A DNA stretch of 64,000 nt from contig DAOTYX010000184.1 of assembly GCA_034434635.1 (NCBI GenBank), positions 3,880-67,879 of the forward strand, written 5' to 3'. Of the stretch, positions 1 through 64,000 are shown one piece after another. The stretch's first letter is position 1; the number at the start of each line of letters is the position of its first letter. The notes under the pieces were generated by a model. That model was not told the DNA's origin. It did not search any database and saw nothing but the letters and a program-made list of their open reading frames with translations. Source of the stretch: Anaerolineae bacterium (GTDB taxonomy: Bacteria > Chloroflexota > Anaerolineae > B4-G1 > DUEL01). A program made the translations under genes and the position numbers.

Positions 1-149
1 TGAAAACGATTAACCCGGTCTCGAAAGTTGTGCCCTGGCAGGGAAAGGAGGTGGTCCATCGCCCACGCACAGCAGAGTGATCCGTCACGGATCGCCAACT
101 GTCCAGTAGCAGCGTCGTCCGTACCCACAGGTTCAAGGAGGAACGCGAT

Positions 150-788
150 ATGTCGTCTAGGGCACCTGTAAACTATGGCCTCAAGTGGAACCCCAATCCA
201 CCGGTGACGGTGCCGCAGTTGGTGGCTTATGCCCTGGCTACCGGAATCTACACCATCCTCGCCTGGCTGGGGGTCATCGGCTTGCCCGTGGGGATTGCTG
301 GAGTCTCGGCCCTCTTCGTCGCCGTCGGCTTCGGGGTCCCCTTTGCGATGTGGTTTGGTCTCTGGGGCTTGGTGATGGGCTTCATCGGCACCACCGTCGG
401 CGCAGGGATCCTGACTGGCCTGCCCATCCCCATTGCCCTGGCCTTCGGTGTGGGGGACGTTATCCTTTATGGCAGCCTGTTGCTGCTGTATCGTGGATTG
501 GCCCCGCGCTTCGGTGTGGACCCCATCGGCCGGGATGTCTTCACCCCCAAAGGTTTTCTTTTCTTCTTCATCATGGCGGCCAATCTGCCCCACATCCTCG
601 GCGGCATCTACGGCACCTGGCTACTGTATACGGTCGGCTTTGTCCCGCCAGATGCGATCCTGCTGACCTTCTTGGGTTTCTGGTTGGGCAACGTGATTGT
701 TGTGACCGTGATTGCCCCGATCCTGCTGCGGCTCTTGGGGCCGGTGGTCGAGCGGTTCGGGCTGACCAACTACGGTTGGCTCACCTAG
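150..788 (+). CDS. Small polytopic membrane protein, paralog 1 of a tandem pair (about 5-6 TM; ECF-transporter S-component-like)
   Basis: 212-aa ORF, hydrophobic throughout with Gly-rich TM helices. About 55-60% identical to the ORF immediately downstream (shared YGLKWNPNPP, GVSALFVA.GFG.PFA.WFG.WGLV.G.IG motifs). Family assignment is only by size and topology. Confidence 0.55.
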   Translation: MSSRAPVNYGLKWNPNPPVTVPQLVAYALATGIYTILAWLGVIGLPVGIAGVSALFVAVGFGVPFAMWFGLWGLVMGFIGTTVGAGILTGLPIPIALAFGVGDVILYGSLLLLYRGLAPRFGVDPIGRDVFTPKGFLFFFIMAANLPHILGGIYGTWLLYTVGFVPPDAILLTFLGFWLGNVIVVTVIAPILLRLLGPVVERFGLTNYGWLT

Positions 789-808
789 CACTTCAGGAGG
801 GAGGAACG

Positions 809-1456
809 ATGTCCGAACGTATGTCAAAGATGACGACCTCTTACGGTCTGCGCTGGAACCCCAACCCGCCGATCACGGTGGTCAGCCTGGTGACCTACGC
901 TGTGGCCGCGGGGGTATACACGATCCTCTCCTGGTTGGGGGTGATCGCTCTGCCGGTGGGCATCGTCAGCGTTTCGGCGTTGTTCGTGGCCATCGGCTTT
1001 GGCATCCCCTTCGCCATCTGGTTTGGCGGCTGGGGACTGGTGATCGGCTACATCGGCTCCTTCATCGGCGCGGGCATCCTGGCTGGCACGCCGGTACTCT
1101 TGACCATTCCCTTCGCCTTCGTGGACTGGATCCAGTTCGGCATCCCGCTGCTGGCCTACCGTCTGCTGGCGCGACGCTTCGGCCTGCATCCGCTCGGCAA
1201 GGACGTCTACAGCCTGAAGGGTTTTCTGTTCTTCCTGGTATTCGCCGTCATCATCCCCAATGGCCTCGGCGCCCTGTACGGGATCACCATCCTCTACCTG
1301 GGCAACCTGGTGCCGCCGGATGCCTTCTGGCCCGCGGTCTCCGCCTGGTGGATCGGCAACATGATCGTCACCGTCATCATCGCCCCTATCCTCCTGCGTG
1401 TGTTGACGCCGGTGATCGAGCGGTACGGCCTGGCCACCCACGGTGTCATCTCCTAA
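809..1456 (+). CDS. Small polytopic membrane protein, paralog 2 (tandem duplicate of 150..788)
   Basis: ATG at 809 preceded by AGGAGGGAGG. Protein MSERMSKMTTSYGLRWNPNPP... aligns along its whole length to paralog 1. The ORF-track 185..1456 entry is a frame artefact over paralog 1. Confidence 0.6.
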   Translation: MSERMSKMTTSYGLRWNPNPPITVVSLVTYAVAAGVYTILSWLGVIALPVGIVSVSALFVAIGFGIPFAIWFGGWGLVIGYIGSFIGAGILAGTPVLLTIPFAFVDWIQFGIPLLAYRLLARRFGLHPLGKDVYSLKGFLFFLVFAVIIPNGLGALYGITILYLGNLVPPDAFWPAVSAWWIGNMIVTVIIAPILLRVLTPVIERYGLATHGVIS

Positions 1457-1462
1457 GCCAGC

Positions 1463-1509
1463 AACAGATCAGACCTCCGAGGTCCCCAGAGGCCTCGGAG
1501 GTCTGATTG
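1463..1509 (+). terminator. Perfect 15-bp-arm inverted repeat (ATCAGACCTCCGAGG...CCTCGGAGGTCTGAT) immediately after paralog 2; no U-tract
   Basis: Read directly: cagatcagacctccgaggtccccagaggcctcggaggtctgattg. Confidence 0.35.
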
Positions 1510-1562
1510 AGGCAACCGTTTGCCCTGTATCCTTCCGCAGGGCAGTTCTGACTGAGAGGTGA

Positions 1563-2561
1563 GTGATGTTGCGAGCGGATCGCGTCAAAGAGGCTCACAC
1601 GAAGATCGTACCACCCTTCTCCCTCGATGAGAGTATGACGTTTTTCTGCCCGCAGGAGAACCTGGAAGCGCTGGAGCATCCCCGCGTGCGCGCATTTCAG
1701 GAGTATCTGCTTAACGAATATCAGCCTCCGCTGCACGGAAAACGGGCGGTGATGCTGCTCCTGCCGTGCACCAAGACCAAGCCCTATATCCTGAGCGCGG
1801 AGCATCAGGCGATCAACGGCTTTCTGCTGGCGCAGGGGTTCGGTCCCCTGGAGGAGGCGCAGGTACCCGCGGGACTGGCCGAGGCGCTGCCGGCGTGGGC
1901 CGATCCCCGGCTGCTCAACAACGGCATCTGGGCGCGGGGCGATCTGTTGTTGCATCGCTTCGTTGTCTCCGAGCCGATGGCTCTGGTGCCCTATGAGCTG
2001 ATCTACACCTTCCAGGGCGGGGTCTCGCCGGCCAGCCAATATGACGACCCGGGCCTGTTCGAGCATCGCGGCACGGCGGTCTGTCCCTGGCGGGCTGACT
2101 ACACGGGCATCCCGGCCGCCGACGGTTACCGTTGGGGAGATCGGGAGAAGGCGGCCTACGTGGAGGTGCACAACCGGTTGGTGCGCATCATCGTGGCCTT
2201 GTTGGATCGCTTCGGTGACGCCTACGTGGCGCGGCTGGCCTATGTCAGCCCCGGCCTCACCCATCGCAGTTTCCTGACCAGCGTCGAGGAGAAGCGGCGG
2301 GCAGGACTCCCGCTGGGCCGACGCACGACAGCGGGCTTGCTGCGCCTGGAGGGGGTCAATGACCTGCGGCCGGGCCGGGTGCGCGTTATCCCCGACGAGG
2401 TGGAGATTGAGAAGATCCTCACCCGTCTGGGCAGGCGCATGCCCGGCGCCAGTTCGCGCCAGGTGCGTGGCTTCTTCGCCACTGGCGGCGGCGGGGCAAC
2501 CCCCTTGATCCTTCCGGAGACGCTGGAGGTCCTGCGCGAGCACCTGCTGGACTGGTGTTGA
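1563..2561 (+). CDS. DUF5591-like protein (ArcS C-terminal-domain-like; contains PC-x3-K-x-Y-x2-S motif)
   Basis: 332-aa ORF with LLLPCTKTKPYILS, resembling the conserved PCx3KYx2S motif of the archaeosine-synthase C-terminal/DUF5591 domain. Assigned from the motif only. Confidence 0.35.
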   Translation: MMLRADRVKEAHTKIVPPFSLDESMTFFCPQENLEALEHPRVRAFQEYLLNEYQPPLHGKRAVMLLLPCTKTKPYILSAEHQAINGFLLAQGFGPLEEAQVPAGLAEALPAWADPRLLNNGIWARGDLLLHRFVVSEPMALVPYELIYTFQGGVSPASQYDDPGLFEHRGTAVCPWRADYTGIPAADGYRWGDREKAAYVEVHNRLVRIIVALLDRFGDAYVARLAYVSPGLTHRSFLTSVEEKRRAGLPLGRRTTAGLLRLEGVNDLRPGRVRVIPDEVEIEKILTRLGRRMPGASSRQVRGFFATGGGGATPLILPETLEVLREHLLDWC

Positions 2562-2565
2562 ATCT

Positions 2566-2616
2566 CTTTTTTTGGAACCCTTTGGTATACAATATAATAT
2601 ATGAAAGAGAGGAACG
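2566..2616 (+). promoter_or_regulatory. AT-rich promoter island upstream of the first operon (TTGGAA ... TATAAT / TATAATATA, then GAGAGGAAC RBS)
   Basis: Only AT-rich stretch in about 20 kb. -35-like TTGGAA at 2572-2577, TATAAT at 2593-2598. Shares GTATA-CAAT-TATAATATA segments with the island at 21440-21500. Confidence 0.5.
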
Positions 2617-3849
2617 ATGGACGAAGCAACCCGGCAGGCCTATATCCAGATGGATCGCCGGTACATCTGCCGCACCACCCCCTTCCCCAAAGACATGGTC
2701 ATCGCTGAGTCGCACGGCTGCACCATCACCACCGTAGACGGACAGGAATACCTCGATCTGCTGGCCGGCATCGCCGTCTGCAATGTCGGTCACCGCAACC
2801 CTGAAGTGGTGGAGGCGGTCAAAGCGCAACTGGACCGCTCCATGCACGTGATGGTCTTCAGCAAGTTCATCATCCCGATCCAGGTCGACGCCGCGCGGCT
2901 GCTGGCCGAGGTCACCCCGCCAGGTCTGGAGACCACCTTCTTCACCAACAGCGGCTGTGAGGGGATCGAGGGGGCACTGAAGACGGCGCGCAAGTACACC
3001 GGACGCAGCCGCATCATCTCCTGCCAGCGCGCCTTCCACGGCCGGACCTTCGGCGCCCTCTCGGTGACCTGGCGCGAGACCTACCGCAAGCCCTTCGAGC
3101 CGCTCGTGCCCGACGTGCATTTCATCCCCTTCAACGACCTGGAGGCGGCCCGTGCGGCGATTGACGACCGCACCGCCGCGATCATCCTGGAGCCGGTACA
3201 GGGGGAGGGCGGGGTGCGCATCCCCGATGACGACTACCTGCCGGGCCTGCGGCAGATCTGTGACCAGACCGGGGCGCTGATGATCCTGGATGAAGTGCAG
3301 ACCGGCTTTGGGCGCACCGGGCGTTGGTTCGGCTGCGACCACTGGGGGGTGAGCCCCGACATCATGGTGCTGGCCAAGGCGCTCGGCGGCGGCATGCCCC
3401 TCGGCGCCTTCATCGGCCGGCCGGAGGTGATGGACACGCTGTGCGACCCCATGCTCTCCCACCTCACCACCTTCGGCGGTCACCCGGTCTGCTGTGCGGC
3501 GGCAGTGGCGGCGATCCGCTTCATGCAGCAGGAGGACCTCCCTGCACGCGCCGCGGAACGGGGGGGGCAGTTCATGGCCGGCCTGCGCCTGATGCAAGAA
3601 CGATACCCCGCGGTGATCAAAGAGGTGCGCGGCCTGGGGCTGATGATCGGCATCGAACTGCACAGTCGAGAGGTGATGGCCCGCTTCGTGGACGAGGTGC
3701 ACCGCCAGCATCTGATCATCGGCGACTCGATCAACGACGACCTCACCGCCCGTCTGGAGCCGCCGCTGACCATCACCCCGCAGGAGGTGGACGAGGCGCT
3801 CTCTCGCCTCGAGGCTGCCTGCCGGGCTACTGCACAGATGAAACCATGA
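2617..3849 (+). CDS. Class-III PLP aminotransferase (acetylornithine/omega-amino-acid aminotransferase family), paralog A
   Basis: 410 aa; Gly-rich PLP region, [11 protein letters not shown] motif, LAKALGGG (Schiff-base Lys region). Paralog of 28327..29547. Confidence 0.9.
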   Translation: MDEATRQAYIQMDRRYICRTTPFPKDMVIAESHGCTITTVDGQEYLDLLAGIAVCNVGHRNPEVVEAVKAQLDRSMHVMVFSKFIIPIQVDAARLLAEVTPPGLETTFFTNSGCEGIEGALKTARKYTGRSRIISCQRAFHGRTFGALSVTWRETYRKPFEPLVPDVHFIPFNDLEAARAAIDDRTAAIILEPVQGEGGVRIPDDDYLPGLRQICDQTGALMILDEVQTGFGRTGRWFGCDHWGVSPDIMVLAKALGGGMPLGAFIGRPEVMDTLCDPMLSHLTTFGGHPVCCAAAVAAIRFMQQEDLPARAAERGGQFMAGLRLMQERYPAVIKEVRGLGLMIGIELHSREVMARFVDEVHRQHLIIGDSINDDLTARLEPPLTITPQEVDEALSRLEAACRATAQMKP

Positions 3850-4322
3850 CTCCCCCGATGACCTTCCAGGTCCTCGCCAGCAGAGATGGGGAGGACAGAA
3901 CTTGGAGGCGGCAGATGTATCTCGTCCGGGAACACGAGGTGACCGGCGATCGCATGGACCCGCCCTACGCACGGGTGGTCAAGCACCTGGTGGCGGCGTG
4001 GAACGCCGGTGCAACCCATCTCTGGTTGGGTGTCTCGGTCATTGACCCGCTCAGCAGTTCGAACCTTCATGTCCACGAGGGTCAGGAGGAGGTCTTCTAC
4101 TGCCTGAGCGGCCGGGGGCGCATCCGCGTGGGTGACGAAGAGGCTTCCTTCGAGCCCGGCTGTTGCGTCTTCGTGCCTCCCGGGGTGGCACACCAGCTGA
4201 TCAATACCCAGAGTGACGAGGTGCTGCGCGTCCTCTCGGCGACTGCCCCCCCCTTCAGCCGTGAAGGCTGGTCCAACGTTCATGCCGCCGGTGGCGCGGA
4301 TGAAACGGTCCGAAAGGAGTAG
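3846..4322 (+). CDS. Cupin-domain protein
   Basis: ATG overlaps the upstream stop (ATGA). 159 aa with two-His cupin motifs (HVHEGQEEVFYCLSGRG...PPGVAHQ). Confidence 0.7.
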   Translation: MTPPMTFQVLASRDGEDRTWRRQMYLVREHEVTGDRMDPPYARVVKHLVAAWNAGATHLWLGVSVIDPLSSSNLHVHEGQEEVFYCLSGRGRIRVGDEEASFEPGCCVFVPPGVAHQLINTQSDEVLRVLSATAPPFSREGWSNVHAAGGADETVRKE

Positions 4323-4326
4323 AGAC

Positions 4327-6267
4327 ATGCGCGATGGTCGAGCAGTGGCGTTCACGCCGATCCTGATCGGCGGCATGACGGTGAAGAACCGTCTGGTGGC
4401 GGCGCCGATGGTGATGAACCACGCGACGGAGGATGGGCACGTCACTCCCCGGATGCTGGACTACTACGCCGCCAAGGCGGCCGGTGGCTACGGCCTGGTG
4501 CAGGTCGAAGCCTCCTACATCCGCCCCGATGGCCGGATGTTCGGGCGCATGCTGGGCATCTATGATGACCGGCAGATCCCGGGCCTGAGTGAACTGGTGG
4601 AGGCGATCCACCAGCAGGGGGCCAGATGCACGATTCAACTGGTGCACGGGGGACGGGTGGCCGCCCGCCGCTTCACTGGCGTGCAACCTGTCGCCCCTTC
4701 CGATGAGACGCCGCCGCTGAGCGAGAAGCCCCGTGGCCTGCGGGTGGACGAGATCGCCGCGCTGGTGCAGTGCTGGGTGGAGGCCGCCTTGCGTGCCCAG
4801 GCGGCTGGCTTCGATGGGGTGATGATCCACGGTGCCCACGGCTTCCTGCTCTCCCAGTTTGTCTCCCCGTACTGCAATCGCCGCACCGACGAGTATGGCC
4901 GCGATCGCTACCTGATCGTCAAGCAGGTGGTGCAGGCTGTGCGGCAGGCGGTGGGTCCCGACTACCCCATCCTCTACCGTGTCAGCGCTGACGAGTTTCT
5001 GGGGGATGCCGGCCTGACCATTGACGAGACGGCCAATGTGTACGCGCCGCTCCTGGAAAGCCTGGGCGTGGACTGCATTGACGTCTCCGCTGGGATCCAG
5101 GAGCGGGTCTTCTACAACATCCAGCCGCTCTACTCCCCCCGCGCGGCCATCCTCCACCTGGCCCAGCAGGTGCGTCAGAAGGTCACCATCCCGGTCATCG
5201 GTGTGGGACGGATCAACGACCCGCGGCTGATCGAGCATATCTTCGCGACCGACAAGGTGGATATGGTGTCCCTGGGGCGCCAGAGCCTGGCTGACCCCGA
5301 CCTGCCCAACAAGATGCGCGCCGGACGGTATGACGACGTGCGCCGATGCATTGCCTGTGACATTGGCTGCTCCTACCGCCACATCGTGCAGTGGGTGGCT
5401 GACTGCGCGATCAACTACGAGGTGACCCGCGAGCCGCAGTTCCGCCAGATGATGGAGCGAGCGACGAGCCCCAAGAAGGTCGTTGTCGTTGGCGGTGGGC
5501 CGGCCGGGTTGGAGGCGGCCCGCCTGGCAGCGCTCAAGGGGCACACCGTCACGCTCTACGAGAAGAACGAGACGCCCGGTGGGCTGCTCAACCTGGTCTC
5601 ACGCATGCCGCGGGTGTACATGGCCGAATTGCACAACATCGTCGAGTGGGAGATGCACGCGCTCGGCGCGCTGCCGGTGGAGGTGCGTTTGGGCGTGGAG
5701 GCGACGCCGGACATGCTGCGCGAAGTTCCGCCCGATGTGATTATCCTGGCCATGGGCGCGCGCATGCGCCGCCTCGACCTGCCCGGTGCGGACGATCCGC
5801 GAGTGATCAGCCTGCTGGATTATCTGCGGGATGGGGAGCACGTGGGAGAAAGAGTGGTGGTGATCGGCGGCCATGAGGGAGCAGAGGCGGCGCTCTCTTT
5901 GGCCCGCACTGGCCACAAGGTGGTCCTGCTCGAGGCGGATGACCACATCGCCGATGCGCCTTACCTCAAGTACGTTGGCCGTCAGATGTTGCTCAGGAAC
6001 ATGCTCTCCGAGGAAGGCATTGCGGTGAGCACCGGCGCGAAAGTGGTGGCAATTCGGGATGAAGGGGTGGTAGTGCGGACGGATGGCCGTGAAGGGTTGG
6101 TTCCTGCCGATACGGTGGTCGTGGCCCTGGGCCGCGAGGTGGACTCGCTGTCGCTGGCTGCCTGGCAGGGGGCGGCTCCCAAGGTCATCCTTGTCGGCGA
6201 CTGTGCTGAACCGGGAACGGTGCGCAACGCCATCCACACCGCCGCCCGTGCGGCGCTGAGCCTGTAG
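4327..6267 (+). CDS. Old-Yellow-Enzyme-like FMN oxidoreductase fused to an FAD/NAD(P)-binding domain (2,4-dienoyl-CoA-reductase / NADH:flavin oxidoreductase family, with Cys cluster)
   Basis: N-terminal OYE TIM-barrel motifs (VQVEASYIRPDG, HGAHGFLLSQF), CIACDIGC Cys motif, C-terminal VVVVGGGPAGLEAA Rossmann domain. ATG 4327 chosen over the track start at 4213. Confidence 0.85.
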   Translation: MRDGRAVAFTPILIGGMTVKNRLVAAPMVMNHATEDGHVTPRMLDYYAAKAAGGYGLVQVEASYIRPDGRMFGRMLGIYDDRQIPGLSELVEAIHQQGARCTIQLVHGGRVAARRFTGVQPVAPSDETPPLSEKPRGLRVDEIAALVQCWVEAALRAQAAGFDGVMIHGAHGFLLSQFVSPYCNRRTDEYGRDRYLIVKQVVQAVRQAVGPDYPILYRVSADEFLGDAGLTIDETANVYAPLLESLGVDCIDVSAGIQERVFYNIQPLYSPRAAILHLAQQVRQKVTIPVIGVGRINDPRLIEHIFATDKVDMVSLGRQSLADPDLPNKMRAGRYDDVRRCIACDIGCSYRHIVQWVADCAINYEVTREPQFRQMMERATSPKKVVVVGGGPAGLEAARLAALKGHTVTLYEKNETPGGLLNLVSRMPRVYMAELHNIVEWEMHALGALPVEVRLGVEATPDMLREVPPDVIILAMGARMRRLDLPGADDPRVISLLDYLRDGEHVGERVVVIGGHEGAEAALSLARTGHKVVLLEADDHIADAPYLKYVGRQMLLRNMLSEEGIAVSTGAKVVAIRDEGVVVRTDGREGLVPADTVVVALGREVDSLSLAAWQGAAPKVILVGDCAEPGTVRNAIHTAARAALSL

Positions 6268-6283
6268 AATTCAGGAGAGGGAG

Positions 6284-7636
6284 ATGTCCGAGAACAGCGA
6301 GCAACTGCAACGGAAAGCGCGTGAACATGTTATCTTCCCGGCGGTGACGCCGGCTCAGGTGGCCGAACTGGGCCCTATCGTCTTCACCCGCGGGGAGGGC
6401 ATCTACCTGTGGGACGCCGCCGGCAAGCGGTACATGGATTCGATGTCCAGTGGTGTCTACGCGGTGCACATCGGCTACGGGCGGGAGGAAATGGCCCGCG
6501 TGATGTACGATCAGGCGCGGACCATGCATTACTTCTGTCCTTACGGTTACATCTCTCCACCGCCGATCGGCTTCGCCGAGAAACTGGCCCAGTTGCTGCC
6601 CGGCGAGATGCCCTACGTCTTCTTCACCCAGGATGGCAGCGAGGCGGTGGAGTCGGCCTTCAAACTGGCCAGACAGTGGGCTTATCACAAGGGTTATCCG
6701 CGCAAGTACAAGATCATCTCCCGACAGCGCGCCTATCACGGTTCGACCATGGGGGCGCTGGCCGCCACGGGCACGATGGCCCCGTTGCGCCAGATCATGG
6801 AACCCCTGCCGCCTGGCTACTGTTTCGCCCCTCCACCGTATTGCTACCGTTGCCCCTTCGGCCTGAAATACCCCGCCTGCGACGTGCGCTGCGTCGAGGC
6901 GATTCGCCAGATGATCGAGTTCGAGGGCCCCGATTCGGTGGTGGCAGTCATCGGCGAGGTGGTGATGGCCGCTGGCGGCTGTATCGTCCCGCCACCAGAG
7001 TACTGGCCGCGCCTGCGCGACATCTGCTCCCGCTACGGTGTGTTGCTGATTGACGATGAGGTGGTCTGCGGTTTCGGGCGCACTGGCAGGATGTTCGCCA
7101 TCGAGCACTTCGGGGTAGAACCGGACATCGTGGTTATGGCCAAGGGGATCACCTCCGGCTACGCCCCGCTAGGGGCCACCGCCTGTCGGCGCTTCATCGT
7201 CGAGGAGATGCCGGTCTTCATGCACGTTCACACCTACAACAACCACCCTGTCACCACCGCTGTGGGGCTGCGCAATGTGGAGATCATCGAGCGGGAAGGG
7301 CTGGCGCAGAACGCTGCTGAGGTGGGTGACTACCTGCTGGATGGGCTGCGCTCCCTCTCCGGCCACCCCAGCGTGGGGGACGTGCGCGGGTTGGGACTGC
7401 TGACCGCCATCGAGTTCGTGCAGGACAAGGACAGCCGCGCCCGTTTCGACGAGAAGGCGGGCTTCTGCAACCGAATCATGGCTCTGGCGCTGGAGCAGGG
7501 GTTGATCCTGCGCCAGGTGGAGGACATCATCGAGTTCTGCCCGCCGCTGGTGGTCACCCGTAGCGAGGTGGACGAGATGATCCGCATCACCGACGCAGCC
7601 ATCACCCAGGCGGAGCAGGAGTTTGGCCTGCGGTGA
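6284..7636 (+). CDS. Class-III PLP aminotransferase (omega-transaminase / beta-alanine-pyruvate type), paralog B
   Basis: 450 aa; [13 protein letters not shown] motif, MAKGITSG Lys region. Confidence 0.9.
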
Positions 7637-9347
7637 GCGGAGCGAGACCGTGACCGCTGACTGGCCCAGCCGACAGGTGGTCTCCGGCCCGGAGCGGGCT
7701 GCTCAGCGCGGGTTGCTTCACGCGCTGGGGCTCTCCTCGGGCGATCTGGCGCGGCCGTTCATCGGCATCGTCAACACCTGGAGCGGTGCGCACCCCGGTC
7801 ACGTCCACCTGCGTGCGCTGGCGCGAGACGTGGCCGAGGGCGTGGCCGCTGCTGGCGGCACGCCCCTGGAGGTGAACACAATCAGCCTGTGCGACGGTCT
7901 GGCGATGGGGCATGCCGGCATGCGCTTTTCGCTGCCCAGCCGCGAACTGATCGCCGACTCCATCGAGACGGTGGCCGTGGCCCACGGTTTCGACGCTCTG
8001 GTTATCCTCACCTCCTGTGACAAGAGCCTGCCTGCCGCGCTGCTGGCCGCCGCCCGGCTGAACCGGCCCACGGTCGTTCTCCCCGGGGGGCCGATGCTCC
8101 CCGGCCTGCTGGATGGCCAGGAACTGGCGGTCTATCAGGCGCGGGAAGCGACGGCGCGCTTCCTCCGCGGAGAGCTGAGCGCGGACGGGCTGGCGGAGGT
8201 GGAGCGCTGTCTGTGCCCGGGCCCCGGTTCTTGTTCGATGATGGGCACGGCCAACAGCATGGCCTGTATCACTGAGGCGCTGGGGCTGGCCCTTCCTGGT
8301 AGCGCGACCAGCCATGCCGTCACAGCCACCAAGCGGGTCGAGGCCCGTCGTGCGGGGGAGCGGGCGGTGGCTCTGTTGCGCGAGGATCTGCGCCCACGTG
8401 ATATCCTCACCTCGCGCGCGCTGCGCAACGCCGTCATCGTCAACGCGGCCATCGGCGGCTCGACCAACGTCGTCCTGCACCTCCTGGCTCTGGCGAGCGA
8501 ACTGGGCCTGCCATTGAGCCTGACTGACTTCGACGCGCTCAGCCGACAGACTCCCTTCATCGCCGATGTCAGGCCCAGCGGCCGCCACTCGCTGCTGGCG
8601 TTCGACCAGGCTGGCGGCGTACCGGCGGTGCTGGCCGAACTGGGTGAGCGGCTGGAGTTGGATGGGCCGGTGGTGAGCGGCGGGACATGGCGGGACCATC
8701 TGCGCGAGGGAGTTCGCTGCGATCATGCCGTGATCCGCCCGCTGACGGAGCCACTGGCCGCAGAGGGAGGGCTGGCGGTACTCACCGGCAGCCTGGCGCC
8801 CGATGGGGCGGTGGTCAAACAGAGCGCTGTGGCGGAGGACATGCGCCGCCATCGCGGGCCGGCGCGGGTCTTCGATAGCGAGGCGGCGGCGGTGGCGGCG
8901 TTGCGCGCGGGCCGTGTGACCCCTGGTGATGTGGTGGTCATCCGCTACGAAGGGCCACGCGGCGGGCCGGGGATGCCGGAGATGCACGTCCCGGCCACGC
9001 TGTTATCTGGACAGGCACTGGGGCGCGCCGTCTCGTTGGTCACCGATGGACGCTTCTCTGGTGCATCGCGCGGCGCCTGCGTGGGCCATGTCTCGCCCGA
9101 AGCGGCTGCTGGCGGCCCTCTGGCGCTGGTGGAGGATGGGGACGAGATCGAGGTGGACATCCCGGCGCGGCGGATCGAACTGCACGTGGGGGTGGAGGAA
9201 CTGGCCCGACGCCGCGCCCGCTGGCAGCCGCCCGCCCGACGCCTCGATGGCTATCTGGCCCGCTACGCCGCACTGGTAGGTCCCAGCCACACGGGGTGTG
9301 TGCTCTCCGCCCCCCAATACTTGCCTGCGGCGGGAAGGGATGAGTGA
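7623..9347 (+). CDS. IlvD/EDD-family dehydratase (dihydroxy-acid / sugar-acid dehydratase)
   Basis: Motifs [18 protein letters not shown], and the Cys ligands of the FeS cluster in [16 protein letters not shown]. Start is TTG 7623 or GTG 7650; the 3' end overlaps the next gene. Confidence 0.85.
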
Positions 9348-10392
9348 GATGTGCCCGTCCGATAATGCCTATACCCTCCTGGATATGCTGACCGGCTATC
9401 AGGCTCCGGCGATCCTGATGGCGGCGCACCGTCTGGGCCTCTTCCGTGCCCTGGGTACAGGCCCGGCCACTCTCCAGGACCTGGCAGTGACCCTGTCGCT
9501 GCCCGAACGCTCCCTGGGCATTCTGCTGCGTGCTCTGGTGGCGCTGGGGTTGGTCCTTCAGGAAGACGGGCGGTATGCCAACGGCCCGCTGGTCGGGCAG
9601 ATGTTGGTCCCGGGTCGGCCTGGCTACCTGGGCCGCCTGGTAGACAAAGAGGCCTTCTTCTACAGTGCCTGGAGCCATCTGGCCGACTGCGTGCGCGAGG
9701 ACCACGCGGCGATTCCCCCTATCCGCGAGCGGGCCCGCCAGGACCCGCAGACGACGCACAACTTCCTGCTGGCTCTGGATGACATCGCCGCCTTGTTCGG
9801 CGAGATGTTCGTCCCCAGCGTGGAACTGGGCGATCGTCGGCGGCTGCTGGACGTGGGCGGCGGTGTGGGGAGTTACGCCGTCCGCCTGGCCCGCCGCTGG
9901 CCTGACCTGCGGGTGACCATCCTGGAGCTGCCAGAGGTGGTCCCGTGGGCGCAGCAGTTCGTCGCCGAGGCCGGCCTGGCCGACCGCATCGCCGTCGTGC
10001 CGGGGGATTTCCTGGTCGGTGGGTTCCCGTCGGGGCACGACGTTATCCTCTTCGCCAACATCTTCCACGACCAGCCGCCAGCGGTCAACCAGGGATTGCT
10101 GGTCGAAGCCTACCGCGCTCTGCCGCCAGGTGGACAGGTGCTGGTCTATGAGTTCCTGTTGGAGGAGAACCGCGTCGCTCCGGCAGCGAGCGCCCTCTTC
10201 GCGGTGATGATGCTGGTGGAGAACGAGGGCGGTAACGTCTATACCGCTCACGATATCGAGACCTGGCTGGCTGGGGCAGGGTTCGATGGCATCGCTACCA
10301 CTCCTCTGCCTGCTCCCAGCCCCATGGGCCTGATCGTTGGCCACAAGCCGCTGGCGCGGGCTGGAGGAGCCGTTCAGGCGTCTCAGCGGTAA
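9340..10392 (+). CDS. Class-I SAM-dependent O-methyltransferase (dimerisation domain + Methyltransf_2; ASMT/COMT-like)
   Basis: [16 protein letters not shown] motif and an N-terminal winged-helix dimerisation segment. ATG 9340 overlaps the upstream stop. Confidence 0.75.
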
Positions 10393-10423
10393 GCGCTTAT
10401 CAGATGACGGGAGGTTCTATTCT

Positions 10424-11431
10424 ATGGAATGGCCGATTGACTATCTACACTACGTGCCGGCCCCATCCAGTTTCATCGAGATGATGCGCGGCGCCATGCG
10501 GGCGATGGACTGCGCCGGGGCGCAGCCGGGGGAGAATGTGGTCATCTCCACCGACACCAACAAGATGCGCATCGCCGAAGCACTGGCCGCGGCGGCGCAC
10601 GCCGTGGGGGCTGTGCCGACGATCGTGGTCATCACCCCCACCGGCGCCCACGGGGCGCAGTTGCCCGCGCCGGTGGTGGCTGCCTGCCGCGAGTCGGACA
10701 TCTTCTTTCTGCCCAGCACCTTCTCCCAGACGCACACCGACGCGCGCATCCAGGCGATCCAGAACGGTGCACGCGGGGCGACGATGTGCGAAGTGACTGA
10801 GGATGCCCTGTGCGTCGGCGGTATCCTGGCCGACTTCGAGGCCTGCGATCGCCTGGGACATGCCTTGGGCGCGCTGGTGAGCCAGGCGGTCGAGTTGCGC
10901 ATCACCACCCCGAGCGGCACGGACGTGCGGGGCGTCATCCGGGGCCGCCCAGTGCAGTATGAGACCGGGCTATTCCGTCAGCCTGGGCAATTCGCCGCTC
11001 TGCCCAACAGCGAGATCAACATCTCTCCGGTCGAAGGGAGCGCTGAGGGAGTGGCGGTGGTGGACGTGCGGATCATGAGCGTCGGCATTACCCGCCGTGA
11101 ACCGGTGACCCTGGTGATCAGAGACGGGTTGGTGCGCGAGGTCACAGGGGGCGCGCTGGCTGACGATCTGGCACGCATCCTGGCCGGTTTCGGCGACCCA
11201 ACGGCCTATAACGTGGCCGAGTTCGGCATCGGCCTCAACCCACAGGCCCGTGAGTGCGCGACCAACCTGGAGGACCTGGGGCGGGCCGACCATGCGCATA
11301 TCGGCATTGGCTCCAACTATGCCATCGGTGGGAGTGTCAAGGCCCCCTGTCACATTGACGCGATCATGCGTCAGGCTACCATCTACCTGGACGGCCGCCC
11401 GGTTTACGAGTGTGGGACCTTGTTGGTGTAG
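10424..11431 (+). CDS. M29 aminopeptidase (AmpS)-fold protein; same fold family as 2,5-dihydroxypyridine dioxygenase NicX
   Basis: About 335 aa from ATG 10424 (GGGAGG RBS). Size and scattered Asp/His/Glu pattern fit the AmpS/NicX family. Peptidase versus dioxygenase cannot be distinguished from sequence alone. Confidence 0.4.
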   Translation: MEWPIDYLHYVPAPSSFIEMMRGAMRAMDCAGAQPGENVVISTDTNKMRIAEALAAAAHAVGAVPTIVVITPTGAHGAQLPAPVVAACRESDIFFLPSTFSQTHTDARIQAIQNGARGATMCEVTEDALCVGGILADFEACDRLGHALGALVSQAVELRITTPSGTDVRGVIRGRPVQYETGLFRQPGQFAALPNSEINISPVEGSAEGVAVVDVRIMSVGITRREPVTLVIRDGLVREVTGGALADDLARILAGFGDPTAYNVAEFGIGLNPQARECATNLEDLGRADHAHIGIGSNYAIGGSVKAPCHIDAIMRQATIYLDGRPVYECGTLLV

Positions 11432-11468
11432 AGCAGCCTCATCCTGATTCGAGGGAGAAGAAAACCTG

Positions 11469-13115
11469 ATGTCCGACTTCGACTACATCATCATCGGCGG
11501 CGGCCACAATGGCCTGGTCTGCGCCGCCTACCTGGCCCGCGCCGGCCAGCGGGTTGCTGTCCTGGAGCGTTACGCCATCCTGGGCGGTTACATCACCACC
11601 GAGGAGATTCCCGCGGCCCCGGGGTACAGGCTGAACATCGGGGCGATGGAGCACATCTCCATATTCGACACGCCGATCCTCTCTGACTTAGAACTGGAAA
11701 AGTATGGCCTGGAGTACCTGTTCCGCGAACCGCTGTATCTTTTTCCGTTTCCCGACGGCAGCGACCTGCCCGTCTACCGGAGCATCGAACGGACGGCAGC
11801 GGAGATCGCCCGCTTCAGCGCTCATGATGCGGCCGCGTACCGGCCGTTCATGGAGTTCTCGGCGGCCTTCCTGGGGATCCTCGGCGCGGTCAGTTTCGGC
11901 CCGCCGCCGACCTTCGGGGAACTGGCAGGGATGATGAGCGCGCAGGTGGGGCTGGACACCGACCGGGCGCTGCGTGTGCTGTTGACCGACCCGCGCACGG
12001 TGCTGAACGAGTGGTTCGACCACCCCAAGGTCAAAGCGGCGTTGGGCTACTATGGGGCGCACACGCAGACCGCACCCTCGCAGCCGGGAGCCGGTTTCGC
12101 GCCGATGATCATGGTCGGCTCGCATCTCTCCGGCGTGGCCCGTCCACGCGGCGGCTCCGGCCGGCTGAATGACGCCCTGGCCGCGGTCATCATCGCCCAC
12201 GGCGGTACGGTGCGCACCAACGCTGGCGTGCGCCGTGTGCGGGTCGAGAACGGACGGGCCGTGGGGGTCGTTCTGGAGAGCGGCGAGGGGATCACGGCCG
12301 AGAAGGGCGTGGTCTCCGCCGTTGACGCCGTCCGTCTGTTCCTTGACTTGGTGGACGAGGAGCACACCTCGCCCGAACTGCGCCGCGCGCTGCGCAACGT
12401 CCGTATCGCCGGCACGAACATCTCCGAGTTCAAGGTGGACTGTGCCCTGAGCGGCCCGCTGGATTGGAGTCGCTTCCCGCATGGCGAGGAGTTCAGCGTG
12501 GGCATGTACCTCATCTGCCCGTCGCTGGAGTATCTCGACCTGGCCTTCGCCGACATTCGCCGGGGTCTGCCGCCGGAGGAGCCGGCGATGATGGTCTGTA
12601 CCCCCTCAGCGCTCGATCCCACCCTGGCCCCGCCTGGCGGCCATACGCTGTGGCTGTCCGCTTTCGCCCCCTACGACCGCCGCGACGGGCGCTCGTGGGA
12701 CAAGACGAAGGAGAAATACGCCGACCTCCTCCTGGACCGGCTGGCGCAGTACGCCCCCAATGTCCGCGACGTGATCATCGCGCGCGAGGTCACCTCCCCG
12801 CTGGACTGGCATCGGCGCACCGGCAGCATCCGCGGCAACCCCAACCACCTGGACATGACCCTCGACCAGATCCTGGGGTATCGTCCCATCCCGGCGCTCT
12901 CCCGTTACCGCACGCCGATCCGCGGACTCTACCTGACCGGCAGCGGCACCCACCCTGGCGGGGGCTTGAGCGGCAATCCGGGCTACAACACCGCCCAGGT
13001 CGTCCTGCAGGACCTGGGGCTGGTGCCGCCGCCGGAGCGTAAGGGGTTGGTCGAGCGGGTCAGGCGGCTGACCAGCCTGTTCGACATCTACCGTCGCCTG
13101 CGTAAGTACCTCTAA
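11469..13115 (+). CDS. FAD-dependent oxidoreductase (phytoene-desaturase/CrtI-like amine-oxidase fold)
   Basis: N-terminal DYIIIGGGHNGLVCAAYLARAG dinucleotide-binding motif; 548 aa. Confidence 0.8.
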   Translation: MSDFDYIIIGGGHNGLVCAAYLARAGQRVAVLERYAILGGYITTEEIPAAPGYRLNIGAMEHISIFDTPILSDLELEKYGLEYLFREPLYLFPFPDGSDLPVYRSIERTAAEIARFSAHDAAAYRPFMEFSAAFLGILGAVSFGPPPTFGELAGMMSAQVGLDTDRALRVLLTDPRTVLNEWFDHPKVKAALGYYGAHTQTAPSQPGAGFAPMIMVGSHLSGVARPRGGSGRLNDALAAVIIAHGGTVRTNAGVRRVRVENGRAVGVVLESGEGITAEKGVVSAVDAVRLFLDLVDEEHTSPELRRALRNVRIAGTNISEFKVDCALSGPLDWSRFPHGEEFSVGMYLICPSLEYLDLAFADIRRGLPPEEPAMMVCTPSALDPTLAPPGGHTLWLSAFAPYDRRDGRSWDKTKEKYADLLLDRLAQYAPNVRDVIIAREVTSPLDWHRRTGSIRGNPNHLDMTLDQILGYRPIPALSRYRTPIRGLYLTGSGTHPGGGLSGNPGYNTAQVVLQDLGLVPPPERKGLVERVRRLTSLFDIYRRLRKYL

Positions 13116-13123
13116 GGTGAGAA

Positions 13124-14605
13124 ATGGACATCCTGATCGAAAACGTCACCCTCTTGAGCCCTGACCAGGAGCAGATACTGGCGGGGCAGAATGTAGTTAT
13201 CGAGGGCAACCGCATCGCCCAGGTTACCGCATCCCCCGTGGAGCCGGGGCCGGGGACGAAGCGCATCAACGGCCGGGACCGCCTGCTCATCCCCGGCCTC
13301 GTCAGCGCCCACGCCCACTCGCCGGAGAACTTCCTCAAGGGACGGATCGAGGCAGTGCCACTGGAGTTCTGGCTGGTGGACCTGTTCGGCTCCTCCTTCG
13401 CCTTCACCGAGCGGGAAATCTACCTGGCGGCGATGGTCGGCTGCATCGAGATGCTGAAGACCGGCACCACAGCGGTGGTGGATCACTTCTGGGTCAACGG
13501 GGCGATGAGTGAGCCAGCGCTGGACGCGGTGATGAGCGCCTACCGTGATGTGGGCATCCGCGCCGCCGTCGCGCCGCTGGTGGAGGATGATCACAAGATC
13601 AACGAGATGATCCTCCGCCAGAACCCCGATCTGGCCGGCGGGGCCATCTATGGCGCGGCGCCCCCCATCACCGCCGAGGAGTACCTCCAGGTGCTCGAGG
13701 GCTTCTTCCGCCGCTGGCATCGTGCTGAAGGAGGGCGCCTCCTGTGCATGGCCGGCCCTTCGGGCGCGCAGTGGTGTTCCGAGCGGCTGATGACCGGCAG
13801 CATGGAGATCGCCCAGCGCTACGGCGGCGGCTATCACATGCATGCCGAAGAGACCAAACTGCAGGCCGTCAGTTGCCGCCAGTTCTTCGGCCACTCGGCC
13901 GTGGCCCATCTGGATGCGTTGGGGCTGTTGGGCGAGCGGACCTCGCTGGCCCATTGCGTCTGGGTGGACGACCATGACATTGACCTGCTCGCCACCTCCG
14001 GGACAGCCGTGGCTCACAACTCGGTCTGTAACCTGAAACTGGGCAGCGGTTTCGCGCCCGTGCTCAAGATGGTCGAGCGGGGGGTGCACGTGGCGCTCTC
14101 GTGCGATGGCGCGGCCAGCAACGACAACCAGGTGATGTTCGATGTGATGAAGGTGGCCGGGCTGATGCACACGGTGCGCGACCCCCATCATCAGCGCTGG
14201 CTGCGCTCACGGCAGATCTTGCGCATGGCGACGATGGAAGGGGCGCGGGTGCTGGGGCTGGAGGGGAGCCTGGGGGTCATCCGTCCCGGCGCGTTAGCCG
14301 ACCTGACGCTGCTGGACATGACCACGCCGGCCTTCACTCCTCTCAATGACCCCTTCCAGCACCTCGTCTACGCTGAGACCGGTTCCTCGGTGCGCACAGT
14401 GCTGGTGGACGGTCGCGTGGTGGTGGAGGAGGGTCGCCTGCTCACCGTGGACGAGGCGGCGCTGCTGGCGGAGGCCCGTGACGTGTGGGCGCGCCGGCGG
14501 CAGGACATCCCGCCCGTTGGCCCCGAGGTGCAGGCCTTCCTGGCCGCCCAGGAGCGCTTCCAACAGCGCATCCTGGCGATGCCGTTTCCGGTGAACAGTT
14601 ACTGA
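13124..14605 (+). CDS. Amidohydrolase-superfamily enzyme (chlorohydrolase / deaminase / SsnA-like)
   Basis: LIPGLVSAHAHSPE metal-binding HxH motif; internal HMHAEE and C-terminal Asp region. Confidence 0.85.
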   Translation: MDILIENVTLLSPDQEQILAGQNVVIEGNRIAQVTASPVEPGPGTKRINGRDRLLIPGLVSAHAHSPENFLKGRIEAVPLEFWLVDLFGSSFAFTEREIYLAAMVGCIEMLKTGTTAVVDHFWVNGAMSEPALDAVMSAYRDVGIRAAVAPLVEDDHKINEMILRQNPDLAGGAIYGAAPPITAEEYLQVLEGFFRRWHRAEGGRLLCMAGPSGAQWCSERLMTGSMEIAQRYGGGYHMHAEETKLQAVSCRQFFGHSAVAHLDALGLLGERTSLAHCVWVDDHDIDLLATSGTAVAHNSVCNLKLGSGFAPVLKMVERGVHVALSCDGAASNDNQVMFDVMKVAGLMHTVRDPHHQRWLRSRQILRMATMEGARVLGLEGSLGVIRPGALADLTLLDMTTPAFTPLNDPFQHLVYAETGSSVRTVLVDGRVVVEEGRLLTVDEAALLAEARDVWARRRQDIPPVGPEVQAFLAAQERFQQRILAMPFPVNSY

Positions 14606-14609
14606 CAGG

Positions 14610-15746
14610 ATGGCGATGACAACCGGCTACGTGTATGACGTGCGCCATCGGGCGCATACTCATCCCGAGGCTCCTGAGTCGGCAGCCCGGCTGGACGCGC
14701 TGCTGGACACACTGCGAGCGCGCGGCGAGTTGGAGCCGCTGCTCCACCTGGAGGTGGAGCCGATCCCGTGGGAGTGGGTGGCCGCAGCGCACACCGCCGC
14801 TCACGTGGAGGCCGTACAACGGTTGTCCCAGACCGGCAAGCGCCGCATCAGTTTCGATACCTACCTCACCCCTGCCGGCGCGGAGGTAGCCCGCCTGGCT
14901 GCCTCCGCGGCGGTTCGGGCCACGCAGGCGGTGCTGGAGGGACAGGTGACGAACGCTTTCTCCCTGATGCGCCCTCCGGGTCACCATGCCCTCTCCACAC
15001 GGGCGATGGGCTATTGCATTTTCAACAACATCGCCATCGCCACGCACGCGGCCTTGCGCCAGCACGGCCTGGAGCGGGTGATGATCGTCGATCTCGACGC
15101 CCATCACGGCAACGGCACCGAAGAGATCTTCTACAGCAACCCGCAGGTATTGACGATTTCTTACCATCAGCACCCCTGGTTCCCCAACACGGGTGACTGG
15201 TTCCGCAACGGAGCGGAGGCCGGCCTGGGTTACAACTACAACATCGAGATGCCACAGTGGAGCGGCGACGCGGCCTACCTGCAGGCGTTGCAGGAACTGG
15301 TGGTCCCCCTGGCTGAACGGTACCAGCCGCAACTCGTCCTCGTTGCGGCCGGGTTCGATGCTCACTGGGTTGACCACTCCTCGGTGCTGGGCCTGAGCGT
15401 GCGGGGGTACTATGACCTGGTAGTGGGATTGCGCCGTCTGGCCGAGCGACACTGCGCAGGGCACATCGTTCTGTTCCTGGAGGGAGGGTACAACCTGGCT
15501 TCGCTGAGCGCCTGTGTCGCTGCAGCGCTGCGCGCGCTGCGCGGAGAGCCACCTCCGGCCGACCCTTTTGGCCCGTGCCCAGACGCACCGGTGGCCCCGG
15601 TGGATGGCGTGCTGGCGTTGCTCAAGGGCTTCGTGAGTCTGGTCGCCCCACCGGATGGCCCTGACTTCTTTGATCAACCGGCCCAGATTCCCTATCCGAT
15701 CCGGGCAGTAGGACCACGTGAAAAAGGAGGCGATATGGAGAGATGA
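14610..15746 (+). CDS. Histone-deacetylase-superfamily hydrolase (AcuC / acetylpolyamine amidohydrolase-like)
   Basis: HDAC signature ...RPPGHHA... and DLDAHHGNGTEEIF. Confidence 0.85.
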   Translation: MAMTTGYVYDVRHRAHTHPEAPESAARLDALLDTLRARGELEPLLHLEVEPIPWEWVAAAHTAAHVEAVQRLSQTGKRRISFDTYLTPAGAEVARLAASAAVRATQAVLEGQVTNAFSLMRPPGHHALSTRAMGYCIFNNIAIATHAALRQHGLERVMIVDLDAHHGNGTEEIFYSNPQVLTISYHQHPWFPNTGDWFRNGAEAGLGYNYNIEMPQWSGDAAYLQALQELVVPLAERYQPQLVLVAAGFDAHWVDHSSVLGLSVRGYYDLVVGLRRLAERHCAGHIVLFLEGGYNLASLSACVAAALRALRGEPPPADPFGPCPDAPVAPVDGVLALLKGFVSLVAPPDGPDFFDQPAQIPYPIRAVGPREKGGDMER

Positions 15747-15801
15747 GGAAGAGATCGGTTGCGTGGGTAGGAGAGAGCAAGAAACCTAAACGGGGGAAAA
15801 G

Positions 15802-16857
15802 ATGAAGAAGAGGACGTTCGTTGCTGCTGTGCTGGTCTGCCTTCTGGCGTTGATGCTGTCCGCGGGGTGCAGGGGAGGCGCACAGCCTACCGAGGCGCCC
15901 ACTGCGGCACCTACTGAAGCACCCACCGAAGCCCCGACAGAGGCCCCCACTGCAGCCCCGCTGCGCGTGGCGGCGGTCTTCCCTGGCTCCATCAGCGACC
16001 AGGGTTTCAACCAGGCCGGATATGAGGGGCTGATGATGATCCGTGACCAGTTGGGGGCCGAGGTGGCCTTCTCCGAGAACACCCCGGTCGCCAACTTCGA
16101 GCAGGTCTACCGCGACTTCGCCGAGCAAGGCTACAACGTGATCATCGGCCACGGCTTCGAGTTCGGCGATGTCGCCTTGGCGGTCGCCCCTGACTATCCC
16201 GACGTCCGCTTCATCGTGGACAGCAACCCTGTCGTCTCCGCGCCCAATGTCGCCGGCATCACCGGCAAGTCATGGGAGGCCGCTTACCTGTGCGGCGTGG
16301 TGGCTGGCCTGATGAGCGAGACCGGCCACATCGGCGGTATCGCTGGCTTCGACTTCCCCATTCTTGTCGCTCAGATGGAAGCCTTCCGCCTCGGCGCCCA
16401 GTCGGTGCGGCCGGACATCGAGGTCACCATCGTCTACATCGGCTCCTTCGAGGATGTGGCCAAGGCTAAGGAGGCGGCTCTGGCGCAGGCTGCCGCTGGC
16501 GTGGATGTCATCTTCCACATCGCCGACGCCGCTGGTGTTGGGGTGATCGAGGCCTGCCAGGAGTCGGGCATCTACGCCATCGGTTGGGGGTTGGACCAGA
16601 ACCATCTGGCGCCGGACACCGTCCTGACCAGCCTGCTCTTCAGCGGCGCGGAACTGCTGTTCCAGGACGTGCAGCGGGTGGTAGATGGCACGTGGACTGG
16701 CGAGGTGCGCCTGTACGGGCTGGAGACCGGCGTGGTGGACATCGCCGATTTCCACGGCCTGGTGCCAGATGACGTTGCGGCGCGGGTCGAGCAGGCGCGA
16801 CAGGACATCATCGCTGGCAACATCGTCGTGCCTTACATCACCGAGCCGTCCGAGTAA
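15802..16857 (+). CDS. BMP-family (PnrA/Med-like) ABC transporter substrate-binding lipoprotein
   Basis: Signal peptide plus lipobox LSAGC, then a Pro/Thr/Glu/Ala linker, then a BMP domain (AAVFPGSISDQGFNQ). Confidence 0.85.
   Translation: MKKRTFVAAVLVCLLALMLSAGCRGGAQPTEAPTAAPTEAPTEAPTEAPTAAPLRVAAVFPGSISDQGFNQAGYEGLMMIRDQLGAEVAFSENTPVANFEQVYRDFAEQGYNVIIGHGFEFGDVALAVAPDYPDVRFIVDSNPVVSAPNVAGITGKSWEAAYLCGVVAGLMSETGHIGGIAGFDFPILVAQMEAFRLGAQSVRPDIEVTIVYIGSFEDVAKAKEAALAQAAAGVDVIFHIADAAGVGVIEACQESGIYAIGWGLDQNHLAPDTVLTSLLFSGAELLFQDVQRVVDGTWTGEVRLYGLETGVVDIADFHGLVPDDVAARVEQARQDIIAGNIVVPYITEPSE
15886..15960 (+). repeat. Imperfect 12-bp tandem repeat encoding the (P-T-E/A-A) x6 linker of the lipoprotein
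   Basis: cctaccgaggcg/cccactgcggca/cctactgaagca/cccaccgaagcc/ccgacagaggcc/cccactgcagcc. Confidence 0.6.
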
Positions 16858-16864
16858 TCCGAAC

Positions 16865-16897
16865 GAGGTGCGACGCATGACCCATGCGTCGCACCTC
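16865..16897 (+). promoter_or_regulatory. Intra-operonic 15-bp-stem hairpin between the binding-protein gene and the ATPase gene (GACGCAT...ATGCGTC core, related to the REP family)
   Basis: gaggtgcgacgcatg-acc-catgcgtcgcacctc. Typical position for differential-expression hairpins in ABC operons. Confidence 0.5.
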
Positions 16898-16916
16898 CTC
16901 TAACAGGGGGTGAGGC

Positions 16917-18488
16917 GTGGACGCGCTGCTGCGGATGGATTCCGTGACCAAGTCGTTTCCCGGCGTGCTGGCCAACGACCGGATTTCCTTCGAGGTTGCG
17001 GAAGGGGAGGTCCATGCCCTGCTGGGTGAGAATGGCGCAGGCAAGACCACGCTCATGCGCATCCTTTACGGGATGACCTCGCCCGATAGCGGCACAATCT
17101 ACTGGCGCGGCAAGCCGGTGCGCATTCCCTCCAGCCATGTGGCGATCGGGTTGGGGATCGGCATGATCCATCAGCACTTCATGCTCATCCCGGAGTTCAC
17201 CGTGGCCGAGAATGTGGCTCTGGGTTTGCGTGGCGATCGCTCCCCCCTTCTGGATCTGAGGGGCACAGCGCAGCGGCTGGAGGCGCTCTCCGCACAGTTT
17301 GGCCTGCGGGTGGATCCCTGGGCGCGGGTGAAGGACCTCTCGACGGGCGAGCAACAGCGCGCCGAGATCGTCAAAGCGCTCTACCGTGGGGCCCATCTGC
17401 TGGTGCTGGACGAGCCGACGGCCGTCTTGACCCCCGGCGAGGCGGATGAACTGTTCGCGGTCCTCGACAGCCTGCGCGCGCAAGGCCGCGCCGTGGTCTT
17501 CATCAGCCACAAACTGAGAGAGGTCATGCAGATCAGTGACCGGGTGACGGTGTTGCGTCGCGGGCGTGCGGTGGCCACGGTGCCCACCTGCGAGACCTCC
17601 CAGGAGCAACTGGCAAACATGATGGTGGGTCGCCCGGTGGTGCTGCAGATCGAGCGCTCCCCCGCGCGCCCAGGGAAGGAGGTCATCCGCCTGGACGAGG
17701 TCGCCATTCGCTCCCGCGAACACCACCGTAACGAGGTCGAGGACATATCGCTCACCGTGCGGGAGGGGGAGATCGTCGCCCTGACCGGCGTGGCCGGCAA
17801 TGGCCAGCGCCCGCTGATTGAGGCGCTCTTTGGCCTGCGGCGGGTCTCCGCAGGGCACATCTCCATTCTTGGCCGAGACGTCACTGCCTGCCGCCCGTGT
17901 GACCTGGTAGCGCTCAACGTCGGGCGCATCCCGGAGGACCGCCAGACGATGGGGCTGGCGATGAGCCTGTCGGTCTATGAGAACCTGGCTCTGGAGACCT
18001 ATGATCGCGAGCCGACCTGCCGTTGGGGGGTGCTGCGGCGCGGGGAGTTGCGCCGACAGGCCCAGTTGTTGAGGGAGGAGTACGACATCCGCATGCCGTC
18101 CATTGACCTGCCGGTGGGAAAACTCTCCGGCGGCAACCAGCAGAAGGTGATCCTGGCGCGGGCGTTGCGCCGTCGTCCGCGGGCGATCATCGCTGTGGAC
18201 CCCACGCGCGGGTTGGATGTGGGGGCGACGGAGTTTGTCTACCGTCAGCTCCTGGCGGCTCGTGACCAGGGAGCGGCGGTCCTGCTCATCTCGACGGATC
18301 TGGAGGAAGTGCTTTGTCTGAGCGACCGGATCGGAGTGATCTACAACGGGCAAATCATGGGGGTATTGCCGGCGACGGAGGCGGACGAGACCCGGCTGGG
18401 GCTGATGATGGCCGGGATGCCGTTGGCGAACATGCCCGACGTACTCCCACCAACCCACACCTTCAGCAACTGCTCGCCCCAGCCCTGA
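16917..18488 (+). CDS. ABC transporter ATP-binding protein with two fused nucleotide-binding domains
   Basis: Two Walker A motifs (GENGAGKTT / GVAGNGQR), LSGGQQQ and LSGGNQQ signatures. GTG start. Confidence 0.9.
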   Translation: MDALLRMDSVTKSFPGVLANDRISFEVAEGEVHALLGENGAGKTTLMRILYGMTSPDSGTIYWRGKPVRIPSSHVAIGLGIGMIHQHFMLIPEFTVAENVALGLRGDRSPLLDLRGTAQRLEALSAQFGLRVDPWARVKDLSTGEQQRAEIVKALYRGAHLLVLDEPTAVLTPGEADELFAVLDSLRAQGRAVVFISHKLREVMQISDRVTVLRRGRAVATVPTCETSQEQLANMMVGRPVVLQIERSPARPGKEVIRLDEVAIRSREHHRNEVEDISLTVREGEIVALTGVAGNGQRPLIEALFGLRRVSAGHISILGRDVTACRPCDLVALNVGRIPEDRQTMGLAMSLSVYENLALETYDREPTCRWGVLRRGELRRQAQLLREEYDIRMPSIDLPVGKLSGGNQQKVILARALRRRPRAIIAVDPTRGLDVGATEFVYRQLLAARDQGAAVLLISTDLEEVLCLSDRIGVIYNGQIMGVLPATEADETRLGLMMAGMPLANMPDVLPPTHTFSNCSPQP

Positions 18489-18508
18489 CCTCGGCCCGGG
18501 CGGCCCTG

Positions 18509-19540
18509 GTGCCGCTGCTGGCGATCCTGGCCGCGCTGGCTGTTGGCGGTGGAGTGATGGCCATCAGCGGCATCAACCCCTGGGAGGGGTACGTGGCCAT
18601 GGCGAGAGGGGCGTTCGGTGGCCCCTCGCGGATCGGCGTCACGGTGACTAAGGCCACACCGCTCATTTTGGCCGGTCTGGGAGTGGCGCTACCGTTCCGC
18701 TGCGGCCTGCTGAACATCGGCGGCGAGGGGCAGATTTACATCGGCGCGCTGACGGCCACCCTGGTCGCCCTCGGGCTGCCTGGCCTGCCGCTGGCACTTC
18801 ACCTGCCCCTCGTCATCCTGGCCGGCTTTGTCGGCGGGGCGGTGTGGGGTGGAATCCCCGGCTTCCTGCGCGCCCGCTTCAAACTGAACGAACTCATCAC
18901 CACCATTATGCTCGGCTACATCGCCTTCTGGATCGTCAGTTATCTGGTGCACGGAGTGATGAAGGACCCGCAGGGGGGCGGTTACCCCTGGAGCGTGCGC
19001 ATTCCGGATTCGGCCATCCTGCCGATCATCCTGCGCGGTTACCGCATCAACCTGGGTTTCATCCTGGCGCTGGTATGTGCAGCGCTGGCCCACCTCGTCC
19101 TGTGGCACACCGCCTTCGGCTTCGAGATGCGCGCGGTGGGGGCTGGACCGCTGGCCGCGCGTCTGGCCGGCATCAATCCCGAACGCACCACCGTGTTGAC
19201 GTTCGCGCTGGGCGGCGGACTGGCCGGGCTGGCCGGAATGGCCGAGGTGATGGGGGTGCAGTACCGCCTGAGCGATTTCTTCTCGCCAGGGTATGGCTGG
19301 GATGCCATCGTGGTGGCGCTGGCAGGCCAGAGCAGCCCTGTCGGTGTCGTGCTGGTGGGGTTGTTCTTCGGCGCGCTGCGCAACGGTGCGGAGGGGGCAT
19401 CCCGTTCCATCGCTATGCCGACCTCGATCTCGCTGATCATCCAGGCGCTCACCCTGCTGTTCGTGGTGGGCAGCAACTCGGTGGTGCTGCGTCGCGCCTG
19501 GGAGAGGAGGGTGCGAAGACGTGTGGGAGATTCTGGCTAG
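18509..19540 (+). CDS. ABC transporter permease (BMP-system, first)
   Basis: Multi-TM protein. The start is uncertain: GTG 18509 is chosen as the first start after the ATPase stop; ATG 18557 is an alternative. Confidence 0.7.
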   Translation: MPLLAILAALAVGGGVMAISGINPWEGYVAMARGAFGGPSRIGVTVTKATPLILAGLGVALPFRCGLLNIGGEGQIYIGALTATLVALGLPGLPLALHLPLVILAGFVGGAVWGGIPGFLRARFKLNELITTIMLGYIAFWIVSYLVHGVMKDPQGGGYPWSVRIPDSAILPIILRGYRINLGFILALVCAALAHLVLWHTAFGFEMRAVGAGPLAARLAGINPERTTVLTFALGGGLAGLAGMAEVMGVQYRLSDFFSPGYGWDAIVVALAGQSSPVGVVLVGLFFGALRNGAEGASRSIAMPTSISLIIQALTLLFVVGSNSVVLRRAWERRVRRRVGDSG

Positions 19541-20456
19541 GCTGTTTCTCTCGATAGACTTCCTGTCGGCCAGCATTCGCTTCTCCACCCCCCTGCTCGG
19601 TGCGTCTCTGGGTGAGAGCATCTCCGAACGGGCAGGGGTGGTCAACGTCAGTCTGGAAGGGATGATGCTGTGCGGCGCGCTGGGCGGAGTTCTCGGATCG
19701 TACTACACCGGCAGTCCATGGGCCGGCATGCTCTGCGCCATCCTGGCCGGCATGCTGGTCGCCCTGATCCAGGCGGTGTTCAGCGTCACCCTGGCGGTCA
19801 ACCAGGTCGTCGTCGGCATCGCTCTGAACATCGGTAGCATAGGGCTGACCACATACGTCTCCCGCGCCGTCTTCGGTCTGACGGAGCGCGTGCAGGTAAC
19901 CGGCTTTGGACCGTTGCGCATCCCCTTCTTGAGCGACCTGCCGGTGGTGGGGCCGTTGTTGTTCAGCCAGAGCGCTCCGGTCTACATCACCTACTTCATG
20001 GTGCTCGTTTTGGGGTTCCTGCTGATGCGCACGGAGCACGGCCTGGGCCTGCGGGCGGTGGGTGAGCACCCGGAAGCAGCAGCCAGCGTGGGCATCTCGG
20101 TGACGCGCACCCGTTACCTGGCGGTATTGGTGTGCGGCGCGTTGAGTGGGCTGGCGGGCAGTTTCTTCTCCCTGGTGCAACTGAACACCTTCGTCGAGAG
20201 CATGACCGGCGGGCGGGGTTTCATCGCCCTGGCGGTGGTGGTGGTGGGCAAGTGGACGCCGTGGCGGTTGGCGCTGGTGGCGCTGCTGTTCGGGATGCTG
20301 GACGCCCTGGCGCTGCACGCCCAGGCGCTGGCCATCGGCCTGCCCTATCATCTGCTGTTGGCCCTGCCATACCTGGGGGCGCTGCTGGTCTACGCTGGCC
20401 TGGTGGGCCAGGCGCGGCCGCCAGCGGCGCTGGCTCAGCCCTTCATCCGCGACTGA
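19521..20456 (+). CDS. ABC transporter permease (BMP-system, second)
   Basis: Multi-TM protein; overlaps the upstream gene by 20 nt. Confidence 0.8.
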   Translation: MWEILARLFLSIDFLSASIRFSTPLLGASLGESISERAGVVNVSLEGMMLCGALGGVLGSYYTGSPWAGMLCAILAGMLVALIQAVFSVTLAVNQVVVGIALNIGSIGLTTYVSRAVFGLTERVQVTGFGPLRIPFLSDLPVVGPLLFSQSAPVYITYFMVLVLGFLLMRTEHGLGLRAVGEHPEAAASVGISVTRTRYLAVLVCGALSGLAGSFFSLVQLNTFVESMTGGRGFIALAVVVVGKWTPWRLALVALLFGMLDALALHAQALAIGLPYHLLLALPYLGALLVYAGLVGQARPPAALAQPFIRD

Positions 20457-20470
20457 CGGGAGGAAACGTC

Positions 20471-21427
20471 GTGGCAATCGAACGGGTCGCTGTCGTCGGG
20501 GCAGGGTTTATGGGGCACGCCATCGGCCAGGAGTTCGCCCTGGCCGGGCACCCCGTTGCGTTGCACGACCTGACCGAAGCCCACCTTCAGCAGGCAATGG
20601 CGCGAGTCGAGCGGAATCTGCAGGAGATGGCCCATTGGGGCATCGTCGCCGAAGAGGCCGTCTCGGAGGCGCTGGCACGTATCCGCACCACCACCGTGCT
20701 GGCCGATGCGGTCGGCAACGCCGACCTGGTGGTGGAGGCGGTTTTCGAGAACCTGGAGTTGAAGCGCGAGGTCTTCTCTGCCCTGGACCGTCTCTGTCCT
20801 CCGCACACCATCCTGGCCAGCAACACCTCCACGCTGATGCCCAGCCTTCTGGCGACGGCGACGCGTCGGCCTGAGCGGGTGCTGGTGACCCATTACTTCT
20901 ACCCGCCGTCGCTCCTGCCGCTGGTGGAGGTGGTGCGCGGGGAACGGACCGCTGAGGGTGTTGTGCAGGCGGTTTGTGCGCTGTTGCGCCGGATGGGCAA
21001 GAGTCCCATCGTGGTGCAGAAGGAGGCGCCGGGGTTCATCGCCAACCGGCTGCAGTTTGCCCTGCAGCGGGAGGCGTTGTACATCGTCGAGCAGGGGATC
21101 GCCACGGCGCAGGATGTGGATAGGGCGGTACGGGATGGTTTTGGGCGGCGGCTGGCCTTCGCCGGCCCCTTCGAGATCGCCGAACCGGTGGGCTGGGACC
21201 TGGAGTTGCAGATTCAGCGGTATCTCTTCCCCGACCTGGCGGGTTCCCTTACGCCTTCGCCACTGGTAGTGCAGAAGGTGGAGGGCGGGGAGTTGGGAGT
21301 CAAGACGGGGCGGGGATTCTATGATTGGACGCCTGAATCGGCCGAGGCCTGGCGGCGGAGGATGACGGAGGGGTTGCTGCGGCTGCGTCAGTGGCTGCAG
21401 AGCGGTGGCGAAAGGCTGGCGCTATGA
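20471..21427 (+). CDS. 3-hydroxyacyl-CoA dehydrogenase family (NAD-binding + C-terminal domain)
   Basis: VAVVGAGFMGHAIG Rossmann motif and ANRLQFAL C-domain. GTG 20471 chosen over the track start at 20132. Confidence 0.85.
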   Translation: MAIERVAVVGAGFMGHAIGQEFALAGHPVALHDLTEAHLQQAMARVERNLQEMAHWGIVAEEAVSEALARIRTTTVLADAVGNADLVVEAVFENLELKREVFSALDRLCPPHTILASNTSTLMPSLLATATRRPERVLVTHYFYPPSLLPLVEVVRGERTAEGVVQAVCALLRRMGKSPIVVQKEAPGFIANRLQFALQREALYIVEQGIATAQDVDRAVRDGFGRRLAFAGPFEIAEPVGWDLELQIQRYLFPDLAGSLTPSPLVVQKVEGGELGVKTGRGFYDWTPESAEAWRRRMTEGLLRLRQWLQSGGERLAL

Positions 21428-21439
21428 GGCGCAGACAGG

Positions 21440-21500
21440 GCTGTCCTTGACAGCCATTCTGTATATTGTATAATATACAATTGCCCGCCCGAACGGCAAA
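21440..21500 (+). promoter_or_regulatory. Consensus sigma70 promoter (TTGACA-16-TATAAT) with a perfect 15-bp palindrome TTGTATAATATACAA overlapping the -10, followed by AGGAGG RBS
   Basis: TTGACA 21447-21452, TATAAT 21469-21474, palindrome 21466-21480. Small hairpin GGCTGTC/GACAGCC at 21438-21455 may terminate the upstream operon. Confidence 0.65.
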
Positions 21501-21517
21501 CTCTCAGGAGGAAAAGC

Positions 21518-23221
21518 ATGGGAATCATTCGGCGACTGGATCTCTCGAACGGCACCTGGGCGACATCTCCCCTCGACCCGGCTCTGCGGCGGGACTTCCT
21601 GGGCGGGCTGGGACTGGCCGCCCGGCTGATGGCGGCCGAGGCCGACCTCTCCCTTTCCCCGCTCGACCCGAACCTCCCGTTGATCGTCACCGTCGGGCCG
21701 CTGACCGCGACCGGCTTCCCTGGCGCCAACCGCGTCTGCTTCTTCGGCGTCTCCCCGCTCACCGGATTGGTCGCTCCCAGTTGGATGGGCGGCGAATTCG
21801 GCACCGCCCTGGCCCGCAGCGACACGCAAGCCCTCATCCTGGAAGGGCGCGCCCCTCAACCCTCCATCATCATCCTCAGCGACCAGGGAAACCAACTCCT
21901 CCCCCGCCCTGATCTGTGGGGGCTGACGGCCTCCCAGACCCACGCCGCGCTCAAAAGGGACTATCCCGACCTGCACGCAGTGGTCATTGGTCCGGCGGGC
22001 GAGCGACAGGTGGCCTTCGCCAACGTCCGCGGCAACGAGTCCCACTCGGCAGGGCGATGCGGCATGGGCGCCGTGCTGGGCAGCAAGAACGTCAAGGCGA
22101 TCCTGGCCGGCGGTCAGGCCAGACCGGCCGTAGCCGATCCTGACGGGCTCAAGAAAGTCACGCGCCAGGCAACGCGGGCTGTCCAGGCTTCGGACTTCCT
22201 CCAAAATGTGCAGGGGCCCATCGGCACGCCCAACCTGGTCGCTCCCGTCAACGAGTTCCACGCCTTCCCCACCGCCAACCACCGCGAGCGTTTCTTCCCC
22301 ACCGCCGACCGGGTCTACGGCGAGCGCATCGCTCAGGACTTCGTCGTCCGCCGCAGCACCTGCCCCTTCTGCGCCGTTCGCTGTCGCCTGCACGTGCGCA
22401 TAGACGGCGAGGAGATGGATGCCGCTGAGTACGAGGCCCTCTGGGCCTTCAGCGGCGAGAACAACCTGGATGATTACCCGCAGATCGTCCGTGCGGTCAC
22501 CCTGTGCAACGACCTGGGCATGGACGCCATCTCCGCCGGGGTGACGGTGGCCTTCTACCGCGAACTCACCGGCACGCTGGACAACCCCGACAACATCCCC
22601 GACATCATCCGGCAGATCGCCTATCGCCAGGGGGATGGAGATATCCTGGCGCACGGCACCCGACACGCCGCGGCCCACTTCGGCGTGGACTACGCCATGC
22701 AGGTGAAGGGGCTGGAACTGGCCGCCTACGACCCGCGCAAACTGATCGGCATGGCCATCTCTTATTCCACCGCCAACCGCGGCGGCTGCCACAGCCGCGC
22801 CTGGACGGTGGGGGATGAACTGAGCGGGCGCGACTTCTCGGGCGCGGAACTGGCGGAGATGGTGGCCCGTTACCACGACGCTGGCTGCGTGCGCGACTCG
22901 CTCATCGAGTGCACCTTCCTCGATGGCACCGTGCGTCCCTTCTACGCCCCTGCGCTCACCTGCATCACCGGCGAGTCGTTCGACGACGAGGCGCTGGCCC
23001 GCACCGGCGAGCGGATCTACACCCTGGAACGGGCGCTGAATGTGCAACGCGGCGTCCATGCTGGGTTGGACACCCTCCCGCGCCGCCTGCTTGATGGCCT
23101 GGTCAGCCCCGTCAAGTACTACGACGGCATGCGGGTCTACTACCAACTGCGCGACTGGGACGACCAGGGCCGTCCCAGTCCTCGTCGGCTGCAGGCTCTG
23201 GGGTTGGACTTCCTCGCCTGA
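21518..23221 (+). CDS. Aldehyde:ferredoxin oxidoreductase (AOR) family tungsto/molybdo-pterin enzyme
   Basis: AOR N-domain (GPLTATGFPGANRVCFFGVSPLTG), FeS Cys motif CPFCAVRC, C-terminal AOR domains. Confidence 0.85.
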   Translation: MGIIRRLDLSNGTWATSPLDPALRRDFLGGLGLAARLMAAEADLSLSPLDPNLPLIVTVGPLTATGFPGANRVCFFGVSPLTGLVAPSWMGGEFGTALARSDTQALILEGRAPQPSIIILSDQGNQLLPRPDLWGLTASQTHAALKRDYPDLHAVVIGPAGERQVAFANVRGNESHSAGRCGMGAVLGSKNVKAILAGGQARPAVADPDGLKKVTRQATRAVQASDFLQNVQGPIGTPNLVAPVNEFHAFPTANHRERFFPTADRVYGERIAQDFVVRRSTCPFCAVRCRLHVRIDGEEMDAAEYEALWAFSGENNLDDYPQIVRAVTLCNDLGMDAISAGVTVAFYRELTGTLDNPDNIPDIIRQIAYRQGDGDILAHGTRHAAAHFGVDYAMQVKGLELAAYDPRKLIGMAISYSTANRGGCHSRAWTVGDELSGRDFSGAELAEMVARYHDAGCVRDSLIECTFLDGTVRPFYAPALTCITGESFDDEALARTGERIYTLERALNVQRGVHAGLDTLPRRLLDGLVSPVKYYDGMRVYYQLRDWDDQGRPSPRRLQALGLDFLA

Positions 23222-23281
23222 GCGACGAGCAGAACCCCGGCACGGGCAAGATGCCGGAGGTATAAGGATGGAGGATGAACG

Positions 23282-24586
23282 ATGAAGATCGGCGCACGTC
23301 TGGCAGTGACGATGACGGATCAGGGGGTGATCCGCAACCCCCTCATCGAGGTCGCCGGGGAGCGGATCGTCCGCGTTCAGGCAGAGGGTGCTGACGAGAA
23401 ACCCGACCTGTACGTGGATGGCATCATCATCCCCGGCCTGATCAGCAGCCATACCCATTTGCACGGCCTGGTGGCCTATGGCCACCCCGTGCCGGCGCCA
23501 GCGGGTTTCTGGCCCTTCCTCCGCGAGTACTGGTGGCCCTACGTCGAGGACGTGCTGCGTACAGATGACGTGGCCAGCCTGGCCGCCTACGCCGCGATCC
23601 TGCACCTGAAGAACGGCTACACCTGTTTCTGTGACGTGATGGAGGCCCCCTATGCCGAGCCGGGCTTCATGCTGGCCGAAGCGGAGGCGGTCGCCGCAAC
23701 CGGAGCGCGCGCGTTCGTCTCCAACGAGGCCACAGAACGGGCCGGCCCGGAGATCGCCCGCAAACTCTTGGCGGAGAACGAGCGCATTCTCTCCCTCGAC
23801 GGCCTGGTGCGCGGGGTGATGAGCGTGCACACCACCTTCTCCTGTAGCGGCCCCTACATCCAGCAGGCCAAGGAGATCGCCCGTCGCCACGGAGCGATCT
23901 TCCACCTGCACGTCTCCGAGGGGACCTACCACGTCGAGGATACCCTGCAGCGCTTCGGCCAGCGGCCCGTCCCCTATTTGCGCGATCTGGGCGTGCTGGA
24001 TGAGTACACCCTGGCCTCACAGTGTGTCCACCTGACCGATGAGGAGATCGCCATCATGGCGGAGACGGGGACGCGCATCAGCCACAACCCGGTGTCGAAC
24101 ATGGAGATCGGCACCGGCGCAGCCCCGCTGGCCAGGATGCTCAGGGCTGGCGCCGAGGTCAGCCTGGGGGATGATGGCTTCATCCGCGCCTTCGACCCCT
24201 TCGTCAACTTCAGCACCACCCTCCTGCTCCACTCGCTGATCAGTCCTGGCGAGGTTTCCGCTGCCGAAGTCTTCGCCCTGCACACGACCAGCGCAGCGCG
24301 GGCGCTTCACCTGGATGCGGGCCGGCTGGCCCCCGGCGCCCTGGCCGACCTGGTGATCCTGCGCGACCACTCTCCCTCCCCGCTGCTGCCGGAGAACGTC
24401 ATCTACCACCTGGTCGTCGGCGCGCTGAGCAGTGATGTGAGCCACGTGATGGTGAACGGACGCATGGTGGTGGCTGACGGCCGTGTGACCACAGCGGACG
24501 AGGAACAGGCGCGCGCCCGCGCTGCCGCCACGATCTCCCGTCTGTGGGAGGGGGCACGCCGCGGCCGGGCAGGAGGAGGAGTCTGA
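23282..24586 (+). CDS. Amidohydrolase-superfamily enzyme (second; deaminase / chlorohydrolase-like)
   Basis: IIPGLISSHTHLHG HxH motif, HLHVSE, and the C-terminal Asp. Confidence 0.85.
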   Translation: MKIGARLAVTMTDQGVIRNPLIEVAGERIVRVQAEGADEKPDLYVDGIIIPGLISSHTHLHGLVAYGHPVPAPAGFWPFLREYWWPYVEDVLRTDDVASLAAYAAILHLKNGYTCFCDVMEAPYAEPGFMLAEAEAVAATGARAFVSNEATERAGPEIARKLLAENERILSLDGLVRGVMSVHTTFSCSGPYIQQAKEIARRHGAIFHLHVSEGTYHVEDTLQRFGQRPVPYLRDLGVLDEYTLASQCVHLTDEEIAIMAETGTRISHNPVSNMEIGTGAAPLARMLRAGAEVSLGDDGFIRAFDPFVNFSTTLLLHSLISPGEVSAAEVFALHTTSAARALHLDAGRLAPGALADLVILRDHSPSPLLPENVIYHLVVGALSSDVSHVMVNGRMVVADGRVTTADEEQARARAAATISRLWEGARRGRAGGGV

Positions 24587-27500
24587 TGTGGCGCTCATAC
24601 CATCTGGCGACCTCGGTTGAGGATGCGCTGCAGGCTCTGCAACGGGAGCAGGGCCAGGCGCGGCTCGTCGCCGGCGGCACCGATCTGGTGTTGCAGGTGC
24701 GCGAGGGCAAGTTCACCCCTCAGTGTTTGGTGGACACCACGCGCATCCCCGAACTTGAGGAGATCGCTATCGAAGGGGATCGCATCCTGGTGGGGGCCAA
24801 CGTCACCTTCCATCGCCTGTGGACCTCGCCGCAGGTCAATGCAGCCGGCTTTGTGCTGGCCGAGGCGGCTCGCCACGTCGCCGCCTGGGCCATCCAGAAC
24901 GTGGGCACGCTGGCCGGCAACGTCGTCAGCGCGCAGCCGGCCGGCGATGGTAGCATCGCCCTGGTGGCCCTGGGAGCCGAGGCGGAGATTACCCGCCTCG
25001 ACGGCCGTCGCTGGGTGGCGGTCTCCAGCCTCTACGCCGGCCCTGGCCGCTCCCGCCTCGACCCGACGCGGGAGATGATCACCCGCTTCCGCTGGCGGCT
25101 CCCCGCGCCGCACCAGGCCTCAGCCTATGAGCGCATTGCCCGCCGCGAGGTGATGTCGCTTCCCATCGCCTGCTGCGGCGTGGACCTGGAACTCACGCCC
25201 GACCTGGAGCACATCGCCTGGGTGCGCATCGCCCTGGGGCCGGTGGCCGACACCCCCTTCCGCGCCACCTGCGCCGAGGACGCCCTGCGCGGCGCCCGCT
25301 GCGAGGAGGTGGACTACGCTTACGCTGCCGAACAGGCCGCCTTTGCCTGTACCCTGCGCAGCAGCCGTCTGCGCGCCAGCCGCGAGTACCGCGAGGAAGT
25401 GGTGGAGGTACTGGTGCGACGGGCGCTGCGGCGGGCGGTCGAAGCGGCGCGCAGCGGCGAGCCCCGCAGCGTGGCTGGCCGCTTCACCTGGGAGCGGCGC
25501 TGGGCGAATGGCGTGGCCAGTCCCCCGGAGGGTGGTCGCATCACCTTCACGCTCAACGGTCAGCCCTGTACTGTGAGGGTGGACCCGGCAAGGACGCTGG
25601 CCCAGGTGCTGCGCGAGGACCTGGGGTTGACCGGCACGAAGATCGGCTGCGACGAAGGGGACTGTGGCGCCTGTATGGTCCTCCTCGATGGCCAGCCCGT
25701 GACCTCGTGCATCCTCCCGGCCTTCAAGGTGCACGGACGACAGGTGCGGACCATCGAGGGAGTATCCGACGGAGAGCAACTGCATCCCATTCAGCAGGCT
25801 TTCCTCTACCACGACGCCATCCAGTGCGGCTACTGCACGCCGGGGATGGTGATGGCTGCCAATGCCCTGCTGGCCGACCTGCCCGACCCGACGCCGGAGG
25901 AGATCAAGATCGCTCTGGGGAGCAACTACTGCCGCTGCACCGGTTATGTGAAGATCGTGGACGCAGTACAGGATGCGGCTGCGGTCCTTCGCGGAGCCAG
26001 GCAGGAGATCACCCGTCGCGCCGCGCCGCGCAAGGGGGCCCTGGCCCGCGTGACCGGGCGTGAGGTCTACGCTGGAGACATGCGCCTGGACGGGATGCTT
26101 TATGGCCGTCTGGTCTGGAGCCAGCACCCCCACGCGGAGATTCTGAGCATAGATACGCGCGCGGCGGAGGAGACACCAGGGGTGGTGCGGGTGATTACCC
26201 ACCGCGACGTGCCTGGCACCAACGCCTTCGGCTCCTGGGGCTACGACCAACCAGCCCTGGCCGAGGGCAAGGTGCTCTACGTGGGTGAGGTGGTCGCTGC
26301 GGTCTTTGCCGAAACGCCGGAGGCGGCGGAGGCGGGCGCCGCGCGGGTGCGCGTCGAGTACCGTCCGTTGCCGGGGGTCTTCACCCCACAGGACGCGCTG
26401 CGGCCCGACGCCCCCGTCCTCAAGGGCGACGACAACATCTTCTACCGCTCGCGGGTGGAGAAGGGAGATGTGGAGGCAGGCTTCGCCCAGGCGGACGTGA
26501 TCATCGAGGATGACTACACCACCCCGGCCATCGAGCATGCCTTCCTGGAGACCGAGGCGGGGGTAGGGGTGATGGAGGGTGACGTCGTCACCATCTACCA
26601 GGCCACCCAGTGGCCGCCCGGTGACCGGCAACAGATCGCCGACATCCTCGGCCTGCCGCTGGAGCGGGTGCGCATCGTCCAGACGCCGGTAGGTGGGGCG
26701 TTCGGCGGCAAGATGGACCTGACCACTCAGCCGGTGCTGGCCCTGGGTACCTTCCTGACCGGTCGCCCGGTCAAGGTGGTGCTCTCGCGCCCAGAGTCCA
26801 TCCGCATGCACCAGAAACGCCACCCCTTCTGGTTACACTACAAGGTGGGGGCCACCCGCGATGGCCGTATCGTGGCCTTCGAGGGGCAATTGCTGCTCGA
26901 CGGCGGGGCCTACCGCTCCACGACCGATGACGTGCTCGAACAGGCAACGGTCTTCTCCTCCGGCCCTTACGCCATCCCCAACGTGCGCGTCACCGGCATG
27001 GCCGTGCGCACCAACAACGCCCCTTGTGGAGCCATGCGCGGCTTCGGCGCCAACCAGGTCTGCTTTGCGATGGAGTCCACCATTGACCAGCTGGCGCGGC
27101 GGCTGAACATGGACCCCTTTCAGATCCGCCGCATCAACATGTACGATGTGGGGTCGGAACTGGTCACTGGCCAGATCCTGCGGCACAGTGTGGGGGCGAA
27201 ACCCACACTGGATGCTGCGGAGGCGGCGTTGCGCCGCGAGCGGCTGCCTGCGCCACGCCCGGGCCGACGCATCGGGGTAGGGGTGGCCTCGGGGATGAAG
27301 AACGTGGGCCTGGGCATCGGCGGCGACGACAGCGTGCACGTGGCGATGTGCCTGCAACCGGACGGCAGGCTGCTCCTCCGAGAGGGAGCCATTGACCTGG
27401 GCCAGGGAGCCAACACGGTGATGGCCCGTATCGCTGCCAGCGCTGTAGGGGTGGAGGACGGGTTGGTGGCCGTCATCGCGGGCGATACGCGCGAGGGGGA

Positions 27501-28287
27501 GGACGGCGGCATTACCGCCGCCTCACGTCAGACCTTCGTCACGGGCCGCGCCTGCGCCGAGGTGGCGCAGCAGTTCCGCGCGCGCCTGCTGGAGGTCGCC
27601 GCCCGGACCTATCAGGTGGACCCGCGGCGGTTGACGTTGACGCCAGAAGGACGGTTTGTCGATCTGGAACAGGAAACGCCCGTGGCCACGCTGGAGGACC
27701 TGGCCCGCGTCCTTCACGAGCGTGGCGAAGACCTGGCCGTGACCTATCACCATCAACCCCCCCGCACCTATCGCATCCTTACCCCTGCCCAGCGGCAGGA
27801 GGCAGGCATCACCGAGGAGGACTACATCAACTATCCGGCGCTGTGCTACATGTGCCACGTCGTCATCGTGGAAGTGGACGAGGAGACGGGTCACGTGGAG
27901 GTGCTCAAGGTCATCGCCGCGCATGACGTGGGCCGGGCGATCATCCCCACAGCGGTCGAGGGCCAGATCGAGGGGGCTGTGGTGATGGGCCTGGGCTACG
28001 CGCTGACGGAGGAGTTCGTCCAGGAAGAGGGGCGCATCCTTTCCGACTCGCTGCACAAGATCGCGCTGCCGCGCAGCACGCTGCCAGTGCAGATCGTGCC
28101 GCTGATCGTGGAGGACCCCGACCCGGGCGGTCCTTTCGGCGCCAAGGGGTTGGCCGAAGCCGGCGCAGTCGCCACAGCGCCGGCGGTGACCAACGCCATC
28201 TTCGACGCGGTGGGGGTGCGCATCCGCAACCTGCCAGCGACGAAAGAGAAGGTGTTGTTGGGGATGCGGGGTGTGGAGACGCGGTGA
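24586..28287 (+). CDS. Single-polypeptide xanthine-dehydrogenase-family molybdenum hydroxylase: FAD (CoxM-like) + [2Fe-2S] (CoxS-like) + MoCo (CoxL-like) domains fused
   Basis: Continuous 1233-codon ORF. N-terminal FAD_binding_5 segment (GGTDLV), two 2Fe-2S motifs (CDEGDCGACMV, CGYCTPG...CRCTGY), then an aldehyde-oxidase/XDH Mo domain of about 750 aa. ATG overlaps the upstream stop (TGATG). Confidence 0.85.
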   Translation: MWRSYHLATSVEDALQALQREQGQARLVAGGTDLVLQVREGKFTPQCLVDTTRIPELEEIAIEGDRILVGANVTFHRLWTSPQVNAAGFVLAEAARHVAAWAIQNVGTLAGNVVSAQPAGDGSIALVALGAEAEITRLDGRRWVAVSSLYAGPGRSRLDPTREMITRFRWRLPAPHQASAYERIARREVMSLPIACCGVDLELTPDLEHIAWVRIALGPVADTPFRATCAEDALRGARCEEVDYAYAAEQAAFACTLRSSRLRASREYREEVVEVLVRRALRRAVEAARSGEPRSVAGRFTWERRWANGVASPPEGGRITFTLNGQPCTVRVDPARTLAQVLREDLGLTGTKIGCDEGDCGACMVLLDGQPVTSCILPAFKVHGRQVRTIEGVSDGEQLHPIQQAFLYHDAIQCGYCTPGMVMAANALLADLPDPTPEEIKIALGSNYCRCTGYVKIVDAVQDAAAVLRGARQEITRRAAPRKGALARVTGREVYAGDMRLDGMLYGRLVWSQHPHAEILSIDTRAAEETPGVVRVITHRDVPGTNAFGSWGYDQPALAEGKVLYVGEVVAAVFAETPEAAEAGAARVRVEYRPLPGVFTPQDALRPDAPVLKGDDNIFYRSRVEKGDVEAGFAQADVIIEDDYTTPAIEHAFLETEAGVGVMEGDVVTIYQATQWPPGDRQQIADILGLPLERVRIVQTPVGGAFGGKMDLTTQPVLALGTFLTGRPVKVVLSRPESIRMHQKRHPFWLHYKVGATRDGRIVAFEGQLLLDGGAYRSTTDDVLEQATVFSSGPYAIPNVRVTGMAVRTNNAPCGAMRGFGANQVCFAMESTIDQLARRLNMDPFQIRRINMYDVGSELVTGQILRHSVGAKPTLDAAEAALRRERLPAPRPGRRIGVGVASGMKNVGLGIGGDDSVHVAMCLQPDGRLLLREGAIDLGQGANTVMARIAASAVGVEDGLVAVIAGDTREGEDGGITAASRQTFVTGRACAEVAQQFRARLLEVAARTYQVDPRRLTLTPEGRFVDLEQETPVATLEDLARVLHERGEDLAVTYHHQPPRTYRILTPAQRQEAGITEEDYINYPALCYMCHVVIVEVDEETGHVEVLKVIAAHDVGRAIIPTAVEGQIEGAVVMGLGYALTEEFVQEEGRILSDSLHKIALPRSTLPVQIVPLIVEDPDPGGPFGAKGLAEAGAVATAPAVTNAIFDAVGVRIRNLPATKEKVLLGMRGVETR

Positions 28288-28326
28288 CGCGGAAAGGTTT
28301 TCTTGCAAGAGACAGGGAGGTAAACG

Positions 28327-29547
28327 ATGAACAGGAGTCCGCAGGAGATTCGTGAGATTGATCAGAAGTACGTGGCGCAGCTCTTCCCGACGCCCAAGTC
28401 CATCCTGGCAACGGAAGGGCGGGGTTGTATCCTCAAGACGGCTGAGGGACGGGAGTATCTCGACCTCATCGGGGGCATCGCCGTCACCGCCACCGGCCAC
28501 TCGCATCCCAAGGTGGTCGAGGCGATCTGCGAACAGGCCCGGCAGATCATCCACGGGAACGCCTTCGGCAACTTCATCTACCCCATCCAGGCCGAACTGG
28601 CGCAACTGATCGCCGAACGCGCCCCCGGCAACCTGGAGAGCACCTTCTTCTGCAACAGCGGGGCGGAGGCGGTGGAAGGGGCGATCAAACTGGCGGTCAA
28701 GGCCACACGCCGTCGCCGCCTCATCTACTTCAGCCGCGCCTTCCACGGCCGTACCTACATGACCCTCTCGGTCAGCGCCAAGCGGCTGTATAAGGACCCC
28801 TTCGAGCCGCTCTACCCCTGGGCGACGGAGGTGCCCTTCAATGACATCCGCACCACCCGGGCGATGATGAACGACGATGTCGCCGCGGTCATCGTCGAGC
28901 CGATCCAGGGCGAAGGCGGCATCCGCCCGTGCGATGATGACTTCCTGCCCGCCCTGCGTGAGGTGACCCGCGAGTTCGGGGCGATGCTGATCGTGGACGA
29001 GATCCAGACCGGCTTCGGGCGCACCGGAGCCTGGTTCGCCTGCGAGCACTACGGCGTGGTGCCCGACATCATGACGATGGCCAAGGGCATCGCCTCCGGC
29101 ATGCCGCTGGGCGGCTTCATCGCCTCGCGGGAACTGATGGCCGAGATGTCCGACCCGCCGCTGGTCCACTGCACCACCTACGGCGGCAACCCGGTCTGCT
29201 GCGCGGCGGCGGTGGCGACCATCAAGGTGATCGAGGAGGAGAACCTGCTCCAGAACGCGCGCGATCGTGGCGCGGAACTGATCGGCGGCATGAATGAACT
29301 GAAGCAGCGGTACCCTCATCGCATCAATGAGATTCGCGGACGTGGCCTGCTGACGGCGATGGATTTCCATCGCCCGGAGGACACCGCGGCCTTCGTCGGC
29401 AAGGTCAACGAACTGGGCGCGGTCGTCTGCTGGACCGTCAACTCGGGCACGACGGTGCGCGTCTCACCGCCGCTGGTGATCACCAAAGAACAGGTGGCGC
29501 GGGCGTTGGACATCTTCGACCGTGCCCTGGCGGCGCTGGACAGATAG
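28327..29547 (+). CDS. Class-III PLP aminotransferase, paralog C (closest paralog of 2617..3849)
   Basis: [20 protein letters not shown]; aligns to paralog A at roughly 50-55% identity. Confidence 0.9.
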
Positions 29548-29550
29548 ACG

Positions 29551-30684
29551 ATGAAAGCCTCCACAGCCATTCTTGTCGTCAACCTGCTGGTAGATATGGT
29601 GGAGCGGGGCAAGCCGTTCCCCATGCCGCCCGAATACGGCGAGATCGCCGCGCGCACCGTGGCCTTTGTCCGCCGGGCGCAGGAGGCCGGCTACCCGGTG
29701 ATCTTCATCCAGGACCAGCACCGTCCCGACGACAAGGAGTTCACCGATTTTGCTGTGGGCCAGCCGCACGCTGTGCGCGACACAGAAGGGGCGCAGTTGA
29801 TCGCCGGGTTGGAGCCAGTGGCGGGGCGGGACTACGCTGTGGGCAAGCGACGCTTCAGCGCCTTCTTCGGCACCGATCTGGACCTCTACCTGCGCGAGGA
29901 GGGCATCCGTCGGCTGGTGGTCGTCGGGCGCCCCAGCAACGTCTGTGCGCTCTACTCCGCCGCCGACGGCCTCTTCCGCCGCTACGAGATGATAGCCATC
30001 TCTGACTGCCTCTACTCGCGGGACGGGGCGATGCATGAGCGGAGCATGCGCGAGTTCGCGGCCACGCTGGGTGAGGTGATGACCTCGGAGGCCTTCCTGG
30101 CTGCCCCGCCGCCGGAGCCGCCCCCGTTCCCGGAGCGGTTGGCGGTGCTGGTGGTGAACGTCAACAAGGACCTGGTGGAGAACAACCTCCCCGAGAGCGG
30201 CGCGCGGGTCGCTGCCCGGTTGGGGGAGATGCGCGCGCTGCTGGAGGTGGCCCGCGGTGGCGGCCTCCCGATTCTGTACGCGATGGACGCCCACCTCCCC
30301 GACGACTGGGAGTTTCGCCGCCGCGTGCCGCACGGGATCGCCGGCACTCCCGGCGCAGCGGTGGTGGACCCGTTAGCGCCGTTGCCGGGGGACGTCCTCT
30401 TCTCGAAGCGCACCTACGACGCTTTCTATGAGACGGGTCTTGATCCCTGGCTGCGCGAGCGGGGGATCACCCGCCTGGTGGTCATCGGCGCGCCGACGAA
30501 CGTGGACCTGCGCTACACCGTCGTCTCGGCCTACAATGCCCGCTACCGCCCGATCGTGGTCAAGGACTGCACCGATGCCAGCACCGAGGAGTTCTACGCC
30601 GAGACCCTGCAGGACCTGTTCTTCTGTCGCCGCATGACCCTGGAGCAGTTCCGAGAATTCATCTCCGAGGCTTCCGAGGCTTGA
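29551..30684 (+). CDS. Tandem fusion of two isochorismatase-family (cysteine-hydrolase) domains; domain 2 has Asp in place of the nucleophilic Cys
   Basis: Domain 1 has D..K..C (VVVGRPSNVCALYSA). Domain 2 has the aligned segment VVIGAPTNVDLRYTV. Internal repeat of about 185 aa. Confidence 0.75.
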   Translation: MKASTAILVVNLLVDMVERGKPFPMPPEYGEIAARTVAFVRRAQEAGYPVIFIQDQHRPDDKEFTDFAVGQPHAVRDTEGAQLIAGLEPVAGRDYAVGKRRFSAFFGTDLDLYLREEGIRRLVVVGRPSNVCALYSAADGLFRRYEMIAISDCLYSRDGAMHERSMREFAATLGEVMTSEAFLAAPPPEPPPFPERLAVLVVNVNKDLVENNLPESGARVAARLGEMRALLEVARGGGLPILYAMDAHLPDDWEFRRRVPHGIAGTPGAAVVDPLAPLPGDVLFSKRTYDAFYETGLDPWLRERGITRLVVIGAPTNVDLRYTVVSAYNARYRPIVVKDCTDASTEEFYAETLQDLFFCRRMTLEQFREFISEASEA

Positions 30685-30720
30685 GAGGCCTCGGGAACCT
30701 GGAGAGGAGGAGAGACAAAA

Positions 30721-31875
30721 ATGGACCTGAGCATCCGTATCGGCAACCTGGAACTGGAGAATCCGTTCATCGTCGCTGCCGGCCCGCCTGGGGTGACCGG
30801 CGCCTCGCTCAAGCGCATGGCCTCTGGCCGCCCCGGCGCAGTGGTCACCAAGTCCATCGGGGTGGTCCCTTCGCCGGGCCAGCGGCTGAGCCTCTCCCAC
30901 GTCAAGGGGGACCGCCACAGCCTGATCCTCACCGATCCCTGGTCGGCGCACACCTTCGAGGAGTGGTGCGAGCGGGAGATGAAGGTCGCCAGGTCGGGTG
31001 GGGTGCCCGTCATCATGAACCTGCAGGCGGTGACGCACACCCCGGCAGAGGACATCGCCCGCATGGCTCCGCGCGCCGTGGAGGCCGGAGCCGACGCCAT
31101 CGAACTCTCGGCCTTCGGCTCCGCTCCCAACGTGGTGGAAGGGGCAGGGATCGGCGCGGTGCAGAGCCCCCAACGCACCTACGAAGTCGTCCGCGCCGCC
31201 AAACAGGCGGTGAAGGTGCCCGTGATCGCCAAACTGCTGCCGGAACCCTCCAACCTGATTGACCTGGTGCGGGCAGCGGAGGAGGCCGGGGCGGACGCGA
31301 TCGCCTCGCGGGACACCATCTTCCCGGCCATCTCGTTCGACATCTATACCCGCCGCCCCAAGGTGGCGCGCACCATCGGCACCTGGATGCCGGAACTCTC
31401 CGGGCGGGCCATCCGCGCCAACGCGGTCGGCTACGTCGTGGAGATTTATCGCCTCACCCGCCTGCCGATCATCGGTATCGGCGGCGTGGCGACCTGGGAG
31501 GACGCGGTGGAGATGATCATCGCCGGGGCCACGGCGGTAGGGGTCTGTACGGCGGCGATGGTCGAGGGGCCCAAGATCTTCCCCCGCCTGGTCAAAGGGC
31601 TGGCCACCTTCCTGGAGGAGCAGGGGGTAACGATGGAGGAACTGCGCGGCAGCGGCCTGGAAGGCATGCGCCAGGTCAATGAGATGGCCCTCCATCGCCT
31701 GCATGTGACGATTGACAAGGACCTGTGCACCCAATGCAATATCTGCGACACCGTCTGCCCGGTGCAGGCAGTGCGCCAGGGCGAGGGATATAACTTCATC
31801 GTAGACGAGGAGTGCATCAACTGCGGCTTCTGCGCCGCCAACTGCCCAGAGGAGGCGATCCGCGTGGCGGCCTAG
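30721..31875 (+). CDS. Dihydroorotate/dihydropyrimidine-dehydrogenase-fold FMN protein with C-terminal 2x[4Fe-4S] ferredoxin domain (PreA-like, copy 1)
   Basis: DHOD TIM-barrel N-terminus plus CTQCNICDTVCP / CINCGFCAANCP. Confidence 0.8.
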   Translation: MDLSIRIGNLELENPFIVAAGPPGVTGASLKRMASGRPGAVVTKSIGVVPSPGQRLSLSHVKGDRHSLILTDPWSAHTFEEWCEREMKVARSGGVPVIMNLQAVTHTPAEDIARMAPRAVEAGADAIELSAFGSAPNVVEGAGIGAVQSPQRTYEVVRAAKQAVKVPVIAKLLPEPSNLIDLVRAAEEAGADAIASRDTIFPAISFDIYTRRPKVARTIGTWMPELSGRAIRANAVGYVVEIYRLTRLPIIGIGGVATWEDAVEMIIAGATAVGVCTAAMVEGPKIFPRLVKGLATFLEEQGVTMEELRGSGLEGMRQVNEMALHRLHVTIDKDLCTQCNICDTVCPVQAVRQGEGYNFIVDEECINCGFCAANCPEEAIRVAA

Positions 31876-31901
31876 ACCTCCCGTGGGCGAGAGGTAGAAC
31901 A

Positions 31902-33290
31902 ATGAGCAAGACGATCAGCGAACAGATAGCCGACCTGACTCTCAACCTCCGTTACGAAGACCTGCCGGAACCGGCGCGTCGGCACGCCAGGAACCTGGTG
32001 TTGGACCTGCTGGGCTCGATGATCGGCTCCCGGCGCGTCCCCTCCAGCCGGATCGCCGCCGAGGCGGCGCTGGAGTTGGGCGGGCCGGAGGAGAGTACCG
32101 TCATCGGTCACAACCGCAAGGTGGCAGCCCCCAATGCCGCCTTCGCCAACGCCATTCAGTCCTACGCCTTCGACTTCGCCGACGACCACAATGAGTCCAA
32201 CGCCCACCCCAGCGTGGCGACCATCCCTGCCAGCCTGGCTCTGGGAGAGCATCTACACGCCAGCGGGCGAGAGGTGCTTACGGCCATTGCTCTGGGCAAC
32301 GAGGTGGTGTGTCGGCTCGGGGCGGCCTTCCTGGGTAAGACCTACTACCAGGGCTTTCACCCCTCCAGCACCTGCGGCACCTTCGGCGCGACGGTCTCTG
32401 CTGCCCGCCTCTTGGGTCTCGACTGGCAGCAGACGGTCTGGGCGCAGGGTATCGCTGGCAGCCAGGCCGCCGGGCTGATGGCCTGGAACACCGCTGGCTC
32501 GATCACCAAGCGGCTCCAGGCTGGCCATCCCGCGTGGGTGGGGATCATGTCCGCCCGGCTGGCGAAGAAGGGCTTCGACGGCCCACGGGAGATCATCGAG
32601 GGCACCGATGGCTTTATGCAGGCTTACTCCTACAACCGCCAGTACGACACTCGGCTCATCACCGAAGGCCTGGGCCAGGAGTGGACCTTCGCCCGCTCCA
32701 GCATCAAGGTCTACCCGTGCTGTCGCTACTCCGGCGGACATCTGGACGCCTGTCTGGACATCTACGCCCGTTATCGGCCCGATCCGCGGCGTATTCGCCG
32801 CATCTTCATCCGCTCTTCCGATTACACCATCCGCCTGCTGGCCGCGCCGCGCAAGCGTGACCCCCAGACGATCGTGGACACACAGTTCAGCATGCCCTGG
32901 CAGGCGGCTATCGCCCTGATTGACGGCAAGATTGACGTGGACACCTTCACCGAGGCGAACATCCACCGCCCCGACGTGCGCGAACTGATGAGCAAGGTAG
33001 AATGGGTGGTGGACGAGGAGTTCGAGCGGCGTTACCCTGCCCACTACTCCTGCGCCGTGACCGTGACGATGGACGACGGCACGGAGTACACCACCGTGGT
33101 GGATGACCCCAAGGGGGACTTCCGTAACCCGGTGACACAGGAGGAATTGGAGGCGAAGTTTACCAACCTGGCTCGCCGGGAGATCGCTGACGGGGAGCGG
33201 ATCGCCCGCATCATCGCCTTCGTGCGTGACCTGGAACAGGCGCCGGATATCGGCGCGCTTTTTGCGCTGCTCCAGACTTCCGATGTCTGA
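31902..33290 (+). CDS. MmgE/PrpD-family protein (2-methylcitrate-dehydratase-like)
   Basis: Collinear with PrpD N- and C-domains. ATG 31902 chosen over the track start at 31812. Confidence 0.85.
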   Translation: MSKTISEQIADLTLNLRYEDLPEPARRHARNLVLDLLGSMIGSRRVPSSRIAAEAALELGGPEESTVIGHNRKVAAPNAAFANAIQSYAFDFADDHNESNAHPSVATIPASLALGEHLHASGREVLTAIALGNEVVCRLGAAFLGKTYYQGFHPSSTCGTFGATVSAARLLGLDWQQTVWAQGIAGSQAAGLMAWNTAGSITKRLQAGHPAWVGIMSARLAKKGFDGPREIIEGTDGFMQAYSYNRQYDTRLITEGLGQEWTFARSSIKVYPCCRYSGGHLDACLDIYARYRPDPRRIRRIFIRSSDYTIRLLAAPRKRDPQTIVDTQFSMPWQAAIALIDGKIDVDTFTEANIHRPDVRELMSKVEWVVDEEFERRYPAHYSCAVTVTMDDGTEYTTVVDDPKGDFRNPVTQEELEAKFTNLARREIADGERIARIIAFVRDLEQAPDIGALFALLQTSDV

Positions 33291-33336
33291 AAGACATCGG
33301 AAGTCCGAATGGGAAGAGAATGAGGAGGAATTGACG

Positions 33337-34329
33337 ATGGACCTGTCTCTGCGACGCCGCGCCAGCCTGAAAGGGCGCGACTTCATCACCCTGGCCGACT
33401 ACGACCAGGAGGACCTGTACTTCCTGTTGGACACCGCCGAAGAACTCAAGCGGGCTCAGGCGATGGGCGCACCTCATCGCTGGCTGGAGGGCAAGAGCCT
33501 CGGCATGCTCTTCGGCAAACCCTCTACTCGCACGCGCATATCCTTCGAGACCGGCATGACCCAGTTGGGCGGCCACGCCCAGTTCTACACCGCCGACGAC
33601 CTGCAACTGGCGCACAAGGAGAGCTGGGTGGACACCGCGCGGGCGATGGATCGTTACCTGGATGGCATCGCCGTCCGTCTCTACAACATCCAGCCCTATG
33701 GCGAGTCGCGCCGGGTGCTGAACACCCTGGCCGAAGCGGCGCGCATCCCGGTCATCAACATGCTCGACGACGGTGAGCACCCCTGCCAGGTGCTGTGTGA
33801 TGTGATGACGGTGCGCGAGAAACTGCGCACCTTCGAGGGCAAGAAGATCGTCGTCTCCTGGGCTTACTCCCCGCGTGACAAGTCGGCCGGTGTGCCGCAG
33901 GGTTGGGTGGTGGCTGCCGCGATCCTGGGCATCAACCTGACCCTGGCCTACCCGGAGGGGTTCGACCTGGACCCGGAGTACATGGAGAAGGCTCGTGGCT
34001 TCGCCGCGATGAGCGGCGCTCGCCTGGAGATCGTCCACGACATGGCCGAGGCCGCCCGCGATGCCCACATCTTCTACGCCAAGTCCTGGGGTAGTTTCAC
34101 CCTCCCGCCCGAAGAGGTAAAGCGGCGTGACGCGGAACTACGGCAGTGGATCGTTACGGATGAGTTGTTGGATCGGGCCGATCGGACGGTGAAGTTCATG
34201 CACTGCCTGCCGGCCGACCGCAACCTGGAGGTCACCGACGCGGTGATAGACGGTCCCCGTTCCATCGTCTATGACCAACTAGAGAATCGGCTGCACGCAC
34301 AGAAGGCGATCCTGGCCCTCACGCTGTGA
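33337..34329 (+). CDS. Ornithine/aspartate-carbamoyltransferase-fold enzyme (OTC/YgeW-like transcarbamylase)
   Basis: STRTR carbamoyl-phosphate motif, HCLP motif. ATG 33337 after GAGGAGG. Confidence 0.85.
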   Translation: MDLSLRRRASLKGRDFITLADYDQEDLYFLLDTAEELKRAQAMGAPHRWLEGKSLGMLFGKPSTRTRISFETGMTQLGGHAQFYTADDLQLAHKESWVDTARAMDRYLDGIAVRLYNIQPYGESRRVLNTLAEAARIPVINMLDDGEHPCQVLCDVMTVREKLRTFEGKKIVVSWAYSPRDKSAGVPQGWVVAAAILGINLTLAYPEGFDLDPEYMEKARGFAAMSGARLEIVHDMAEAARDAHIFYAKSWGSFTLPPEEVKRRDAELRQWIVTDELLDRADRTVKFMHCLPADRNLEVTDAVIDGPRSIVYDQLENRLHAQKAILALTL

Positions 34330-34354
34330 GCAGCGCCCGGAGAGACAAGAAGCA

Positions 34355-35629
34355 ATGGGCATGACCTTGACCGAGAAGATCCTCGCCCGCGCCTGCGGGC
34401 GAGAACAGGTCCGGGCGGGGGAGATCATCCGCGCGGCTGTGGATCTGGTCTTCGCCAGCGATGTGACCATGCCGTTGGCAGCCATCGAACTGGAGCGCAT
34501 GCAGGTCGAGCGACTCTTCGACCCGGAGCGGGTGGCCATCATCTGCGACCACTTCACGCCGAATGCTACGGTGGAGGGGGCGCAGAGGGTGAAGCAGTTG
34601 CGCGACTTCGCCCGCCGATACGGAGTGCACCACTTCTATGAGCCGGGGTGCGGGGGGAACTTCGGCGTCGAGCACACCCTGCTGCCAGAAGAGGGGTTGG
34701 TCCGCCCCGGCATGGTCATCGTCGGCGGTGACTCGCACACGACCTCTTACGGGGCGCTGGGGGCCTTCGCTTCCGGCTTCGGCAGCACCGACATCGCTGC
34801 AGCGATGGCCCTCGGCGAGTTGTGGCTGCGGGTACCTGCGACGATGCGCTTCGTCTTCTCGGGCGCGCTGCCCCGGTGGGTGGGCGGCAAGGACCTCATC
34901 CTCCACACCATCGGGCGCATCGGCGTTGCCGGCGCGCTCTACCGGGCCATGGAATTCGACGGTCCGGCTATCGCCGCGTTGAGCGTAGAGCAGCGGCTGA
35001 CGATGTGCAATATGGCCGTCGAAGCCGGGGCGAAGAACGGTTTGATGCCGGTGGATGAGGAGACCTGCCGCTATCTGGCGGCACACGGTGTTGGCGAAGC
35101 ACCTTCTCTTTCCAGTGATCCCGATGCCAACTTCTACTCTGTGACCGAGATAGACGTCAGCGACCTGGAGCCGCAAGTGGCCTGTCCCTTCTCCCCCGAT
35201 AACGTGCAACCGGTCAGTGCCCTGCGGGACACGCGGCTGGATGCCGTCTTCATCGGGTCCTGCACCAACGGCCGCATCGAGGACCTGCGCGTGGCCGCGT
35301 CTATCCTGGGCGGCAGGCGCATCTACCCCGGCGTTCGCCTCCTGGTCATTCCGGCCACGCAGCGAGTCTACCAGCAGGCGCTGCGGGAGGGCTTGCTGAT
35401 GGCCTTCGTACAGGCCGGGGCGGCGGTTGGCGCGCCTACCTGTGGGCCATGCTTCGGCGGACACACCGGGCTGCTTGCCGCTGGCGAGCGGGCGCTCTCC
35501 ACCTCCAACCGCAACTTCGTCGGGCGTATGGGGCACCCGCAGAGCCAGGTCTACCTGGCCTCGGCGGCAGTGGCGGCGGCCTCCGCCGTGCTGGGCCGCA
35601 TTGCCCATCCTGAGGAGGTGATGGGATGA
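34355..35629 (+). CDS. Aconitase-family hydro-lyase large subunit (LeuC / dimethylmalate-dehydratase-like)
   Basis: 424 aa; Cys ligands of the aconitase FeS cluster (GSCTNGR, CGPCFG). Confidence 0.85.
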   Translation: MGMTLTEKILARACGREQVRAGEIIRAAVDLVFASDVTMPLAAIELERMQVERLFDPERVAIICDHFTPNATVEGAQRVKQLRDFARRYGVHHFYEPGCGGNFGVEHTLLPEEGLVRPGMVIVGGDSHTTSYGALGAFASGFGSTDIAAAMALGELWLRVPATMRFVFSGALPRWVGGKDLILHTIGRIGVAGALYRAMEFDGPAIAALSVEQRLTMCNMAVEAGAKNGLMPVDEETCRYLAAHGVGEAPSLSSDPDANFYSVTEIDVSDLEPQVACPFSPDNVQPVSALRDTRLDAVFIGSCTNGRIEDLRVAASILGGRRIYPGVRLLVIPATQRVYQQALREGLLMAFVQAGAAVGAPTCGPCFGGHTGLLAAGERALSTSNRNFVGRMGHPQSQVYLASAAVAAASAVLGRIAHPEEVMG

Positions 35630-36147
35630 TCGTGCAGGGACGCGCCTGGAGGCTTGGCGACAACGTGGACACTGACCAGTTGCTGCCAGGCCGCTACCTT
35701 AGCCTGACCGAGCCGGCAGAACTGGCCCGCCACTGCCTGGAGGATGTGCGTCCCGACTTCTGCGTCGGCGTGAAAGCGGGCGATCTCCTGGTGGCTGGCG
35801 AGAACCTGGGCTGCGGCAGTTCGCGGGAGCATGCCCCGTTGGCGCTCAAAACGTTGGGCATCTCATGCCTGGTGGCGGCCTCCTTCGCGCGCATCTTCTT
35901 CCGCAACAGCATCAACCTGGGGCTGCCGGCCCTGACCTGCCCGGAGGCCGTGGCGGGCATCGCCGATGGGGATTTGCTGCGCATTGACCTGGAGAGCGGC
36001 GAGATCGAGAACCTCACCCACCCCGCGCGCTTCCAGGCCCCGCCGCTGCCCGACTTTCTGACCGAGATTATCCGCGCCGGCGGGATGACGGCTTACGTGC
36101 GCGGGGCCCTCGCCCGCCGACAGGCGGACCATCGTCTGGGGAGGTGA
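35626..36147 (+). CDS. Aconitase-family hydro-lyase small subunit (LeuD-like)
   Basis: 173 aa swivel domain; start overlaps the upstream stop. Confidence 0.85.
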   Translation: MIVQGRAWRLGDNVDTDQLLPGRYLSLTEPAELARHCLEDVRPDFCVGVKAGDLLVAGENLGCGSSREHAPLALKTLGISCLVAASFARIFFRNSINLGLPALTCPEAVAGIADGDLLRIDLESGEIENLTHPARFQAPPLPDFLTEIIRAGGMTAYVRGALARRQADHRLGR

Positions 36148-36148
36148 G

Positions 36149-37318
36149 ATGACCTTCTACGGCGAACAGAAACCCATCCGCTGCGTGATCATGCGCGGCG
36201 GCACCAGTCGGGCGCTCTTCATCATGCGCAATGACCTGCCTGCCGACCCGGCGCTGCGTGATGCGGTCATCCTGCGCCTCTACGGCAGCCCTGACGTGCG
36301 CCAGATTGATGGCCTGGGGGGCGCAGACCCGCTGACCAGCAAACTGGCCATCATCGGTCCGCCCACCCGTCCTGACGCGGACGTGGACTACACCTTCGGC
36401 CAGGTGAGCATCACCACGCCCTTTGTGGACACGGCGGGCAACTGCGGCAACATCTCCGCCGCTGTTGGCCCCTTCGCCATTGACGAGGGGTTGGTGGACG
36501 CGGTCGAGCCGGTGACGAACGTGCGCATCCACCAGACCAACACCCGCTGCATCCTTGTCGCTGAAGTGCCGGTGCGCGGCGGCAAGGCGGCGGTGGAGGG
36601 GGACTACCACATTGATGGCGTGCCGGGCAGCGGCGCGTTGATTCGCCTGGACTTCTCCGATACCGCTGGTGCGGTCACCGGGCGTCTGCTCCCTACCGGC
36701 AACCCAGTGGATCGCCTGGAGGTGCCTGGCGTGGGCGTGGTGGAGGCTTCTCTCGTAGATGCCGGGACGCCCTGTGTCTTCGTCCGTGCCGCCGACCTGG
36801 GCCTGCGGGGCGTGGAAACCCCGGCGGAGATCGACGCTGACCGCGCGCTGAACGAGCGCATCGAGCGCATCCGCGGCACGGCGGCGGTGATGATGGGGCT
36901 GGTCGAGACCTGGTCCGAAGCGGCCACACGCAGCCCCTATCTCCCTTTCTTTGCCATCATTGCCCCGCCAGCGGACTACGTGGACTTCACCACCGGGCGC
37001 ACGGTACGGGCGGATGAGGTGGATTTCCTCTCCCGTCTGCTGTTTATGCTGAAGATGCACAAGGCCTACCCTGTGACCGGCTCGGTCTGCACCGGCGCGG
37101 CGGCGCGCATACCCGGCACCATTGTCCACGAAGCGGCGAGCGCCTCCTCGCGTGAGCGCTCACTGGTGCTCATCGGCCACCCTGCCGGCGTGCTGGATGT
37201 GGAAGTGTCGGTGGAAGCGGAGGGCGCAGGCTACCGCCTGCGGCGCGCGGCGATCGGCCGTACTGCCCGCCGTCTGATAGAAGGATACGCCTTTGTCCCC
37301 TGGAGCACATTCGAGTGA
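36149..37318 (+). CDS. PrpF/AcnD-accessory family isomerase (methylaconitate / methylitaconate isomerase fold)
   Basis: 389 aa; conserved CVIMRGGTSR N-terminus and Cys/Gly-rich catalytic segments typical of PrpF. Confidence 0.8.
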   Translation: MTFYGEQKPIRCVIMRGGTSRALFIMRNDLPADPALRDAVILRLYGSPDVRQIDGLGGADPLTSKLAIIGPPTRPDADVDYTFGQVSITTPFVDTAGNCGNISAAVGPFAIDEGLVDAVEPVTNVRIHQTNTRCILVAEVPVRGGKAAVEGDYHIDGVPGSGALIRLDFSDTAGAVTGRLLPTGNPVDRLEVPGVGVVEASLVDAGTPCVFVRAADLGLRGVETPAEIDADRALNERIERIRGTAAVMMGLVETWSEAATRSPYLPFFAIIAPPADYVDFTTGRTVRADEVDFLSRLLFMLKMHKAYPVTGSVCTGAAARIPGTIVHEAASASSRERSLVLIGHPAGVLDVEVSVEAEGAGYRLRRAAIGRTARRLIEGYAFVPWSTFE

Positions 37319-37377
37319 CCGTCTCTTCCTCCGTGCGACGAGACGTGATGATTTCCTGAAAAAGAGGTACATGACCT

Positions 37378-38652
37378 GTGACTCGACTACTGGAGCATCA
37401 AGGCAAGGAACTGCTGCGACGATTCAAGATTCCCACGCCAGAGGGACGGATTGTCGGCAGCCTGGAAGAGGCGCACGAGGCTGCCCGGCAGATTGGCTAC
37501 CCTCTGTTGGTCAAGGCCCAGGTCTACACCGGCAAGCGCGGCAAGTCCGGCGGCGTGCGCCCGGCTGAGAATGAGGCGGAACTGGAGACCGCAGTGCGTG
37601 AGATGCTCAGCACGCCCATCCGCGGGCTGCTGGTGGAGAGCCTGCTGATCGAGCAACTCATCCCTCTGCGCCGCGAACTCTACGTCGCTGTCACCGCCGA
37701 TCCCAGCCTGCGCCAGCCGGTGCTGATCTTCTGCGCCAACGGCGGAGTGGACATCGAGGAGACATTTCATGACCGCCCCGAAACGGTGCTGCGGCTGCCG
37801 GTGGACATCCTGCGCGGCGTCTACCTGTACGACGCGCTCAACCTGCTGCGCGACGCACCTGAACTCTCCTCGCGCGACCGGTTGGAGGTGGCGCAGGTTC
37901 TCTGTCGCCTGTACGAACTCTACCGCGCCTGCGACGCGAAACTGGCGGAGATCAACCCGCTGGCGCTGACTGACAACGGCCCGGTGGCGCTCGATGCGCG
38001 GATAGACATTGACGGTGACGCCCTCGGCCGTCACCCCGAACTGAGCCTGGCCCTGGCGGAGGAGGCGGGAGAGCGCCACCCCACGCGCCTGGAGCAGATC
38101 GCCGCGACGATTGACCAGGGCGACCACCGCGGCACGGTGCACTTCGTGCAGATTGACCCCGATCTCTCCTATGCCCGTCAGCACCAGAAGGTGCCCATCG
38201 GCTTCGACTGCGTCGGCGCCGGTGTCAGCCTGACGATGATGGACGAACTGGTGCCGCTGGGCTTCTACCCGGTCAACTTCTGCGACAGTTCCGGCAACCC
38301 TGTGGCTTCGAAACTGTACCGTATTACCCGCGTCATCTTCTCCCAGCCGGGTATCGCTGGCTACGTCTTCGTCTCCTGCGTCTCCAGCCAGCAGCTGGAC
38401 AACACCGCGCGGGGGATCATTAAGGCGTTCAAGGAACTCTTCCCTCAAACTGGTGGGCAGCCGGACATCCCCACTGTGCTGGCCTTCCGTGGGGCATGGG
38501 ATGAGGAGGCCATCCGTCTGTTGGCCGACCACGGCATCAGCGCCGGGCGATGGGTCCGTGTGCTGGGCCGGGAGGCCACAGAACAGGAGGTCGCCGAGAC
38601 CTTCCAGGCGTTGCACAGCGCCTGGGTTGCTGAAAGGGGGGAGGCGGCATGA
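37378..38652 (+). CDS. ADP-forming acyl-CoA ligase beta subunit (SucC-like ATP-grasp)
   Basis: [10 protein letters not shown]...[24 protein letters not shown]-grasp N-terminus. Confidence 0.8.
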
Positions 38653-38933
38653 ACGACGGACGATTGGAATTCGCGGTCCGCTCCGGCGGTACGGTCAGCA
38701 TAACCCTTGAGCGCTGCGTTGATTGTGAGACCAAGGCCTGCATCAAGGTCTGCCAGGCCCAGGGAGGGCCGCTGGTGCTCGATGAGGAGCGAGGGCTGCC
38801 GGCGCTGCGCTGGTCTCTTGAGGAGATCACCCGTGGCGGCTGTGTGGAGTGTCTGGGCTGCGAGTTGGACTGTGAACTCTACGGTCGGCAGGCGGTGAAG
38901 ATCACCCTGCCGCTGGCGGGGCTGGAGGTGTAG
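38649..38933 (+). CDS. Small 2x[4Fe-4S]-ferredoxin-like protein inserted between the ligase beta and alpha genes
   Basis: 94 aa; [13 protein letters not shown] and [11 protein letters not shown] Cys clusters. Confidence 0.6.
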
Positions 38934-38934
38934 G

Positions 38935-39843
38935 GTGTCCATCCTGGTTGACCAGAACACAAGGGTCGTGGTACAGGGGGCTACCGGTCGCGAGGCCATC
39001 CTGCGCATCCGTCTGATGAAGGAGTACGGCACGAAGGTCGTCGCCGGGGTGACGCCAGGCAAGGGTGGGGAGACGGTCGAGGGGGTGCCGGTTTACAACA
39101 CGGTTTTGGAGGCCCGTGAACATCATCCGGAGATCAACACCGCCACCATCTTCGTGCCGGCGATGGTGGCGAAGGTCGCGGCGCTGGAGGCGCTGGACGC
39201 CGGAATCTCGGTGATCACGCTGCACCCGGAACGGGTGCCACAGCAGGACATGCTGGAGGTGATCGCCTACGCCCGGCGCTGCGGAGGCTACGTCATCGGC
39301 CCCAACACCATCGGCCTGATCAGCCCTGGCAAGGCGCTGGTGGGGATGATCGGCGGTAATGCCACTTCGGCGCGCGAGTTCTTCCGCCCAGGGCCGGTGG
39401 GGATCCTCTCCCGTAGCGGCGGGAACACCACCACGCTGGCCTTCTATATCAACCAGGCAGGGCTGGGACAGACCACAGCCATCGGTATGGGCGGCGATGC
39501 CTTTGTCGGCACGACGCTGCGCGATCTTCTGGCCCTGTTCGAGCAGGACCCGGAGACGCAAATGGTCGCTTTCTTTGGCGAGATCGGCACGAGCATGGAG
39601 GAGGATGCAGCCACCTTCATCCGCGATGGCGGCTTCACAAAACCGATGGTGGCCTATGTCTCCGGCGTCCATGCCCGCCCGGACGTCCGCTTTGGCCATG
39701 CCGGGGCGATGATCAGCCGGGGAGTAGGCTCAGCGCAGGCCAAGCGGGAGGCGCTACGTGCCGCTGGGGTCCATGTGGTGGAGCACTTTGGCGAGATCGG
39801 CCGCGTGGCCCGCGAGATTCTGGGCGGACTGGGCCCGCGATAG
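38935..39843 (+). CDS. Acyl-CoA ligase alpha subunit (SucD-like CoA-binding / His-phosphorylation subunit)
   Basis: CoA-binding N-terminus ([11 protein letters not shown]). GTG start. Confidence 0.85.
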
Positions 39844-39866
39844 TCCAGAGGGATCGGAGGAACGGC

Positions 39867-40814
39867 ATGGAGCCATCATCCACACTCTGGGAGGCGCTTC
39901 TGCCGTCGGCGGTGGAGATCATCGAGGTGGGGCCGCGTGACGGCTTCCAGAACCTGCCCGACTTCATCCCGACGGCGGACAAGGTTCGCATCATCAACGC
40001 GCTTATCCGCGCGGGCATTCGCCGCATGGAGGTGACCTCTTTTGTCCACCCCAAGGCGGTGCCGCAGATGCGCGATGCCGCCGAGGTGCTGCAGGGGATC
40101 ACCCGCAATGGTTGCCAGTGTTTCGCCATGGCCCCTAACCTCAAAGGGGCGGAGCGTGCGATTGAGGCTGGTGCCGACATGCTCAATCTGGTCGTCTCGG
40201 CCAGCGATGCCCACAACCGCAGCAACGTGCGTATGGACGTGGAGGAGTCCCTGGCTGGCTTCCCGCCCGTGCTGGCTCTGGCCAGGGAGGCCGGAGTGCC
40301 GGTACGCGCCAGCATCGCCACGGTCTTCGGCTGCCCCTTTTCTGGGGAGGTACCGCTGACGCGGGTGATCGGGGTGGGTCAGCGGCTGGTGGAGATGGGA
40401 TGTGTCGAGTTGAACCTCTGCGATACGACCGGGATGGCCAATCCTCGCCAGGTGGCCCGCGTGGCCCAGGCGGTGCGGGCGGCTTTCCCCGCCACAAGAC
40501 TGACGATGCACTTTCACAACACCCGAGGCGCAGGCGCCGCTAACCTGCTGGCGGCCTTGCAGAATGGCATCACCTCTTTCGAGGCATCCTTCGGAGGCCT
40601 TGGCGGCTGTCCGTTCGCCCCGGGGGCCACGGGTAACGTCTGCACCGAGGACATGGTGCACATGTTGCACGAGATGGGCATAGCGACAGGAATTGACCTG
40701 CCAGCGCTGCTGGCGGCAGTGCAGGAGGCGGAACCGTTGCTCCACGTGCCACTGAGCGGGCAGGTCATCCGCGCTGGCCGCACCTGTGACCTTCATCCTC
40801 TCCCCACGGCTTGA
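39867..40814 (+). CDS. HMG-CoA-lyase-like DRE-TIM metallolyase (citramalyl-CoA / hydroxymethylglutaryl-CoA lyase family)
   Basis: EVGPRDGFQN...HFHNTRG motifs. Confidence 0.85.
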   Translation: MEPSSTLWEALLPSAVEIIEVGPRDGFQNLPDFIPTADKVRIINALIRAGIRRMEVTSFVHPKAVPQMRDAAEVLQGITRNGCQCFAMAPNLKGAERAIEAGADMLNLVVSASDAHNRSNVRMDVEESLAGFPPVLALAREAGVPVRASIATVFGCPFSGEVPLTRVIGVGQRLVEMGCVELNLCDTTGMANPRQVARVAQAVRAAFPATRLTMHFHNTRGAGAANLLAALQNGITSFEASFGGLGGCPFAPGATGNVCTEDMVHMLHEMGIATGIDLPALLAAVQEAEPLLHVPLSGQVIRAGRTCDLHPLPTA

Positions 40815-40850
40815 GTGGGGACAGCAATCCATGATGGGAAGGAGGAAGAT

Positions 40851-42206
40851 ATGAGTGTAGGGATGACAGCCACCCGCCTGACGGTGGCCGAGCGGCTCAA
40901 GGGGTTCGACGAGGTGGAGCAGGCTTTCAACCCCACCCAGGCTACCCTTGAGGCCAACCGCTGCCTGCTGTGCGACAACGCTCCCTGTAGCCAGGGTTGT
41001 CCGGCAGGCATTGACGTGCGCGGCTTCATCCGCAAGATCCGCTTCGGCGAGTACCGGGGCGGTGTCCGCTTGCTGCGGGAGGAGAACATCTTCGCCGGCA
41101 CCTGTGGGCGGGTCTGCCCTACCGAGGCGCTGTGCGAGCAGGCCTGCCGTAGCCAGGCGCTGACCGACCCCATCCGTATCGGCGCACTGCAACGTTTTCT
41201 GACCGACTGGGAGATGGCTGTAGGGCGGCGTCCGTTCGATCTGCCCCCAGCAACCCTCAAACCGGTCGCCGTCATCGGTGCCGGGCCGGCCGGGCTCTCC
41301 GCCGCTGCTCTCCTGCGGCAACTGGGCCACCCGGTCACCGTCTTCGAGAAAGAGGGATACGCTGGCGGGGCGTTGGTGAACAGCATTCCTGCCTTCAAAC
41401 TCCCCCGCGCCGTGGTAGACTACGAGGTCGGCCTGGTGCGCGATATGGGGGTGGACATCCGCCTCAATACCCCGGTTGATGAGCAGCGCACGCCGCAGCA
41501 GTTGCTGGAGCAGGGCTTCGGCGCGGTGCTGCTGGCCGTGGGGCTGCAGGAGTCCTACTCACTGGGCATCCCTGGGGAGGAGTTGGAAGGCGTGATCACT
41601 GCCCTCGAGGTGCTGCGGCTGGCCAACGGCCTCACCCCACAGCGACCGGTGCGTATCGGTCGGGACGTGGTGGTCATTGGTGGCGGCAGCGCCTCGATCA
41701 ATGCTGCCTGCGCCGCGCTCCGACTGGGAGCGGAGACCGTGACGGTCACCGCGCTGGGCACCCCGGCGGAGATGGACGCTTTCGAGAAGGACAAGCAGCA
41801 AGGGCTCGAGGAAGGCATCCAGTTCCTCTCCCGTGTGCGCCCCTTCCGCTTCCTGGGAGAGGGCGGCCGTGTAACGGGTGTGGAACTGAGACGTGTGACC
41901 TGGCGGGAACCGGGCCGCTTCACCCCAGATAACGCTGTGGATCTGCCCGCACCGTCGCTGGTATTGCTCGCCGACACTGTGGTCATCGCCATCGGCCAGC
42001 GGCCAGATGAGGGCTTCCGGCGTTGTATCCCCGAATTGCAAGCCGCAGCCAACGGTTGTCTCCTGGTAGATCCGGAGACGAAGGCCACGTCTCTGGAGGG
42101 CATCTTCGCTGCTGGCGACATCCTGGTGGGACGGCACACCGTGGTGCAGTCGGTGGCCGAAGGCAAGGCCGCGGCCCGCGCCATTCACGAGTACCTGAGC
42201 GCGTAG
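40851..42206 (+). CDS. preT: GltD/PreT-family FAD/NAD(P)H oxidoreductase with N-terminal FeS domain (dihydropyrimidine dehydrogenase PreT-like)
   Basis: CLLCDNAPCSQGCP / CGRVCP FeS motifs and VAVIGAGPAGLSAA Rossmann. ATG 40851 after GGAGG. Confidence 0.8.
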   Translation: MSVGMTATRLTVAERLKGFDEVEQAFNPTQATLEANRCLLCDNAPCSQGCPAGIDVRGFIRKIRFGEYRGGVRLLREENIFAGTCGRVCPTEALCEQACRSQALTDPIRIGALQRFLTDWEMAVGRRPFDLPPATLKPVAVIGAGPAGLSAAALLRQLGHPVTVFEKEGYAGGALVNSIPAFKLPRAVVDYEVGLVRDMGVDIRLNTPVDEQRTPQQLLEQGFGAVLLAVGLQESYSLGIPGEELEGVITALEVLRLANGLTPQRPVRIGRDVVVIGGGSASINAACAALRLGAETVTVTALGTPAEMDAFEKDKQQGLEEGIQFLSRVRPFRFLGEGGRVTGVELRRVTWREPGRFTPDNAVDLPAPSLVLLADTVVIAIGQRPDEGFRRCIPELQAAANGCLLVDPETKATSLEGIFAAGDILVGRHTVVQSVAEGKAAARAIHEYLSA

Positions 42207-42217
42207 AGGAGGTAGAC

Positions 42218-43432
42218 ATGTCTCTCTATAAACTACCTGCAGTGGACCTGTCTGTCGAATACGCGGGTCTCCGCTTCGATAGTCCCTTCATCCTGGCCTC
42301 TGCGCCTCCTACCGACACCTACGAGATGGTGCGTGATGCCTTCCGCGCTGGCTGGGCCGGGGCGGTGCTCAAGACGACCTCGATGGAGGACTACGTCGTG
42401 GACATCGCCTACCCTTGCATCGCCGGCGTGCGCCACCAGGGCAGCCTCTTCGGCCTGGGCAACATTGACAACATCTCCGAGTTTCATATGGACAAGATGG
42501 AACAGGCCGTGCGGCTTCTGAAGGAGGAGTTTCCGGAGAAGATCGTGGCCACCAGCATCTGGGGCACCGACAAGGCTTCCTGGCAGATGCTGACCCGTCG
42601 CTCCATCGCTGCGGGGGCGGATTACCTGGAGGTCTCCATGTCCTGCCCCACCGACTCCCCCTTCGAGGGGACGCACCTGATGATCGGTCAGGTGCCGGAT
42701 GAAGCCTACAAGATCGTCCGATGGATCGTCGAGGCGGCGGATGGCCTGCCGGTGGTGCCCAAACTGACGTCGCAGGTCACCGACATCCTCTCCATCACCC
42801 GTGCGGTCAAAGAGGCCGGAGCCGCGGCGTTGACCGCCTGTGACTCGGTGCACGGCATCATCGGCATTGACCTGGAGACCTTCGCCCCGCTGCCGATCAT
42901 CGAGGGCAAGGGCACCTTCGCCGGCATGGTTGGCCCCATCCTCAAGCCGTTCGAACTGCGGGTGCTGGCGACCCTTGGCATGGGACAGGGGCTCAAGGTG
43001 GCTGCCAGCGGTGGCGCGACCACCTGGCAGGATGCCGCCGAGTATATGGCGGCGGGGGCCACGCTGGTGCAGTTCTGCACGGCGGTGATGCTCTATGGCG
43101 TGGGCATCATTGACGACCTGAAAGAAGGCCTGGCCTACTTCCTGGAGTCGAAAGGAATGCGTTCGGCGCAGGAACTGGTGGGGCGGGCACTGCCCAACAT
43201 TGTCCCTCAACCCGACCTGAACCCCATCAAGCATGCGGTGGCCTTCGTGGACCGCGAACGGTGTACTCGTTGTGGTCGGTGTGTGATCTCCTGCCAGGAT
43301 GGCGGTCATCGCGCCTATATCATCACCGCCGACGGCTACCCGGAGGTAGACAAAGACAAGTGCTACGGCTGCGGGCTGTGTCCTGACGTCTGCCCGGCGC
43401 AGTGTATCTCCCTGCTGCCGCGCCAGGTCTGA
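42218..43432 (+). CDS. preA: PreA-like DHOD-fold FMN / 2x[4Fe-4S] subunit (copy 2), partner of PreT
   Basis: DHOD-like barrel plus CTRCGRCVISC / CYGCGLCPDVCP. ATG 42218 after AGGAGG. Confidence 0.8.
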   Translation: MSLYKLPAVDLSVEYAGLRFDSPFILASAPPTDTYEMVRDAFRAGWAGAVLKTTSMEDYVVDIAYPCIAGVRHQGSLFGLGNIDNISEFHMDKMEQAVRLLKEEFPEKIVATSIWGTDKASWQMLTRRSIAAGADYLEVSMSCPTDSPFEGTHLMIGQVPDEAYKIVRWIVEAADGLPVVPKLTSQVTDILSITRAVKEAGAAALTACDSVHGIIGIDLETFAPLPIIEGKGTFAGMVGPILKPFELRVLATLGMGQGLKVAASGGATTWQDAAEYMAAGATLVQFCTAVMLYGVGIIDDLKEGLAYFLESKGMRSAQELVGRALPNIVPQPDLNPIKHAVAFVDRERCTRCGRCVISCQDGGHRAYIITADGYPEVDKDKCYGCGLCPDVCPAQCISLLPRQV

Positions 43433-43466
43433 GGGTCGGGCAGTAAGGGCCTATCCGAATGACCCT

Positions 43467-43499
43467 GTAACCGACGCATCCCTATGCGTTGGCGGGCGG
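43467..43499 (+). repeat. Solitary REP-like palindromic element (GTAACCGACGCATCCCTATGCGTTGGCGGGCGG), same family as the array at 49.8 kb
   Basis: Direct sequence identity to the array unit core. Confidence 0.7.
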
Positions 43500-43620
43500 T
43501 TCTTGGGAGACCGCCCTCTGGCGCTTCGGATGGGCGGTAGGAGCGCCGGCCGGCCTGTGTACCTGGTGATGGAGCGCCAGGTGTGTCGTGACCGTGTCTT
43601 CCGTCACCTCGAGCCGTGCG

Positions 43621-43657
43621 CAGAAAAAAGAGAGGGCCGGGATACCCCCGGCCCTCT
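43621..43657 (-). terminator. Rho-independent terminator for the sigma/anti-sigma operon (11-bp GC stem AGAGGGCCGGG/CCCGGCCCTCT followed by T-run on minus strand)
   Basis: On the minus strand the hairpin is followed by CTTTTTTCTG. It also lies 3' of the convergent + operon. Confidence 0.7.
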
Positions 43658-43671
43658 TGCTGTCGTGCGCT

Positions 43672-44688
43672 CTACGGGTTGGACTCGGTGGGGCCTTCCC
43701 CTGCCTCTGCCGGCACCATTGACATGGCAATCCTGAGCATCTCTTCCTCCGGCAGGTTCGAGAGCATCTCGATCCGGATGTTGCCAGTATACCAGATGAG
43801 CTGCTTGCCATCTGTGTAGGAGACGGTCTCGGCAGACCCAACCCCCGGTTCCAAAGCCACCACCTGGTCCGGCCCGGACGGCGAGGCGACAGGAGCCGAG
43901 GGAGTTGGCGGGATGGAGACGAAAGAGACCTGCCCTTCCAGACCGGTGATCAACACCGCTGGCTGGCCGTTGACCGTCACGTTTGCGCCAGCAGGCAAGG
44001 ATCTGTCGTCATCAGGGGACGACAACCGCTCATCAATGATGAGAATCTGATGGGTGGCGCTGTTCCAGTAGTTCAGGCTTGCCGCTTCCGGATTCAATCC
44101 TACGGCCATCGCCTCAAAACCATCCGGCAGATAGGCCGGACGCAGCGGCGTGAACTCCACCGAACCTGGGATAGATGCTACCGAACTTGGGACGGACACC
44201 TCTTCCCCCCCCGCAGGGCTCTCAAAGCGGAACCACCTGAGGAGCTCTCCCACCTGCGCCCGCACCGACGGAACGAAACCCGCCGTCCCGAGGACGATGA
44301 GCAGGGCTGCGATAGCGACCAGAGCAAGCCTTTTCTTCATCATCACACCTCCGAGGATTTGATTGATGTGGCCAACACCTTTCGACAGGCTCAGGGTACC
44401 GCCTGGCGCCAGACGGTGAAGCCATGTCGGGAGCCATGATGGTGAGGGGCGCGCTTCCCTCGCCAGCCTCGCCCGCAGGCGGCTCCAGACCTGTGGCGAA
44501 GGGACTGCCTGGGCAGCCCTGACTTGAAGGGACCGGCTGATGCGGCTCTGCAGCGCCGATAGAGCAGCCAGTTCCCGCTGACAGGCATCACACCCGGCCA
44601 GGTGAGCCTGGATCAATGCACGCTCTGAAGGGGTCACCTCATGATCCAGATAGGCAACCAGCAACTTGTTCACTTCCTGACATGTCAT
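43672..44688 (-). CDS. Anti-sigma factor (N-terminal zf-HC2, TM segment, extracytoplasmic domain)
   Basis: MTCQEVNKLLVAYLDHEV...HLAGCDACQ zinc-finger motif, hydrophobic segment, Pro/Ser-rich C-terminus. Confidence 0.85.
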   Translation of the reverse strand: MTCQEVNKLLVAYLDHEVTPSERALIQAHLAGCDACQRELAALSALQSRISRSLQVRAAQAVPSPQVWSRLRARLAREARPSPSWLPTWLHRLAPGGTLSLSKGVGHINQILGGVMMKKRLALVAIAALLIVLGTAGFVPSVRAQVGELLRWFRFESPAGGEEVSVPSSVASIPGSVEFTPLRPAYLPDGFEAMAVGLNPEAASLNYWNSATHQILIIDERLSSPDDDRSLPAGANVTVNGQPAVLITGLEGQVSFVSIPPTPSAPVASPSGPDQVVALEPGVGSAETVSYTDGKQLIWYTGNIRIEMLSNLPEEEMLRIAMSMVPAEAGEGPTESNP

Positions 44689-45254
44689 TTCGCCACCTCT
44701 CTTTGGGACACAGCGCGCAGGACTGGGGCATCTTCTGTCAGCGTTCCCAGTTCTTTGTGCAGGGTCTTGAGAGCCAGATCGAGCCGTGATTTGACCGTAC
44801 CCACAGGGATATTCAGGATTTGCGCGATGTCAGCGTATGAGAGTTCCAGGTAGTAGCGCAGGATCACGACCGCGCGCAGTTTGTCGCTCAACCGCCTCAG
44901 TGCCTGCTGGATCACCTCCTCATCCTCCAGTCGGTTCTGGAAGAAGGATGGTCGGTCTGGCGACATGGGCGGAACTTTGTCCAGCGAGATGAAGGGAAGA
45001 CGGCGCTTTCGCCGCCAACTGACGCAACGGTTCACCGTAATGCGATACAGCCATGTCGTGAAGGAGCCTTTTGACGGTTCAAAAGTGGAGAGAAACCTGT
45101 GTACCTGGAGGAAGACCTCCTGGAGCACATCCTCGGCTTCCTCAGCGCTGCCCAGCATCAGGTAGGCGGTCTTGTAGACCAGGTTTTTGTACTGATGGAA
45201 GAGAGTGGCGAAAGCCTCTTCATCCCCTGTCTGGCAGCGGCGTATCAGGTCCAC
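44685..45254 (-). CDS. ECF-subfamily RNA polymerase sigma-70 factor
   Basis: Sigma region 2 (LVYKTAYLMLGSAEEAEDVLQEVFLQV) and region 4 (LSYADIAQILNIPVGTVKSRL). Stop overlaps the anti-sigma start (ATGA). Confidence 0.9.
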   Translation of the reverse strand: MDLIRRCQTGDEEAFATLFHQYKNLVYKTAYLMLGSAEEAEDVLQEVFLQVHRFLSTFEPSKGSFTTWLYRITVNRCVSWRRKRRLPFISLDKVPPMSPDRPSFFQNRLEDEEVIQQALRRLSDKLRAVVILRYYLELSYADIAQILNIPVGTVKSRLDLALKTLHKELGTLTEDAPVLRAVSQREVAK

Positions 45255-45297
45255 GCTCTTGTCTCCTTGAGGTCGCGGTTCTGCTAAATTATACGCC

Positions 45298-45328
45298 GTT
45301 TTCGAATCGGAAGTTCGGAAACATACGC
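45298..45328 (-). promoter_or_regulatory. ECF-type autoregulatory promoter candidate (minus strand: CCGAACTT -17- CGTATAAT)
   Basis: GAAC...CGT spacing matches ECF -35/-10 architecture; 44-nt leader with AAGGAG RBS. Confidence 0.5.
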
Positions 45329-45490
45329 AGGTCGTAACCGCTCAGGCTGGCCGTTGAAACCGCGCCCGCTCTCTGCCTCCGAACGTTCGTAGGGCGGGAC
45401 CCTACGTGTCAAGTCAAATGATAATGTCACTGTGGCGTCCGTACTCTTTTCGTAGGACTTGCGCAGTTGGCGGATAAACCTTTGAAATTC

Positions 45491-45568
45491 GCCACGAATT
45501 TCACGAATGGACACGAATTTCGCCTCTCTCCATCCGTGAAATTCGCGCAATTCGTGGCAATAAAGATC
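45491..45568. promoter_or_regulatory. Compound repeat/operator-like element: three tandem CACGAAT(T/G) decamers plus nested inverted repeats (GCCACGAATT...AATTCGTGGC; CGAATTTCACG...CGTGAAATTCG)
   Basis: Read directly from 45488-45570; lies about 240 bp upstream of the sigma gene. Confidence 0.45.
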
Positions 45569-45654
45569 AACTGCGTAACTTCTATCGTTAAGGTTAGGGG
45601 CCTGGCGCGACTCAAAGTCGGCCCCACGTCGGAATGAACGACAGCCAGATGCTT

Positions 45655-45695
45655 GCCGTGTCAAGGGCACAGAGCGAAGCGTCCCTTGACACGGC
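45655..45695. other. 13-bp-arm inverted repeat (GCCGTGTCAAGGG...CCCTTGACACGGC)
   Basis: Direct observation; function unknown. Confidence 0.4.
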
Positions 45696-46035
45696 CAAGC
45701 ACCTGGCTAAAGTGAAAGAGGCGTTGGGCCGCCGGTGAGCAGGTCGGGCCTTGTTGTGACCGGCTACCGTTTGAGTTCGGTACGCTCGAAAGCCAATTGC
45801 AGTTCATCGTCTCCTTTCGGCCGATTGTGGGCCAAGGTTAAGCGAACGTCCTCGGTGTGGTCAGAGGAGATGCCAGGGAGGAGGAAGACCTGCTCGATGG
45901 CGTCGTAGATTTCTTGGCGCAGGCGGCGCGGGTTGGTGGCATCACGTTAGTGAATACGTGGCATGGCTGAACAGTCCGGATGTGCTATAATTGGAACCTG
46001 CGGAAGGGGAGGGTGAGAGGGGGGCTGAGGAGGCT

Positions 46036-47022
46036 ATGAAGGGACGACAGGTTCTGGCTGCTGTGATGGTCGCTGCTGCGCTGGCGCTGAGTGGCTGCGG
46101 CTTCCTGATCACGCCGGAAGGGACCCCTGGCCCGTCCGTCGCGCCGACGGGGGGCGCGCCGCCGGCCACGCCGCTGGCGTCGCCGGTGGAAGAGTCCTAC
46201 GTGCCGCCGCCGGCCACCGCTGCGCCCACCGTCACGCCGACGCCCATCTTTTACGAGGTGCAGTCGGGGGACACCCTGGGGGGCATCGCCCTGGCCTACG
46301 GGGTCAGCGTGCAGGCGCTGCAGGTTGCCAACGGCATTGACAACCCGCTCCTCTTGCAGCCAGGGCAGGTGCTCATCATCCCCACGGGGGACGAGGCGGC
46401 CGGGCTGTCGCCAGGCCTGCTCCTGCCTACGCCCACCCCGATGACCTTCGTCATTCGTGGGGTGAGCTTCTACGAGACTCCAGTGGGCAGCCTGTGGTGC
46501 CTGGGGGAGGTGTTCAACGGCACCGCCATCACGCTCACCAACGTGCAGGTGCAGGTGACGCTGTACGATGCCGCCGGGGTGCCGCTCGTCAGCGGCGACG
46601 CCTTTGCGGCGGCTGACCTCGTGCCTCCTGAGGGACGGGCCCCCTTCAGCCTGCTGTTCAGTTCACCGCCCCCTGGCTTTGTCAGCCATAGCGCGCTGCC
46701 TCTGCGCGGGGAGCCGGCGGGGGAACTGGTCGCCAACTACCTGTCCATTGCTGTAGAGGGGGTCAGCGGCGCACCCTCTGGCCCGCAGTTTCGGGTGAGC
46801 GGGACGGTGCGCAATGGCGACCCCGTGCGCACGGCGACGGAGGTGACCGTCGTCGCTACGACCTATGACGCGGAAGGGCGGGTCAGCGGCTACCGTCAGC
46901 AGCGGCTGGAGGTGGGCGAGGGCCTGGCTCCGGGAGCGACGATCCCCTTCGAGTTGCTGTTCAGCGTCTACGGGGGCGAGCCGGCCGATTTCTCGGTGAT
47001 CGCCTTCGGGCGCACAACGTAA
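46036..47022 (+). CDS. LysM-domain lipoprotein with C-terminal beta-rich domain
   Basis: Signal peptide plus LSGC lipobox, Pro-rich linker, LysM (YEVQSGDTLGGIALAYGVSVQALQVANGI). ATG 46036 after GAGGAGG. Confidence 0.8.
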   Translation: MKGRQVLAAVMVAAALALSGCGFLITPEGTPGPSVAPTGGAPPATPLASPVEESYVPPPATAAPTVTPTPIFYEVQSGDTLGGIALAYGVSVQALQVANGIDNPLLLQPGQVLIIPTGDEAAGLSPGLLLPTPTPMTFVIRGVSFYETPVGSLWCLGEVFNGTAITLTNVQVQVTLYDAAGVPLVSGDAFAAADLVPPEGRAPFSLLFSSPPPGFVSHSALPLRGEPAGELVANYLSIAVEGVSGAPSGPQFRVSGTVRNGDPVRTATEVTVVATTYDAEGRVSGYRQQRLEVGEGLAPGATIPFELLFSVYGGEPADFSVIAFGRTT

Positions 47023-47062
47023 CCAACCCCACAAGTGCCTGGCACCTTCGGGAGGAGTCGAG

Positions 47063-47686
47063 ATGTTACGCGTGCTGAAAGCCATCGTCCGCCTGCTCTT
47101 GCCCCTGCTGATGCGGATCGAGGTCGTGGGGAGAGAGAACTTCCCGCCGCAGGGGCCGTACATCCTGGTCACCAATCATCTGTCGGCCTATGACACGCCG
47201 TTGCTCCTGGTGGTCTGCCCGCACCCCATCCGCGCCTTTGCCGCCTCCAAACATCGGCGCAACCCGTTCTACTTTGTGGTGCTGAGCATGGCCGGTTCCA
47301 TCTGGGTGCGGCGGGGGGAGATTGACCGGCAGGCGCTGCGGGGGGCGATGGGGGTGCTCGGACGGGGCGAGGTGCTGGGGATGGCACCAGAGGGGACGCG
47401 GGCGCGCCAGGTTTACGCCCTGGGTCCGGGGAAGACCGGGGCGGCTTACCTGGCCACTCGCGCGGACGTGCCCATCGTCCCCGTTGGCCTGACCGGGACG
47501 GAGAAGATCAAGCAGAACCTGCCTCGCCTGAGGCGCACGCCGGTGCGCGTGGTGATCGGCGAGCCGTTCCGCCTGCCCGCGAGCGGGCGGGTGCGCGGCC
47601 CCGCGCTGGATGAGTACACTGACCTCATCATGCGGCGCATCGCCGCGCTGCTGCCGCCCGAGTATCGCGGGGTGTATGGGCCGTAG
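47063..47686 (+). CDS. 1-acyl-sn-glycerol-3-phosphate (lysophospholipid) acyltransferase, PlsC-like
   Basis: NHLSAYD (HxxxxD) and PEGTR motifs. Confidence 0.85.
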   Translation: MLRVLKAIVRLLLPLLMRIEVVGRENFPPQGPYILVTNHLSAYDTPLLLVVCPHPIRAFAASKHRRNPFYFVVLSMAGSIWVRRGEIDRQALRGAMGVLGRGEVLGMAPEGTRARQVYALGPGKTGAAYLATRADVPIVPVGLTGTEKIKQNLPRLRRTPVRVVIGEPFRLPASGRVRGPALDEYTDLIMRRIAALLPPEYRGVYGP

Positions 47687-47742
47687 GGCTGGTGCCCCCT
47701 GCCCCCCTGTCGTCCGTGGTCTGTTGTCTGTGGTCCGCTGGT

Positions 47743-49158
47743 CTAATCCGCCAGCCCCTCGATGTCCCCCAGCGCGGCGGTGACGCCGAAGTCGGCGGGG
47801 GTCTTGTGGATTTCCGGTGCCTGCACGTGGCGGGTCACCATCTCCCGCGTCCCGACGATGCCCAGTTGCTCGAACAGGAAGCCGAACTGTGCCTCCAGGT
47901 CGCGGCCCATGTTGACGCGGATCTCCGGCGGCAGGCTCCAGAACTCCCGCTTGAAGGGCCCCAACCCCTTCTTGCGCGTCTCGTAGAGGAATTGCTCCTC
48001 GGTCTTGCCCTCTTTCCACTCGTTGGCGTGATGCTCTTTGATGTAGGCGTAGATTTCGTCGCGCAGTGAGGCCGGCAGGAGGGGGTGGTCGTAGATCAGG
48101 TTCTGGAAGCCGGTGGCCAGGTGGACCTCGCAGGCTTCGGCCTCAGGGAAGGTGTGGAAGGCCTCGTCGGGCAGGGTGGACGCGCCGTGCTGTACTGCGC
48201 CGGCCAGGCCGTATTCCTCGCGGGCGACGCGGCTGAGCCGGGCCAGGGTGTCGAAGTCAATCTTCACCCGCGCCAGCGTGCCGTCGGGCAGCACCACACC
48301 GCCGTGCGAGGTGCCGGTCTGGATGCTCAGTTTGCTCAGGCCAGCCATCCCCGGCGGGAGAGAGGCGTTGTAGCCGTCCATGAAGGCGCGCAATTCTTCT
48401 TCCGTGGAGTTCTTGCCCCCCACCTCGCCGATCTCGCCACCGACGGAGATGGTCACTCCGGCGGGTTGCTTCTGGCGGATGACCTCGGTGAAGCGAGCGC
48501 AGATGGTGAAGTTGGCCCGCTGTTGCTCCTCCACGGTAGGCTGTGCCAGGTCCACCAGGGTTGAGGAGTCAATGTCAATGTTGAAGAAACCGGCCCCGAT
48601 CGCCTCGCCGATCAGGTCGTCCACAGCCCGAAGTTCGGAGCCCGGGTCGCTGGCGTACTTCTTGGCGTTCATCTGGAAGTGGTCGCCCTGGATGAACAGC
48701 GGGCCGTGGTAGCCCTCGCGCATGGCGGCGCCGATGATGACGGCGGCGTACTCCGCCGGGCGCTGGTTGGTGTAACCGATCTCCGAGCGGGCGATCTCGA
48801 AAATGAAGGCGGCGGCGTCGCGGGCCAGCGCGGCGCGGAAGACGGCGCGGGCCATGTCGTAGGTGAGCAGCCGCAGGTTCATCGCCGGCACGGTCCAGCC
48901 GCCGGGCGTCTCCCCACGCCCGCGGGCCATATACAGGTCGTGGATCGAGGCCGGGCGCACGCCGACGGCCTGTCCCATCTCCCAGAGCAGGTAGCGGGCC
49001 ATGGCCTGCGTCTCGCCGGTGGCGAAAACGGCGTGTTCTACCAGTTCATCCAACGCCGGCCCGCGCAGATGGGACTCATCCACCTGTACCCGCCCTTTCT
49101 CCAGGGTCACGATGCTCTTCACCTGCTGCAACAGTTCTGTCGGGCTTGTTGCGGTCAT
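47743..49158 (-). CDS. Class-II (metal-dependent) aldolase-family protein, FBA-like, long form
   Basis: Motifs resemble class-II FBA zinc sites (IQGDHF; SVGGEIGEVGG; IQTGTSHGGV). At 471 aa it is longer than canonical FbaA. Confidence 0.4.
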   Translation of the reverse strand: MTATSPTELLQQVKSIVTLEKGRVQVDESHLRGPALDELVEHAVFATGETQAMARYLLWEMGQAVGVRPASIHDLYMARGRGETPGGWTVPAMNLRLLTYDMARAVFRAALARDAAAFIFEIARSEIGYTNQRPAEYAAVIIGAAMREGYHGPLFIQGDHFQMNAKKYASDPGSELRAVDDLIGEAIGAGFFNIDIDSSTLVDLAQPTVEEQQRANFTICARFTEVIRQKQPAGVTISVGGEIGEVGGKNSTEEELRAFMDGYNASLPPGMAGLSKLSIQTGTSHGGVVLPDGTLARVKIDFDTLARLSRVAREEYGLAGAVQHGASTLPDEAFHTFPEAEACEVHLATGFQNLIYDHPLLPASLRDEIYAYIKEHHANEWKEGKTEEQFLYETRKKGLGPFKREFWSLPPEIRVNMGRDLEAQFGFLFEQLGIVGTREMVTRHVQAPEIHKTPADFGVTAALGDIEGLAD

Positions 49159-49194
49159 CTCCTTTCCTCCTTGCCTTTACCACCAAAGGTAATG

Positions 49195-49653
49195 TTACTT
49201 GATCGCCGGGCCTGCCGTCCAATCGTAGCCGATGGTTGGGTCGTCGTGAGGGATGCGCCCCTCGTCCGAACCGTCGTACTCGTGAGAGACGATGTAGAAA
49301 ACGTGAGCGGGTCCCTGCAGCACGCGGTAGCCATGCGCCACGCCGGGCGGAATCTTCAGCAGGACTGGCGGGTGGCCATCCCCCATCAGCAACTCCTGGA
49401 TCTGGCCGTAGGTGGGCGACTCCGGACGGGTGTCGTAGAGCGCGGCCTTGACCGTGCCGCAGGCCACGTACCACCAGTCGGTCTGCCGGTGGTGGACATG
49501 CCAGGCCTTGGCGGCCCCGGTGTGGGTCATCGTGTGGCTCCACTGGCCGAAGCCTTCCGGGAAGATGGGGTCGCTGGCGCGCAGGACCTCGCGGAAGAAG
49601 CCCCGTTCGTCGCTGTGGGTGACCAGTTGCTTGATTTCGACGCCGTGAATCAT
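49195..49653 (-). CDS. rfbC: dTDP-4-dehydrorhamnose 3,5-epimerase (RmlC cupin)
   Basis: MIHGVEIKQL...ERGFFRE...HGYRVL motifs. True start is ATG at 49653 after GGAGG; the longer track ORF (to 49968) reads through the repeat array. Confidence 0.85.
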   Translation of the reverse strand: MIHGVEIKQLVTHSDERGFFREVLRASDPIFPEGFGQWSHTMTHTGAAKAWHVHHRQTDWWYVACGTVKAALYDTRPESPTYGQIQELLMGDGHPPVLLKIPPGVAHGYRVLQGPAHVFYIVSHEYDGSDEGRIPHDDPTIGYDWTAGPAIK

Positions 49654-49778
49654 GGGCAGCACCTCCTGAGATGGGCGACAGAGGAGATTATAGCGCAAGT
49701 GGGGCGGCTGTCCAGTCGCCTTGAGGGACTTTTTGTCTGCTGTGGGCGGTGGGGTATAATCAACACCTGTCGGGCTAT

Positions 49779-50325
49779 GGTTACCCGTAGCCGACGCATC
49801 CCGATGCGTTGGCGGGGCGGCATAGGATGCCGCCCCTACGGTAAGCCCCGTAGCCGACGCATCCCTATGCGTCGGCGGGGCGGCATCGGGATGCTGCCCT
49901 ACGGTGGTCACCCGTAGCCGACGCATCCCTATGCGTCGGCGCATCCCTATGCGTCGGCAGGGCGGCATAGGGGCGGGCCGGGATGGCGGACGGCATAGGG
50001 ATGCCGCCCTATGGTGGTCACCCGTAGCCGACGCATCCCTATGCGTCGGCGCATCCCTATGCGTCGGCGCATCCCGATGCGTCGGCAGGGCGGCATAGGG
50101 GCGGGCCGGGATGGCGGGGCGGCATCGGGATGCCGCCTTACGGTGGTCACCCGTAGCCGACGCATCCCTATGCGTCGGCGCATCCTATGCGTCGGCGGGC
50201 GGCGTTGGGATGGCGGGCGGCATCGGGATGCCGCCCTACGGTGGTCACCCGTAGCCGACGCATCCCGATGCGTCGGCGCATCCCGATGCGTCGGCGGGGC
50301 GGCATCGGGATGCCGCCCCTACGGC
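49779..50325. repeat. BIME/REP-like array: about 6 composite units (60-130 bp) of two palindrome types
   Basis: Units share CCGTAG...CTACGG flanks and are separated by GGTGGTCA linkers. P1 is GCCGACGCATCCC(T/G)ATGCGTCGGC, in 1-3 copies per unit. P2 is GGGCGGCAT(C/A)GGGATGCCGCCC. Confidence 0.85.
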
Positions 50326-50412
50326 GTCGGCGGGCGGTGTTGGGGGTTGCCCTGCGATGATGCGGGCATGCTCTGAGTGGTCAAGATGTGCGGGGAAAAC
50401 AGGGGGAAGCGA

Positions 50413-51621
50413 ATGGGGTATTTGACGCATCTGGAATGCTCCTGCTGCGGCGCGGTGTACGATGCCGACGAGCGGCATAACCTGTGCCCAGTCTGCGACC
50501 GTCCCTTGCTGGCGCGCTACGACCTGGCGGCAGTCGCCGCGCGCCCGCGCCGGGCGGTCATCGGCTCCGAGCCGACGCTCTGGCGTTACCGGGCGCTGCT
50601 GCCGGTGCGCGACTCGCGTCACGAGGTCAGCCTGGGGGAAGGGTTCACTCCGCTCCTGCAAGCCCGGCGGCTGGGGGAGGCGCTGGGACTCTCCCATCTG
50701 TACATCAAGGAAGAAAGCCTCAATCCCACCGGCTCCTTCAAGGCCCGTGGGATGGCGGTGGCCATCTCCCGCGCCCGCGAGTTGGGCGTGAGGGAGGTGG
50801 TCATCCCTTCGGCGGGGAACGCTGCTGGCGCGGCCGCCGCCTATGCAGCCCGTGCTGGCATGCGGGTCCACGTCTTTATGCCCCGCGACGTTCCCGCGCC
50901 TTTCCTCCAGGAGTGCCGCGCCCTGGGGGCGGAGGTGACGCTGGTGGACGGGCTGATCGGCGACTGTGGCCGGGAGGCGCGGCGGGTCGCTGCTGCCTCC
51001 GGTGCGTTCGACCTCTCGACGCTCAGGGAACCGTACCGCCTGGAGGGGAAAAAGACCATGGGGTACGAACTGGCCGAGCAGTTCGGCTGGTGGCTGCCCG
51101 ACGTCATCATCTACCCCACCGGCGGCGGTACCGGCCTGGTGGGGATGTGGAAAGCGTTCGCAGAGATGGCCGCCTTGGGCTGGATTGGCGAGGGGCGCCC
51201 GCGGATGGTCGCCGTGCAGGCGGAGGGGTGCGCCCCCATCGTCCGTGCCTTTCACGCTGGCGAAGAGACCGCCACGCCGTGGGCCGATGCGCATACCGTG
51301 GCGGCGGGACTGCGCGTCCCTTCTGCCGTGGGCGACCGGCTGATCCTGCAGGCGCTGCGCCAGAGCGGCGGCACGGCGGTCGCCGTCAGCGACGCGGCGC
51401 TGCTGGCCGCGCAGGGCCGTCTCTCCCGTCTGGAGGGGGTCTTCGCCTGCCCGGAGGGCGGGGCGGCCCTGGCGGCGCTGGAGGTGCTGTTGGCCCAGGG
51501 TTGGCTCGCCCCCGATGAGCGCATCGTCCTTTTCAATACCGGCAGCGGGCTGAAGTACCCGGACTGTGGGGGGCAGGAAGTGGGCGGCGCTGGGACGACG
51601 CCCTGCGGTGGTCACCCGTAG
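50413..51621 (+). CDS. thrC: Threonine synthase
   Basis: N-terminal Cys4 zinc-ribbon (LECSCCG...CPVCD), PLP-fold-II SFKARG Lys motif. ATG 50413 after AGGGGGAAG. The last 7 codons (TPCGGHP*) are supplied by a REP copy. Confidence 0.9.
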   Translation: MGYLTHLECSCCGAVYDADERHNLCPVCDRPLLARYDLAAVAARPRRAVIGSEPTLWRYRALLPVRDSRHEVSLGEGFTPLLQARRLGEALGLSHLYIKEESLNPTGSFKARGMAVAISRARELGVREVVIPSAGNAAGAAAAYAARAGMRVHVFMPRDVPAPFLQECRALGAEVTLVDGLIGDCGREARRVAAASGAFDLSTLREPYRLEGKKTMGYELAEQFGWWLPDVIIYPTGGGTGLVGMWKAFAEMAALGWIGEGRPRMVAVQAEGCAPIVRAFHAGEETATPWADAHTVAAGLRVPSAVGDRLILQALRQSGGTAVAVSDAALLAAQGRLSRLEGVFACPEGGAALAALEVLLAQGWLAPDERIVLFNTGSGLKYPDCGGQEVGGAGTTPCGGHP

Positions 51622-51650
51622 CCGACGCATCCCTATGCGTCGGCGGGTGG
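51606..51650 (+). repeat. REP-like element copy overlapping the thrC stop
   Basis: GGTGGTCACCCGTAGCCGACGCATCCCTATGCGTCGGCGGG is identical to the array unit. Confidence 0.8.
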
Positions 51651-51652
51651 GG

Positions 51653-51688
51653 CTTTGTAGGACAACTGCGAGCAGTTGTCCTACAAAG
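51653..51688 (+). terminator. 17-bp perfect-stem hairpin (CTTTGTAGGACAACTGC...GCAGTTGTCCTACAAAG) downstream of thrC
   Basis: Direct observation; no strong U-tract. Confidence 0.5.
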
Positions 51689-51801
51689 CGGCCGGCCCCA
51701 CTGGCTCCCGACGGTTCTGGGGCACACCTCCTCAGATTGAGGTCTTGTCACCGTCGGGGAGGTGTGGTAGAATAACGCCACTCTCTTGCTGAGGAGCGCT
51801 C

Positions 51802-52818
51802 GTGTACAACCTGATGGTCACCGGTGGGGCCGGGTTCATCGGCTCCAACTTTACCCGCTACGTTCTACACCGCTACCCCCAAAGCCGCGTGGTGGTCTAT
51901 GACAAACTGACCTACGCCGGCAATCTGGCCAACCTCGCTGACGTGGCCCGCGACTTCCCCGACCGCTATGCCTTCGTCCAGGGGGACATCTGCGACGCGC
52001 CGCGGGTGCGGCAAACGATCCAGACGTATGGCGTGGAGGCCATCGTCAACTTCGCCGCCGCCACCCACGTTGACCGGTCGCTGATGGAGCCGGACGAGTT
52101 CATCCGCACCGACGTCTACGGCACGTATGTCCTCCTGGAAGCGGCAAAGGACCTGGGATCCCTGCGCTATCATCAGGTCAGTACCGATGAGGTCTACGGC
52201 GAGGTGCTGGAAGGGCGCTCGCGGGAGACCGATCCTCTGCGTCCGCGCAGCCCTTACTCCGCGGCGAAGGCGGGCGGCGACATGCTGTGCCTGGCCTACC
52301 ACACCAGTTTCGGCCTGCCGGTGACGATCACTCGCGGTTCCAACAACATCGGCCCCTACCAGTACCCCGAGAAGGTACTGCCGCTGTTCATCACCAACGC
52401 CATTGACGGCAAGCCGCTGCCGCTCTACGGCGATGGTTCGCAGATGCGCGATTACCAATACGTGCTCGACCACTGCGAGGGGATTGACCTGGTGCTGCAG
52501 CGCGGCCAACCGGGGGAGGTCTACAACCTGGGCACCGGCGTGGAGACGCGCAACATAGACATGGCCCATGCTATCCTCGACCTGCTGGGCAAGCCCTACT
52601 CGCTGATCCAGCCGGTGCGCGACCGGCCCGGCCACGACCGCCGCTATGCGCTGGACATCAGCAAGATTTGCGCCCTGGGCTGGGAGCCGGCGACGACCTT
52701 CGAGGAAGCGTTGCGGCAGACGGTGCGCTGGTACGTGGAGCACGAGGACTGGTGGCGCCCGATCAAGTCCGGCGAGCATTACCAGGAATACTACAGGAGG
52801 CAGTACGAAGGACGCTGA
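51802..52818 (+). CDS. rfbB: dTDP-glucose 4,6-dehydratase
   Basis: VTGGAGFIGSNF Rossmann, YSAAKAGGD (YxxxK) catalytic motif. Confidence 0.9.
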   Translation: MYNLMVTGGAGFIGSNFTRYVLHRYPQSRVVVYDKLTYAGNLANLADVARDFPDRYAFVQGDICDAPRVRQTIQTYGVEAIVNFAAATHVDRSLMEPDEFIRTDVYGTYVLLEAAKDLGSLRYHQVSTDEVYGEVLEGRSRETDPLRPRSPYSAAKAGGDMLCLAYHTSFGLPVTITRGSNNIGPYQYPEKVLPLFITNAIDGKPLPLYGDGSQMRDYQYVLDHCEGIDLVLQRGQPGEVYNLGTGVETRNIDMAHAILDLLGKPYSLIQPVRDRPGHDRRYALDISKICALGWEPATTFEEALRQTVRWYVEHEDWWRPIKSGEHYQEYYRRQYEGR

Positions 52819-52830
52819 TCCTCGACGTGT

Positions 52831-55800
52831 ATGAGCAGCCCGCCCATCCTCACCCGGCTCTCCGTCCCACCCATCTCCCCCGATCTGCTTCACCGTGAGC
52901 GGCTGACGGACTTCCTCCATGAACAGATCGCCCGGCGCCTGATCGTCGTCGCCGCGCCGGCGGGTTACGGCAAGACGAGCCTGCTGGCCGATTTCGCCCG
53001 CGAGACCGATCTGGTCACCTGCTGGTACTCCCTCGCCCCTCTTGATAACGACCCCTCTGTCTTTCTGGAGCACCTGCTGACCAGCCTGGCGAATCACTTC
53101 CCTGGCTTCGGCAAGAAGACGCGCAGCGTGCTGACCGCGGCCTTGCCTCACGGTGACCCCCTGACCGTGGTGGGCGCGCTGGTCAACGAGATGGTCAGCA
53201 CGATCCCCGAATGGTTCGTCCTGGTGCTTGACGACTTTCACTACGTCGAGGATTCCCCCCCGGTGGTGTCACTGCTTTCTTCCTTGCTGGCCTATCAGCC
53301 AGAGAATTGTCACCTGATCATCTCCTCACGCACCGTTCCCCAAGGTCTGCCGCTGTTTTCTATGATGGCGAGGGGCACAGCGGCCGGCCTGGGAGTTGAC
53401 GCGTTACGCTTCACCGCTGATGAGGTGGAATCGCTGTTCTGGCGCTCTGGCTGTCGCATCTCGCCTCAGGAAGCGCAACGGCTGGTTGCCGAGACCGAGG
53501 GCTGGATTATGGCCATCCGTCTCACCGGCGGCCTTTGGCGCCAGGCCTGGAAGGGGTTGGAGCAGGGGAGCCTGGACGCCCAGCCGCTGTACGATTACCT
53601 GGCCGGGGAGGTGCTCAGTTGCCAGGAGGCGGAGGTACAACAGTTCCTCCTCTTGTCCTCCACGCTGGCGGAGATGACCGCCGAAACGTGTCAGCAGGCG
53701 TTGGGGATAAGAGATGCGGTGCATTGGTTGGGGGAGGTTGAACGGCGCAACCTGTTCGTGACGCGATCGGAAGCGGAGAAGAGGGGGCAGCGTTACCATG
53801 CCCTCTTCCGCGAGTTCCTGCAGGCGCGATTGAGAGAGGCTTCGCCGGAGGCGTTCTCCCTTCTTCATCGCCAGGCAGCGGCCTGGTTCGAGGCGCATGC
53901 CGCGCCGGAGCAGGCCGTCGAGCATTACCTGATGGCGGGGGCGGCCTTCGAGGCGGCGCAGGTGATGGATCGCGCCGCGCCGGAGTTGCTCAGGGTCGGC
54001 TACTTCCAGACGCTGGTCACCTGGGCGGAGCAGTTGCCGGAGGATGTGCTGTGTGCTGTACCCTCCCTCCTGCTCAACGCGGCCAAGGCTGCCTCCCGCA
54101 TTGGCTGCCCAGAACAGACGGAGCGTTGGCTGGAGATGGCGGAGGCTGGATCGCGGGCGCGGGGAGATACGGATGTGCTGGGCATGGTTCTCTCTGCCCG
54201 GGCGCTGGTGCGCCTGAACGAGGGGCACCACGCCGAGAGCCTGCGCCTCGTTGAAGAGGTGCTCTCCCTGGCCCCTCCCGACCAGGAGGGGATGGCTGAG
54301 GCGACCATTGAAAGCCGCCGGGTCCAGGCGGCTTGCCTGACGCACCTGGGTCGCTTCTCGGAGGCCCGCCAGCGCTTCCAGGAGGCTCTGGAGGCGAGCC
54401 AGGCGGCCGGGGCAGTGGACCGTGAGTTGCTGAGCCGTGAGGGGTTGGCCTGGTGCCTGCACTGCCAGGGACACCTGGAGGAGGCGGTCTCCCTGTATCG
54501 TACCCTGACCGCCACCTGCCGTAGCCTGGGGCGGCCAGCCCAGCTCTCTGGCGTACTGAATGACCTGGCCTACAGCCTCTACCTGCTCGGTCAGTACGAG
54601 GAAGCCCTCCAGGCTGTAGGTGAGGCGATGGAGGTGGCCCGCTCCATCGGCCATCGCCACCTGGAGGCTGTCGCCAGGGTGAGCCTGGGTGAGATGCTGC
54701 GTGACCTGGGAGACCCGCTCGGGGCGGTGGCCGAAATCGGACGGGGTCTGGAGGTCGCCGAACGTCTGGGCCTGACTTCCCTGCGCGTCTCTGCACAGGA
54801 TGCTCTGGCCCTGGCTCACCTCTGCAAGGGGGACCCCTGCATGGCAGTGGCGCTCTCCCGTGCGGCGGTGGAACTGGCCGAGAGACAGAGCGCGACATGG
54901 CTGATCGGGCATTGCTGTGCTACGTTGGGACTGGCGCAGGTGGAAGGCGGGGCCGTCGAAGAGGGGTTGGCCAGCCTGGAACAGGCCTGTGCCAGCCTGG
55001 AGCGGAGCGAGTCGGCGCAGGAACTGGCGCGTGCACGGCTCTTTCTCGCTGCGAGCCTGTGGCGAAGCGGGTGGCATGAGCGGGCGAAGGAGGTATTAGT
55101 ACAGAGCCTCCAATCCTGCCCGGACGCTGACCGTCGGCGGCGCCTGCTGGTCGAAGGGCAACCTGTGCTTTCCTTTCTGCAAGAGGCTCTCCCGCAGACG
55201 GCCAATGGGGGCGAATGGGCCACGCTGTTGGCGGATGGGGAGAAGGCCCGGGTACACGCGCGGGAGGCCCTTCCGCAGCCGAAGAATCTGCCATCTCCGC
55301 CACCGACCCTGCGCGCCTACGGCTTTGGCGTGAGCCGGGTGGAGCGGGACGGGGAGACGATCCCCGCTGCCCGGTGGCGTACTGCTACCGCCCGTCACCT
55401 TTTCTTCTACATCCTGAATCACCCGCTGCGCACGCGGGAGCAGATCGGCGCCGATATGTGGCCCGACCTGTCCCCCAGCCGGCTTTCAGGCACGTTCCAC
55501 AACACCCGATACCGCATGCAGCAGGCGCTGGGGGTGAATCCCATTGCCTGCCAGGACGGGTTGTATGCCATCCGCGAGGACCTGGAGGTCTGGTATGACG
55601 TGCACGAGTTCGAGCAGTTGCTGGATCGCGCCGCCGGCCGGTCGGACGATCGGGCCATCCGCGACCTGCGTCGGGCCATCGCCCTCTACCGCGGCGACTT
55701 CCTGGAGGATTGTTACGCTGACTGGTGCGTCACCCGCCGCGAGGCGCTGCGCGCGCGCTTCCTTGAGGCTCTGGAGCGTCTGGCGGACTATCTGCTGGAG

Positions 55801-56058
55801 CGTGGGGAGACGGGTGAGGCGATCGGCCTGCTATGCCGGGGGGTGGAGGCTGACCCCTTCCGTGAGAGCCTTCGCTGCAAGATGATGCGGGCCTATGCGC
55901 TCATCGGTCGGGTTGACGAGGCCGTCGCCCACTACCGGCGCTATGCCCGCCTCCTCCGGGAGGAACTGCAGGCCGAGCCGGAGCCGCAGACGCAGGCGCT
56001 GCTGACGGCCATTCGTCGGGGCCACGTGCCGATCGCCAGCCATGACCGCCTTTCATAA
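52831..56058 (+). CDS. STAND-class NTPase transcriptional regulator: MalT-like N-terminal ATPase, central TPR repeats, C-terminal OmpR-type wHTH + BTAD (SARP) module
   Basis: N-terminus aligns to the MalT P-loop region (VVAAPAGYGKTSLLADFA...CWYSL). C-terminal 260 aa have a DnrI/AfsR-like winged helix plus BTAD. 1075 aa. Confidence 0.8.
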   Translation: MSSPPILTRLSVPPISPDLLHRERLTDFLHEQIARRLIVVAAPAGYGKTSLLADFARETDLVTCWYSLAPLDNDPSVFLEHLLTSLANHFPGFGKKTRSVLTAALPHGDPLTVVGALVNEMVSTIPEWFVLVLDDFHYVEDSPPVVSLLSSLLAYQPENCHLIISSRTVPQGLPLFSMMARGTAAGLGVDALRFTADEVESLFWRSGCRISPQEAQRLVAETEGWIMAIRLTGGLWRQAWKGLEQGSLDAQPLYDYLAGEVLSCQEAEVQQFLLLSSTLAEMTAETCQQALGIRDAVHWLGEVERRNLFVTRSEAEKRGQRYHALFREFLQARLREASPEAFSLLHRQAAAWFEAHAAPEQAVEHYLMAGAAFEAAQVMDRAAPELLRVGYFQTLVTWAEQLPEDVLCAVPSLLLNAAKAASRIGCPEQTERWLEMAEAGSRARGDTDVLGMVLSARALVRLNEGHHAESLRLVEEVLSLAPPDQEGMAEATIESRRVQAACLTHLGRFSEARQRFQEALEASQAAGAVDRELLSREGLAWCLHCQGHLEEAVSLYRTLTATCRSLGRPAQLSGVLNDLAYSLYLLGQYEEALQAVGEAMEVARSIGHRHLEAVARVSLGEMLRDLGDPLGAVAEIGRGLEVAERLGLTSLRVSAQDALALAHLCKGDPCMAVALSRAAVELAERQSATWLIGHCCATLGLAQVEGGAVEEGLASLEQACASLERSESAQELARARLFLAASLWRSGWHERAKEVLVQSLQSCPDADRRRRLLVEGQPVLSFLQEALPQTANGGEWATLLADGEKARVHAREALPQPKNLPSPPPTLRAYGFGVSRVERDGETIPAARWRTATARHLFFYILNHPLRTREQIGADMWPDLSPSRLSGTFHNTRYRMQQALGVNPIACQDGLYAIREDLEVWYDVHEFEQLLDRAAGRSDDRAIRDLRRAIALYRGDFLEDCYADWCVTRREALRARFLEALERLADYLLERGETGEAIGLLCRGVEADPFRESLRCKMMRAYALIGRVDEAVAHYRRYARLLREELQAEPEPQTQALLTAIRRGHVPIASHDRLS

Positions 56059-56060
56059 CC

Positions 56061-57188
56061 TCACAGCCTTCGGCTGTAGACGCGGTGGTTCTTGTAGGGC
56101 TTCCCGCCCAGGTTGACCAGGTCGCTGCGCATCTGCACCGCCGTCTCCGCCACCTGGGTCAGATCGGCGTGCTGGAAGTGGAACTCGCGCAGTGTCTTCT
56201 CGATCTCCGAGTAGAGCAGGGCGTTGCCCCCGCGCCCCTGAAACTCCGGCAGGATGCCCGCGCCGTTGAGCGCCACCCAACGCGTGCGGCGCATCTCCAG
56301 CAGCAGGTCGAACAGGCCGAAGGGGAAGAGACGTCCCCGCGCCCGTTGCAGCGCGGCGGAGAGGTCGTGAAAGGCGAACAGAAACCCCACCACCTTCTCC
56401 CCGTGGGTGATGATCTTGATCAGCCGCGGATCGGCGATGGTGAGCAGGTTCTGGAGCAGGAACTGAATCTCCCGCTCGGTGAGCGGGTAGTACTCCCAGT
56501 TGTCCACGAAGGCGCGGTTGTACGCCTCACCGATGCGCTCCGCCCAGGCGACCAGTTCCCGTTTGCTGCGGAAGCGCTTCACCGTCAGCGTGCCGCGCTG
56601 TTGTACCCGCTCGGCGATGCGGTGGATGCGCTCCGGCATGCGGAAGGCGGTGGCGTCCAGATAACAGGAGACAAAGTCCACCTCTTTCTCGAAGCCCAGC
56701 CCCTCAACCAGGCGGGGGTAGTATTCGTAGTTGTAGTTCATCATCGTCATCAGCTGACGGTGCTCGAACCCCTCCACCAGCAACCCGTAGCCGTCGAGCA
56801 CGCCGAAGCCCTTGGGGCCGACCATCTGATCCAGGCCCCGCGCCCGCGCCCACTCGAAGGCTCGCTCGAACAGCGCCGCTGCGGCTTCGGGGTCGTCCTC
56901 GCACTCGAACAGGTAGAACTGCGCCTGGCATGTGCCGTGGTAGGCGTTGAAGCGGCGGTTCTGCAGCACGGCCAGCCGCCCCACGTCGCGCCCATCCCGC
57001 GTGGCGATGAAGAAGTCGGCTTCTGAGTGCTCGAAGAAGGGGTGCTTCTGCCGGTTGAGGAAGGTCTCGGCATCCATCCGCAGGGGCGGGACCCACTGCG
57101 GGTGGCCGGCGTAGAGCCGGTAGGGGATGTCCACAAAGCGACGCACCTGCGCTTTCGATTCGGTGTCCACCTGCTGAATGGTGAGCAT
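56061..57188 (-). CDS. GNAT-fold acyltransferase-like protein (function uncertain)
   Basis: 375 aa; conserved C-terminal GILPEFQGRGGNALL-type acetyl-CoA-binding segment. Converges on the regulator gene with a 2-bp gap. Confidence 0.4.
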   Translation of the reverse strand: MLTIQQVDTESKAQVRRFVDIPYRLYAGHPQWVPPLRMDAETFLNRQKHPFFEHSEADFFIATRDGRDVGRLAVLQNRRFNAYHGTCQAQFYLFECEDDPEAAAALFERAFEWARARGLDQMVGPKGFGVLDGYGLLVEGFEHRQLMTMMNYNYEYYPRLVEGLGFEKEVDFVSCYLDATAFRMPERIHRIAERVQQRGTLTVKRFRSKRELVAWAERIGEAYNRAFVDNWEYYPLTEREIQFLLQNLLTIADPRLIKIITHGEKVVGFLFAFHDLSAALQRARGRLFPFGLFDLLLEMRRTRWVALNGAGILPEFQGRGGNALLYSEIEKTLREFHFQHADLTQVAETAVQMRSDLVNLGGKPYKNHRVYSRRL

Positions 57189-57218
57189 GGGGTCTCCTTG
57201 GGGGAGCGCCGCAAGGGG

Positions 57219-58646
57219 TCACTCCACAGGGTTGAAGTAGTTGTAGACCGCCGTGGCGATGTCGCCGATCAGAGGGTCTGACGTTTCCGGCTCCGCGCCC
57301 AGGGGGTTGTAGAGAAAGACGACCAAAATGAAGTCACCGCCAGGACTGGAGAGGATGGCCCCGTCGGCGGCGACGGTGGCGGTACGGGCGGAGCGGCTGG
57401 CGACTCCAGCCGCTGCCGGCAGTCCGCCGCCGATAGGGCTGGCGGCCCGGTTGGTGGCCAGCGTCTCCATCATCTGCTGGCACTCGTCGGGCGTGAACGC
57501 GCCGGGGTAGGCCACCAGCAGCGCGCCACCGCCCCGGCTGCACTGGTAGACCATCTCCAGCAGCAGCCCGATGTCCTGCGCCGTCGTCTGCCCACGGAGG
57601 TCGGGCTGGGTGTCCACGTCGCTGCGGGAGTTCGCCGGGGTGACGATGGTGGGGGGCACGGCGGTGTCGCCGTAGGGCACGGCGAGGAAGGAGTTTTGCA
57701 GTCCCAGGTAGCGCAGTGCGCCGTTGAGGTTTTCCAGTCCCTGATAGACGTCACCACCGCCGCTCAGGTCACGCAGCAGGTCGTTGGCCGCGCCATCGTC
57801 GGTGCCGGTTACCGTCTGCGTCAGCAACGTGGTCTGTGCGGCGGTAGGGGGGCCATCCAGCGCGCGGTAGGCTTCGACCGCGACGGCCAGCCGCAGCACG
57901 TCCATCCCGCTGAAGGCCACATCGGCGTTGAGGGCCAGCTCTTCACCAGTTTCCAGGCCCTTCACGAACACAGCGGCGACGCCGGGGAAGTCGGCCAGGA
58001 GGCCGTTCAGCATCTCCCCCAGTTGCGCCATGCGCAGGGGTTCTGCTTCCTCCACCAGCACGGCCAGTTCCGCCCGCCGGTCCACCGCTGAGAGGAGCGC
58101 TGCTCCCACCCGCTGCGCGGAGACCTGGCGGTCCATCCGATAGCCCGGCAGGCCAGCGCGGAAGGTGAGGCGTTCCAGCAGGGGGACGGGCGGTTGTGCC
58201 GGCCGGTCGTACTGTTGCGCCACGCGGGCCAGAAAGCCGTCCAGCCGCTCCGCGGAGTAAGTGGCCGCGGGTGGGAGGAAGATCGGCGCCACAGGTCGGC
58301 GCAGCAGGTAGGCCATGAAGCCGTTCAGGCTGCGCCGGGCGGCAGCAGCGGCCTCCAGCGTCGCGCGCATCTCCGCAGGGTCGAAGCGGAACTCCACGAC
58401 GTCAGGGGAGAGGGAGAGCATCTCTCCCTGGTAGGAGACCTCGACCGGCTGGGCGAAGGCCGATTCCAGGCGCGCCGTTGCCTCTTCGGCGCTCATCCCG
58501 CCGACGTCCAGGCCGGCCACGGTCATGCCAGGGGGTAACAGCCGCAGGCTGGCGCGATAGCCCACGAACTGCCAGCCCAGCAGGGCCAGCAACACGCCGC
58601 CCAGCGCTACCAGTAGCCATGCCAGCACGCCCGATTCTCTGCGCAC
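57219..58646 (-). CDS. Membrane-anchored protein with peptidoglycan-binding-like N-domain and serine-hydrolase (beta-lactamase-class-A-like) C-domain
   Basis: N-terminal TM, PG_binding_4-like segment, C-terminal region with a GDF-type motif. Weak assignment. Confidence 0.35.
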   Translation of the reverse strand: MRRESGVLAWLLVALGGVLLALLGWQFVGYRASLRLLPPGMTVAGLDVGGMSAEEATARLESAFAQPVEVSYQGEMLSLSPDVVEFRFDPAEMRATLEAAAAARRSLNGFMAYLLRRPVAPIFLPPAATYSAERLDGFLARVAQQYDRPAQPPVPLLERLTFRAGLPGYRMDRQVSAQRVGAALLSAVDRRAELAVLVEEAEPLRMAQLGEMLNGLLADFPGVAAVFVKGLETGEELALNADVAFSGMDVLRLAVAVEAYRALDGPPTAAQTTLLTQTVTGTDDGAANDLLRDLSGGGDVYQGLENLNGALRYLGLQNSFLAVPYGDTAVPPTIVTPANSRSDVDTQPDLRGQTTAQDIGLLLEMVYQCSRGGGALLVAYPGAFTPDECQQMMETLATNRAASPIGGGLPAAAGVASRSARTATVAADGAILSSPGGDFILVVFLYNPLGAEPETSDPLIGDIATAVYNYFNPVE

Positions 58647-58774
58647 GGGATGATCTCCGGGCGGGGATTATAACACAGGCGGGGGAGAGCGCCAACCGCC
58701 AACGAGACAAAGCGAACGGGCTTGCGCGTTTCTGGCAGGTATGATATGATTTCCGTTGTAGTTGCTTACCCTTC

Positions 58775-58857
58775 ACCCTCCCGCAGGTTAGAAAGTGGCT
58801 GGCAACGGAGCGAAGGCAGCCTGTTGTGGCTTACCATGCCCAAACCTGCGCGAGGGT
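58775..58857. promoter_or_regulatory. Conserved hairpin motif copy A (ACCCTCCCGCAGGTT ... AACCTGCGCGAGGGT; 54-nt structured loop)
   Basis: Same arms as copies at 60510-60553 and 63309-63347; one mismatch. Confidence 0.55.
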
Positions 58858-59043
58858 AGGCAGTTACGTTCCATCAAGGTTGTTTCCGTTCTACAGCAGT
58901 GTCCGAAGGAGTAGCGGTCATGTTTTACTGTCGCCGCACCTGAGACGTAGCCCGTGGCGCCGGTTGGCGCCTTCAGGCCGGGCTGCACATGCCAGGGGGC
59001 GGCGAGATGACCGACCCCTGAGTCCGGGCACGGGTCCCCTCTG

Positions 59044-59094
59044 TTTGGGCGACACGCCGCCACTGGTATGTGCAGTGGCGGCTTTTTGTCGCCC
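59044..59094 (+). terminator. Terminator/attenuator-like structure in the yeeE-like leader: GCCGCCACTG-gtatgtg-CAGTGGCGGC followed by TTTTT, enclosed by GGGCGACA/TGTCGCCC
   Basis: Lies about 60 nt upstream of the start codon. The outer 8-bp arms could give an alternative longer helix. Confidence 0.45.
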
Positions 59095-59156
59095 AATGCG
59101 TGTCCCTGTTGAGGCGGAGGACACGTTTGGAGACCATATTTCCAGGAGGTGGACCT

Positions 59157-60281
59157 ATGTCCGAAAAACTGACCCGCTTCTTTGCCTCGCGCTGGGGCAT
59201 CATCGTGGCTGGGGCCGTCATCGGCATCCTGGCCCCGCTGCTCCAGAGGCTGGGCAACCCGCCCAACATGGGCATCTGCGTGGCCTGCTTCGAGCGGGAC
59301 ATCGCCGGCGCCCTGGGGCTGCACCGGGCGGACGTCGTCCAGTATCTCCGGCCGGAGATCATCGGCTTCGTGCTGGGCGCGACGGTCGCGGCGCTCTTGT
59401 TCCGCGAGTTCAAGGCCCGCGCCGGCTCCGCCCCCATCGTCCGCTTCGTGCTCGGCGTTTTCGCCATGATCGGCGCCCTGGCCTTCCTGGGCTGCCCCTG
59501 GCGGGCGCTGCTGCGCTTCTCGGCGGGCGACCTGAACGCCCTGGTCGGCCTGCTCGGTCTGACCTTCGGCATCTTCATCGGCGTGCTCTTCCTCAAAGCC
59601 GGCTACAGCCTGGGCCGCTCCTACAAGACCCACACTGCGGTTGGCTGGATCATGCCGGCCATCATGGTGGTGTTGCTTCTCCTGCTCGTCTTCCGCGTCA
59701 AGGTGAGCGACACCGGCGCCCTCTTCTTCAGCACGAGCGGTCCCGGCTCCATGCACGCGCCGCTGATCATCTCGTTGGTCGTCGGGCTGGTGATCGGCTT
59801 CCTGGCCCAGCGGACGCGCTTCTGCACCATGGGCTCGATCCGCGACGTGATCCTGATGGGCGACACGCACCTGATCAGTGGTGTGGGCGCGCTGTTCGTG
59901 TTCGCCGTCCTCACCAACTTGATCCTGGGGCAGTTCCGCACCCCTGCCTTCTTCGGCCAGCCGATCGCCCACAGCCAGCACCTGTGGAACTTCCTGGGAA
60001 TGACCCTGGCCGGGTTGGCCTTTGCCCTGGCCGGCGGTTGCCCGGGACGGCAGCTCTTCCTGGCTGGCGAGGGGGACGGCGATGCCGCCGTCTTCGTGCT
60101 GGGGATGATCACCGGCGCGGGGATTTCTCATAACTTCGCCCTGGCGGGCCGGCCCGACAGCGTGGTGGAAGGCGTGCAGACGGTCGGCGGCATCACCCCC
60201 TACGGGATGGCTGCGGTCGTCCTGGGGTTGGTGGTCTGCATCGTCATCGGCCTGACGATGCGCCAGAAGATGGAGGGATAA
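59157..60281 (+). CDS. YedE/YeeE-family membrane protein (sulfur/selenium-compound transporter family)
   Basis: 374 aa, about 9 TM, two internal repeats each with the conserved Cys (GICVACF...; FCTMGSIRD) typical of YeeE/YedE. ATG 59157 after CAGGAGGTGG. The track ORF 58826..60133 is in the wrong frame. Confidence 0.8.
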   Translation: MSEKLTRFFASRWGIIVAGAVIGILAPLLQRLGNPPNMGICVACFERDIAGALGLHRADVVQYLRPEIIGFVLGATVAALLFREFKARAGSAPIVRFVLGVFAMIGALAFLGCPWRALLRFSAGDLNALVGLLGLTFGIFIGVLFLKAGYSLGRSYKTHTAVGWIMPAIMVVLLLLLVFRVKVSDTGALFFSTSGPGSMHAPLIISLVVGLVIGFLAQRTRFCTMGSIRDVILMGDTHLISGVGALFVFAVLTNLILGQFRTPAFFGQPIAHSQHLWNFLGMTLAGLAFALAGGCPGRQLFLAGEGDGDAAVFVLGMITGAGISHNFALAGRPDSVVEGVQTVGGITPYGMAAVVLGLVVCIVIGLTMRQKMEG

Positions 60282-60285
60282 TGCC

Positions 60286-60495
60286 ATGGCTCAGACAGTA
60301 GATGCGCGCGGGCTTTCGTGCCCCCAACCGGTCATCCTGACACGCCAGGCCATTCAGACCGGGCAGTTCCCTATCGAGGTGCTGGTGGACACCGTGACCT
60401 CGCGGGAGAACGTCCGGCGTCTGGCGAAGAGCCTGGGCTACAAAGTGCAGGTGAAGGAGGAGGGGGGCGAGTTCAGGCTGACGCTGACGAAATGA
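60286..60495 (+). CDS. TusA/SirA/YedF-like sulfur(selenium)-carrier protein
   Basis: 69 aa; LDARGLSCPQPV (CPxP) motif. Confidence 0.85.
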   Translation: MAQTVDARGLSCPQPVILTRQAIQTGQFPIEVLVDTVTSRENVRRLAKSLGYKVQVKEEGGEFRLTLTK

Positions 60496-60509
60496 GCAAC
60501 TAGACCCTG

Positions 60510-60553
60510 TACCCTCCCGCAGGCTAGAGAGCACCCAAACCTGCGGGAGGGTA
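60510..60553. promoter_or_regulatory. Conserved hairpin motif copy B (TACCCTCCCGCAGG -16 nt- CCTGCGGGAGGGTA, perfect 14-bp arms)
   Basis: Intergenic between the TusA-like and desulfurase genes. Confidence 0.6.
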
Positions 60554-60581
60554 CAAAGGTCATTTTCTTCAGGAGAGTTGA

Positions 60582-61736
60582 ATGATCTACTTCGACAACG
60601 CAGCCACCTCCTGGCCCAAGCCGCCGGGAGTGGCTGAGGCGATGGTGCGTTTCCTGGAGGCCGTCGGGGCCAACCCCGGCCGTGCTGCCCACCGTCTGGC
60701 CGTGGAATCTGGGCGGATCCTCTACGACGCCCGCGAGGCAGTGGCGGACCTTTTCCACGCCCCCGACCCGCTGCGCGTGGTCTTCACCAAGAACGTGACC
60801 GAGGCGCTGAACCTGGCTCTGCGGGGCCTGCTGCGTCCAGGCGACCACGTGGTCACCAGTTCGATGGAGCACAACTCGGTGATGCGTCCCCTGCGCGCCT
60901 TGGAGCGCGACGGCGTCCAGGTGACGGTGGTGACCTGCTCGCCGCAGGGGGTGTTGGCTCCCGCTGACGTGGCAGCAGCCATCCGGCCCGCCACCCGTCT
61001 GGTTGTGCTCAACCATGCCTCTAACGTGGTGGGCACGCTGCTGCCGGTGGCTGAGGTGGGCGCGATCTGTCGCCAGCGCGGCGTGCTGCTGCTGGTGGAC
61101 GCTGCCCAGACCGCTGGCGCCTACCCTATTGACGTAGAGGCCGCACGAGTTGACCTGCTCGCCTTCACCGGCCACAAGTCTATGGGCGGCCCGATGGGCA
61201 CGGGAGGGTTGATCATAGGAGAGCGGGTGGAGGAGAGACAACTGGAGCCGCTGGTGCGCGGCGGCACGGGCAGCCGTTCGGAGTACGAAGTGCAGCCGGA
61301 TTTCCTGCCCGACATGTGCGAGAGCGGCACCCCGAACGTGGTAGGGTTGGCCGGATTGGAGGCAGGGGTACGCTGGGTTTTGGAACAGGGCGTGGAGACG
61401 ATCCGTGCCCATGAGGTGACGCTGGCCCGTGCGTTGATCGAGGGGTTGCTGGTCATTCCCGGTGTGACCGTCTATGGCACGCTGGATGCCGAACGGCAGA
61501 CGGCGACCGTCTCGTTCAACATCATCGGGATGGAGCCTTCGGAGGTGGGCCTGCGCCTGGACGACGAGCACGAGATCATGTGCCGGGTGGGGTTGCACTG
61601 CGCGCCGGCGGCTCACAGGACTATGGACACGTTCCCCGACGGCACGGTACGCTTCGGCCTGGGCGCTTTCAACACGATGGCCGAGGTGGAGGCCGCGCTG
61701 GCCGCCGTAGAGGCACTGGCCAGGGAGGTCCGATGA
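60582..61736 (+). CDS. Class-V aminotransferase: cysteine desulfurase / selenocysteine-lyase-like
   Basis: IYFDNAATS, HKSMGGPMGTGGL (PLP-Lys in HK), ...CESGTPN... Cys loop. Confidence 0.85.
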   Translation: MIYFDNAATSWPKPPGVAEAMVRFLEAVGANPGRAAHRLAVESGRILYDAREAVADLFHAPDPLRVVFTKNVTEALNLALRGLLRPGDHVVTSSMEHNSVMRPLRALERDGVQVTVVTCSPQGVLAPADVAAAIRPATRLVVLNHASNVVGTLLPVAEVGAICRQRGVLLLVDAAQTAGAYPIDVEAARVDLLAFTGHKSMGGPMGTGGLIIGERVEERQLEPLVRGGTGSRSEYEVQPDFLPDMCESGTPNVVGLAGLEAGVRWVLEQGVETIRAHEVTLARALIEGLLVIPGVTVYGTLDAERQTATVSFNIIGMEPSEVGLRLDDEHEIMCRVGLHCAPAAHRTMDTFPDGTVRFGLGAFNTMAEVEAALAAVEALAREVR

Positions 61737-61960
61737 CCACCGGCCAGTACACGGTCATTCTTCTACACTCCACCAGCCACGCCATCCACGCCGAGAGGCT
61801 GCTCAACAGGGCGGGCATCCCGTCGAAGATGATCCCCGTCCCGCGCCATATCAGTTCGAGTTGTGGTGTCTGCATCCGTGTTGGTCGGCCCGACCGGGAG
61901 GCGGCCCAGCGGGTGCTGCAGGTGGCGGGCGTGGAGATCGAGGGAACTCACGACATCTAG
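61733..61960 (+). CDS. DUF3343-family small protein (putative Se/S-carrier-like)
   Basis: 75 aa; ILLHSTSHAIHAERLL...PVPRHISSSCGVCIRV conserved pattern. ATG overlaps the upstream stop (ATGA). Confidence 0.7.
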   Translation: MTTGQYTVILLHSTSHAIHAERLLNRAGIPSKMIPVPRHISSSCGVCIRVGRPDREAAQRVLQVAGVEIEGTHDI

Positions 61961-62090
61961 AAGCCGTAACGGCCTGCGATGTCTGCGATCCACGCCGGCA
62001 GGGGAGAAGGGAACAGGTGGATGGGGGCTGGCGGCCGGCCGCCGGGCGGAGTGGGACGCCGGTCTGGCCAGCCTGATGGAGAAACGCCAG

Positions 62091-62164
62091 CGCCCCCGGT
62101 GGGACTCGAACCCACAACCACCGGATTAGAAGTCCGATGCGCTGTCCACTTGCGCCACGGGGGC
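62091..62164 (-). tRNA. tRNA-Arg(TCT): tRNA-Arg (anticodon TCT)
   Basis: 74 nt cloverleaf: acceptor GCCCCCG/CGGGGGC, D-stem GCGC, anticodon stem TCGGA/TCCGG with loop CTTCTAA, T-arm GTGGG-TTCGAGT-CCCAC, discriminator G. CCA is not encoded. Confidence 0.85.
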
Positions 62165-62174
62165 AGGTGACCCT

Positions 62175-62202
62175 ATTGTAACCCGCCCTGACCGGCTGTC
62201 AA
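62175..62202 (-). promoter_or_regulatory. Consensus sigma70 promoter for the tRNA (minus strand TTGACA-16-TACAAT, 10 nt before tRNA 5' end)
   Basis: Reverse complement of 62175-62202 read directly. Confidence 0.65.
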
Positions 62203-62221
62203 CCCCTCCAGGCCGGCCACT

Positions 62222-63289
62222 TCAAGGCAGATGGTCCAGTATCTGCTGCGTTGAGGGGCGGTCGTCCGCCGCCCGGCCCACATACGACCACGCGATCCGC
62301 CCGTCCCGGCCAATGACGAATACCGCCGGCGCGGCGTAGCCATCCTCCAGCAGATTGTAGACGCCGTAAGCCTCGGCAACCCGATGGTCGGCATCGGCCA
62401 GCATCGGGAAGGGGGCCTGCACAGCGCTCATGGCCCCCGCCACCGCCTCCCGCGAGGCGACCGCTACCGCCACCACCTCCGCCCCACGCGCCTGAAACTC
62501 CGGGTAGGCCTGGCGCAGCTCGACGAGCTGCGTGCGGTCAGGCCCTCAAGAGCACCTCTGGAAAAAGACCACCACCACCGGCCCCCGCGCCAGGCTCGTG
62601 GAGAGGGTGAAAGTGCCCGTATCCGCGCGCGCCAGAGCGAAGTCGGGCGCGGGAGGGGGGAGAGGGGTGGGTGTGGGAGGGGGTGAGGGCGGGGGCGACG
62701 GCACAACGGCCGCAGTGGGCAGACCGCTCGCGGCAAGCCCTTCTTGATTCACCTGGATCTCGGCCCGTTCCCGCGCCTGCGCCAGCCAGTCGTCCACCGC
62801 GACGCCCTGCGCCTGTAGCGCCTGCTGCGCCCGCTGCACCATCAGCAACCGGCCGATCGTCCGCTCCAACGCCGCCCGCTCCAACCCCGCGTCCCTCAGC
62901 GCGGCGACCAGTTCCTCGTCCCCGATCCCCAACGAGGCCTCGAGGTTGCCCAGGTAGGCCTCGACCTCTCCCGCCGTGGGGGTTGCCTGGGGCAACTCCT
63001 GGAGCAGCAGCACCCCGTTGATCAACCGCTCCAGGCTTTCTTCGGCCGTGGGCTCCGGCACGCCAGCCAGGCGGCTCATCACCCCATCTACACCCGCTGC
63101 CTCCAGCCAGAGGGCGCGGCTGATCGGTTGCCCGTTGACGATAGCCACCACCGTCTCCGTTGTCACAGGGATGGCTGTCGGCGGCTGGCTTTCGTGGCTC
63201 AACAGCAGGATAACCACCACCAGCAGCACGAGGGCCACCCCTCCCGCCGCCGCCATCGCCGCCCAGCGGCTGGTAGACCTTTGTTCCAT
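62222..63289 (-). CDS. Candidate selenoprotein: membrane-anchored SurA-N-like + Pro-rich linker + peroxiredoxin/redoxin-fold domain, with single in-frame TGA (62546-62548) in the active-site segment
   Basis: Track ORFs 62546..63289 and 62222..62476 are in the same frame and separated only by one TGA. The readthrough gives a collinear Bcp-like Prx domain. A stable hairpin follows 13 nt downstream. Confidence 0.5.
62514..62532 (-). promoter_or_regulatory. SECIS-like hairpin (mRNA CGCAGCUCG-U-CGAGCUGCG) starting 14 nt 3' of the in-frame UGA, apical G/U about 22-24 nt from UGA
   Basis: Read from the reverse complement; geometry fits bacterial SECIS spacing. Confidence 0.4.
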
Positions 63290-63308
63290 AACCCGCCTCC
63301 CAACTGCC

Positions 63309-63347
63309 TACCTCCCGCAGGTTTGGGCGCACCTGACCTGCGGGAGG
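63309..63347. promoter_or_regulatory. Conserved hairpin motif copy C (TACCTCCCGCAGGT -13 nt- ACCTGCGGGAGG) in the divergent region between the selenoprotein candidate and a thioredoxin-like gene
   Basis: Same arms as copies A and B. Confidence 0.55.
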
Positions 63348-63447
63348 AGTTGCCCGGCCTCCTCAAGTGGATGTAGACGATAGCACGACTTGGCCTGGAT
63401 GTCAACCGCCGGCCCGGCACCCTGCGCCTCTGCGGCAGACGGACACC

Positions 63448-63476
63448 TTTACAATCTGTCGCGATTGTGGGATAAT
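63448..63476 (+). promoter_or_regulatory. sigma70-like promoter (TTTACA-17-GATAAT) with dyad ACAATC-TGTCGC-GATTGT in the spacer
   Basis: Direct reading; 41 nt upstream of ATG 63518. Confidence 0.5.
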
Positions 63477-63517
63477 CGTCCCGCCTGATACTCAGACCGA
63501 TGAGATGCATGAGGGAT

Positions 63518-64000
63518 ATGCGTAGAACCCTGTTCGCCATCCTTACCGCCACGCTGGTCTTGTTCGGCGTCACCGCCATGGTCCATGCTCAGGGGACCCC
63601 CCCACTGGATGGGCCAGTGGTCCGCATCCTCTATTTCTACTCTGTGGACTGCGTCCACTGCCAGGCAGTGCAGGAAGAGGTGTTGGCCCCCCTTCAGGAA
63701 CAGTACGGGTCGCGGTTGGACCTGCGGATGCTGGAGATCAGCGATCCGACCAACTACGAACTGTTGGTGCGTGTCGAGGAATACTTCGGCGTGGGCGCGG
63801 AGGAGCGCGGCCTGCCGACGCTCGTGCTCGACGGCCAGGTGCTCATCGGTGAGGAGGAAATCCGTCAGCAGTTGTCCTGCCTGCTGGAGAGCTGTCTGGC
63901 TGCGGGCGGGTCGGGCTGGCCGCCCATCCCCGGCCTGGAAGAGGGGCTGCCGTCTGGTTCGACTGGCCCCCTGGTGGGGCCGCCGGGCGGCCCGGGGCTG
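63518..64000 (+). CDS. Secreted thioredoxin-fold protein with CxxC (YFYSVDCVHCQ), 3'-partial at window end
   Basis: Signal-peptide-like N-terminus (MRRTLFAILTATLVLFGVTAMVHA) and CVHC motif. No stop before the window end; alternative in-frame ATGs at 63500 and 63509. Confidence 0.6.
   Translation, partial: MRRTLFAILTATLVLFGVTAMVHAQGTPPLDGPVVRILYFYSVDCVHCQAVQEEVLAPLQEQYGSRLDLRMLEISDPTNYELLVRVEEYFGVGAEERGLPTLVLDGQVLIGEEEIRQQLSCLLESCLAAGGSGWPPIPGLEEGLPSGSTGPLVGPPGGPGL

Follow-up and report, generated by a model that had tools for sequence, protein, structure and literature searches.

A conserved 42-kb gene island of an uncultured Anaerolineae bacterium, a candidate fusion of N-heterocycle and organic-acid catabolic modules

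Described systems and the extent of the island

The described systems with which the locus is compared here are the nicotinate fermentation of Eubacterium barkeri, the ygeW/xdh/ssnA/ygfT cluster of E. coli, and the anaerobic reductive 2,8-dioxopurine and Pyd routes. In E. barkeri the nicotinate skeleton, of the 2-methylpentane type, reaches 3-methylitaconate only with a B12-dependent 2-methyleneglutarate mutase. Pyridines carry one nitrogen, and ordinary purines and pyrimidines are degraded to C3 and C4 fragments, for which a Mii/DmdAB-type module is not needed. C. difficile UacX and clostridial PydA are described as reductases built of PF01180 plus Fe-S clusters, with no FAD domain (bioRxiv 10.1101/2025.05.19.654654).

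The window (the whole 64-kb stretch of DNA analysed, 66% GC) comes from an uncultured Anaerolineae bacterium (Chloroflexota) and contains a real, conserved gene island. According to Pfam and NCBIfam scans, positions 1563-43432 of the plus strand form an unbroken train of 33 genes over about 42 kb: 31 long open reading frames, a Cupin_2 gene (3915-4322) inside an apparent 432-bp gap, and a 94-residue ferredoxin-like frame. Neighbouring genes are never more than 90 bp apart, and eight junctions overlap. Within the island no internal terminator-like hairpin stands out, there is no regulator gene, and a riboswitch search found none. The boundaries and the promoter-like features are as follows.

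1468..1510, plus strand: hairpin at the left boundary, ending the upstream gene (RNA fold dG -40.5 kcal/mol, z -7.2)
2576..2615, plus strand: AT-rich promoter-like island 1, with the 11-mer TATACAATATA at 2586-2596
21447..21481, plus strand: sigma-70-type promoter TTGACA-16-TATAAT, a perfect consensus match, with the 17-bp palindrome ATTGTATAATATACAAT
43631..43657, minus strand: GC hairpin at the right boundary (12-bp stem, T-run), shared with the convergent gene

The promoter at 21447-21474 agrees with the consensus at 12 of 12 positions and is overlapped by the perfect palindrome. It overlaps AT-rich island 2 (21452-21485), where the 11-mer recurs at 21462-21472. These two islands are the only stretches in the window with at least 75% A+T per 30 bp, and the 11-mer has no other copy in the 64 kb (0 expected). 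Its presence in both islands argues for co-regulation, and the modules are probably co-regulated from two promoters; the AOR genes of two relatives (L091 and L089) have an analogous AT-rich promoter/palindrome upstream. An earlier reading of the bare sequence (the sequence-only reading) had described some 33 consecutive plus-strand genes with overlapping junctions and two promoters at 2566 and 21440, and both the gene count and the promoters hold up as real features.

Gene content of the two modules

Judged by their recurrence in other genomes, an N-module (uptake and ring breakdown) and a C-module (organic-acid splitting) each form a putative functional set. The N-module has, besides an ArcS-core/DUF5591 protein and the BMP ABC importer, a Mo hydroxylase, two deaminase-type amidohydrolases, class-III aminotransferases, the reductases PreA2 and PreT/PreA, and a tungsten-type AOR; an HDAC-fold and a tandem isochorismatase-like amidase are encoded among these genes.

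1563..2561, plus strand: stand-alone ArcS-core (DUF5591) protein, motif PCTKTKPYILSAEH
2617..3849, plus strand: class-III aminotransferase AT3a (Pfam Aminotran_3, 384 bits)
13124..14605, plus strand: amidohydrolase A (AmidoA), ATZ/TRZ/deaminase type (Pfam Amidohydro_1)
14610..15746, plus strand: HDAC-fold amidohydrolase (Pfam Hist_deacetyl, 288 bits)
15802..20456, plus strand: BMP/PnrA-family ABC importer (Pfam)
15802-16857, plus strand: its BMP lipoprotein (SBP)
16917-18488, plus strand: its double ATPase
About 18485-19540 and 19521-20456, plus strand: its two permeases
21518..23221, plus strand: tungsten-type aldehyde:ferredoxin oxidoreductase (AOR; Pfam AFOR_N and AFOR_C)
23282..24586, plus strand: amidohydrolase B (AmidoB), SsnA-like (NCBIfam SsnA, 208 bits vs cut-off 444)
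24586..28287, plus strand: single-polypeptide Mo hydroxylase, FAD - 2x[2Fe-2S] - MoCo domains (Pfam)
28327..29547, plus strand: class-III aminotransferase AT3c, 47% identical paralogue of AT3a
29551..30684, plus strand: tandem isochorismatase-like amidase, RutB/BiuH-like (Pfam, two stretches)
30721..31875, plus strand: PreA2, DHO_dh FMN domain and 2x[4Fe-4S], without FAD partner domain (Pfam)
40851-42206, plus strand: PreT-like protein (Pfam Fer4_20 and Pyr_redox_2)
42218-43432, plus strand: PreA, dihydropyrimidine-dehydrogenase-type reductase (PreA equivalog, 362 bits vs cut-off 335)

The nearest solved relatives of the importer's binding protein are base-binding members of its family, 7x0r ('Lbp') and AtzT (6pi5). 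Among solved structures, E. barkeri nicotinate dehydrogenase comes nearest to the Mo domain (3hrd, L 329 and M 154 bits); 4-HBCR follows with 315 bits, and xanthine dehydrogenases score about 239 bits. The hydroxylase is 29-31% identical to E. coli XdhD/XdhA. AmidoA is typed by NCBIfam alone, where its best matches are chlorohydrolase/deaminase families, all below cut-off; AmidoB is 25.5% identical to E. coli SsnA, and no enamidase is among its solved-structure matches. The sequence-only reading had counted three amidohydrolases and likened the locus to a cluster with an enamidase-type one. The count is corrected and that part of the likeness weakened: the window has two Amidohydro_1 genes, both of the ATZ/TRZ/SsnA deaminase type. 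The HDAC-fold protein finds its best PDB matches in HDAC6 and bacterial HDAH. The tandem amidase matches the NCBIfam RutB and BiuH models below cut-off and, in translation, has the residues D-K-C in domain 1 and D-K-D in domain 2. PreA2 is 27% identical to the PreA of the window.

The C-module is made up of a PrpD/CAD-like protein, a LeuCD/DmdAB-like pair, a Mii-like isomerase, SucC-ferredoxin-SucD and an HMGL-like lyase, with a carbamoyltransferase gene inserted among them.

31902..33290, plus strand: PrpD/MmgE-family protein, first gene of the C-module (NCBIfam and PDB)
33337..34329, plus strand: carbamoyltransferase of a distinct 'AKSWGS' subfamily
34355..36147, plus strand: LeuC/LeuD-like (DmdAB-like) hydro-lyase, large and small subunits (NCBIfam subfamily cut-offs passed)
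36149..37318, plus strand: 3-methylitaconate-isomerase-like PrpF-family isomerase
37378-38652, plus strand: SucC-like protein (Pfam/NCBIfam)
38649-38933, plus strand: 94-residue Cys-rich ferredoxin-like frame
38935-39843, plus strand: SucD-like protein (Pfam/NCBIfam)
39867..40814, plus strand: HMG-CoA-lyase-family lyase (NCBIfam HMG-CoA lyase subfamily, 356 bits vs cut-off 246)

The isomerase scores 440 bits against E. barkeri Mii (3g7k) at 56% identity (214/379), and 293 bits against PrpF; the LeuD-like protein passes the NCBIfam LeuD/DmdB cut-off (193 vs 109 bits). SucC-Fd-SucD (37378..39843) is predicted to be an ADP-forming acid-CoA ligase into which an Fe-S protein is inserted. For the first gene, PrpD proper was rejected (NCBIfam PrpD models 32-73 bits vs cut-offs 458-950), and its best PDB matches are IDS epimerase (153 bits) and cis-aconitate decarboxylase (136 bits). 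Aligned to 1pvv, the carbamoyltransferase keeps STRTR, HPxQ and HCLP and has other residues in place of the ornithine motifs DxxxSMG and GDGNNV, a replacement shared by all listed members of the subfamily; it is predicted to be of a non-ornithine type that has lost the ornithine-binding residues. In other phyla its relatives adjoin carbamate kinase, and their other neighbours are cyclic amidohydrolases, PreA-like reductases, BMP transporters, M20 and PALP.

The remaining genes form a variable accessory block and a strain-specific insertion.

3915..13115, plus strand: accessory block of seven genes (Pfam/NCBIfam)
3915-4322, plus strand: Cupin_2
4327-6267, plus strand: OYE+FadH-like Fe-S flavoenzyme
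6284-7636, plus strand: aminotransferase AT3b
7623-9347, plus strand: IlvD-like dehydratase
9340-10392, plus strand: O-methyltransferase
10424-11431, plus strand: M29/NicX-like protein
11469-13115, plus strand: CrtO-like flavoprotein
20468..21427, plus strand: 3-hydroxyacyl-CoA-dehydrogenase-like gene (Pfam 3HCDH_N/3HCDH)

The profile annotation bears out the domain calls of the sequence-only reading, whose module list left out the IlvD-like, O-methyltransferase, CrtO-like, 3HCDH-like, cupin, small ferredoxin and DUF5591 proteins. As to its M29/NicX call, the M29 match is below the Pfam cut-off (19 vs 27 bits), and a homologue in L094 carries a Pfam NicX domain.

Conservation and modularity in relatives

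At least six further contigs from metagenomes or MAGs carry the fused core, with 64-87% identity (L086, L088, L089, L091, L092, L093, L096). Its order is DUF5591-AT3a-AmidoA-HDAC-BMP ABC-AOR-AmidoB-XDH-AT3c-IsoCh2-(CN hydrolase)-PreA2, followed by PrpD-CTase-LeuCD-Mii-SucC-Fd-SucD-HMGL-(DHPase-like)-PreT/PreA; the CN-hydrolase and DHPase-like genes, carried by relatives, are missing from the window. Identities are 80-86% for AT3a (L088/L091), 76% for AmidoA (L088), 64-72% for AOR, 81-87% for AT3c and 81-82% for PreA2, and the HDAC-fold gene is present in L088. The accessory block is missing between AT3a and AmidoA in the two relatives that cover the position (L088, L091), and the 3HCDH gene is missing between permease 2 and AOR in L088, L091 and L089. 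Every fused copy covering the junction has the carbamoyltransferase gene within the C-module.

The modules also occur apart. In a more distant genome (L103) the N-module families, including DUF5591, recur in shuffled order around the BMP transporter at 46-67% identity (AT3a 57%, AmidoA 49%, AmidoB and PreA2 67%, PreT/PreA 52-59%), flanked by an OYE_FadH homologue (56%) and an AT3b-like gene; the HDAC-fold gene is missing, and there is no C-module within 10 kb. The importer is kept in L088, L091 and L103. Conversely, other Anaerolineae (L095, L097, L098) have the C-module by itself, together with a GntR regulator and with no N-module gene beside it except an AOR. The ferredoxin-like frame is kept in every C-module copy (61-80% identity). 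A PrpD-like gene of 79% identity lies in an unrelated context in L085, and near XDH homologues (30-40% identity) in 80 GTDB species the C-module is never found.

These neighbourhoods suggest that the island is a fusion of an N-module and a separately mobile C-module. The sequence-only reading had proposed a single pathway; a composite with a conserved core is borne out, and because the island is modular one indivisible unit is not. Since each module occurs without the other, the fusion could reflect shared regulation or plain synteny instead of a single pathway.

A proposed route, its alternatives and the known systems

On balance we lean towards a composite catabolic island, in which separable N-heterocycle and organic-acid modules are fused and probably co-regulated from the two promoters. 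The analysis shows which genes are there, where the modules begin and end, how far they are conserved, their motifs and their nearest characterised relatives; from this we infer the reactions, the substrate and the link between the modules. The BMP-type system would import a free N-heterocyclic base, most likely a purine-like bicyclic one, conceivably a 7-deazapurine. The N-module would degrade it by the reductive logic of anaerobic purine/pyrimidine catabolism: the Mo hydroxylase would add or remove a ring oxygen adjoining nitrogen, the PreA-type FMN/Fe-S reductases would dearomatise the ring or rings (PreA2 on low-potential electrons, PreT/PreA on NAD(P)H), and the rings would be opened, and their exocyclic amino groups taken off, by the deaminase-type amidohydrolases. 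Ureido and amide groups would be hydrolysed by the tandem isochorismatase-like amidase, the HDAC-fold enzyme and, in relatives, the CN-hydrolase. The carbamoyltransferase may phosphorolyse a ureido group to carbamoyl phosphate, from which a carbamate kinase encoded elsewhere would yield ATP. Freed primary amines would become aldehydes through the class-III aminotransferases, and AOR would oxidise these and pass reduced ferredoxin back to the reductases; the ArcS-core protein might act on a nitrile or amidine substituent.

The C-module would act on an acid of the itaconate/3-methylitaconate type, a branched, unsaturated dicarboxylate with five or six carbons (C5/C6). The PrpD/CAD-like enzyme may make or trim it, the Mii-like isomerase would move its double bond, the DmdAB-like hydro-lyase would hydrate it, SucC-Fd-SucD would activate the hydrated acid, and the HMGL-type lyase would split the product into an acyl-CoA and pyruvate. 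The place of the carbamoyltransferase gene and the shared 11-mer speak for the linkage; that the C3/C4 fragments of ordinary purines and pyrimidines need no such module counts against this composite. The separability of the modules, the carbamate kinase, CN-hydrolase and DHPase-like genes missing from the window, the lack of a regulator gene in the island, the negative riboswitch search and the mostly family-level likeness to characterised pathway enzymes weigh on the same side.

A possible, if unlikely, reading takes the N-half for a variant of the 2,8-dioxopurine and Pyd/PreTA routes, fused by chance to an independent itaconate/citramalate-type operon. The E. coli and C. difficile clusters do combine an XDH-family enzyme with a FAD-less PF01180/Fe-S reductase, an SsnA-like amidohydrolase and a carbamoyltransferase, as the island does; the equivalog cut-off for PreA is passed, and both the extra genes of the relatives (DHPase-like, CN-hydrolase) and the company of the carbamoyltransferase subfamily elsewhere (carbamate kinase, M20, PALP, BMP) fit. 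However, the SsnA, YgeW and D-hydantoinase cut-offs are missed, homologues of YgeX, YgeY and carbamate kinase are absent from the window, and such a variant leaves unexplained the conserved ArcS-core protein, two or three aminotransferases with AOR, and a carbamoyltransferase gene inside the C-module.

More doubtful is mere adjacency, with unrelated operons (base transporter and purine/pyrimidine genes, an organic-acid operon, accessory redox genes) head to tail on one strand and their order kept through shared ancestry alone; long co-directional runs may be common in the lineage. The stand-alone modules, the PrpD-like gene in L085, the XDH neighbourhoods and the strain-specific 9.2 kb and 3HCDH gene favour it. 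Against it are the inserted carbamoyltransferase gene, the 11-mer, the short gaps without a standout terminator, a fused order shared by several contigs, themselves from different samples, whose proteins are about 70-85% identical, and the N-module content kept in L103 despite shuffling.

We think it improbable that nicotinate or a related pyridine carboxylate is fermented B12-independently (Ndh-like hydroxylation, ring reduction by PreA2, hydrolytic opening, and a Mii/DmdAB-like tail in which a CoA-dependent lyase takes the place of dimethylmalate lyase): the Mo domain, Mii, LeuD/DmdB and NicX likenesses point that way, but the island has neither the mutase nor a B12 domain (Pfam), no enamidase is among the solved-structure matches of AmidoB, the binding protein is nearest to base binders, and a ring with one nitrogen would leave the carbamoyltransferase, the three aminotransferases, the ureido-type amidases and the deaminase-type amidohydrolases without a role.

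In membership tests against nicotinate fermentation, 2,8-dioxopurine and Pyd, the island matches none, and no described pathway uses its gene set, as the sequence-only reading had held. The echo of E. barkeri that it noted is also confirmed: an Ndh-like Mo domain, Mii and a LeuD/DmdB-like protein are common to both, and, again as it stated, B12 mutase and an isocitrate-lyase-type lyase are absent here. Its likeness to ygeW/xdh/ssnA/ygfT of E. coli stands at the level of families and not as a closer relation (25-32% identity). PreA2 matches the FAD-less architecture of C. difficile UacX. Mii and PreA apart, all similarities to characterised pathway enzymes are at family level only.

A single-strand gene train and its two probable promoters

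We begin with the island, a train of 33 genes at 1563-43432 of the window, whose G+C content is 66%. In the Pfam and NCBIfam scans every real gene lies on the + strand, as the sequence-only reading had it; its gene list is also essentially right, apart from amidohydrolases counted as three where there are two and several genes missing from its modules. The gaps between genes are all 90 bp or less, eight junctions overlap, and the train lies between two strong hairpins, one at about 1468-1510 and the other at 43631-43657. We call N-module the genes for uptake and nitrogen-ring breakdown, and C-module the organic-acid genes from the PrpD-like protein through the HMG-CoA-lyase-like lyase.

Genes of the island, from Pfam and NCBIfam scans except where brackets give another basis
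1563-2561, +, DUF5591 protein
2617-3849, +, class-III aminotransferase AT3a
3915-4322, +, Cupin_2 protein, 135 aa
4327-6267, +, OYE and FadH-type Fe-S flavoenzyme (OYE/FadH)
6284-7636, +, aminotransferase AT3b
7623-9347, +, IlvD-like dehydratase
9340-10392, +, O-methyltransferase
10424-11431, +, M29/NicX-like protein, weak match
11469-13115, +, CrtO-like flavoprotein
13124-14605, +, amidohydrolase A (AmidoA)
14610-15746, +, HDAC-fold amidohydrolase
15802-20456, +, BMP-family ABC importer
15802-16857, +, binding protein of the BMP importer (lipoprotein leader)
20468-21427, +, 3-hydroxyacyl-CoA-dehydrogenase-like protein (3HCDH)
21518-23221, +, tungsten-type aldehyde:ferredoxin oxidoreductase (AOR)
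23282-24586, +, amidohydrolase B (AmidoB)
24586-28287, +, single-polypeptide FAD-[2Fe-2S]-Mo hydroxylase
28327-29547, +, aminotransferase AT3c
29551-30684, +, tandem isochorismatase-like protein
30721-31875, +, PreA-like FMN/Fe-S reductase PreA2
31902-33290, +, PrpD/MmgE-family protein
33337-34329, +, OTCase-fold carbamoyltransferase
34355-36147, +, LeuC/LeuD-like subunits
36149-37318, +, PrpF-family isomerase
37378-38652, +, SucC-like protein
38649-38933, +, Cys-rich ferredoxin-like ORF, 94 aa (no Pfam match above cut-off)
38935-39843, +, SucD-like protein
39867-40814, +, HMG-CoA-lyase-family protein
40851-42206, +, PreT (Fer4_20 and Pyr_redox_2, Pfam)
42218-43432, +, PreA (PreA equivalog NF006183)

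The Cupin_2 gene (3915-4322) occupies an apparent 432-bp gap between the AT3a and OYE/FadH genes; given this gene, the latter most likely starts at ATG 4327, 3' of an AAGGAG site. Genes for an ECF sigma factor and its zf-HC2/DUF4367 anti-sigma partner (43672-45254, - strand) converge on the island end, and the pair also follows the cluster in contigs of the identical strain. A PALP-family enzyme extended at its N-terminus by a Cys-rich (CxxC...CxxC) stretch (50377-51621, +), which has no BLASTP match to E. coli YgeX at E <= 1e-3, and a 1075-aa AAA-TPR-BTAD regulator (52831-56058, +) do not adjoin the island. The window also holds a tRNA gene (62091-62164, -; Rfam, 67 bits).

Where is the train transcribed from? 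In the whole 64 kb, A+T reaches at least 75% per 30 bp only at 2576-2615 and 21452-21485, the two places proposed as promoters from the sequence. The second tract contains a perfect TTGACA-16-TATAAT with a perfect 17-bp palindrome overlapping it, and both tracts share the 11-mer TATACAATATA, which is absent elsewhere in the window and for which the chance expectation is none. Comparable AT-rich promoter/palindrome tracts lie 5' of the AOR gene in two related loci (L089 and L091). The two tracts are probably promoter-operator sites for one common regulator. No regulator gene is found within the island, and no riboswitch in the window or 7 related loci (Rfam, gathering thresholds).

Conservation and separable modules

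Is this gene order kept elsewhere? The window sequence is found identical in several metagenome assemblies, and its taxon-named homologues at 65-88% identity are mostly from Anaerolineae, Anaerolineales or Chloroflexota metagenome-assembled genomes (MAGs). Among the close homologues that the DUF5591 protein has, two bear the labels Planctomycetaceae and Candidatus Micrarchaeaceae, probably through binning errors; all other named ones are Chloroflexota. With the XDH-family Mo hydroxylase as query, no close relative was found among species-representative genomes: in the scan of 185,579 species genomes the best matches are only 30-40% identical, and their neighbourhoods show only the known sets of XDH with amidohydrolase, carbamoyltransferase and PreT/A, or of XDH with BMP.

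The AOR-anchored metagenome scan gave 6 loci only, a small sample but enough to define a core. Conservation of the neighbourhood, a check suggested by the sequence-only reading, is borne out, since the fused core recurs in L086, L088 (a 268-kb contig), L089, L091, L092, L093 and L096 at 64-87% identity to the window. Its order is DUF5591 protein, AT3a, AmidoA, HDAC-fold protein, BMP ABC importer, AOR, AmidoB, Mo hydroxylase, AT3c, tandem isochorismatase, (CN-hydrolase), PreA2, PrpD-like protein, carbamoyltransferase, LeuCD, isomerase, SucC, ferredoxin, SucD, lyase, (DHPase-like amidohydrolase) and PreT/PreA. The two genes in parentheses have been lost from the window. Relatives whose loci span the positions concerned have neither the 9.2-kb accessory block at 3915-13115 nor the 3HCDH gene; both are insertions in, or variable parts of, the window genome.

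Each module is also found alone. Three other Anaerolineae contigs (L095, L097 and L098) carry a lone C-module in the order GntR, PrpD-like protein, LeuCD, isomerase, SucC, ferredoxin, SucD, lyase and family-III CoA transferase; a divergent AOR is present, the carbamoyltransferase is absent, and an AT-rich promoter/palindrome tract lies 5' of the GntR gene. The AOR, of 628 aa, precedes the module; the GntR promoters have an ATATATG-N5-CATATAT palindrome across the consensus -10, and in 3/3 an MtmB-family methyltransferase and a corrinoid (B12-binding) protein are encoded downstream on the same strand.

The N-module stands without the C-module in L103, a more distant genome, in the order (identity in brackets) AmidoB (67%), PreT (52%), PreA (59%), FeS-Mo hydroxylase (46%), PreA2 (67%), CN-hydrolase, AmidoA (49%), DUF5591 protein (53%), BMP ABC importer (48-54%), aminotransferase, AOR, AT3a (57%) and OYE/FadH (56%). 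Within 10 kb there is no C-module, carbamoyltransferase, HDAC or isochorismatase gene. That the content is kept while the order is shuffled argues well for the N-module, with the DUF5591 gene in it, being a single functional unit; OYE/FadH, a gene of the accessory block that is present here too, travels with it.

PrpD-like genes of 68-79% identity occur in other contexts too (L085, L094). In the second of these (ENA ERZ24794679 NODE_9221), two PrpD-family genes stand with a PrpF-like gene (61% identity to that of the window), PxpABC-like 5-oxoprolinase subunits, an Amdase/maleate-isomerase-family gene, an amidohydrolase, a fumarate-reductase-like flavoprotein, and a NicX-domain gene that matches part of the window M29-like gene at 66% identity; it is possibly another lactam/heterocycle cluster.

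Do the modules form one integrated system? The carbamoyltransferase gene, which lies inside the C-module in all fused copies spanning it, favours this, as do the shared promoter motif, the tight spacing and the conserved fused order. Against it, each module exists alone, and ordinary purines and pyrimidines yield no branched C5/C6 skeleton. We read the island, from gene content and order, as a conserved, composite, undescribed catabolic island of separable modules and not as one indivisible operon. What had been proposed as one N-heterocycle pathway thus stands as composite, undescribed and conserved, but not as a single unit.

Enzymes and their possible working

We now consider the N-module proteins. 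The closest solved relative of the Mo domain is the Eubacterium barkeri nicotinate dehydrogenase (NdhL 329 and NdhM 154 bits, a family-level likeness), against 315 bits for 4-hydroxybenzoyl-CoA reductase (4-HBCR) and about 239 for xanthine dehydrogenases. The residue after GGxFGxK was rejected as a guide to the substrate: the window enzyme has Met where E. coli XdhA and XdhD both have Gln, and the position thus fails to tell substrates apart. The L103 enzyme (3626-6403 of that locus) is without the N-terminal FAD domain that is fused in the window and close relatives, and the electron partner would therefore differ between versions. Both window amidohydrolases (A and B) group as ATZ/TRZ/SsnA deaminase type; AmidoB is 25.5% identical to E. 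coli SsnA, scores 206-208 bits against SsnA models with cut-offs of 444-455, and has no enamidase among its PDB matches at E <= 1e-10. PreA2 combines PF01180 with Fe-S and has no FAD domain, the same architecture as described for UacX; PreT is 30% identical to YgfK, and PreA passes equivalog NF006183 (362 bits, cut-off 335). Among solved structures, the importer's binding protein is nearest to 7x0r "Lbp" and to AtzT, the atrazine periplasmic binding protein. Of the two domains in the tandem isochorismatase-like protein, the first has the Asp-Lys-Cys triad (SNVCAL) and the second has Asp for the Cys nucleophile (TNVDLR); given this Asp, only one half may be catalytic.

The carbamoyltransferase keeps the carbamoyl-phosphate motifs STRTR, HPxQ and HCLP and scores slightly over the TIGR00658 cut-off (295 against 281 bits). 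In the alignment to the Pyrococcus furiosus OTCase 1pvv, however, the ornithine loop DVWASMG (DxxxSMG) is replaced by KSWGSFT and the asparagines of GDGNNV by SPRDKSAGVPQ (SPRxKSxGVPQ), and both replacements recur wherever readable among the 120 relatives listed (51-100% identity). A true ornithine carbamoyltransferase is rejected on these binding-loop residues, and the Asp-to-Lys change suggests an anionic partner. Against YgeW models it scores 123-133 bits (cut-offs 453-500). The neighbours of members in other phyla (L099-L101) are carbamate kinase, a second carbamoyltransferase, cyclic amidohydrolases, PALP/M20 genes, a BMP transporter or a PreA-like reductase; the kinase neighbours point to ATP-yielding cleavage of a ureido acid, and we infer a catabolic, phosphorolytic enzyme for such an acid. 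The window itself has no carbamate kinase. In L101 (GCA_034926405.1, a Clostridiaceae MAG) an 'AKSWGS' carbamoyltransferase adjoins a carbamate kinase, a PreA-like reductase, a DHOase-like amidohydrolase and a 2-oxoacid:ferredoxin oxidoreductase, and a PrpD-family gene lies 6 kb off; the set may encode reductive degradation of pyrimidine type in an ATP-yielding variant.

In the C-module, the isomerase scores 440 bits (56% identity, 214/379 columns) against 3-methylitaconate isomerase (Mii, 3g7k), far above its score against PrpF, and keeps the LTSKLAI lysine and GNCGNIS cysteine, which we take to be the catalytic residues of Mii; on the PrpF equivalog model it reaches 334 bits (cut-off 440.6). 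The LeuD-like protein passes the LeuD/DmdB subfamily model (193 against 109 bits). The PrpD-like protein is closer to iminodisuccinate epimerase and cis-aconitate decarboxylase than to PrpD, on whose models it scores 32-73 bits (cut-offs 458-950). As the PrpD and PrpF equivalog cut-offs are not reached, the 2-methylcitrate cycle is rejected; Pfam finds no citrate-synthase-like (PrpC) or PrpB-like gene in the island. The Cys-rich ORF between the SucC- and SucD-like genes (94-109 aa, 61-80% identity) is present in every C-module copy (window, L086, L095-L098) with two Cys4 motifs, CxxCx4CxxxC and CxxCxxCxxxC; an Fe-S protein within a succinyl-CoA-synthetase-type ligase operon is unusual.

How might the enzymes work together? 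The gene content fits the reductive strategy of anaerobes for aromatic N-heterocycles, recently worked out for uric acid (bioRxiv 10.1101/2025.05.19.654654, 10.1101/2025.04.24.650524). The Mo enzyme would adjust ring oxygenation, a PreA/PydA-type FMN/Fe-S reductase would dearomatise the ring, and ring opening by an amidohydrolase would pull the unfavourable reduction forward. Ureido groups would leave by hydrolysis or through the carbamoyltransferase, and the class-III aminotransferases would turn the freed amines into aldehydes, which AOR would oxidise, regenerating low-potential electrons. In the C-module, an acid of the itaconate/3-methylitaconate type would pass through a CAD/PrpD-family enzyme, Mii, a dimethylmalate dehydratase (DmdAB), a thiokinase and a cleavage of HMG-CoA-lyase type, ending as acyl-CoA and pyruvate. 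Each of these steps has a precedent; we infer all the reactions.

The DUF5591 protein (Pfam DUF5591, 29.8 bits, cut-off 26) raises one specific substrate class. It has the exact ArcS core motif PC-X3-KPY-X2-S-X2-H (documented in PMC10516641 and PMC5699537), kept in 119/120 homologues. The family is tiny (at E <= 0.001, 91 representatives out of 1.84 billion, for the most part fragments), and about 200 residues of the window protein have no structural match. Like phage and viral ArcS2 it is a stand-alone core domain; unlike ArcS, it is without the TGT-like N-domain or PUA domain for tRNA binding, and its gene is bacterial and sits in a catabolic cluster, not a tRNA/DNA modification cluster. The only ArcS-core chemistry known to us is on the preQ0 nitrile.

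It is conceivable, though we think it improbable, that the island is the first catabolic pathway for 7-deazapurine bases, which could be preQ0, preQ1, 7-carboxy-7-deazaguanine or the queuine/archaeosine bases from tRNA and modified DNA. In this scheme the ArcS-core protein, like the relatives' nitrilase-superfamily enzyme, would act on the 7-cyano/amidine group, and aminotransferase and AOR would carry 7-aminomethyl through 7-formyl to 7-carboxy. A deaminase-type amidohydrolase would remove the 2-amino group, the Mo enzyme would hydroxylate C8, two different PreA-type reductases would dearomatise the pyrimidine and pyrrole rings, and amidohydrolases with the carbamoyltransferase would release C2 as carbamoyl phosphate. 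The leftover carbons C4, C5, C6, C7, C8 and +/- C10 would have 2-methylbutane / 2,3-dimethylbutane connectivity, that of itaconate / 3-methylitaconate, and the Mii-like, DmdAB-like, ligase and lyase enzymes would convert this skeleton to acyl-CoA and pyruvate. E. barkeri builds its 3-methylitaconate-type skeleton with a B12 mutase; 7-deazapurine carbons, being already (methyl)itaconate-connected, would explain a Mii orthologue without the mutase. If this doubtful reading held, 7-substituted 7-deazapurines would be one substrate class reconciling all the island evidence. We rate it low because its substrates are scarce, because catabolism of this sort is not known (the literature searched gave no description of 7-deazaguanine catabolism), and because it builds on one conserved domain and the skeleton argument. 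A nicotinate origin is disfavoured, since the branched skeleton would need the B12 mutase that the island does not have, and a pyridine substrate would leave many nitrogen-processing enzymes unneeded.

Reductive breakdown of an imported nitrogen heterocycle, the reading that we prefer, has wider bearing: Anaerolineae are abundant in sediments and digesters, largely uncultured, and their substrates are mostly guessed from genomes. A conserved 35-42 kb island given over to such an imported compound is a concrete, testable candidate for a new anaerobic catabolic route. Entries for enzymology are the carbamoyltransferase subfamily without ornithine-binding residues, the stand-alone ArcS-core protein inside a catabolic operon, and the Mii and DmdAB-like tail that, without B12 mutase, ends in thiokinase and HMG-CoA-lyase-type cleavage. 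As for method, comparison with relatives splits "superclusters" into mobile modules.

Comparison with known pathways

Literature on the module, Anaerolineae purine clusters, methylitaconate, PDB 7x0r and AF0587 gave no description of the present system, and we compare it with four known ones. With the E. barkeri nicotinate cluster (NdhFSLM, Hnr, Ena, Hgd, Hmd, MgmL, Mii, DmdAB, Dml) the island shares a Mo hydroxylase that among solved structures is nearest to NdhL/M, the isomerase 56% identical to Mii, a LeuCD/DmdAB-type hydro-lyase, and the logic of hydroxylating, reducing and hydrolysing before a branched dicarboxylate is taken to pyruvate and a C2/C3 unit. It differs in having no B12-binding or mutase domain in the 33 genes (domain scans), no isocitrate-lyase-family gene of Dml type in the island (Pfam), no serine-dehydratase-type Hmd, and no enamidase type among the AmidoB PDB matches; it ends in an ADP-forming CoA ligase with an inserted ferredoxin, then an HMG-CoA-lyase-family lyase, and adds many nitrogen-processing enzymes and the BMP transporter. 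The nicotinate-fermentation echo heard in the sequence holds for Mii, the Mo-domain likeness and the missing mutase and isocitrate-lyase type, but not, as far as the AmidoB matches go, for the enamidase type.

The reductive uric-acid / 2,8-dioxopurine pathway uses E. coli XdhD-YgfM, YgfK, SsnA, HyuA, YgeW, YgeY, YgeX and YqeA, and C. difficile UacX and UacY (bioRxiv 10.1101/2025.05.19.654654, 10.1101/2025.04.24.650524). Likenesses are an XDH-family enzyme whose FAD domain is YgfM-like, a PF01180/Fe-S reductase that has no FAD, ring opening by an SsnA-like amidohydrolase, a carbamoyltransferase to cleave ureido groups by phosphorolysis, and an anaerobic, ferredoxin-linked logic. The island proteins are, however, only 25-32% identical to the E. 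coli ones and fall below the family cut-offs, HyuA, YgeY, YgeX and YqeA of E. coli have no matches among the cluster proteins, amines would go to class-III aminotransferases and AOR and not to a PLP lyase, and the carbamoyltransferase subfamily is distinct from YgeW. Orthology to the E. coli ygeW-ygfT cluster is rejected, and the echo of ygeW/xdh/ssnA/ygfT proposed earlier falls back to family level.

The Pyd/PreTA pathway shares the PreT/PreA pair, with PreA over its equivalog cut-off; the relatives add a DHPase-like cyclic amidohydrolase (187 bits, cut-off 393) and a CN-hydrolase (81 bits, against 410 for AguB), and the class-III aminotransferases could serve as beta-alanine aminotransferase. 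Neither dihydropyrimidinase nor beta-ureidopropionase is in the window, and the island holds far more genes than that pathway needs.

Itaconate/citramalate catabolism (Ict-Ich-Ccl) likewise takes a branched C5-dicarboxylate through 2-alkylmalyl-CoA to acetyl-CoA and pyruvate with an HMGL-family lyase, and the lone C-modules have a family-III CoA transferase beside the lyase; the Chloroflexus R-citramalyl-CoA lyase is presumably of the HMG-CoA-lyase family too, with such a transferase adjacent. That route hydrates the CoA ester with a MaoC hydratase, whereas the island would hydrate the free acid with a LeuCD-type Fe-S hydro-lyase after PrpF-type isomerisation, activate it with a SucCD-type ligase, and begin its module with a PrpD/CAD-like enzyme. 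From its genes, then, the island belongs to none of the three echoed pathways (nicotinate fermentation, uric-acid, reductive pyrimidine), and its kind would be reductive N-heterocycle catabolism with a nicotinate-fermentation-type tail.

Follow-up and report, generated by a model that had tools for sequence, protein, structure and literature searches.

The window, by which we mean the whole 64,000-nucleotide stretch of DNA that was analysed, from an uncultured bacterium of the Anaerolineales (Chloroflexota), contains a long operon whose third gene appears to encode a complete molybdenum hydroxylase in one polypeptide. Gene order in this operon is conserved across the family of the fused gene, and its main features are the following.

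21447-21474, forward strand: sigma-70-type promoter, TTGACA-16-TATAAT, upstream of the AOR-family gene (12/12 consensus match)
21466-21480, no strand: palindrome TTGTATA-A-TATACAA overlapping the -10 box, read in the sequence; putative operator
21518-23221, forward strand: AOR-family (tungsten/molybdenum aldehyde:ferredoxin oxidoreductase) gene, first in the operon (Pfam AFOR_N, AFOR_C)
23282-24586, forward strand: amidohydrolase of the deaminase/chlorohydrolase (TRZ/ATZ, SsnA-like) type (Pfam Amidohydro_1)
24571-24580, forward strand: Shine-Dalgarno sequence AGGAGGAGGA of the fused gene, read directly in the sequence
24586-28287, forward strand: fused gene for a single-chain FAD-[2Fe-2S]x2-Mo protein of the xanthine oxidase family, 1233 amino acids (ORF, Pfam, homologues, model)
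28327-43432, forward strand: downstream genes, mostly with short gaps (profile and PDB matches), in the order class-III aminotransferase, tandem isochorismatase-like hydrolase, PreA-like reductase, MmgE/PrpD, OTC-like carbamoyltransferase, LeuC/LeuD-like dehydratase, Mii-like isomerase, succinyl-CoA-synthetase-like beta and alpha, HMGL-like lyase, PreT-like and second PreA-like

Transcription of the operon, the fused gene included, is likely to begin at the promoter at 21447. Of the three independent contigs that share the synteny (L001, L003 and L004), L001 and L004 have TTGACA and a box resembling the -10 element at the same place, again accompanied by an inverted repeat of similar kind. The counterpart of the palindrome is a TGTATAT...ATATACA inverted repeat in L001 and an AT-rich, less clearly palindromic stretch in L004; the palindrome core (21467-21479) occurs once in the window and had no match in 100 shuffles. 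The position of the AOR-family gene is conserved on all three contigs. In L001, the shared gene order can be followed downstream as far as an ATP-grasp gene; the L003 and L004 loci already end at the PrpF gene. Just ahead of the operon lie genes for a Bmp-type nucleoside/nucleobase ABC importer, and Bmp ABC transporters adjoin the fused family as well as its relatives at loci L007, L090 and L091. Genes typical of several known pathways are mixed in the operon, which corresponds in full to none of these pathways.

The ORF listing of the window gives one open frame at 24544-28287 on the forward strand, and the gene within it begins at the ATG at 24586, 5-6 nt 3′ of GGAGGAGGAG. The A of this ATG is also the last base of the amidohydrolase TGA (24584-24586), a TGATG overlap that can be read directly and that bears out the translational coupling proposed in a sequence-only reading of this DNA. 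The aminotransferase gene noted downstream in that reading is likewise present, at 28327. The MW start lies at an identical position in 21/21 aligned homologues of the fused protein. This DNA has a GC content of 67%, at which long spurious ORFs are frequent; this frame is not such a chance ORF, because its product contains seven Pfam domains with E-values from 8e-9 to 1e-81. These domains confirm the uninterrupted 1233-codon ORF of the earlier reading and its order of FAD, 2Fe-2S and Mo: FAD_binding_5 (residues 5-168; 8e-37), CO_deh_flav_C (183-283), Fer2 (321-373), Fer2_2 (389-462), the hammerhead domain Ald_Xan_dh_C (490-596; 9e-30), MoCoBD_1 (616-852; 1e-81) and MoCoBD_2 (879-1164; 6e-62). 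The modules are arranged as follows.

24598-25434, forward strand: FAD module, equivalent to CoxM/NdhF/XdhB (Pfam; 40% identity to the stand-alone FAD subunit of locus L007)
25435-25539, forward strand: FAD-to-FeS linker, residues 284-318, with conserved AGRF-x-W-x-R-x-W (alignment)
25546-25971, forward strand: two [2Fe-2S] domains, equivalent to CoxS/NdhS (Pfam Fer2, Fer2_2)
26053-28077, forward strand: Mo-cofactor module, equivalent to NdhL + NdhM, or CoxL (Pfam hammerhead, MoCoBD_1, MoCoBD_2)

The FAD-domain motifs AGG and T-x-G-G/N (PMC8305194) are kept in the fused family in their CoxM-type form, as A29-G30-G31 and T108-L109-A110-G111-N112. The eight Cys ligands of the [2Fe-2S] clusters (C355, C360, C363 and C375; C414, C417, C449 and C451) are invariant in 74 sequences, as are Glu1191 and the equivalents of bovine Gln767, Arg912 and Phe914 (Gln675, Arg818 and Phe820). 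An AlphaFold2 model of residues 1-1200 has a pTM of 0.90 and a pLDDT of 88, and its FeS-Mo part superposes on Desulfovibrio gigas MOP with a TM score of 0.88; within the linker, where W306 is invariant in the family alignment, pLDDT is ~78-83. The fold also matches that of XOR. [quoted passage not shown]

Enzymes of this family are normally made of two to four separate proteins. In 80 genome loci, M-S-L genes, or FAD and FeS-Mo genes, as a rule lie side by side, and therefore a stop codon lost through an assembly or sequencing error would mimic a fusion. This artefact is effectively refuted by a protein of 1233 amino acids that is at least 90% identical in five assembly records (Logan, three from ENA, one from NCBI/JGI), by 21 homologues (64-75% identity) that are colinear across both module junctions with the linker motif kept, and by the same architecture in independent lineages. 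The only indels among those homologues are five extra residues in P0019 and one missing residue in P0016, and ~27 further clusters at 64-75% identity encode proteins of 1228-1266 amino acids. The synteny shared by L001, L003 and L004 likewise speaks against an artefact. With the frame intact in independent assemblies, the missed stop codons against which the earlier reading had cautioned find no support.

The same domain order occurs in single-chain proteins from at least two other uncultured lineages. Among them are P0284 and the set P0282-P0294, whose sources bear the names Ktedonobacteraceae, Ca. Baltobacteraceae and Ca. Acidoferrales. These proteins are colinear with the fused protein over residues 1-1229 at 35-37% identity, occupy separate places on the FeS-Mo tree and differ from the fused family in their pocket residues. 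Two-module FAD-FeS and FeS-Mo fusions are abundant. The architecture is thus unlike the usual separate subunits, as had been noticed, and less exceptional than had been implied; because the fusion recurs in other uncultured bacteria, the gene is a variant of a well-known enzyme rather than a new kind. Eukaryotic XOR/AOX are likewise single chains with FAD, two [2Fe-2S] clusters and Mo, and they share with the fused protein the catalytic Gln, the catalytic Glu and the residue equivalent to Phe914. However, their order is FeS-FAD-Mo instead of FAD-FeS-Mo, and eukaryotic XOR shares ~20% identity with the fused protein in a structural alignment. The fused gene is a fusion of bacterial subunit genes independent of eukaryotic XOR/AOX.

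How this fusion may have arisen is indicated by neighbor-joining trees, built on a MAFFT alignment without characterised reference sequences, in which the fused family is monophyletic in 100/100 bootstraps and falls within the FeS-Mo proteins. Stand-alone FAD subunits are the nearest relatives of the FAD module (42-47% identity); those of the FeS and Mo modules are FeS-Mo proteins (56-58% and 45-48%, respectively). Furthermore, the two genes are separate in Anaerolineae locus L007, where 13 nt lie between the FAD gene and the FeS-Mo gene that follows it. Because of this nesting, the affinity of the FAD module and the L007 arrangement, we propose that a gene for a stand-alone FAD subunit was fused to the 5′ end of its neighbour, in which the FeS and Mo modules were already joined. 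With the stop codon lost, the intergenic spacer would now be translated as the ~35-residue linker. Compared with the L007 intergenic sequence AGGTGGTGTTGTTATG, the linker DNA at 25525-25542 (GGAGGGTGGTCGCATC) resembles what might be a relic ribosome-binding site and start codon, although this likeness is suggestive only. Bacteria have apparently reached a single-chain FAD-FeS-Mo hydroxylase more than once.

Four features of the Mo module bear on its chemistry.

26713-26715, forward strand: Met710, at the position of bovine XDH Glu802 (alignment to rat XDH)
26941-26943, forward strand: Gln786, at the position of bovine XDH Arg880 and NdhL Arg319 (alignments; invariant in the family)
27031-27048, forward strand: active-site loop AMRGFG, residues 816-821 (aligned with AFRGFG of XDH/NDH and AYRCSF of CODH)
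28156-28158, forward strand: Glu1191, catalytic base equivalent to bovine XDH Glu1261 and MOP Glu869 (alignments to MOP and NdhM)

The active-site loops of XDH/NDH and CODH occupy equivalent positions (PMC8305194), and a CODH-type loop is not found here. With the AMRGFG loop and the catalytic Glu present, the assignment to the hydroxylase type rather than to CO dehydrogenase holds. A Mo-Cu CO dehydrogenase was rejected: the (V)AYRCSFR loop with its Cu-binding Cys is absent, and the CO_dehy_Mo_lg model scores 274 against a cut-off of 991. CoxMSL, QorMSL, KdhLMS and XdhABC possess the same three cofactor modules, in many genomes in M-S-L gene order, but as separate polypeptides and with lower similarity (CoxL 207-244 bits).

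The substrate pocket is distinctive. Met stands at the Glu802 position in 21/22 family members, and Phe at the XDH His884 position is fixed in all 22, whereas most FeS-Mo relatives, including the neighbouring clades, keep Glu802, Arg880 and His884. Met, Gln and Phe at these three positions therefore indicate a substrate different from that of XDH. Among solved structures, the closest to the Mo module is nicotinate dehydrogenase of Eubacterium barkeri (NdhF, NdhS, NdhL and NdhM; PDB 3HRD), to which the Mo core is nearest by sequence. NdhL scores 210 bits over residues 639-880, versus ~104 bits for XDH, with ~45% identity in the Mo core, a figure no higher than that to uncharacterised FeS-Mo proteins; NdhM (156 bits) is the best match for the C-terminal part.

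We conclude, with a probability of roughly 0.75, that this is a real single-chain Mo hydroxylase gene formed by fusion, that it encodes neither a CO dehydrogenase nor a canonical xanthine dehydrogenase, and that an N-heterocycle is the most probable substrate. The ring system would most probably be purine-, pteridine- or pyridine-like. As in other members of the family, a C-H beside a ring nitrogen, or an aldehyde C-H, would be hydroxylated at Mo with water, with Glu1191 acting as the base. Two electrons would then pass from Mo through the two [2Fe-2S] clusters to FAD and on to an external acceptor. By analogy with its relatives, the enzyme is probably homodimeric. The earlier suggestion of a nicotinate- or purine-type enzyme accords with the neighbourhood and with the closest solved Mo structure, but the specificity residues of both XDH and NDH are missing.

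Because of the pocket residues and the flanking aminotransferase and AOR-family genes, an aldehyde substrate is a serious alternative, though in our estimate an unlikely one. The protein would then be an FAD-containing aldehyde oxidoreductase, functionally like PaoABC/AOX or like MOP with an added flavin, that oxidises an aldehyde formed by the class-III aminotransferase encoded immediately downstream. Met and Gln replace Glu802 and Arg880, both ‘never conserved’ in aldehyde oxidases, where hydrophobic residues at these positions are a hallmark (PMC5746545). The best full-length PDB matches, by sequence and by fold, are the Desulfovibrio MOP aldehyde oxidoreductases, and ‘aldehyde oxidoreductase’ is the JGI automatic name of several family members. 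However, MOP ranks first partly because its FeS and Mo domains share one chain, unlike those of NDH; when the comparison is confined to the Mo core, the NDH score is double that of MOP or XDH. The aldehyde oxidoreductase model NF045668 gives 590 against a cut-off of 1100, Bmp importers of the nucleoside/nucleobase type recur beside the subfamily, and a dedicated aldehyde oxidoreductase of the AOR family is already encoded two genes upstream. MOP-type enzymes also lack the flavin. Like the other two-module FeS-Mo enzymes (TIGR03311 selenium-dependent XDH and the ~920-936-aa Anaerolineae/Bacillota homologues), they are colinear with the FeS-Mo part of the fused protein, which has in addition an N-terminal FAD module of ~290 residues and the linker. 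Metagenomic FeS-Mo homologues are 40-48% identical to this part.

That the protein is an orthologue of E. barkeri nicotinate dehydrogenase, with NdhFSLM in one chain and an operon for a nicotinate-fermentation-type pathway, we consider improbable. In addition to the likeness of the Mo module, the order of modules is that of the ndhF-S-L-M genes (PMC10331938), although E. barkeri uses four separate polypeptides. Both proteins have an AxRGFG loop, a K(L/M)D motif and the catalytic Glu. For one further product of the operon, the top PDB match is E. barkeri 3-methylitaconate isomerase (440 bits versus 293 for PrpF), and the corresponding Mii-like gene adjoins one for a dehydratase of the LeuCD/DmdAB family; Mii and DmdAB are enzymes of the nicotinate pathway. 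Against orthology, the protein has Val907 (aligned on NdhM) or Lys905 (aligned on XDH Phe1005) where NdhM has Tyr13, a residue modelled as hydrogen-bonded to the ring nitrogen of nicotinate (PMC5746545), and Arg319 of NdhL is replaced by Gln786. Both amidohydrolases are of deaminase type and not enamidase-like; the best NCBIfam and PDB matches of the one preceding the fused gene are deaminases and chlorohydrolases, none of them reaching an equivalog cut-off. Neither an enamidase-like gene nor one for the B12-dependent mutase (2-methyleneglutarate mutase) was found among the window ORFs scanned, and the OTC-like, isochorismatase-like and PreT/PreA genes are foreign to the nicotinate pathway. 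The E. barkeri enzyme carries selenium as a terminal Mo ligand and depends on SelD/YqeB/YqeC. We know of no sequence signature for this ligand, and accessory genes of the SelD/YqeB/YqeC type were not seen among the window ORFs scanned.

It is decidedly doubtful that the enzyme is physiologically reductive, with the FAD module as the point of entry for low-potential electrons and an additional metal site perhaps relaying them. Such a site could be formed by six family-specific Cys residues conserved in the FAD module (C47, C196, C197, C229, C239 and C255) and absent from 149 other FAD modules; three of them, however, stand in place of buried hydrophobic residues (V/L/A). There is precedent in 4-hydroxybenzoyl-CoA reductase and in the 2,8-dioxopurine dehydrogenase of C. 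sporogenes (bioRxiv 10.1101/2025.04.24.650524), and the operon encodes ferredoxin-type enzymes (the AOR-family protein and PreA-like proteins with 4Fe-4S domains). However, no insertion is comparable to the [4Fe-4S] loop of the 4-HBCR beta subunit, and TIGR03195, the model for that subunit, is matched weakly and over part of its length (104 bits; cut-off 405).

A canonical xanthine dehydrogenase with merely fused subunits is highly improbable. The best NCBIfam model is indeed that of selenium-dependent XDH (Se_dep_XDH; 645 bits, cut-off 830), followed by pucD (540; 784), the Bmp importer and deaminase-type amidohydrolases lie nearby, and a member of a different single-chain family, P0289, resides in a textbook aerobic purine/urate cluster with urate oxidase, HIU hydrolase, OHCU decarboxylase and urease. 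Yet no equivalog cut-off was reached in the NCBIfam search of the fused protein (the other two XDH models, XdhA and xdhB, account for scores of 439 against 780 and 307 against 850), and the substrate-binding Glu802 and Arg880 are replaced by Met710 and Gln786.

Returning to the N-heterocycle hydroxylase that we favour, a bolder proposal, which as a whole is rather unlikely, would make it the entry enzyme of an undescribed anaerobic pathway for N-heterocycle degradation. The conserved operon would combine ring reduction of the dihydropyrimidine dehydrogenase type and deaminase/amidase steps with late steps of nicotinate fermentation (3-methylitaconate isomerase and a dimethylmalate-type dehydratase), ending in a CoA-ligase and a lyase instead of dimethylmalate lyase. 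In addition, the six Cys residues of the FAD module would together bind a further metal or Fe-S centre, which would link the enzyme to ferredoxin.

The fused gene does not overturn current understanding of its enzyme family. It indicates that bacteria reached a complete single-chain Mo hydroxylase by another route than eukaryotes (FAD-FeS-Mo rather than FeS-FAD-Mo). The protein also lends itself naturally to examining how the topology of the linkers influences electron transfer from one cofactor to another. Nicotinate dehydrogenase is used industrially for regioselective hydroxylation of N-heterocycles, and a self-contained enzyme made from one gene could be expressed more easily than bacterial hydroxylases of two to four subunits, which would be helpful for biocatalysis. 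For the Anaerolineae themselves, a pocket in which Met, Gln and Phe are fixed, together with a large operon of conserved order, suggests that both substrate and pathway are ones that nobody has yet defined.

The window has a GC content of 62-70%, except for one 58% stretch, and long spurious ORFs are abundant on both of its strands. Despite this background, the frame at 24544-28287 (+) is a genuine gene. The ATG at 24586 is the best candidate for its start. It is preceded by AGGAGGAGGA, and its A is shared with the TGA stop codon of the upstream ORF (23282-24586), of which it forms the final base. The same MW start is present in 21 of 21 aligned homologues. The 1233 aa product carries seven Pfam domains, with E-values down to 1e-81, in the order FAD_binding_5, CO_deh_flav_C, Fer2, Fer2_2, a/b hammerhead, MoCoBD_1 and MoCoBD_2. 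The sequence-only reading had described one fused ORF with the modules in the order FAD, [2Fe-2S], Mo, coupled by a TGATG overlap to an amidohydrolase gene and followed by an aminotransferase gene. That observation is confirmed in each respect (the downstream neighbour is a class-III aminotransferase gene), and the interpretation placed on it is supported.

The fused gene is not an artefact, which answers the concern that separate genes had been merged in assembly. Five assembly records (one from Logan, three from ENA and one from NCBI/JGI) contain a 1233 aa protein with 90% identity or more, and approximately 27 further 90%-identity clusters, 64-75% identical to it, have the same seven domains in 1228-1266 aa. 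Alignment revealed that 21 of these clusters are colinear through both module junctions. A linker motif is conserved across the 21 aligned homologues, where the sole indels are one insertion of five residues and one deletion of a single residue. Furthermore, the gene order around the fused gene is identical on three independent contigs, and one family member comes from a source named by NCBI as an Anaerolineales MAG.

The eight FeS cysteines are invariant, as are the equivalents of Gln767, Arg912 and Phe914 of bovine xanthine dehydrogenase (XDH) and the catalytic glutamate, which is Glu1261 in the bovine enzyme and Glu1191 in the window protein. The loop of CO dehydrogenase that contains the Cu-binding cysteine (AYRCSF) aligns with AFRGFG in XDH and nicotinate dehydrogenase (NDH) (PMC8305194). 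The aligned loop in the window protein is AMRGFG, not AYRCSF, and the enzyme is therefore a hydroxylase rather than a CO dehydrogenase, as the sequence-only reading had suggested. Specificity residues of XDH are replaced in the 22-member fusion family: the Glu802 position is Met in 21 of 22 members, and the Arg880 and His884 positions are Gln and Phe, respectively, in all 22. Most neighbouring FeS-Mo proteins, which are two-module relatives without the FAD module, keep the Glu, Arg and His. No NCBIfam equivalog cut-off is reached by the window protein. On this evidence, the enzyme does not belong with the canonical xanthine dehydrogenases.

Among solved structures, the Mo module is closest in sequence to the selenium-containing NDH of Eubacterium barkeri. 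Its NdhL subunit matches residues 639-880 with 210 bits and 45% identity (XDH scores approximately 104 bits), NdhM is the top match for the C-terminal third, and the modules of the window protein follow the NdhF-S-L-M order. However, neither NDH Tyr13M, which has been modelled as binding the nicotinate nitrogen (PMC5746545), nor Arg319L has a conserved equivalent in the window protein, whose predicted pocket fits no characterised specificity. An AlphaFold model covering residues 1-1200 of 1233 gave a pTM of 0.90, and its FeS-Mo part superposes on Desulfovibrio aldehyde oxidoreductase (MOP) with a TM of 0.88. Orthology to the E. coli ygfK-ssnA-ygfM-xdhD cluster (amidohydrolase, FAD subunit, FeS-Mo) was rejected, since the XdhD-type TIGR03313 score is just 315 bits and the SsnA score is 208 against a cut-off of 444-455.

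Within the FeS-Mo clade, the pocket residues corresponding to window-protein positions 710, 786 and 790 occur as E/R/H (XDH-like), E/N/F, L/Q/F, L/N/F and M/Q/F. This diversity suggests that the Anaerolineae and Bacillota enzymes include several substrate specificities yet to be characterised. The FAD module (window 24586-25434) contains six cysteines (C47, C196, C197, C229, C239 and C255), of which four are invariant in the 22-member family and two are present in 20-21 members. Cysteine is absent or rare in the same columns of other FAD modules (at most 11 of 149). Candidate roles are an additional metal site or disulfides; alternatively, the cysteines may be neutral replacements of buried residues.

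A perfect consensus sigma-70 promoter, TTGACA-16-TATAAT (window 21447-21474), set in DNA of 67% GC, precedes the gene for an AOR-family oxidoreductase that starts at 21518, and a palindrome, TTGTATA-A-TATACAA (21466-21480), overlaps its -10 box. Comparable promoters occupy the same place in two other loci of the fusion family, L001 (~6778-6812) and L004 (~2347-2392), and a similar inverted repeat is clear in L001. A repressor probably uses the inverted repeat at the -10 box as its operator. The genes that follow all run in the same direction and are mostly separated by short gaps; the numbering starts at the AOR-family gene.

Operon of the fused gene (all on the + strand)
1, from 21518: AOR-family oxidoreductase
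2, 23282-24586: deaminase-type amidohydrolase
3, 24586-28287: the fused FAD-FeS-Mo gene
4, 28327-29547: class-III aminotransferase
5, 29551-30684: tandem isochorismatase-like hydrolase
6, 30721-31875: PreA-like reductase (DHO_dh + 4Fe-4S)
7: MmgE/PrpD protein
8: OTC-like carbamoyltransferase
9, 34355-36147: LeuCD/DmdAB-family dehydratase (LeuC/LeuD pair)
10, 36149-37318: PrpF-family protein, best PDB match E. barkeri 3-methylitaconate isomerase
11: succinyl-CoA-synthetase-like pair
12: HMGL-like lyase
13, 40815-43432: PreT-like/PreA-like pair, operon end

Upstream of the operon are genes for a nucleoside/nucleobase-type (Bmp) ABC importer, an HDAC-like hydrolase and a second deaminase-type amidohydrolase. 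Importers of the Bmp type are also encoded next to relatives of the fused enzyme. Taken with the operon context, this recurrence favours a substrate that is nucleobase-like or another N-heterocycle. The sequence-only reading of a nicotinate- or purine-type heterocycle hydroxylase is upheld to that extent; the specificity residues of XDH and NDH are absent. The PrpF-family protein scores 440 bits to 3-methylitaconate isomerase (PDB 3G7K) versus 293 to PrpF. Its gene is directly 3′ of the dehydratase pair. 3-Methylitaconate isomerase and a DmdAB-family dehydratase are hallmarks of the late part of nicotinate fermentation, and here homologues of both share an operon with an NDH-like hydroxylase. 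No enamidase of that pathway was found, nor, among the window ORFs scanned, its B12 mutase. Enamidase identity was not supported for either amidohydrolase, and the operon fits no described pathway completely. Rfam shows tRNA only, with no riboswitch hinting at the substrate. An aldehyde substrate is also in play, given the hydrophobic pocket of the enzyme and the aminotransferase and AOR-family genes that flank the fused gene.

Other features of the region deserve mention. The isochorismatase-like protein (377 aa, two tandem domains) weakly resembles RutB, biuret hydrolase and nicotinamidase, and its gene is conserved in all family loci. Three operon genes are related to dihydropyrimidine dehydrogenase, namely the lone PreA-like gene and the terminal PreT-like/PreA-like pair. 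Between the isochorismatase-like and PreA-like genes, the family loci L001 (16178-17038), L003 (10183-11019) and L004 (11645-12490) have a CN_hydrolase gene (nitrilase/amidase superfamily), where the window has only a 36 nt gap (30684-30721). A 3-hydroxyacyl-CoA dehydrogenase gene that the window does have (~20480-21427) is missing from L001 and L004. Genes for amine and N-compound catabolism are plentiful: the window has two more class-III aminotransferase genes (2617-3849 and 6284-7636), three in all, and genes for an OYE-type/2,4-dienoyl-CoA-reductase-like flavoprotein (4213-6267) and an amine-oxidase-like flavoprotein (11469-13115).

Neighbour-joining (NJ) analysis of the FeS-Mo part recovers the 22-member family as monophyletic in all 100 bootstraps and places it among two-module FeS-Mo proteins of ~920-936 aa. 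The nearest relatives outside the family are stand-alone FAD subunits for the FAD module (42-47% identity), Anaerolineae FeS-Mo proteins for the FeS module (56-58%) and FeS-Mo proteins for the Mo module (45-48%). The unfused state is found in the Anaerolineae locus L007, where the gene for a 304 aa FAD subunit (40% identical to residues 1-292 of the window protein) ends 13 nt before that of a 930 aa FeS-Mo protein. We conclude that the fused gene was formed by fusion of a FAD-subunit gene and a FeS-Mo gene; in the simplest history, the two would have been joined by loss of the intervening stop codon. The linker DNA GGAGGGTGGTCGCATC (window 25525-25542) resembles the L007 spacer AGGTGGTGTTGTTATG (L007 9988-10003), which comprises the Shine-Dalgarno sequence and ATG of the unfused FeS-Mo gene. 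The linker DNA may preserve the remains of the ribosome binding site and start codon that once lay between the two genes. An acidic residue followed by Gly recurs at this site in most, though not all, family members.

The sequence-only reading was correct that the enzyme is a real single chain, but the architecture recurs in other uncultured lineages and is less unusual than supposed. When residues 1-480 were used in a full HMMER scan, the matches included many colinear FAD-FeS proteins of 450-500 aa and also P0123, a 903 aa FAD-FeS-hammerhead-MoCoBD_1 protein. In locus L088 (6001-9760), its gene is followed by a separate MoCoBD_2 gene (38 nt overlap) and then by a further FAD-subunit gene. 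This partial fusion breaks at the boundary between E. barkeri NdhL and NdhM, and is probably not a frameshift because two homologues of 903-912 aa have the same layout. A search with P0123 recovered full-length single-chain proteins of 1178-1238 aa from sources named Ktedonobacteraceae, Ca. Baltobacteraceae and Ca. Acidoferrales. Their domain order is the same, and they align colinearly with residues 1-1229 of the window protein (35-37% identity), which rules out an architecture limited to one 50%-identity cluster.

P0289, one of these other single-chain FAD-FeS-Mo proteins, is encoded on a 3.27-Mb contig (locus L092, 8001-11672), with a urease operon on one side and genes for urate oxidase, HIU hydrolase, OHCU decarboxylase and the allantoin pathway on the other, and is probably a single-chain xanthine dehydrogenase of aerobic purine degradation. 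In locus L091 (4668-13717), the gene for another single-chain protein, P0284, is flanked by an amidohydrolase gene and a Bmp ABC transporter and adjoins a conventional three-gene FAD/FeS/Mo paralogue; this purine-type locus, where AllF/AllG-like genes are also present, therefore has two xanthine oxidase-family enzymes. No orthology was found between the amidohydrolase upstream of the fused gene and those in L091 (no similarity) or L092 (23% identity).

None of the 80 species-representative genome loci matching residues 5-1228 had a single-chain fusion by ORF and Pfam checks; they comprise separate genes, or FeS-Mo genes with non-coding stop-to-stop extensions. Our literature searches found no paper describing a bacterial FAD-FeS-Mo fusion, and a 2020 review goes no further than stating that the number of subunits ranges from one to three. 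Single-chain proteins occupy at least three separate places on the NJ tree, and fusion or fission has therefore been repeated. The fused enzyme is an uncharacterised variant, recurrent in uncultured bacteria, of a well-known kind of enzyme, and it carries automated names only.
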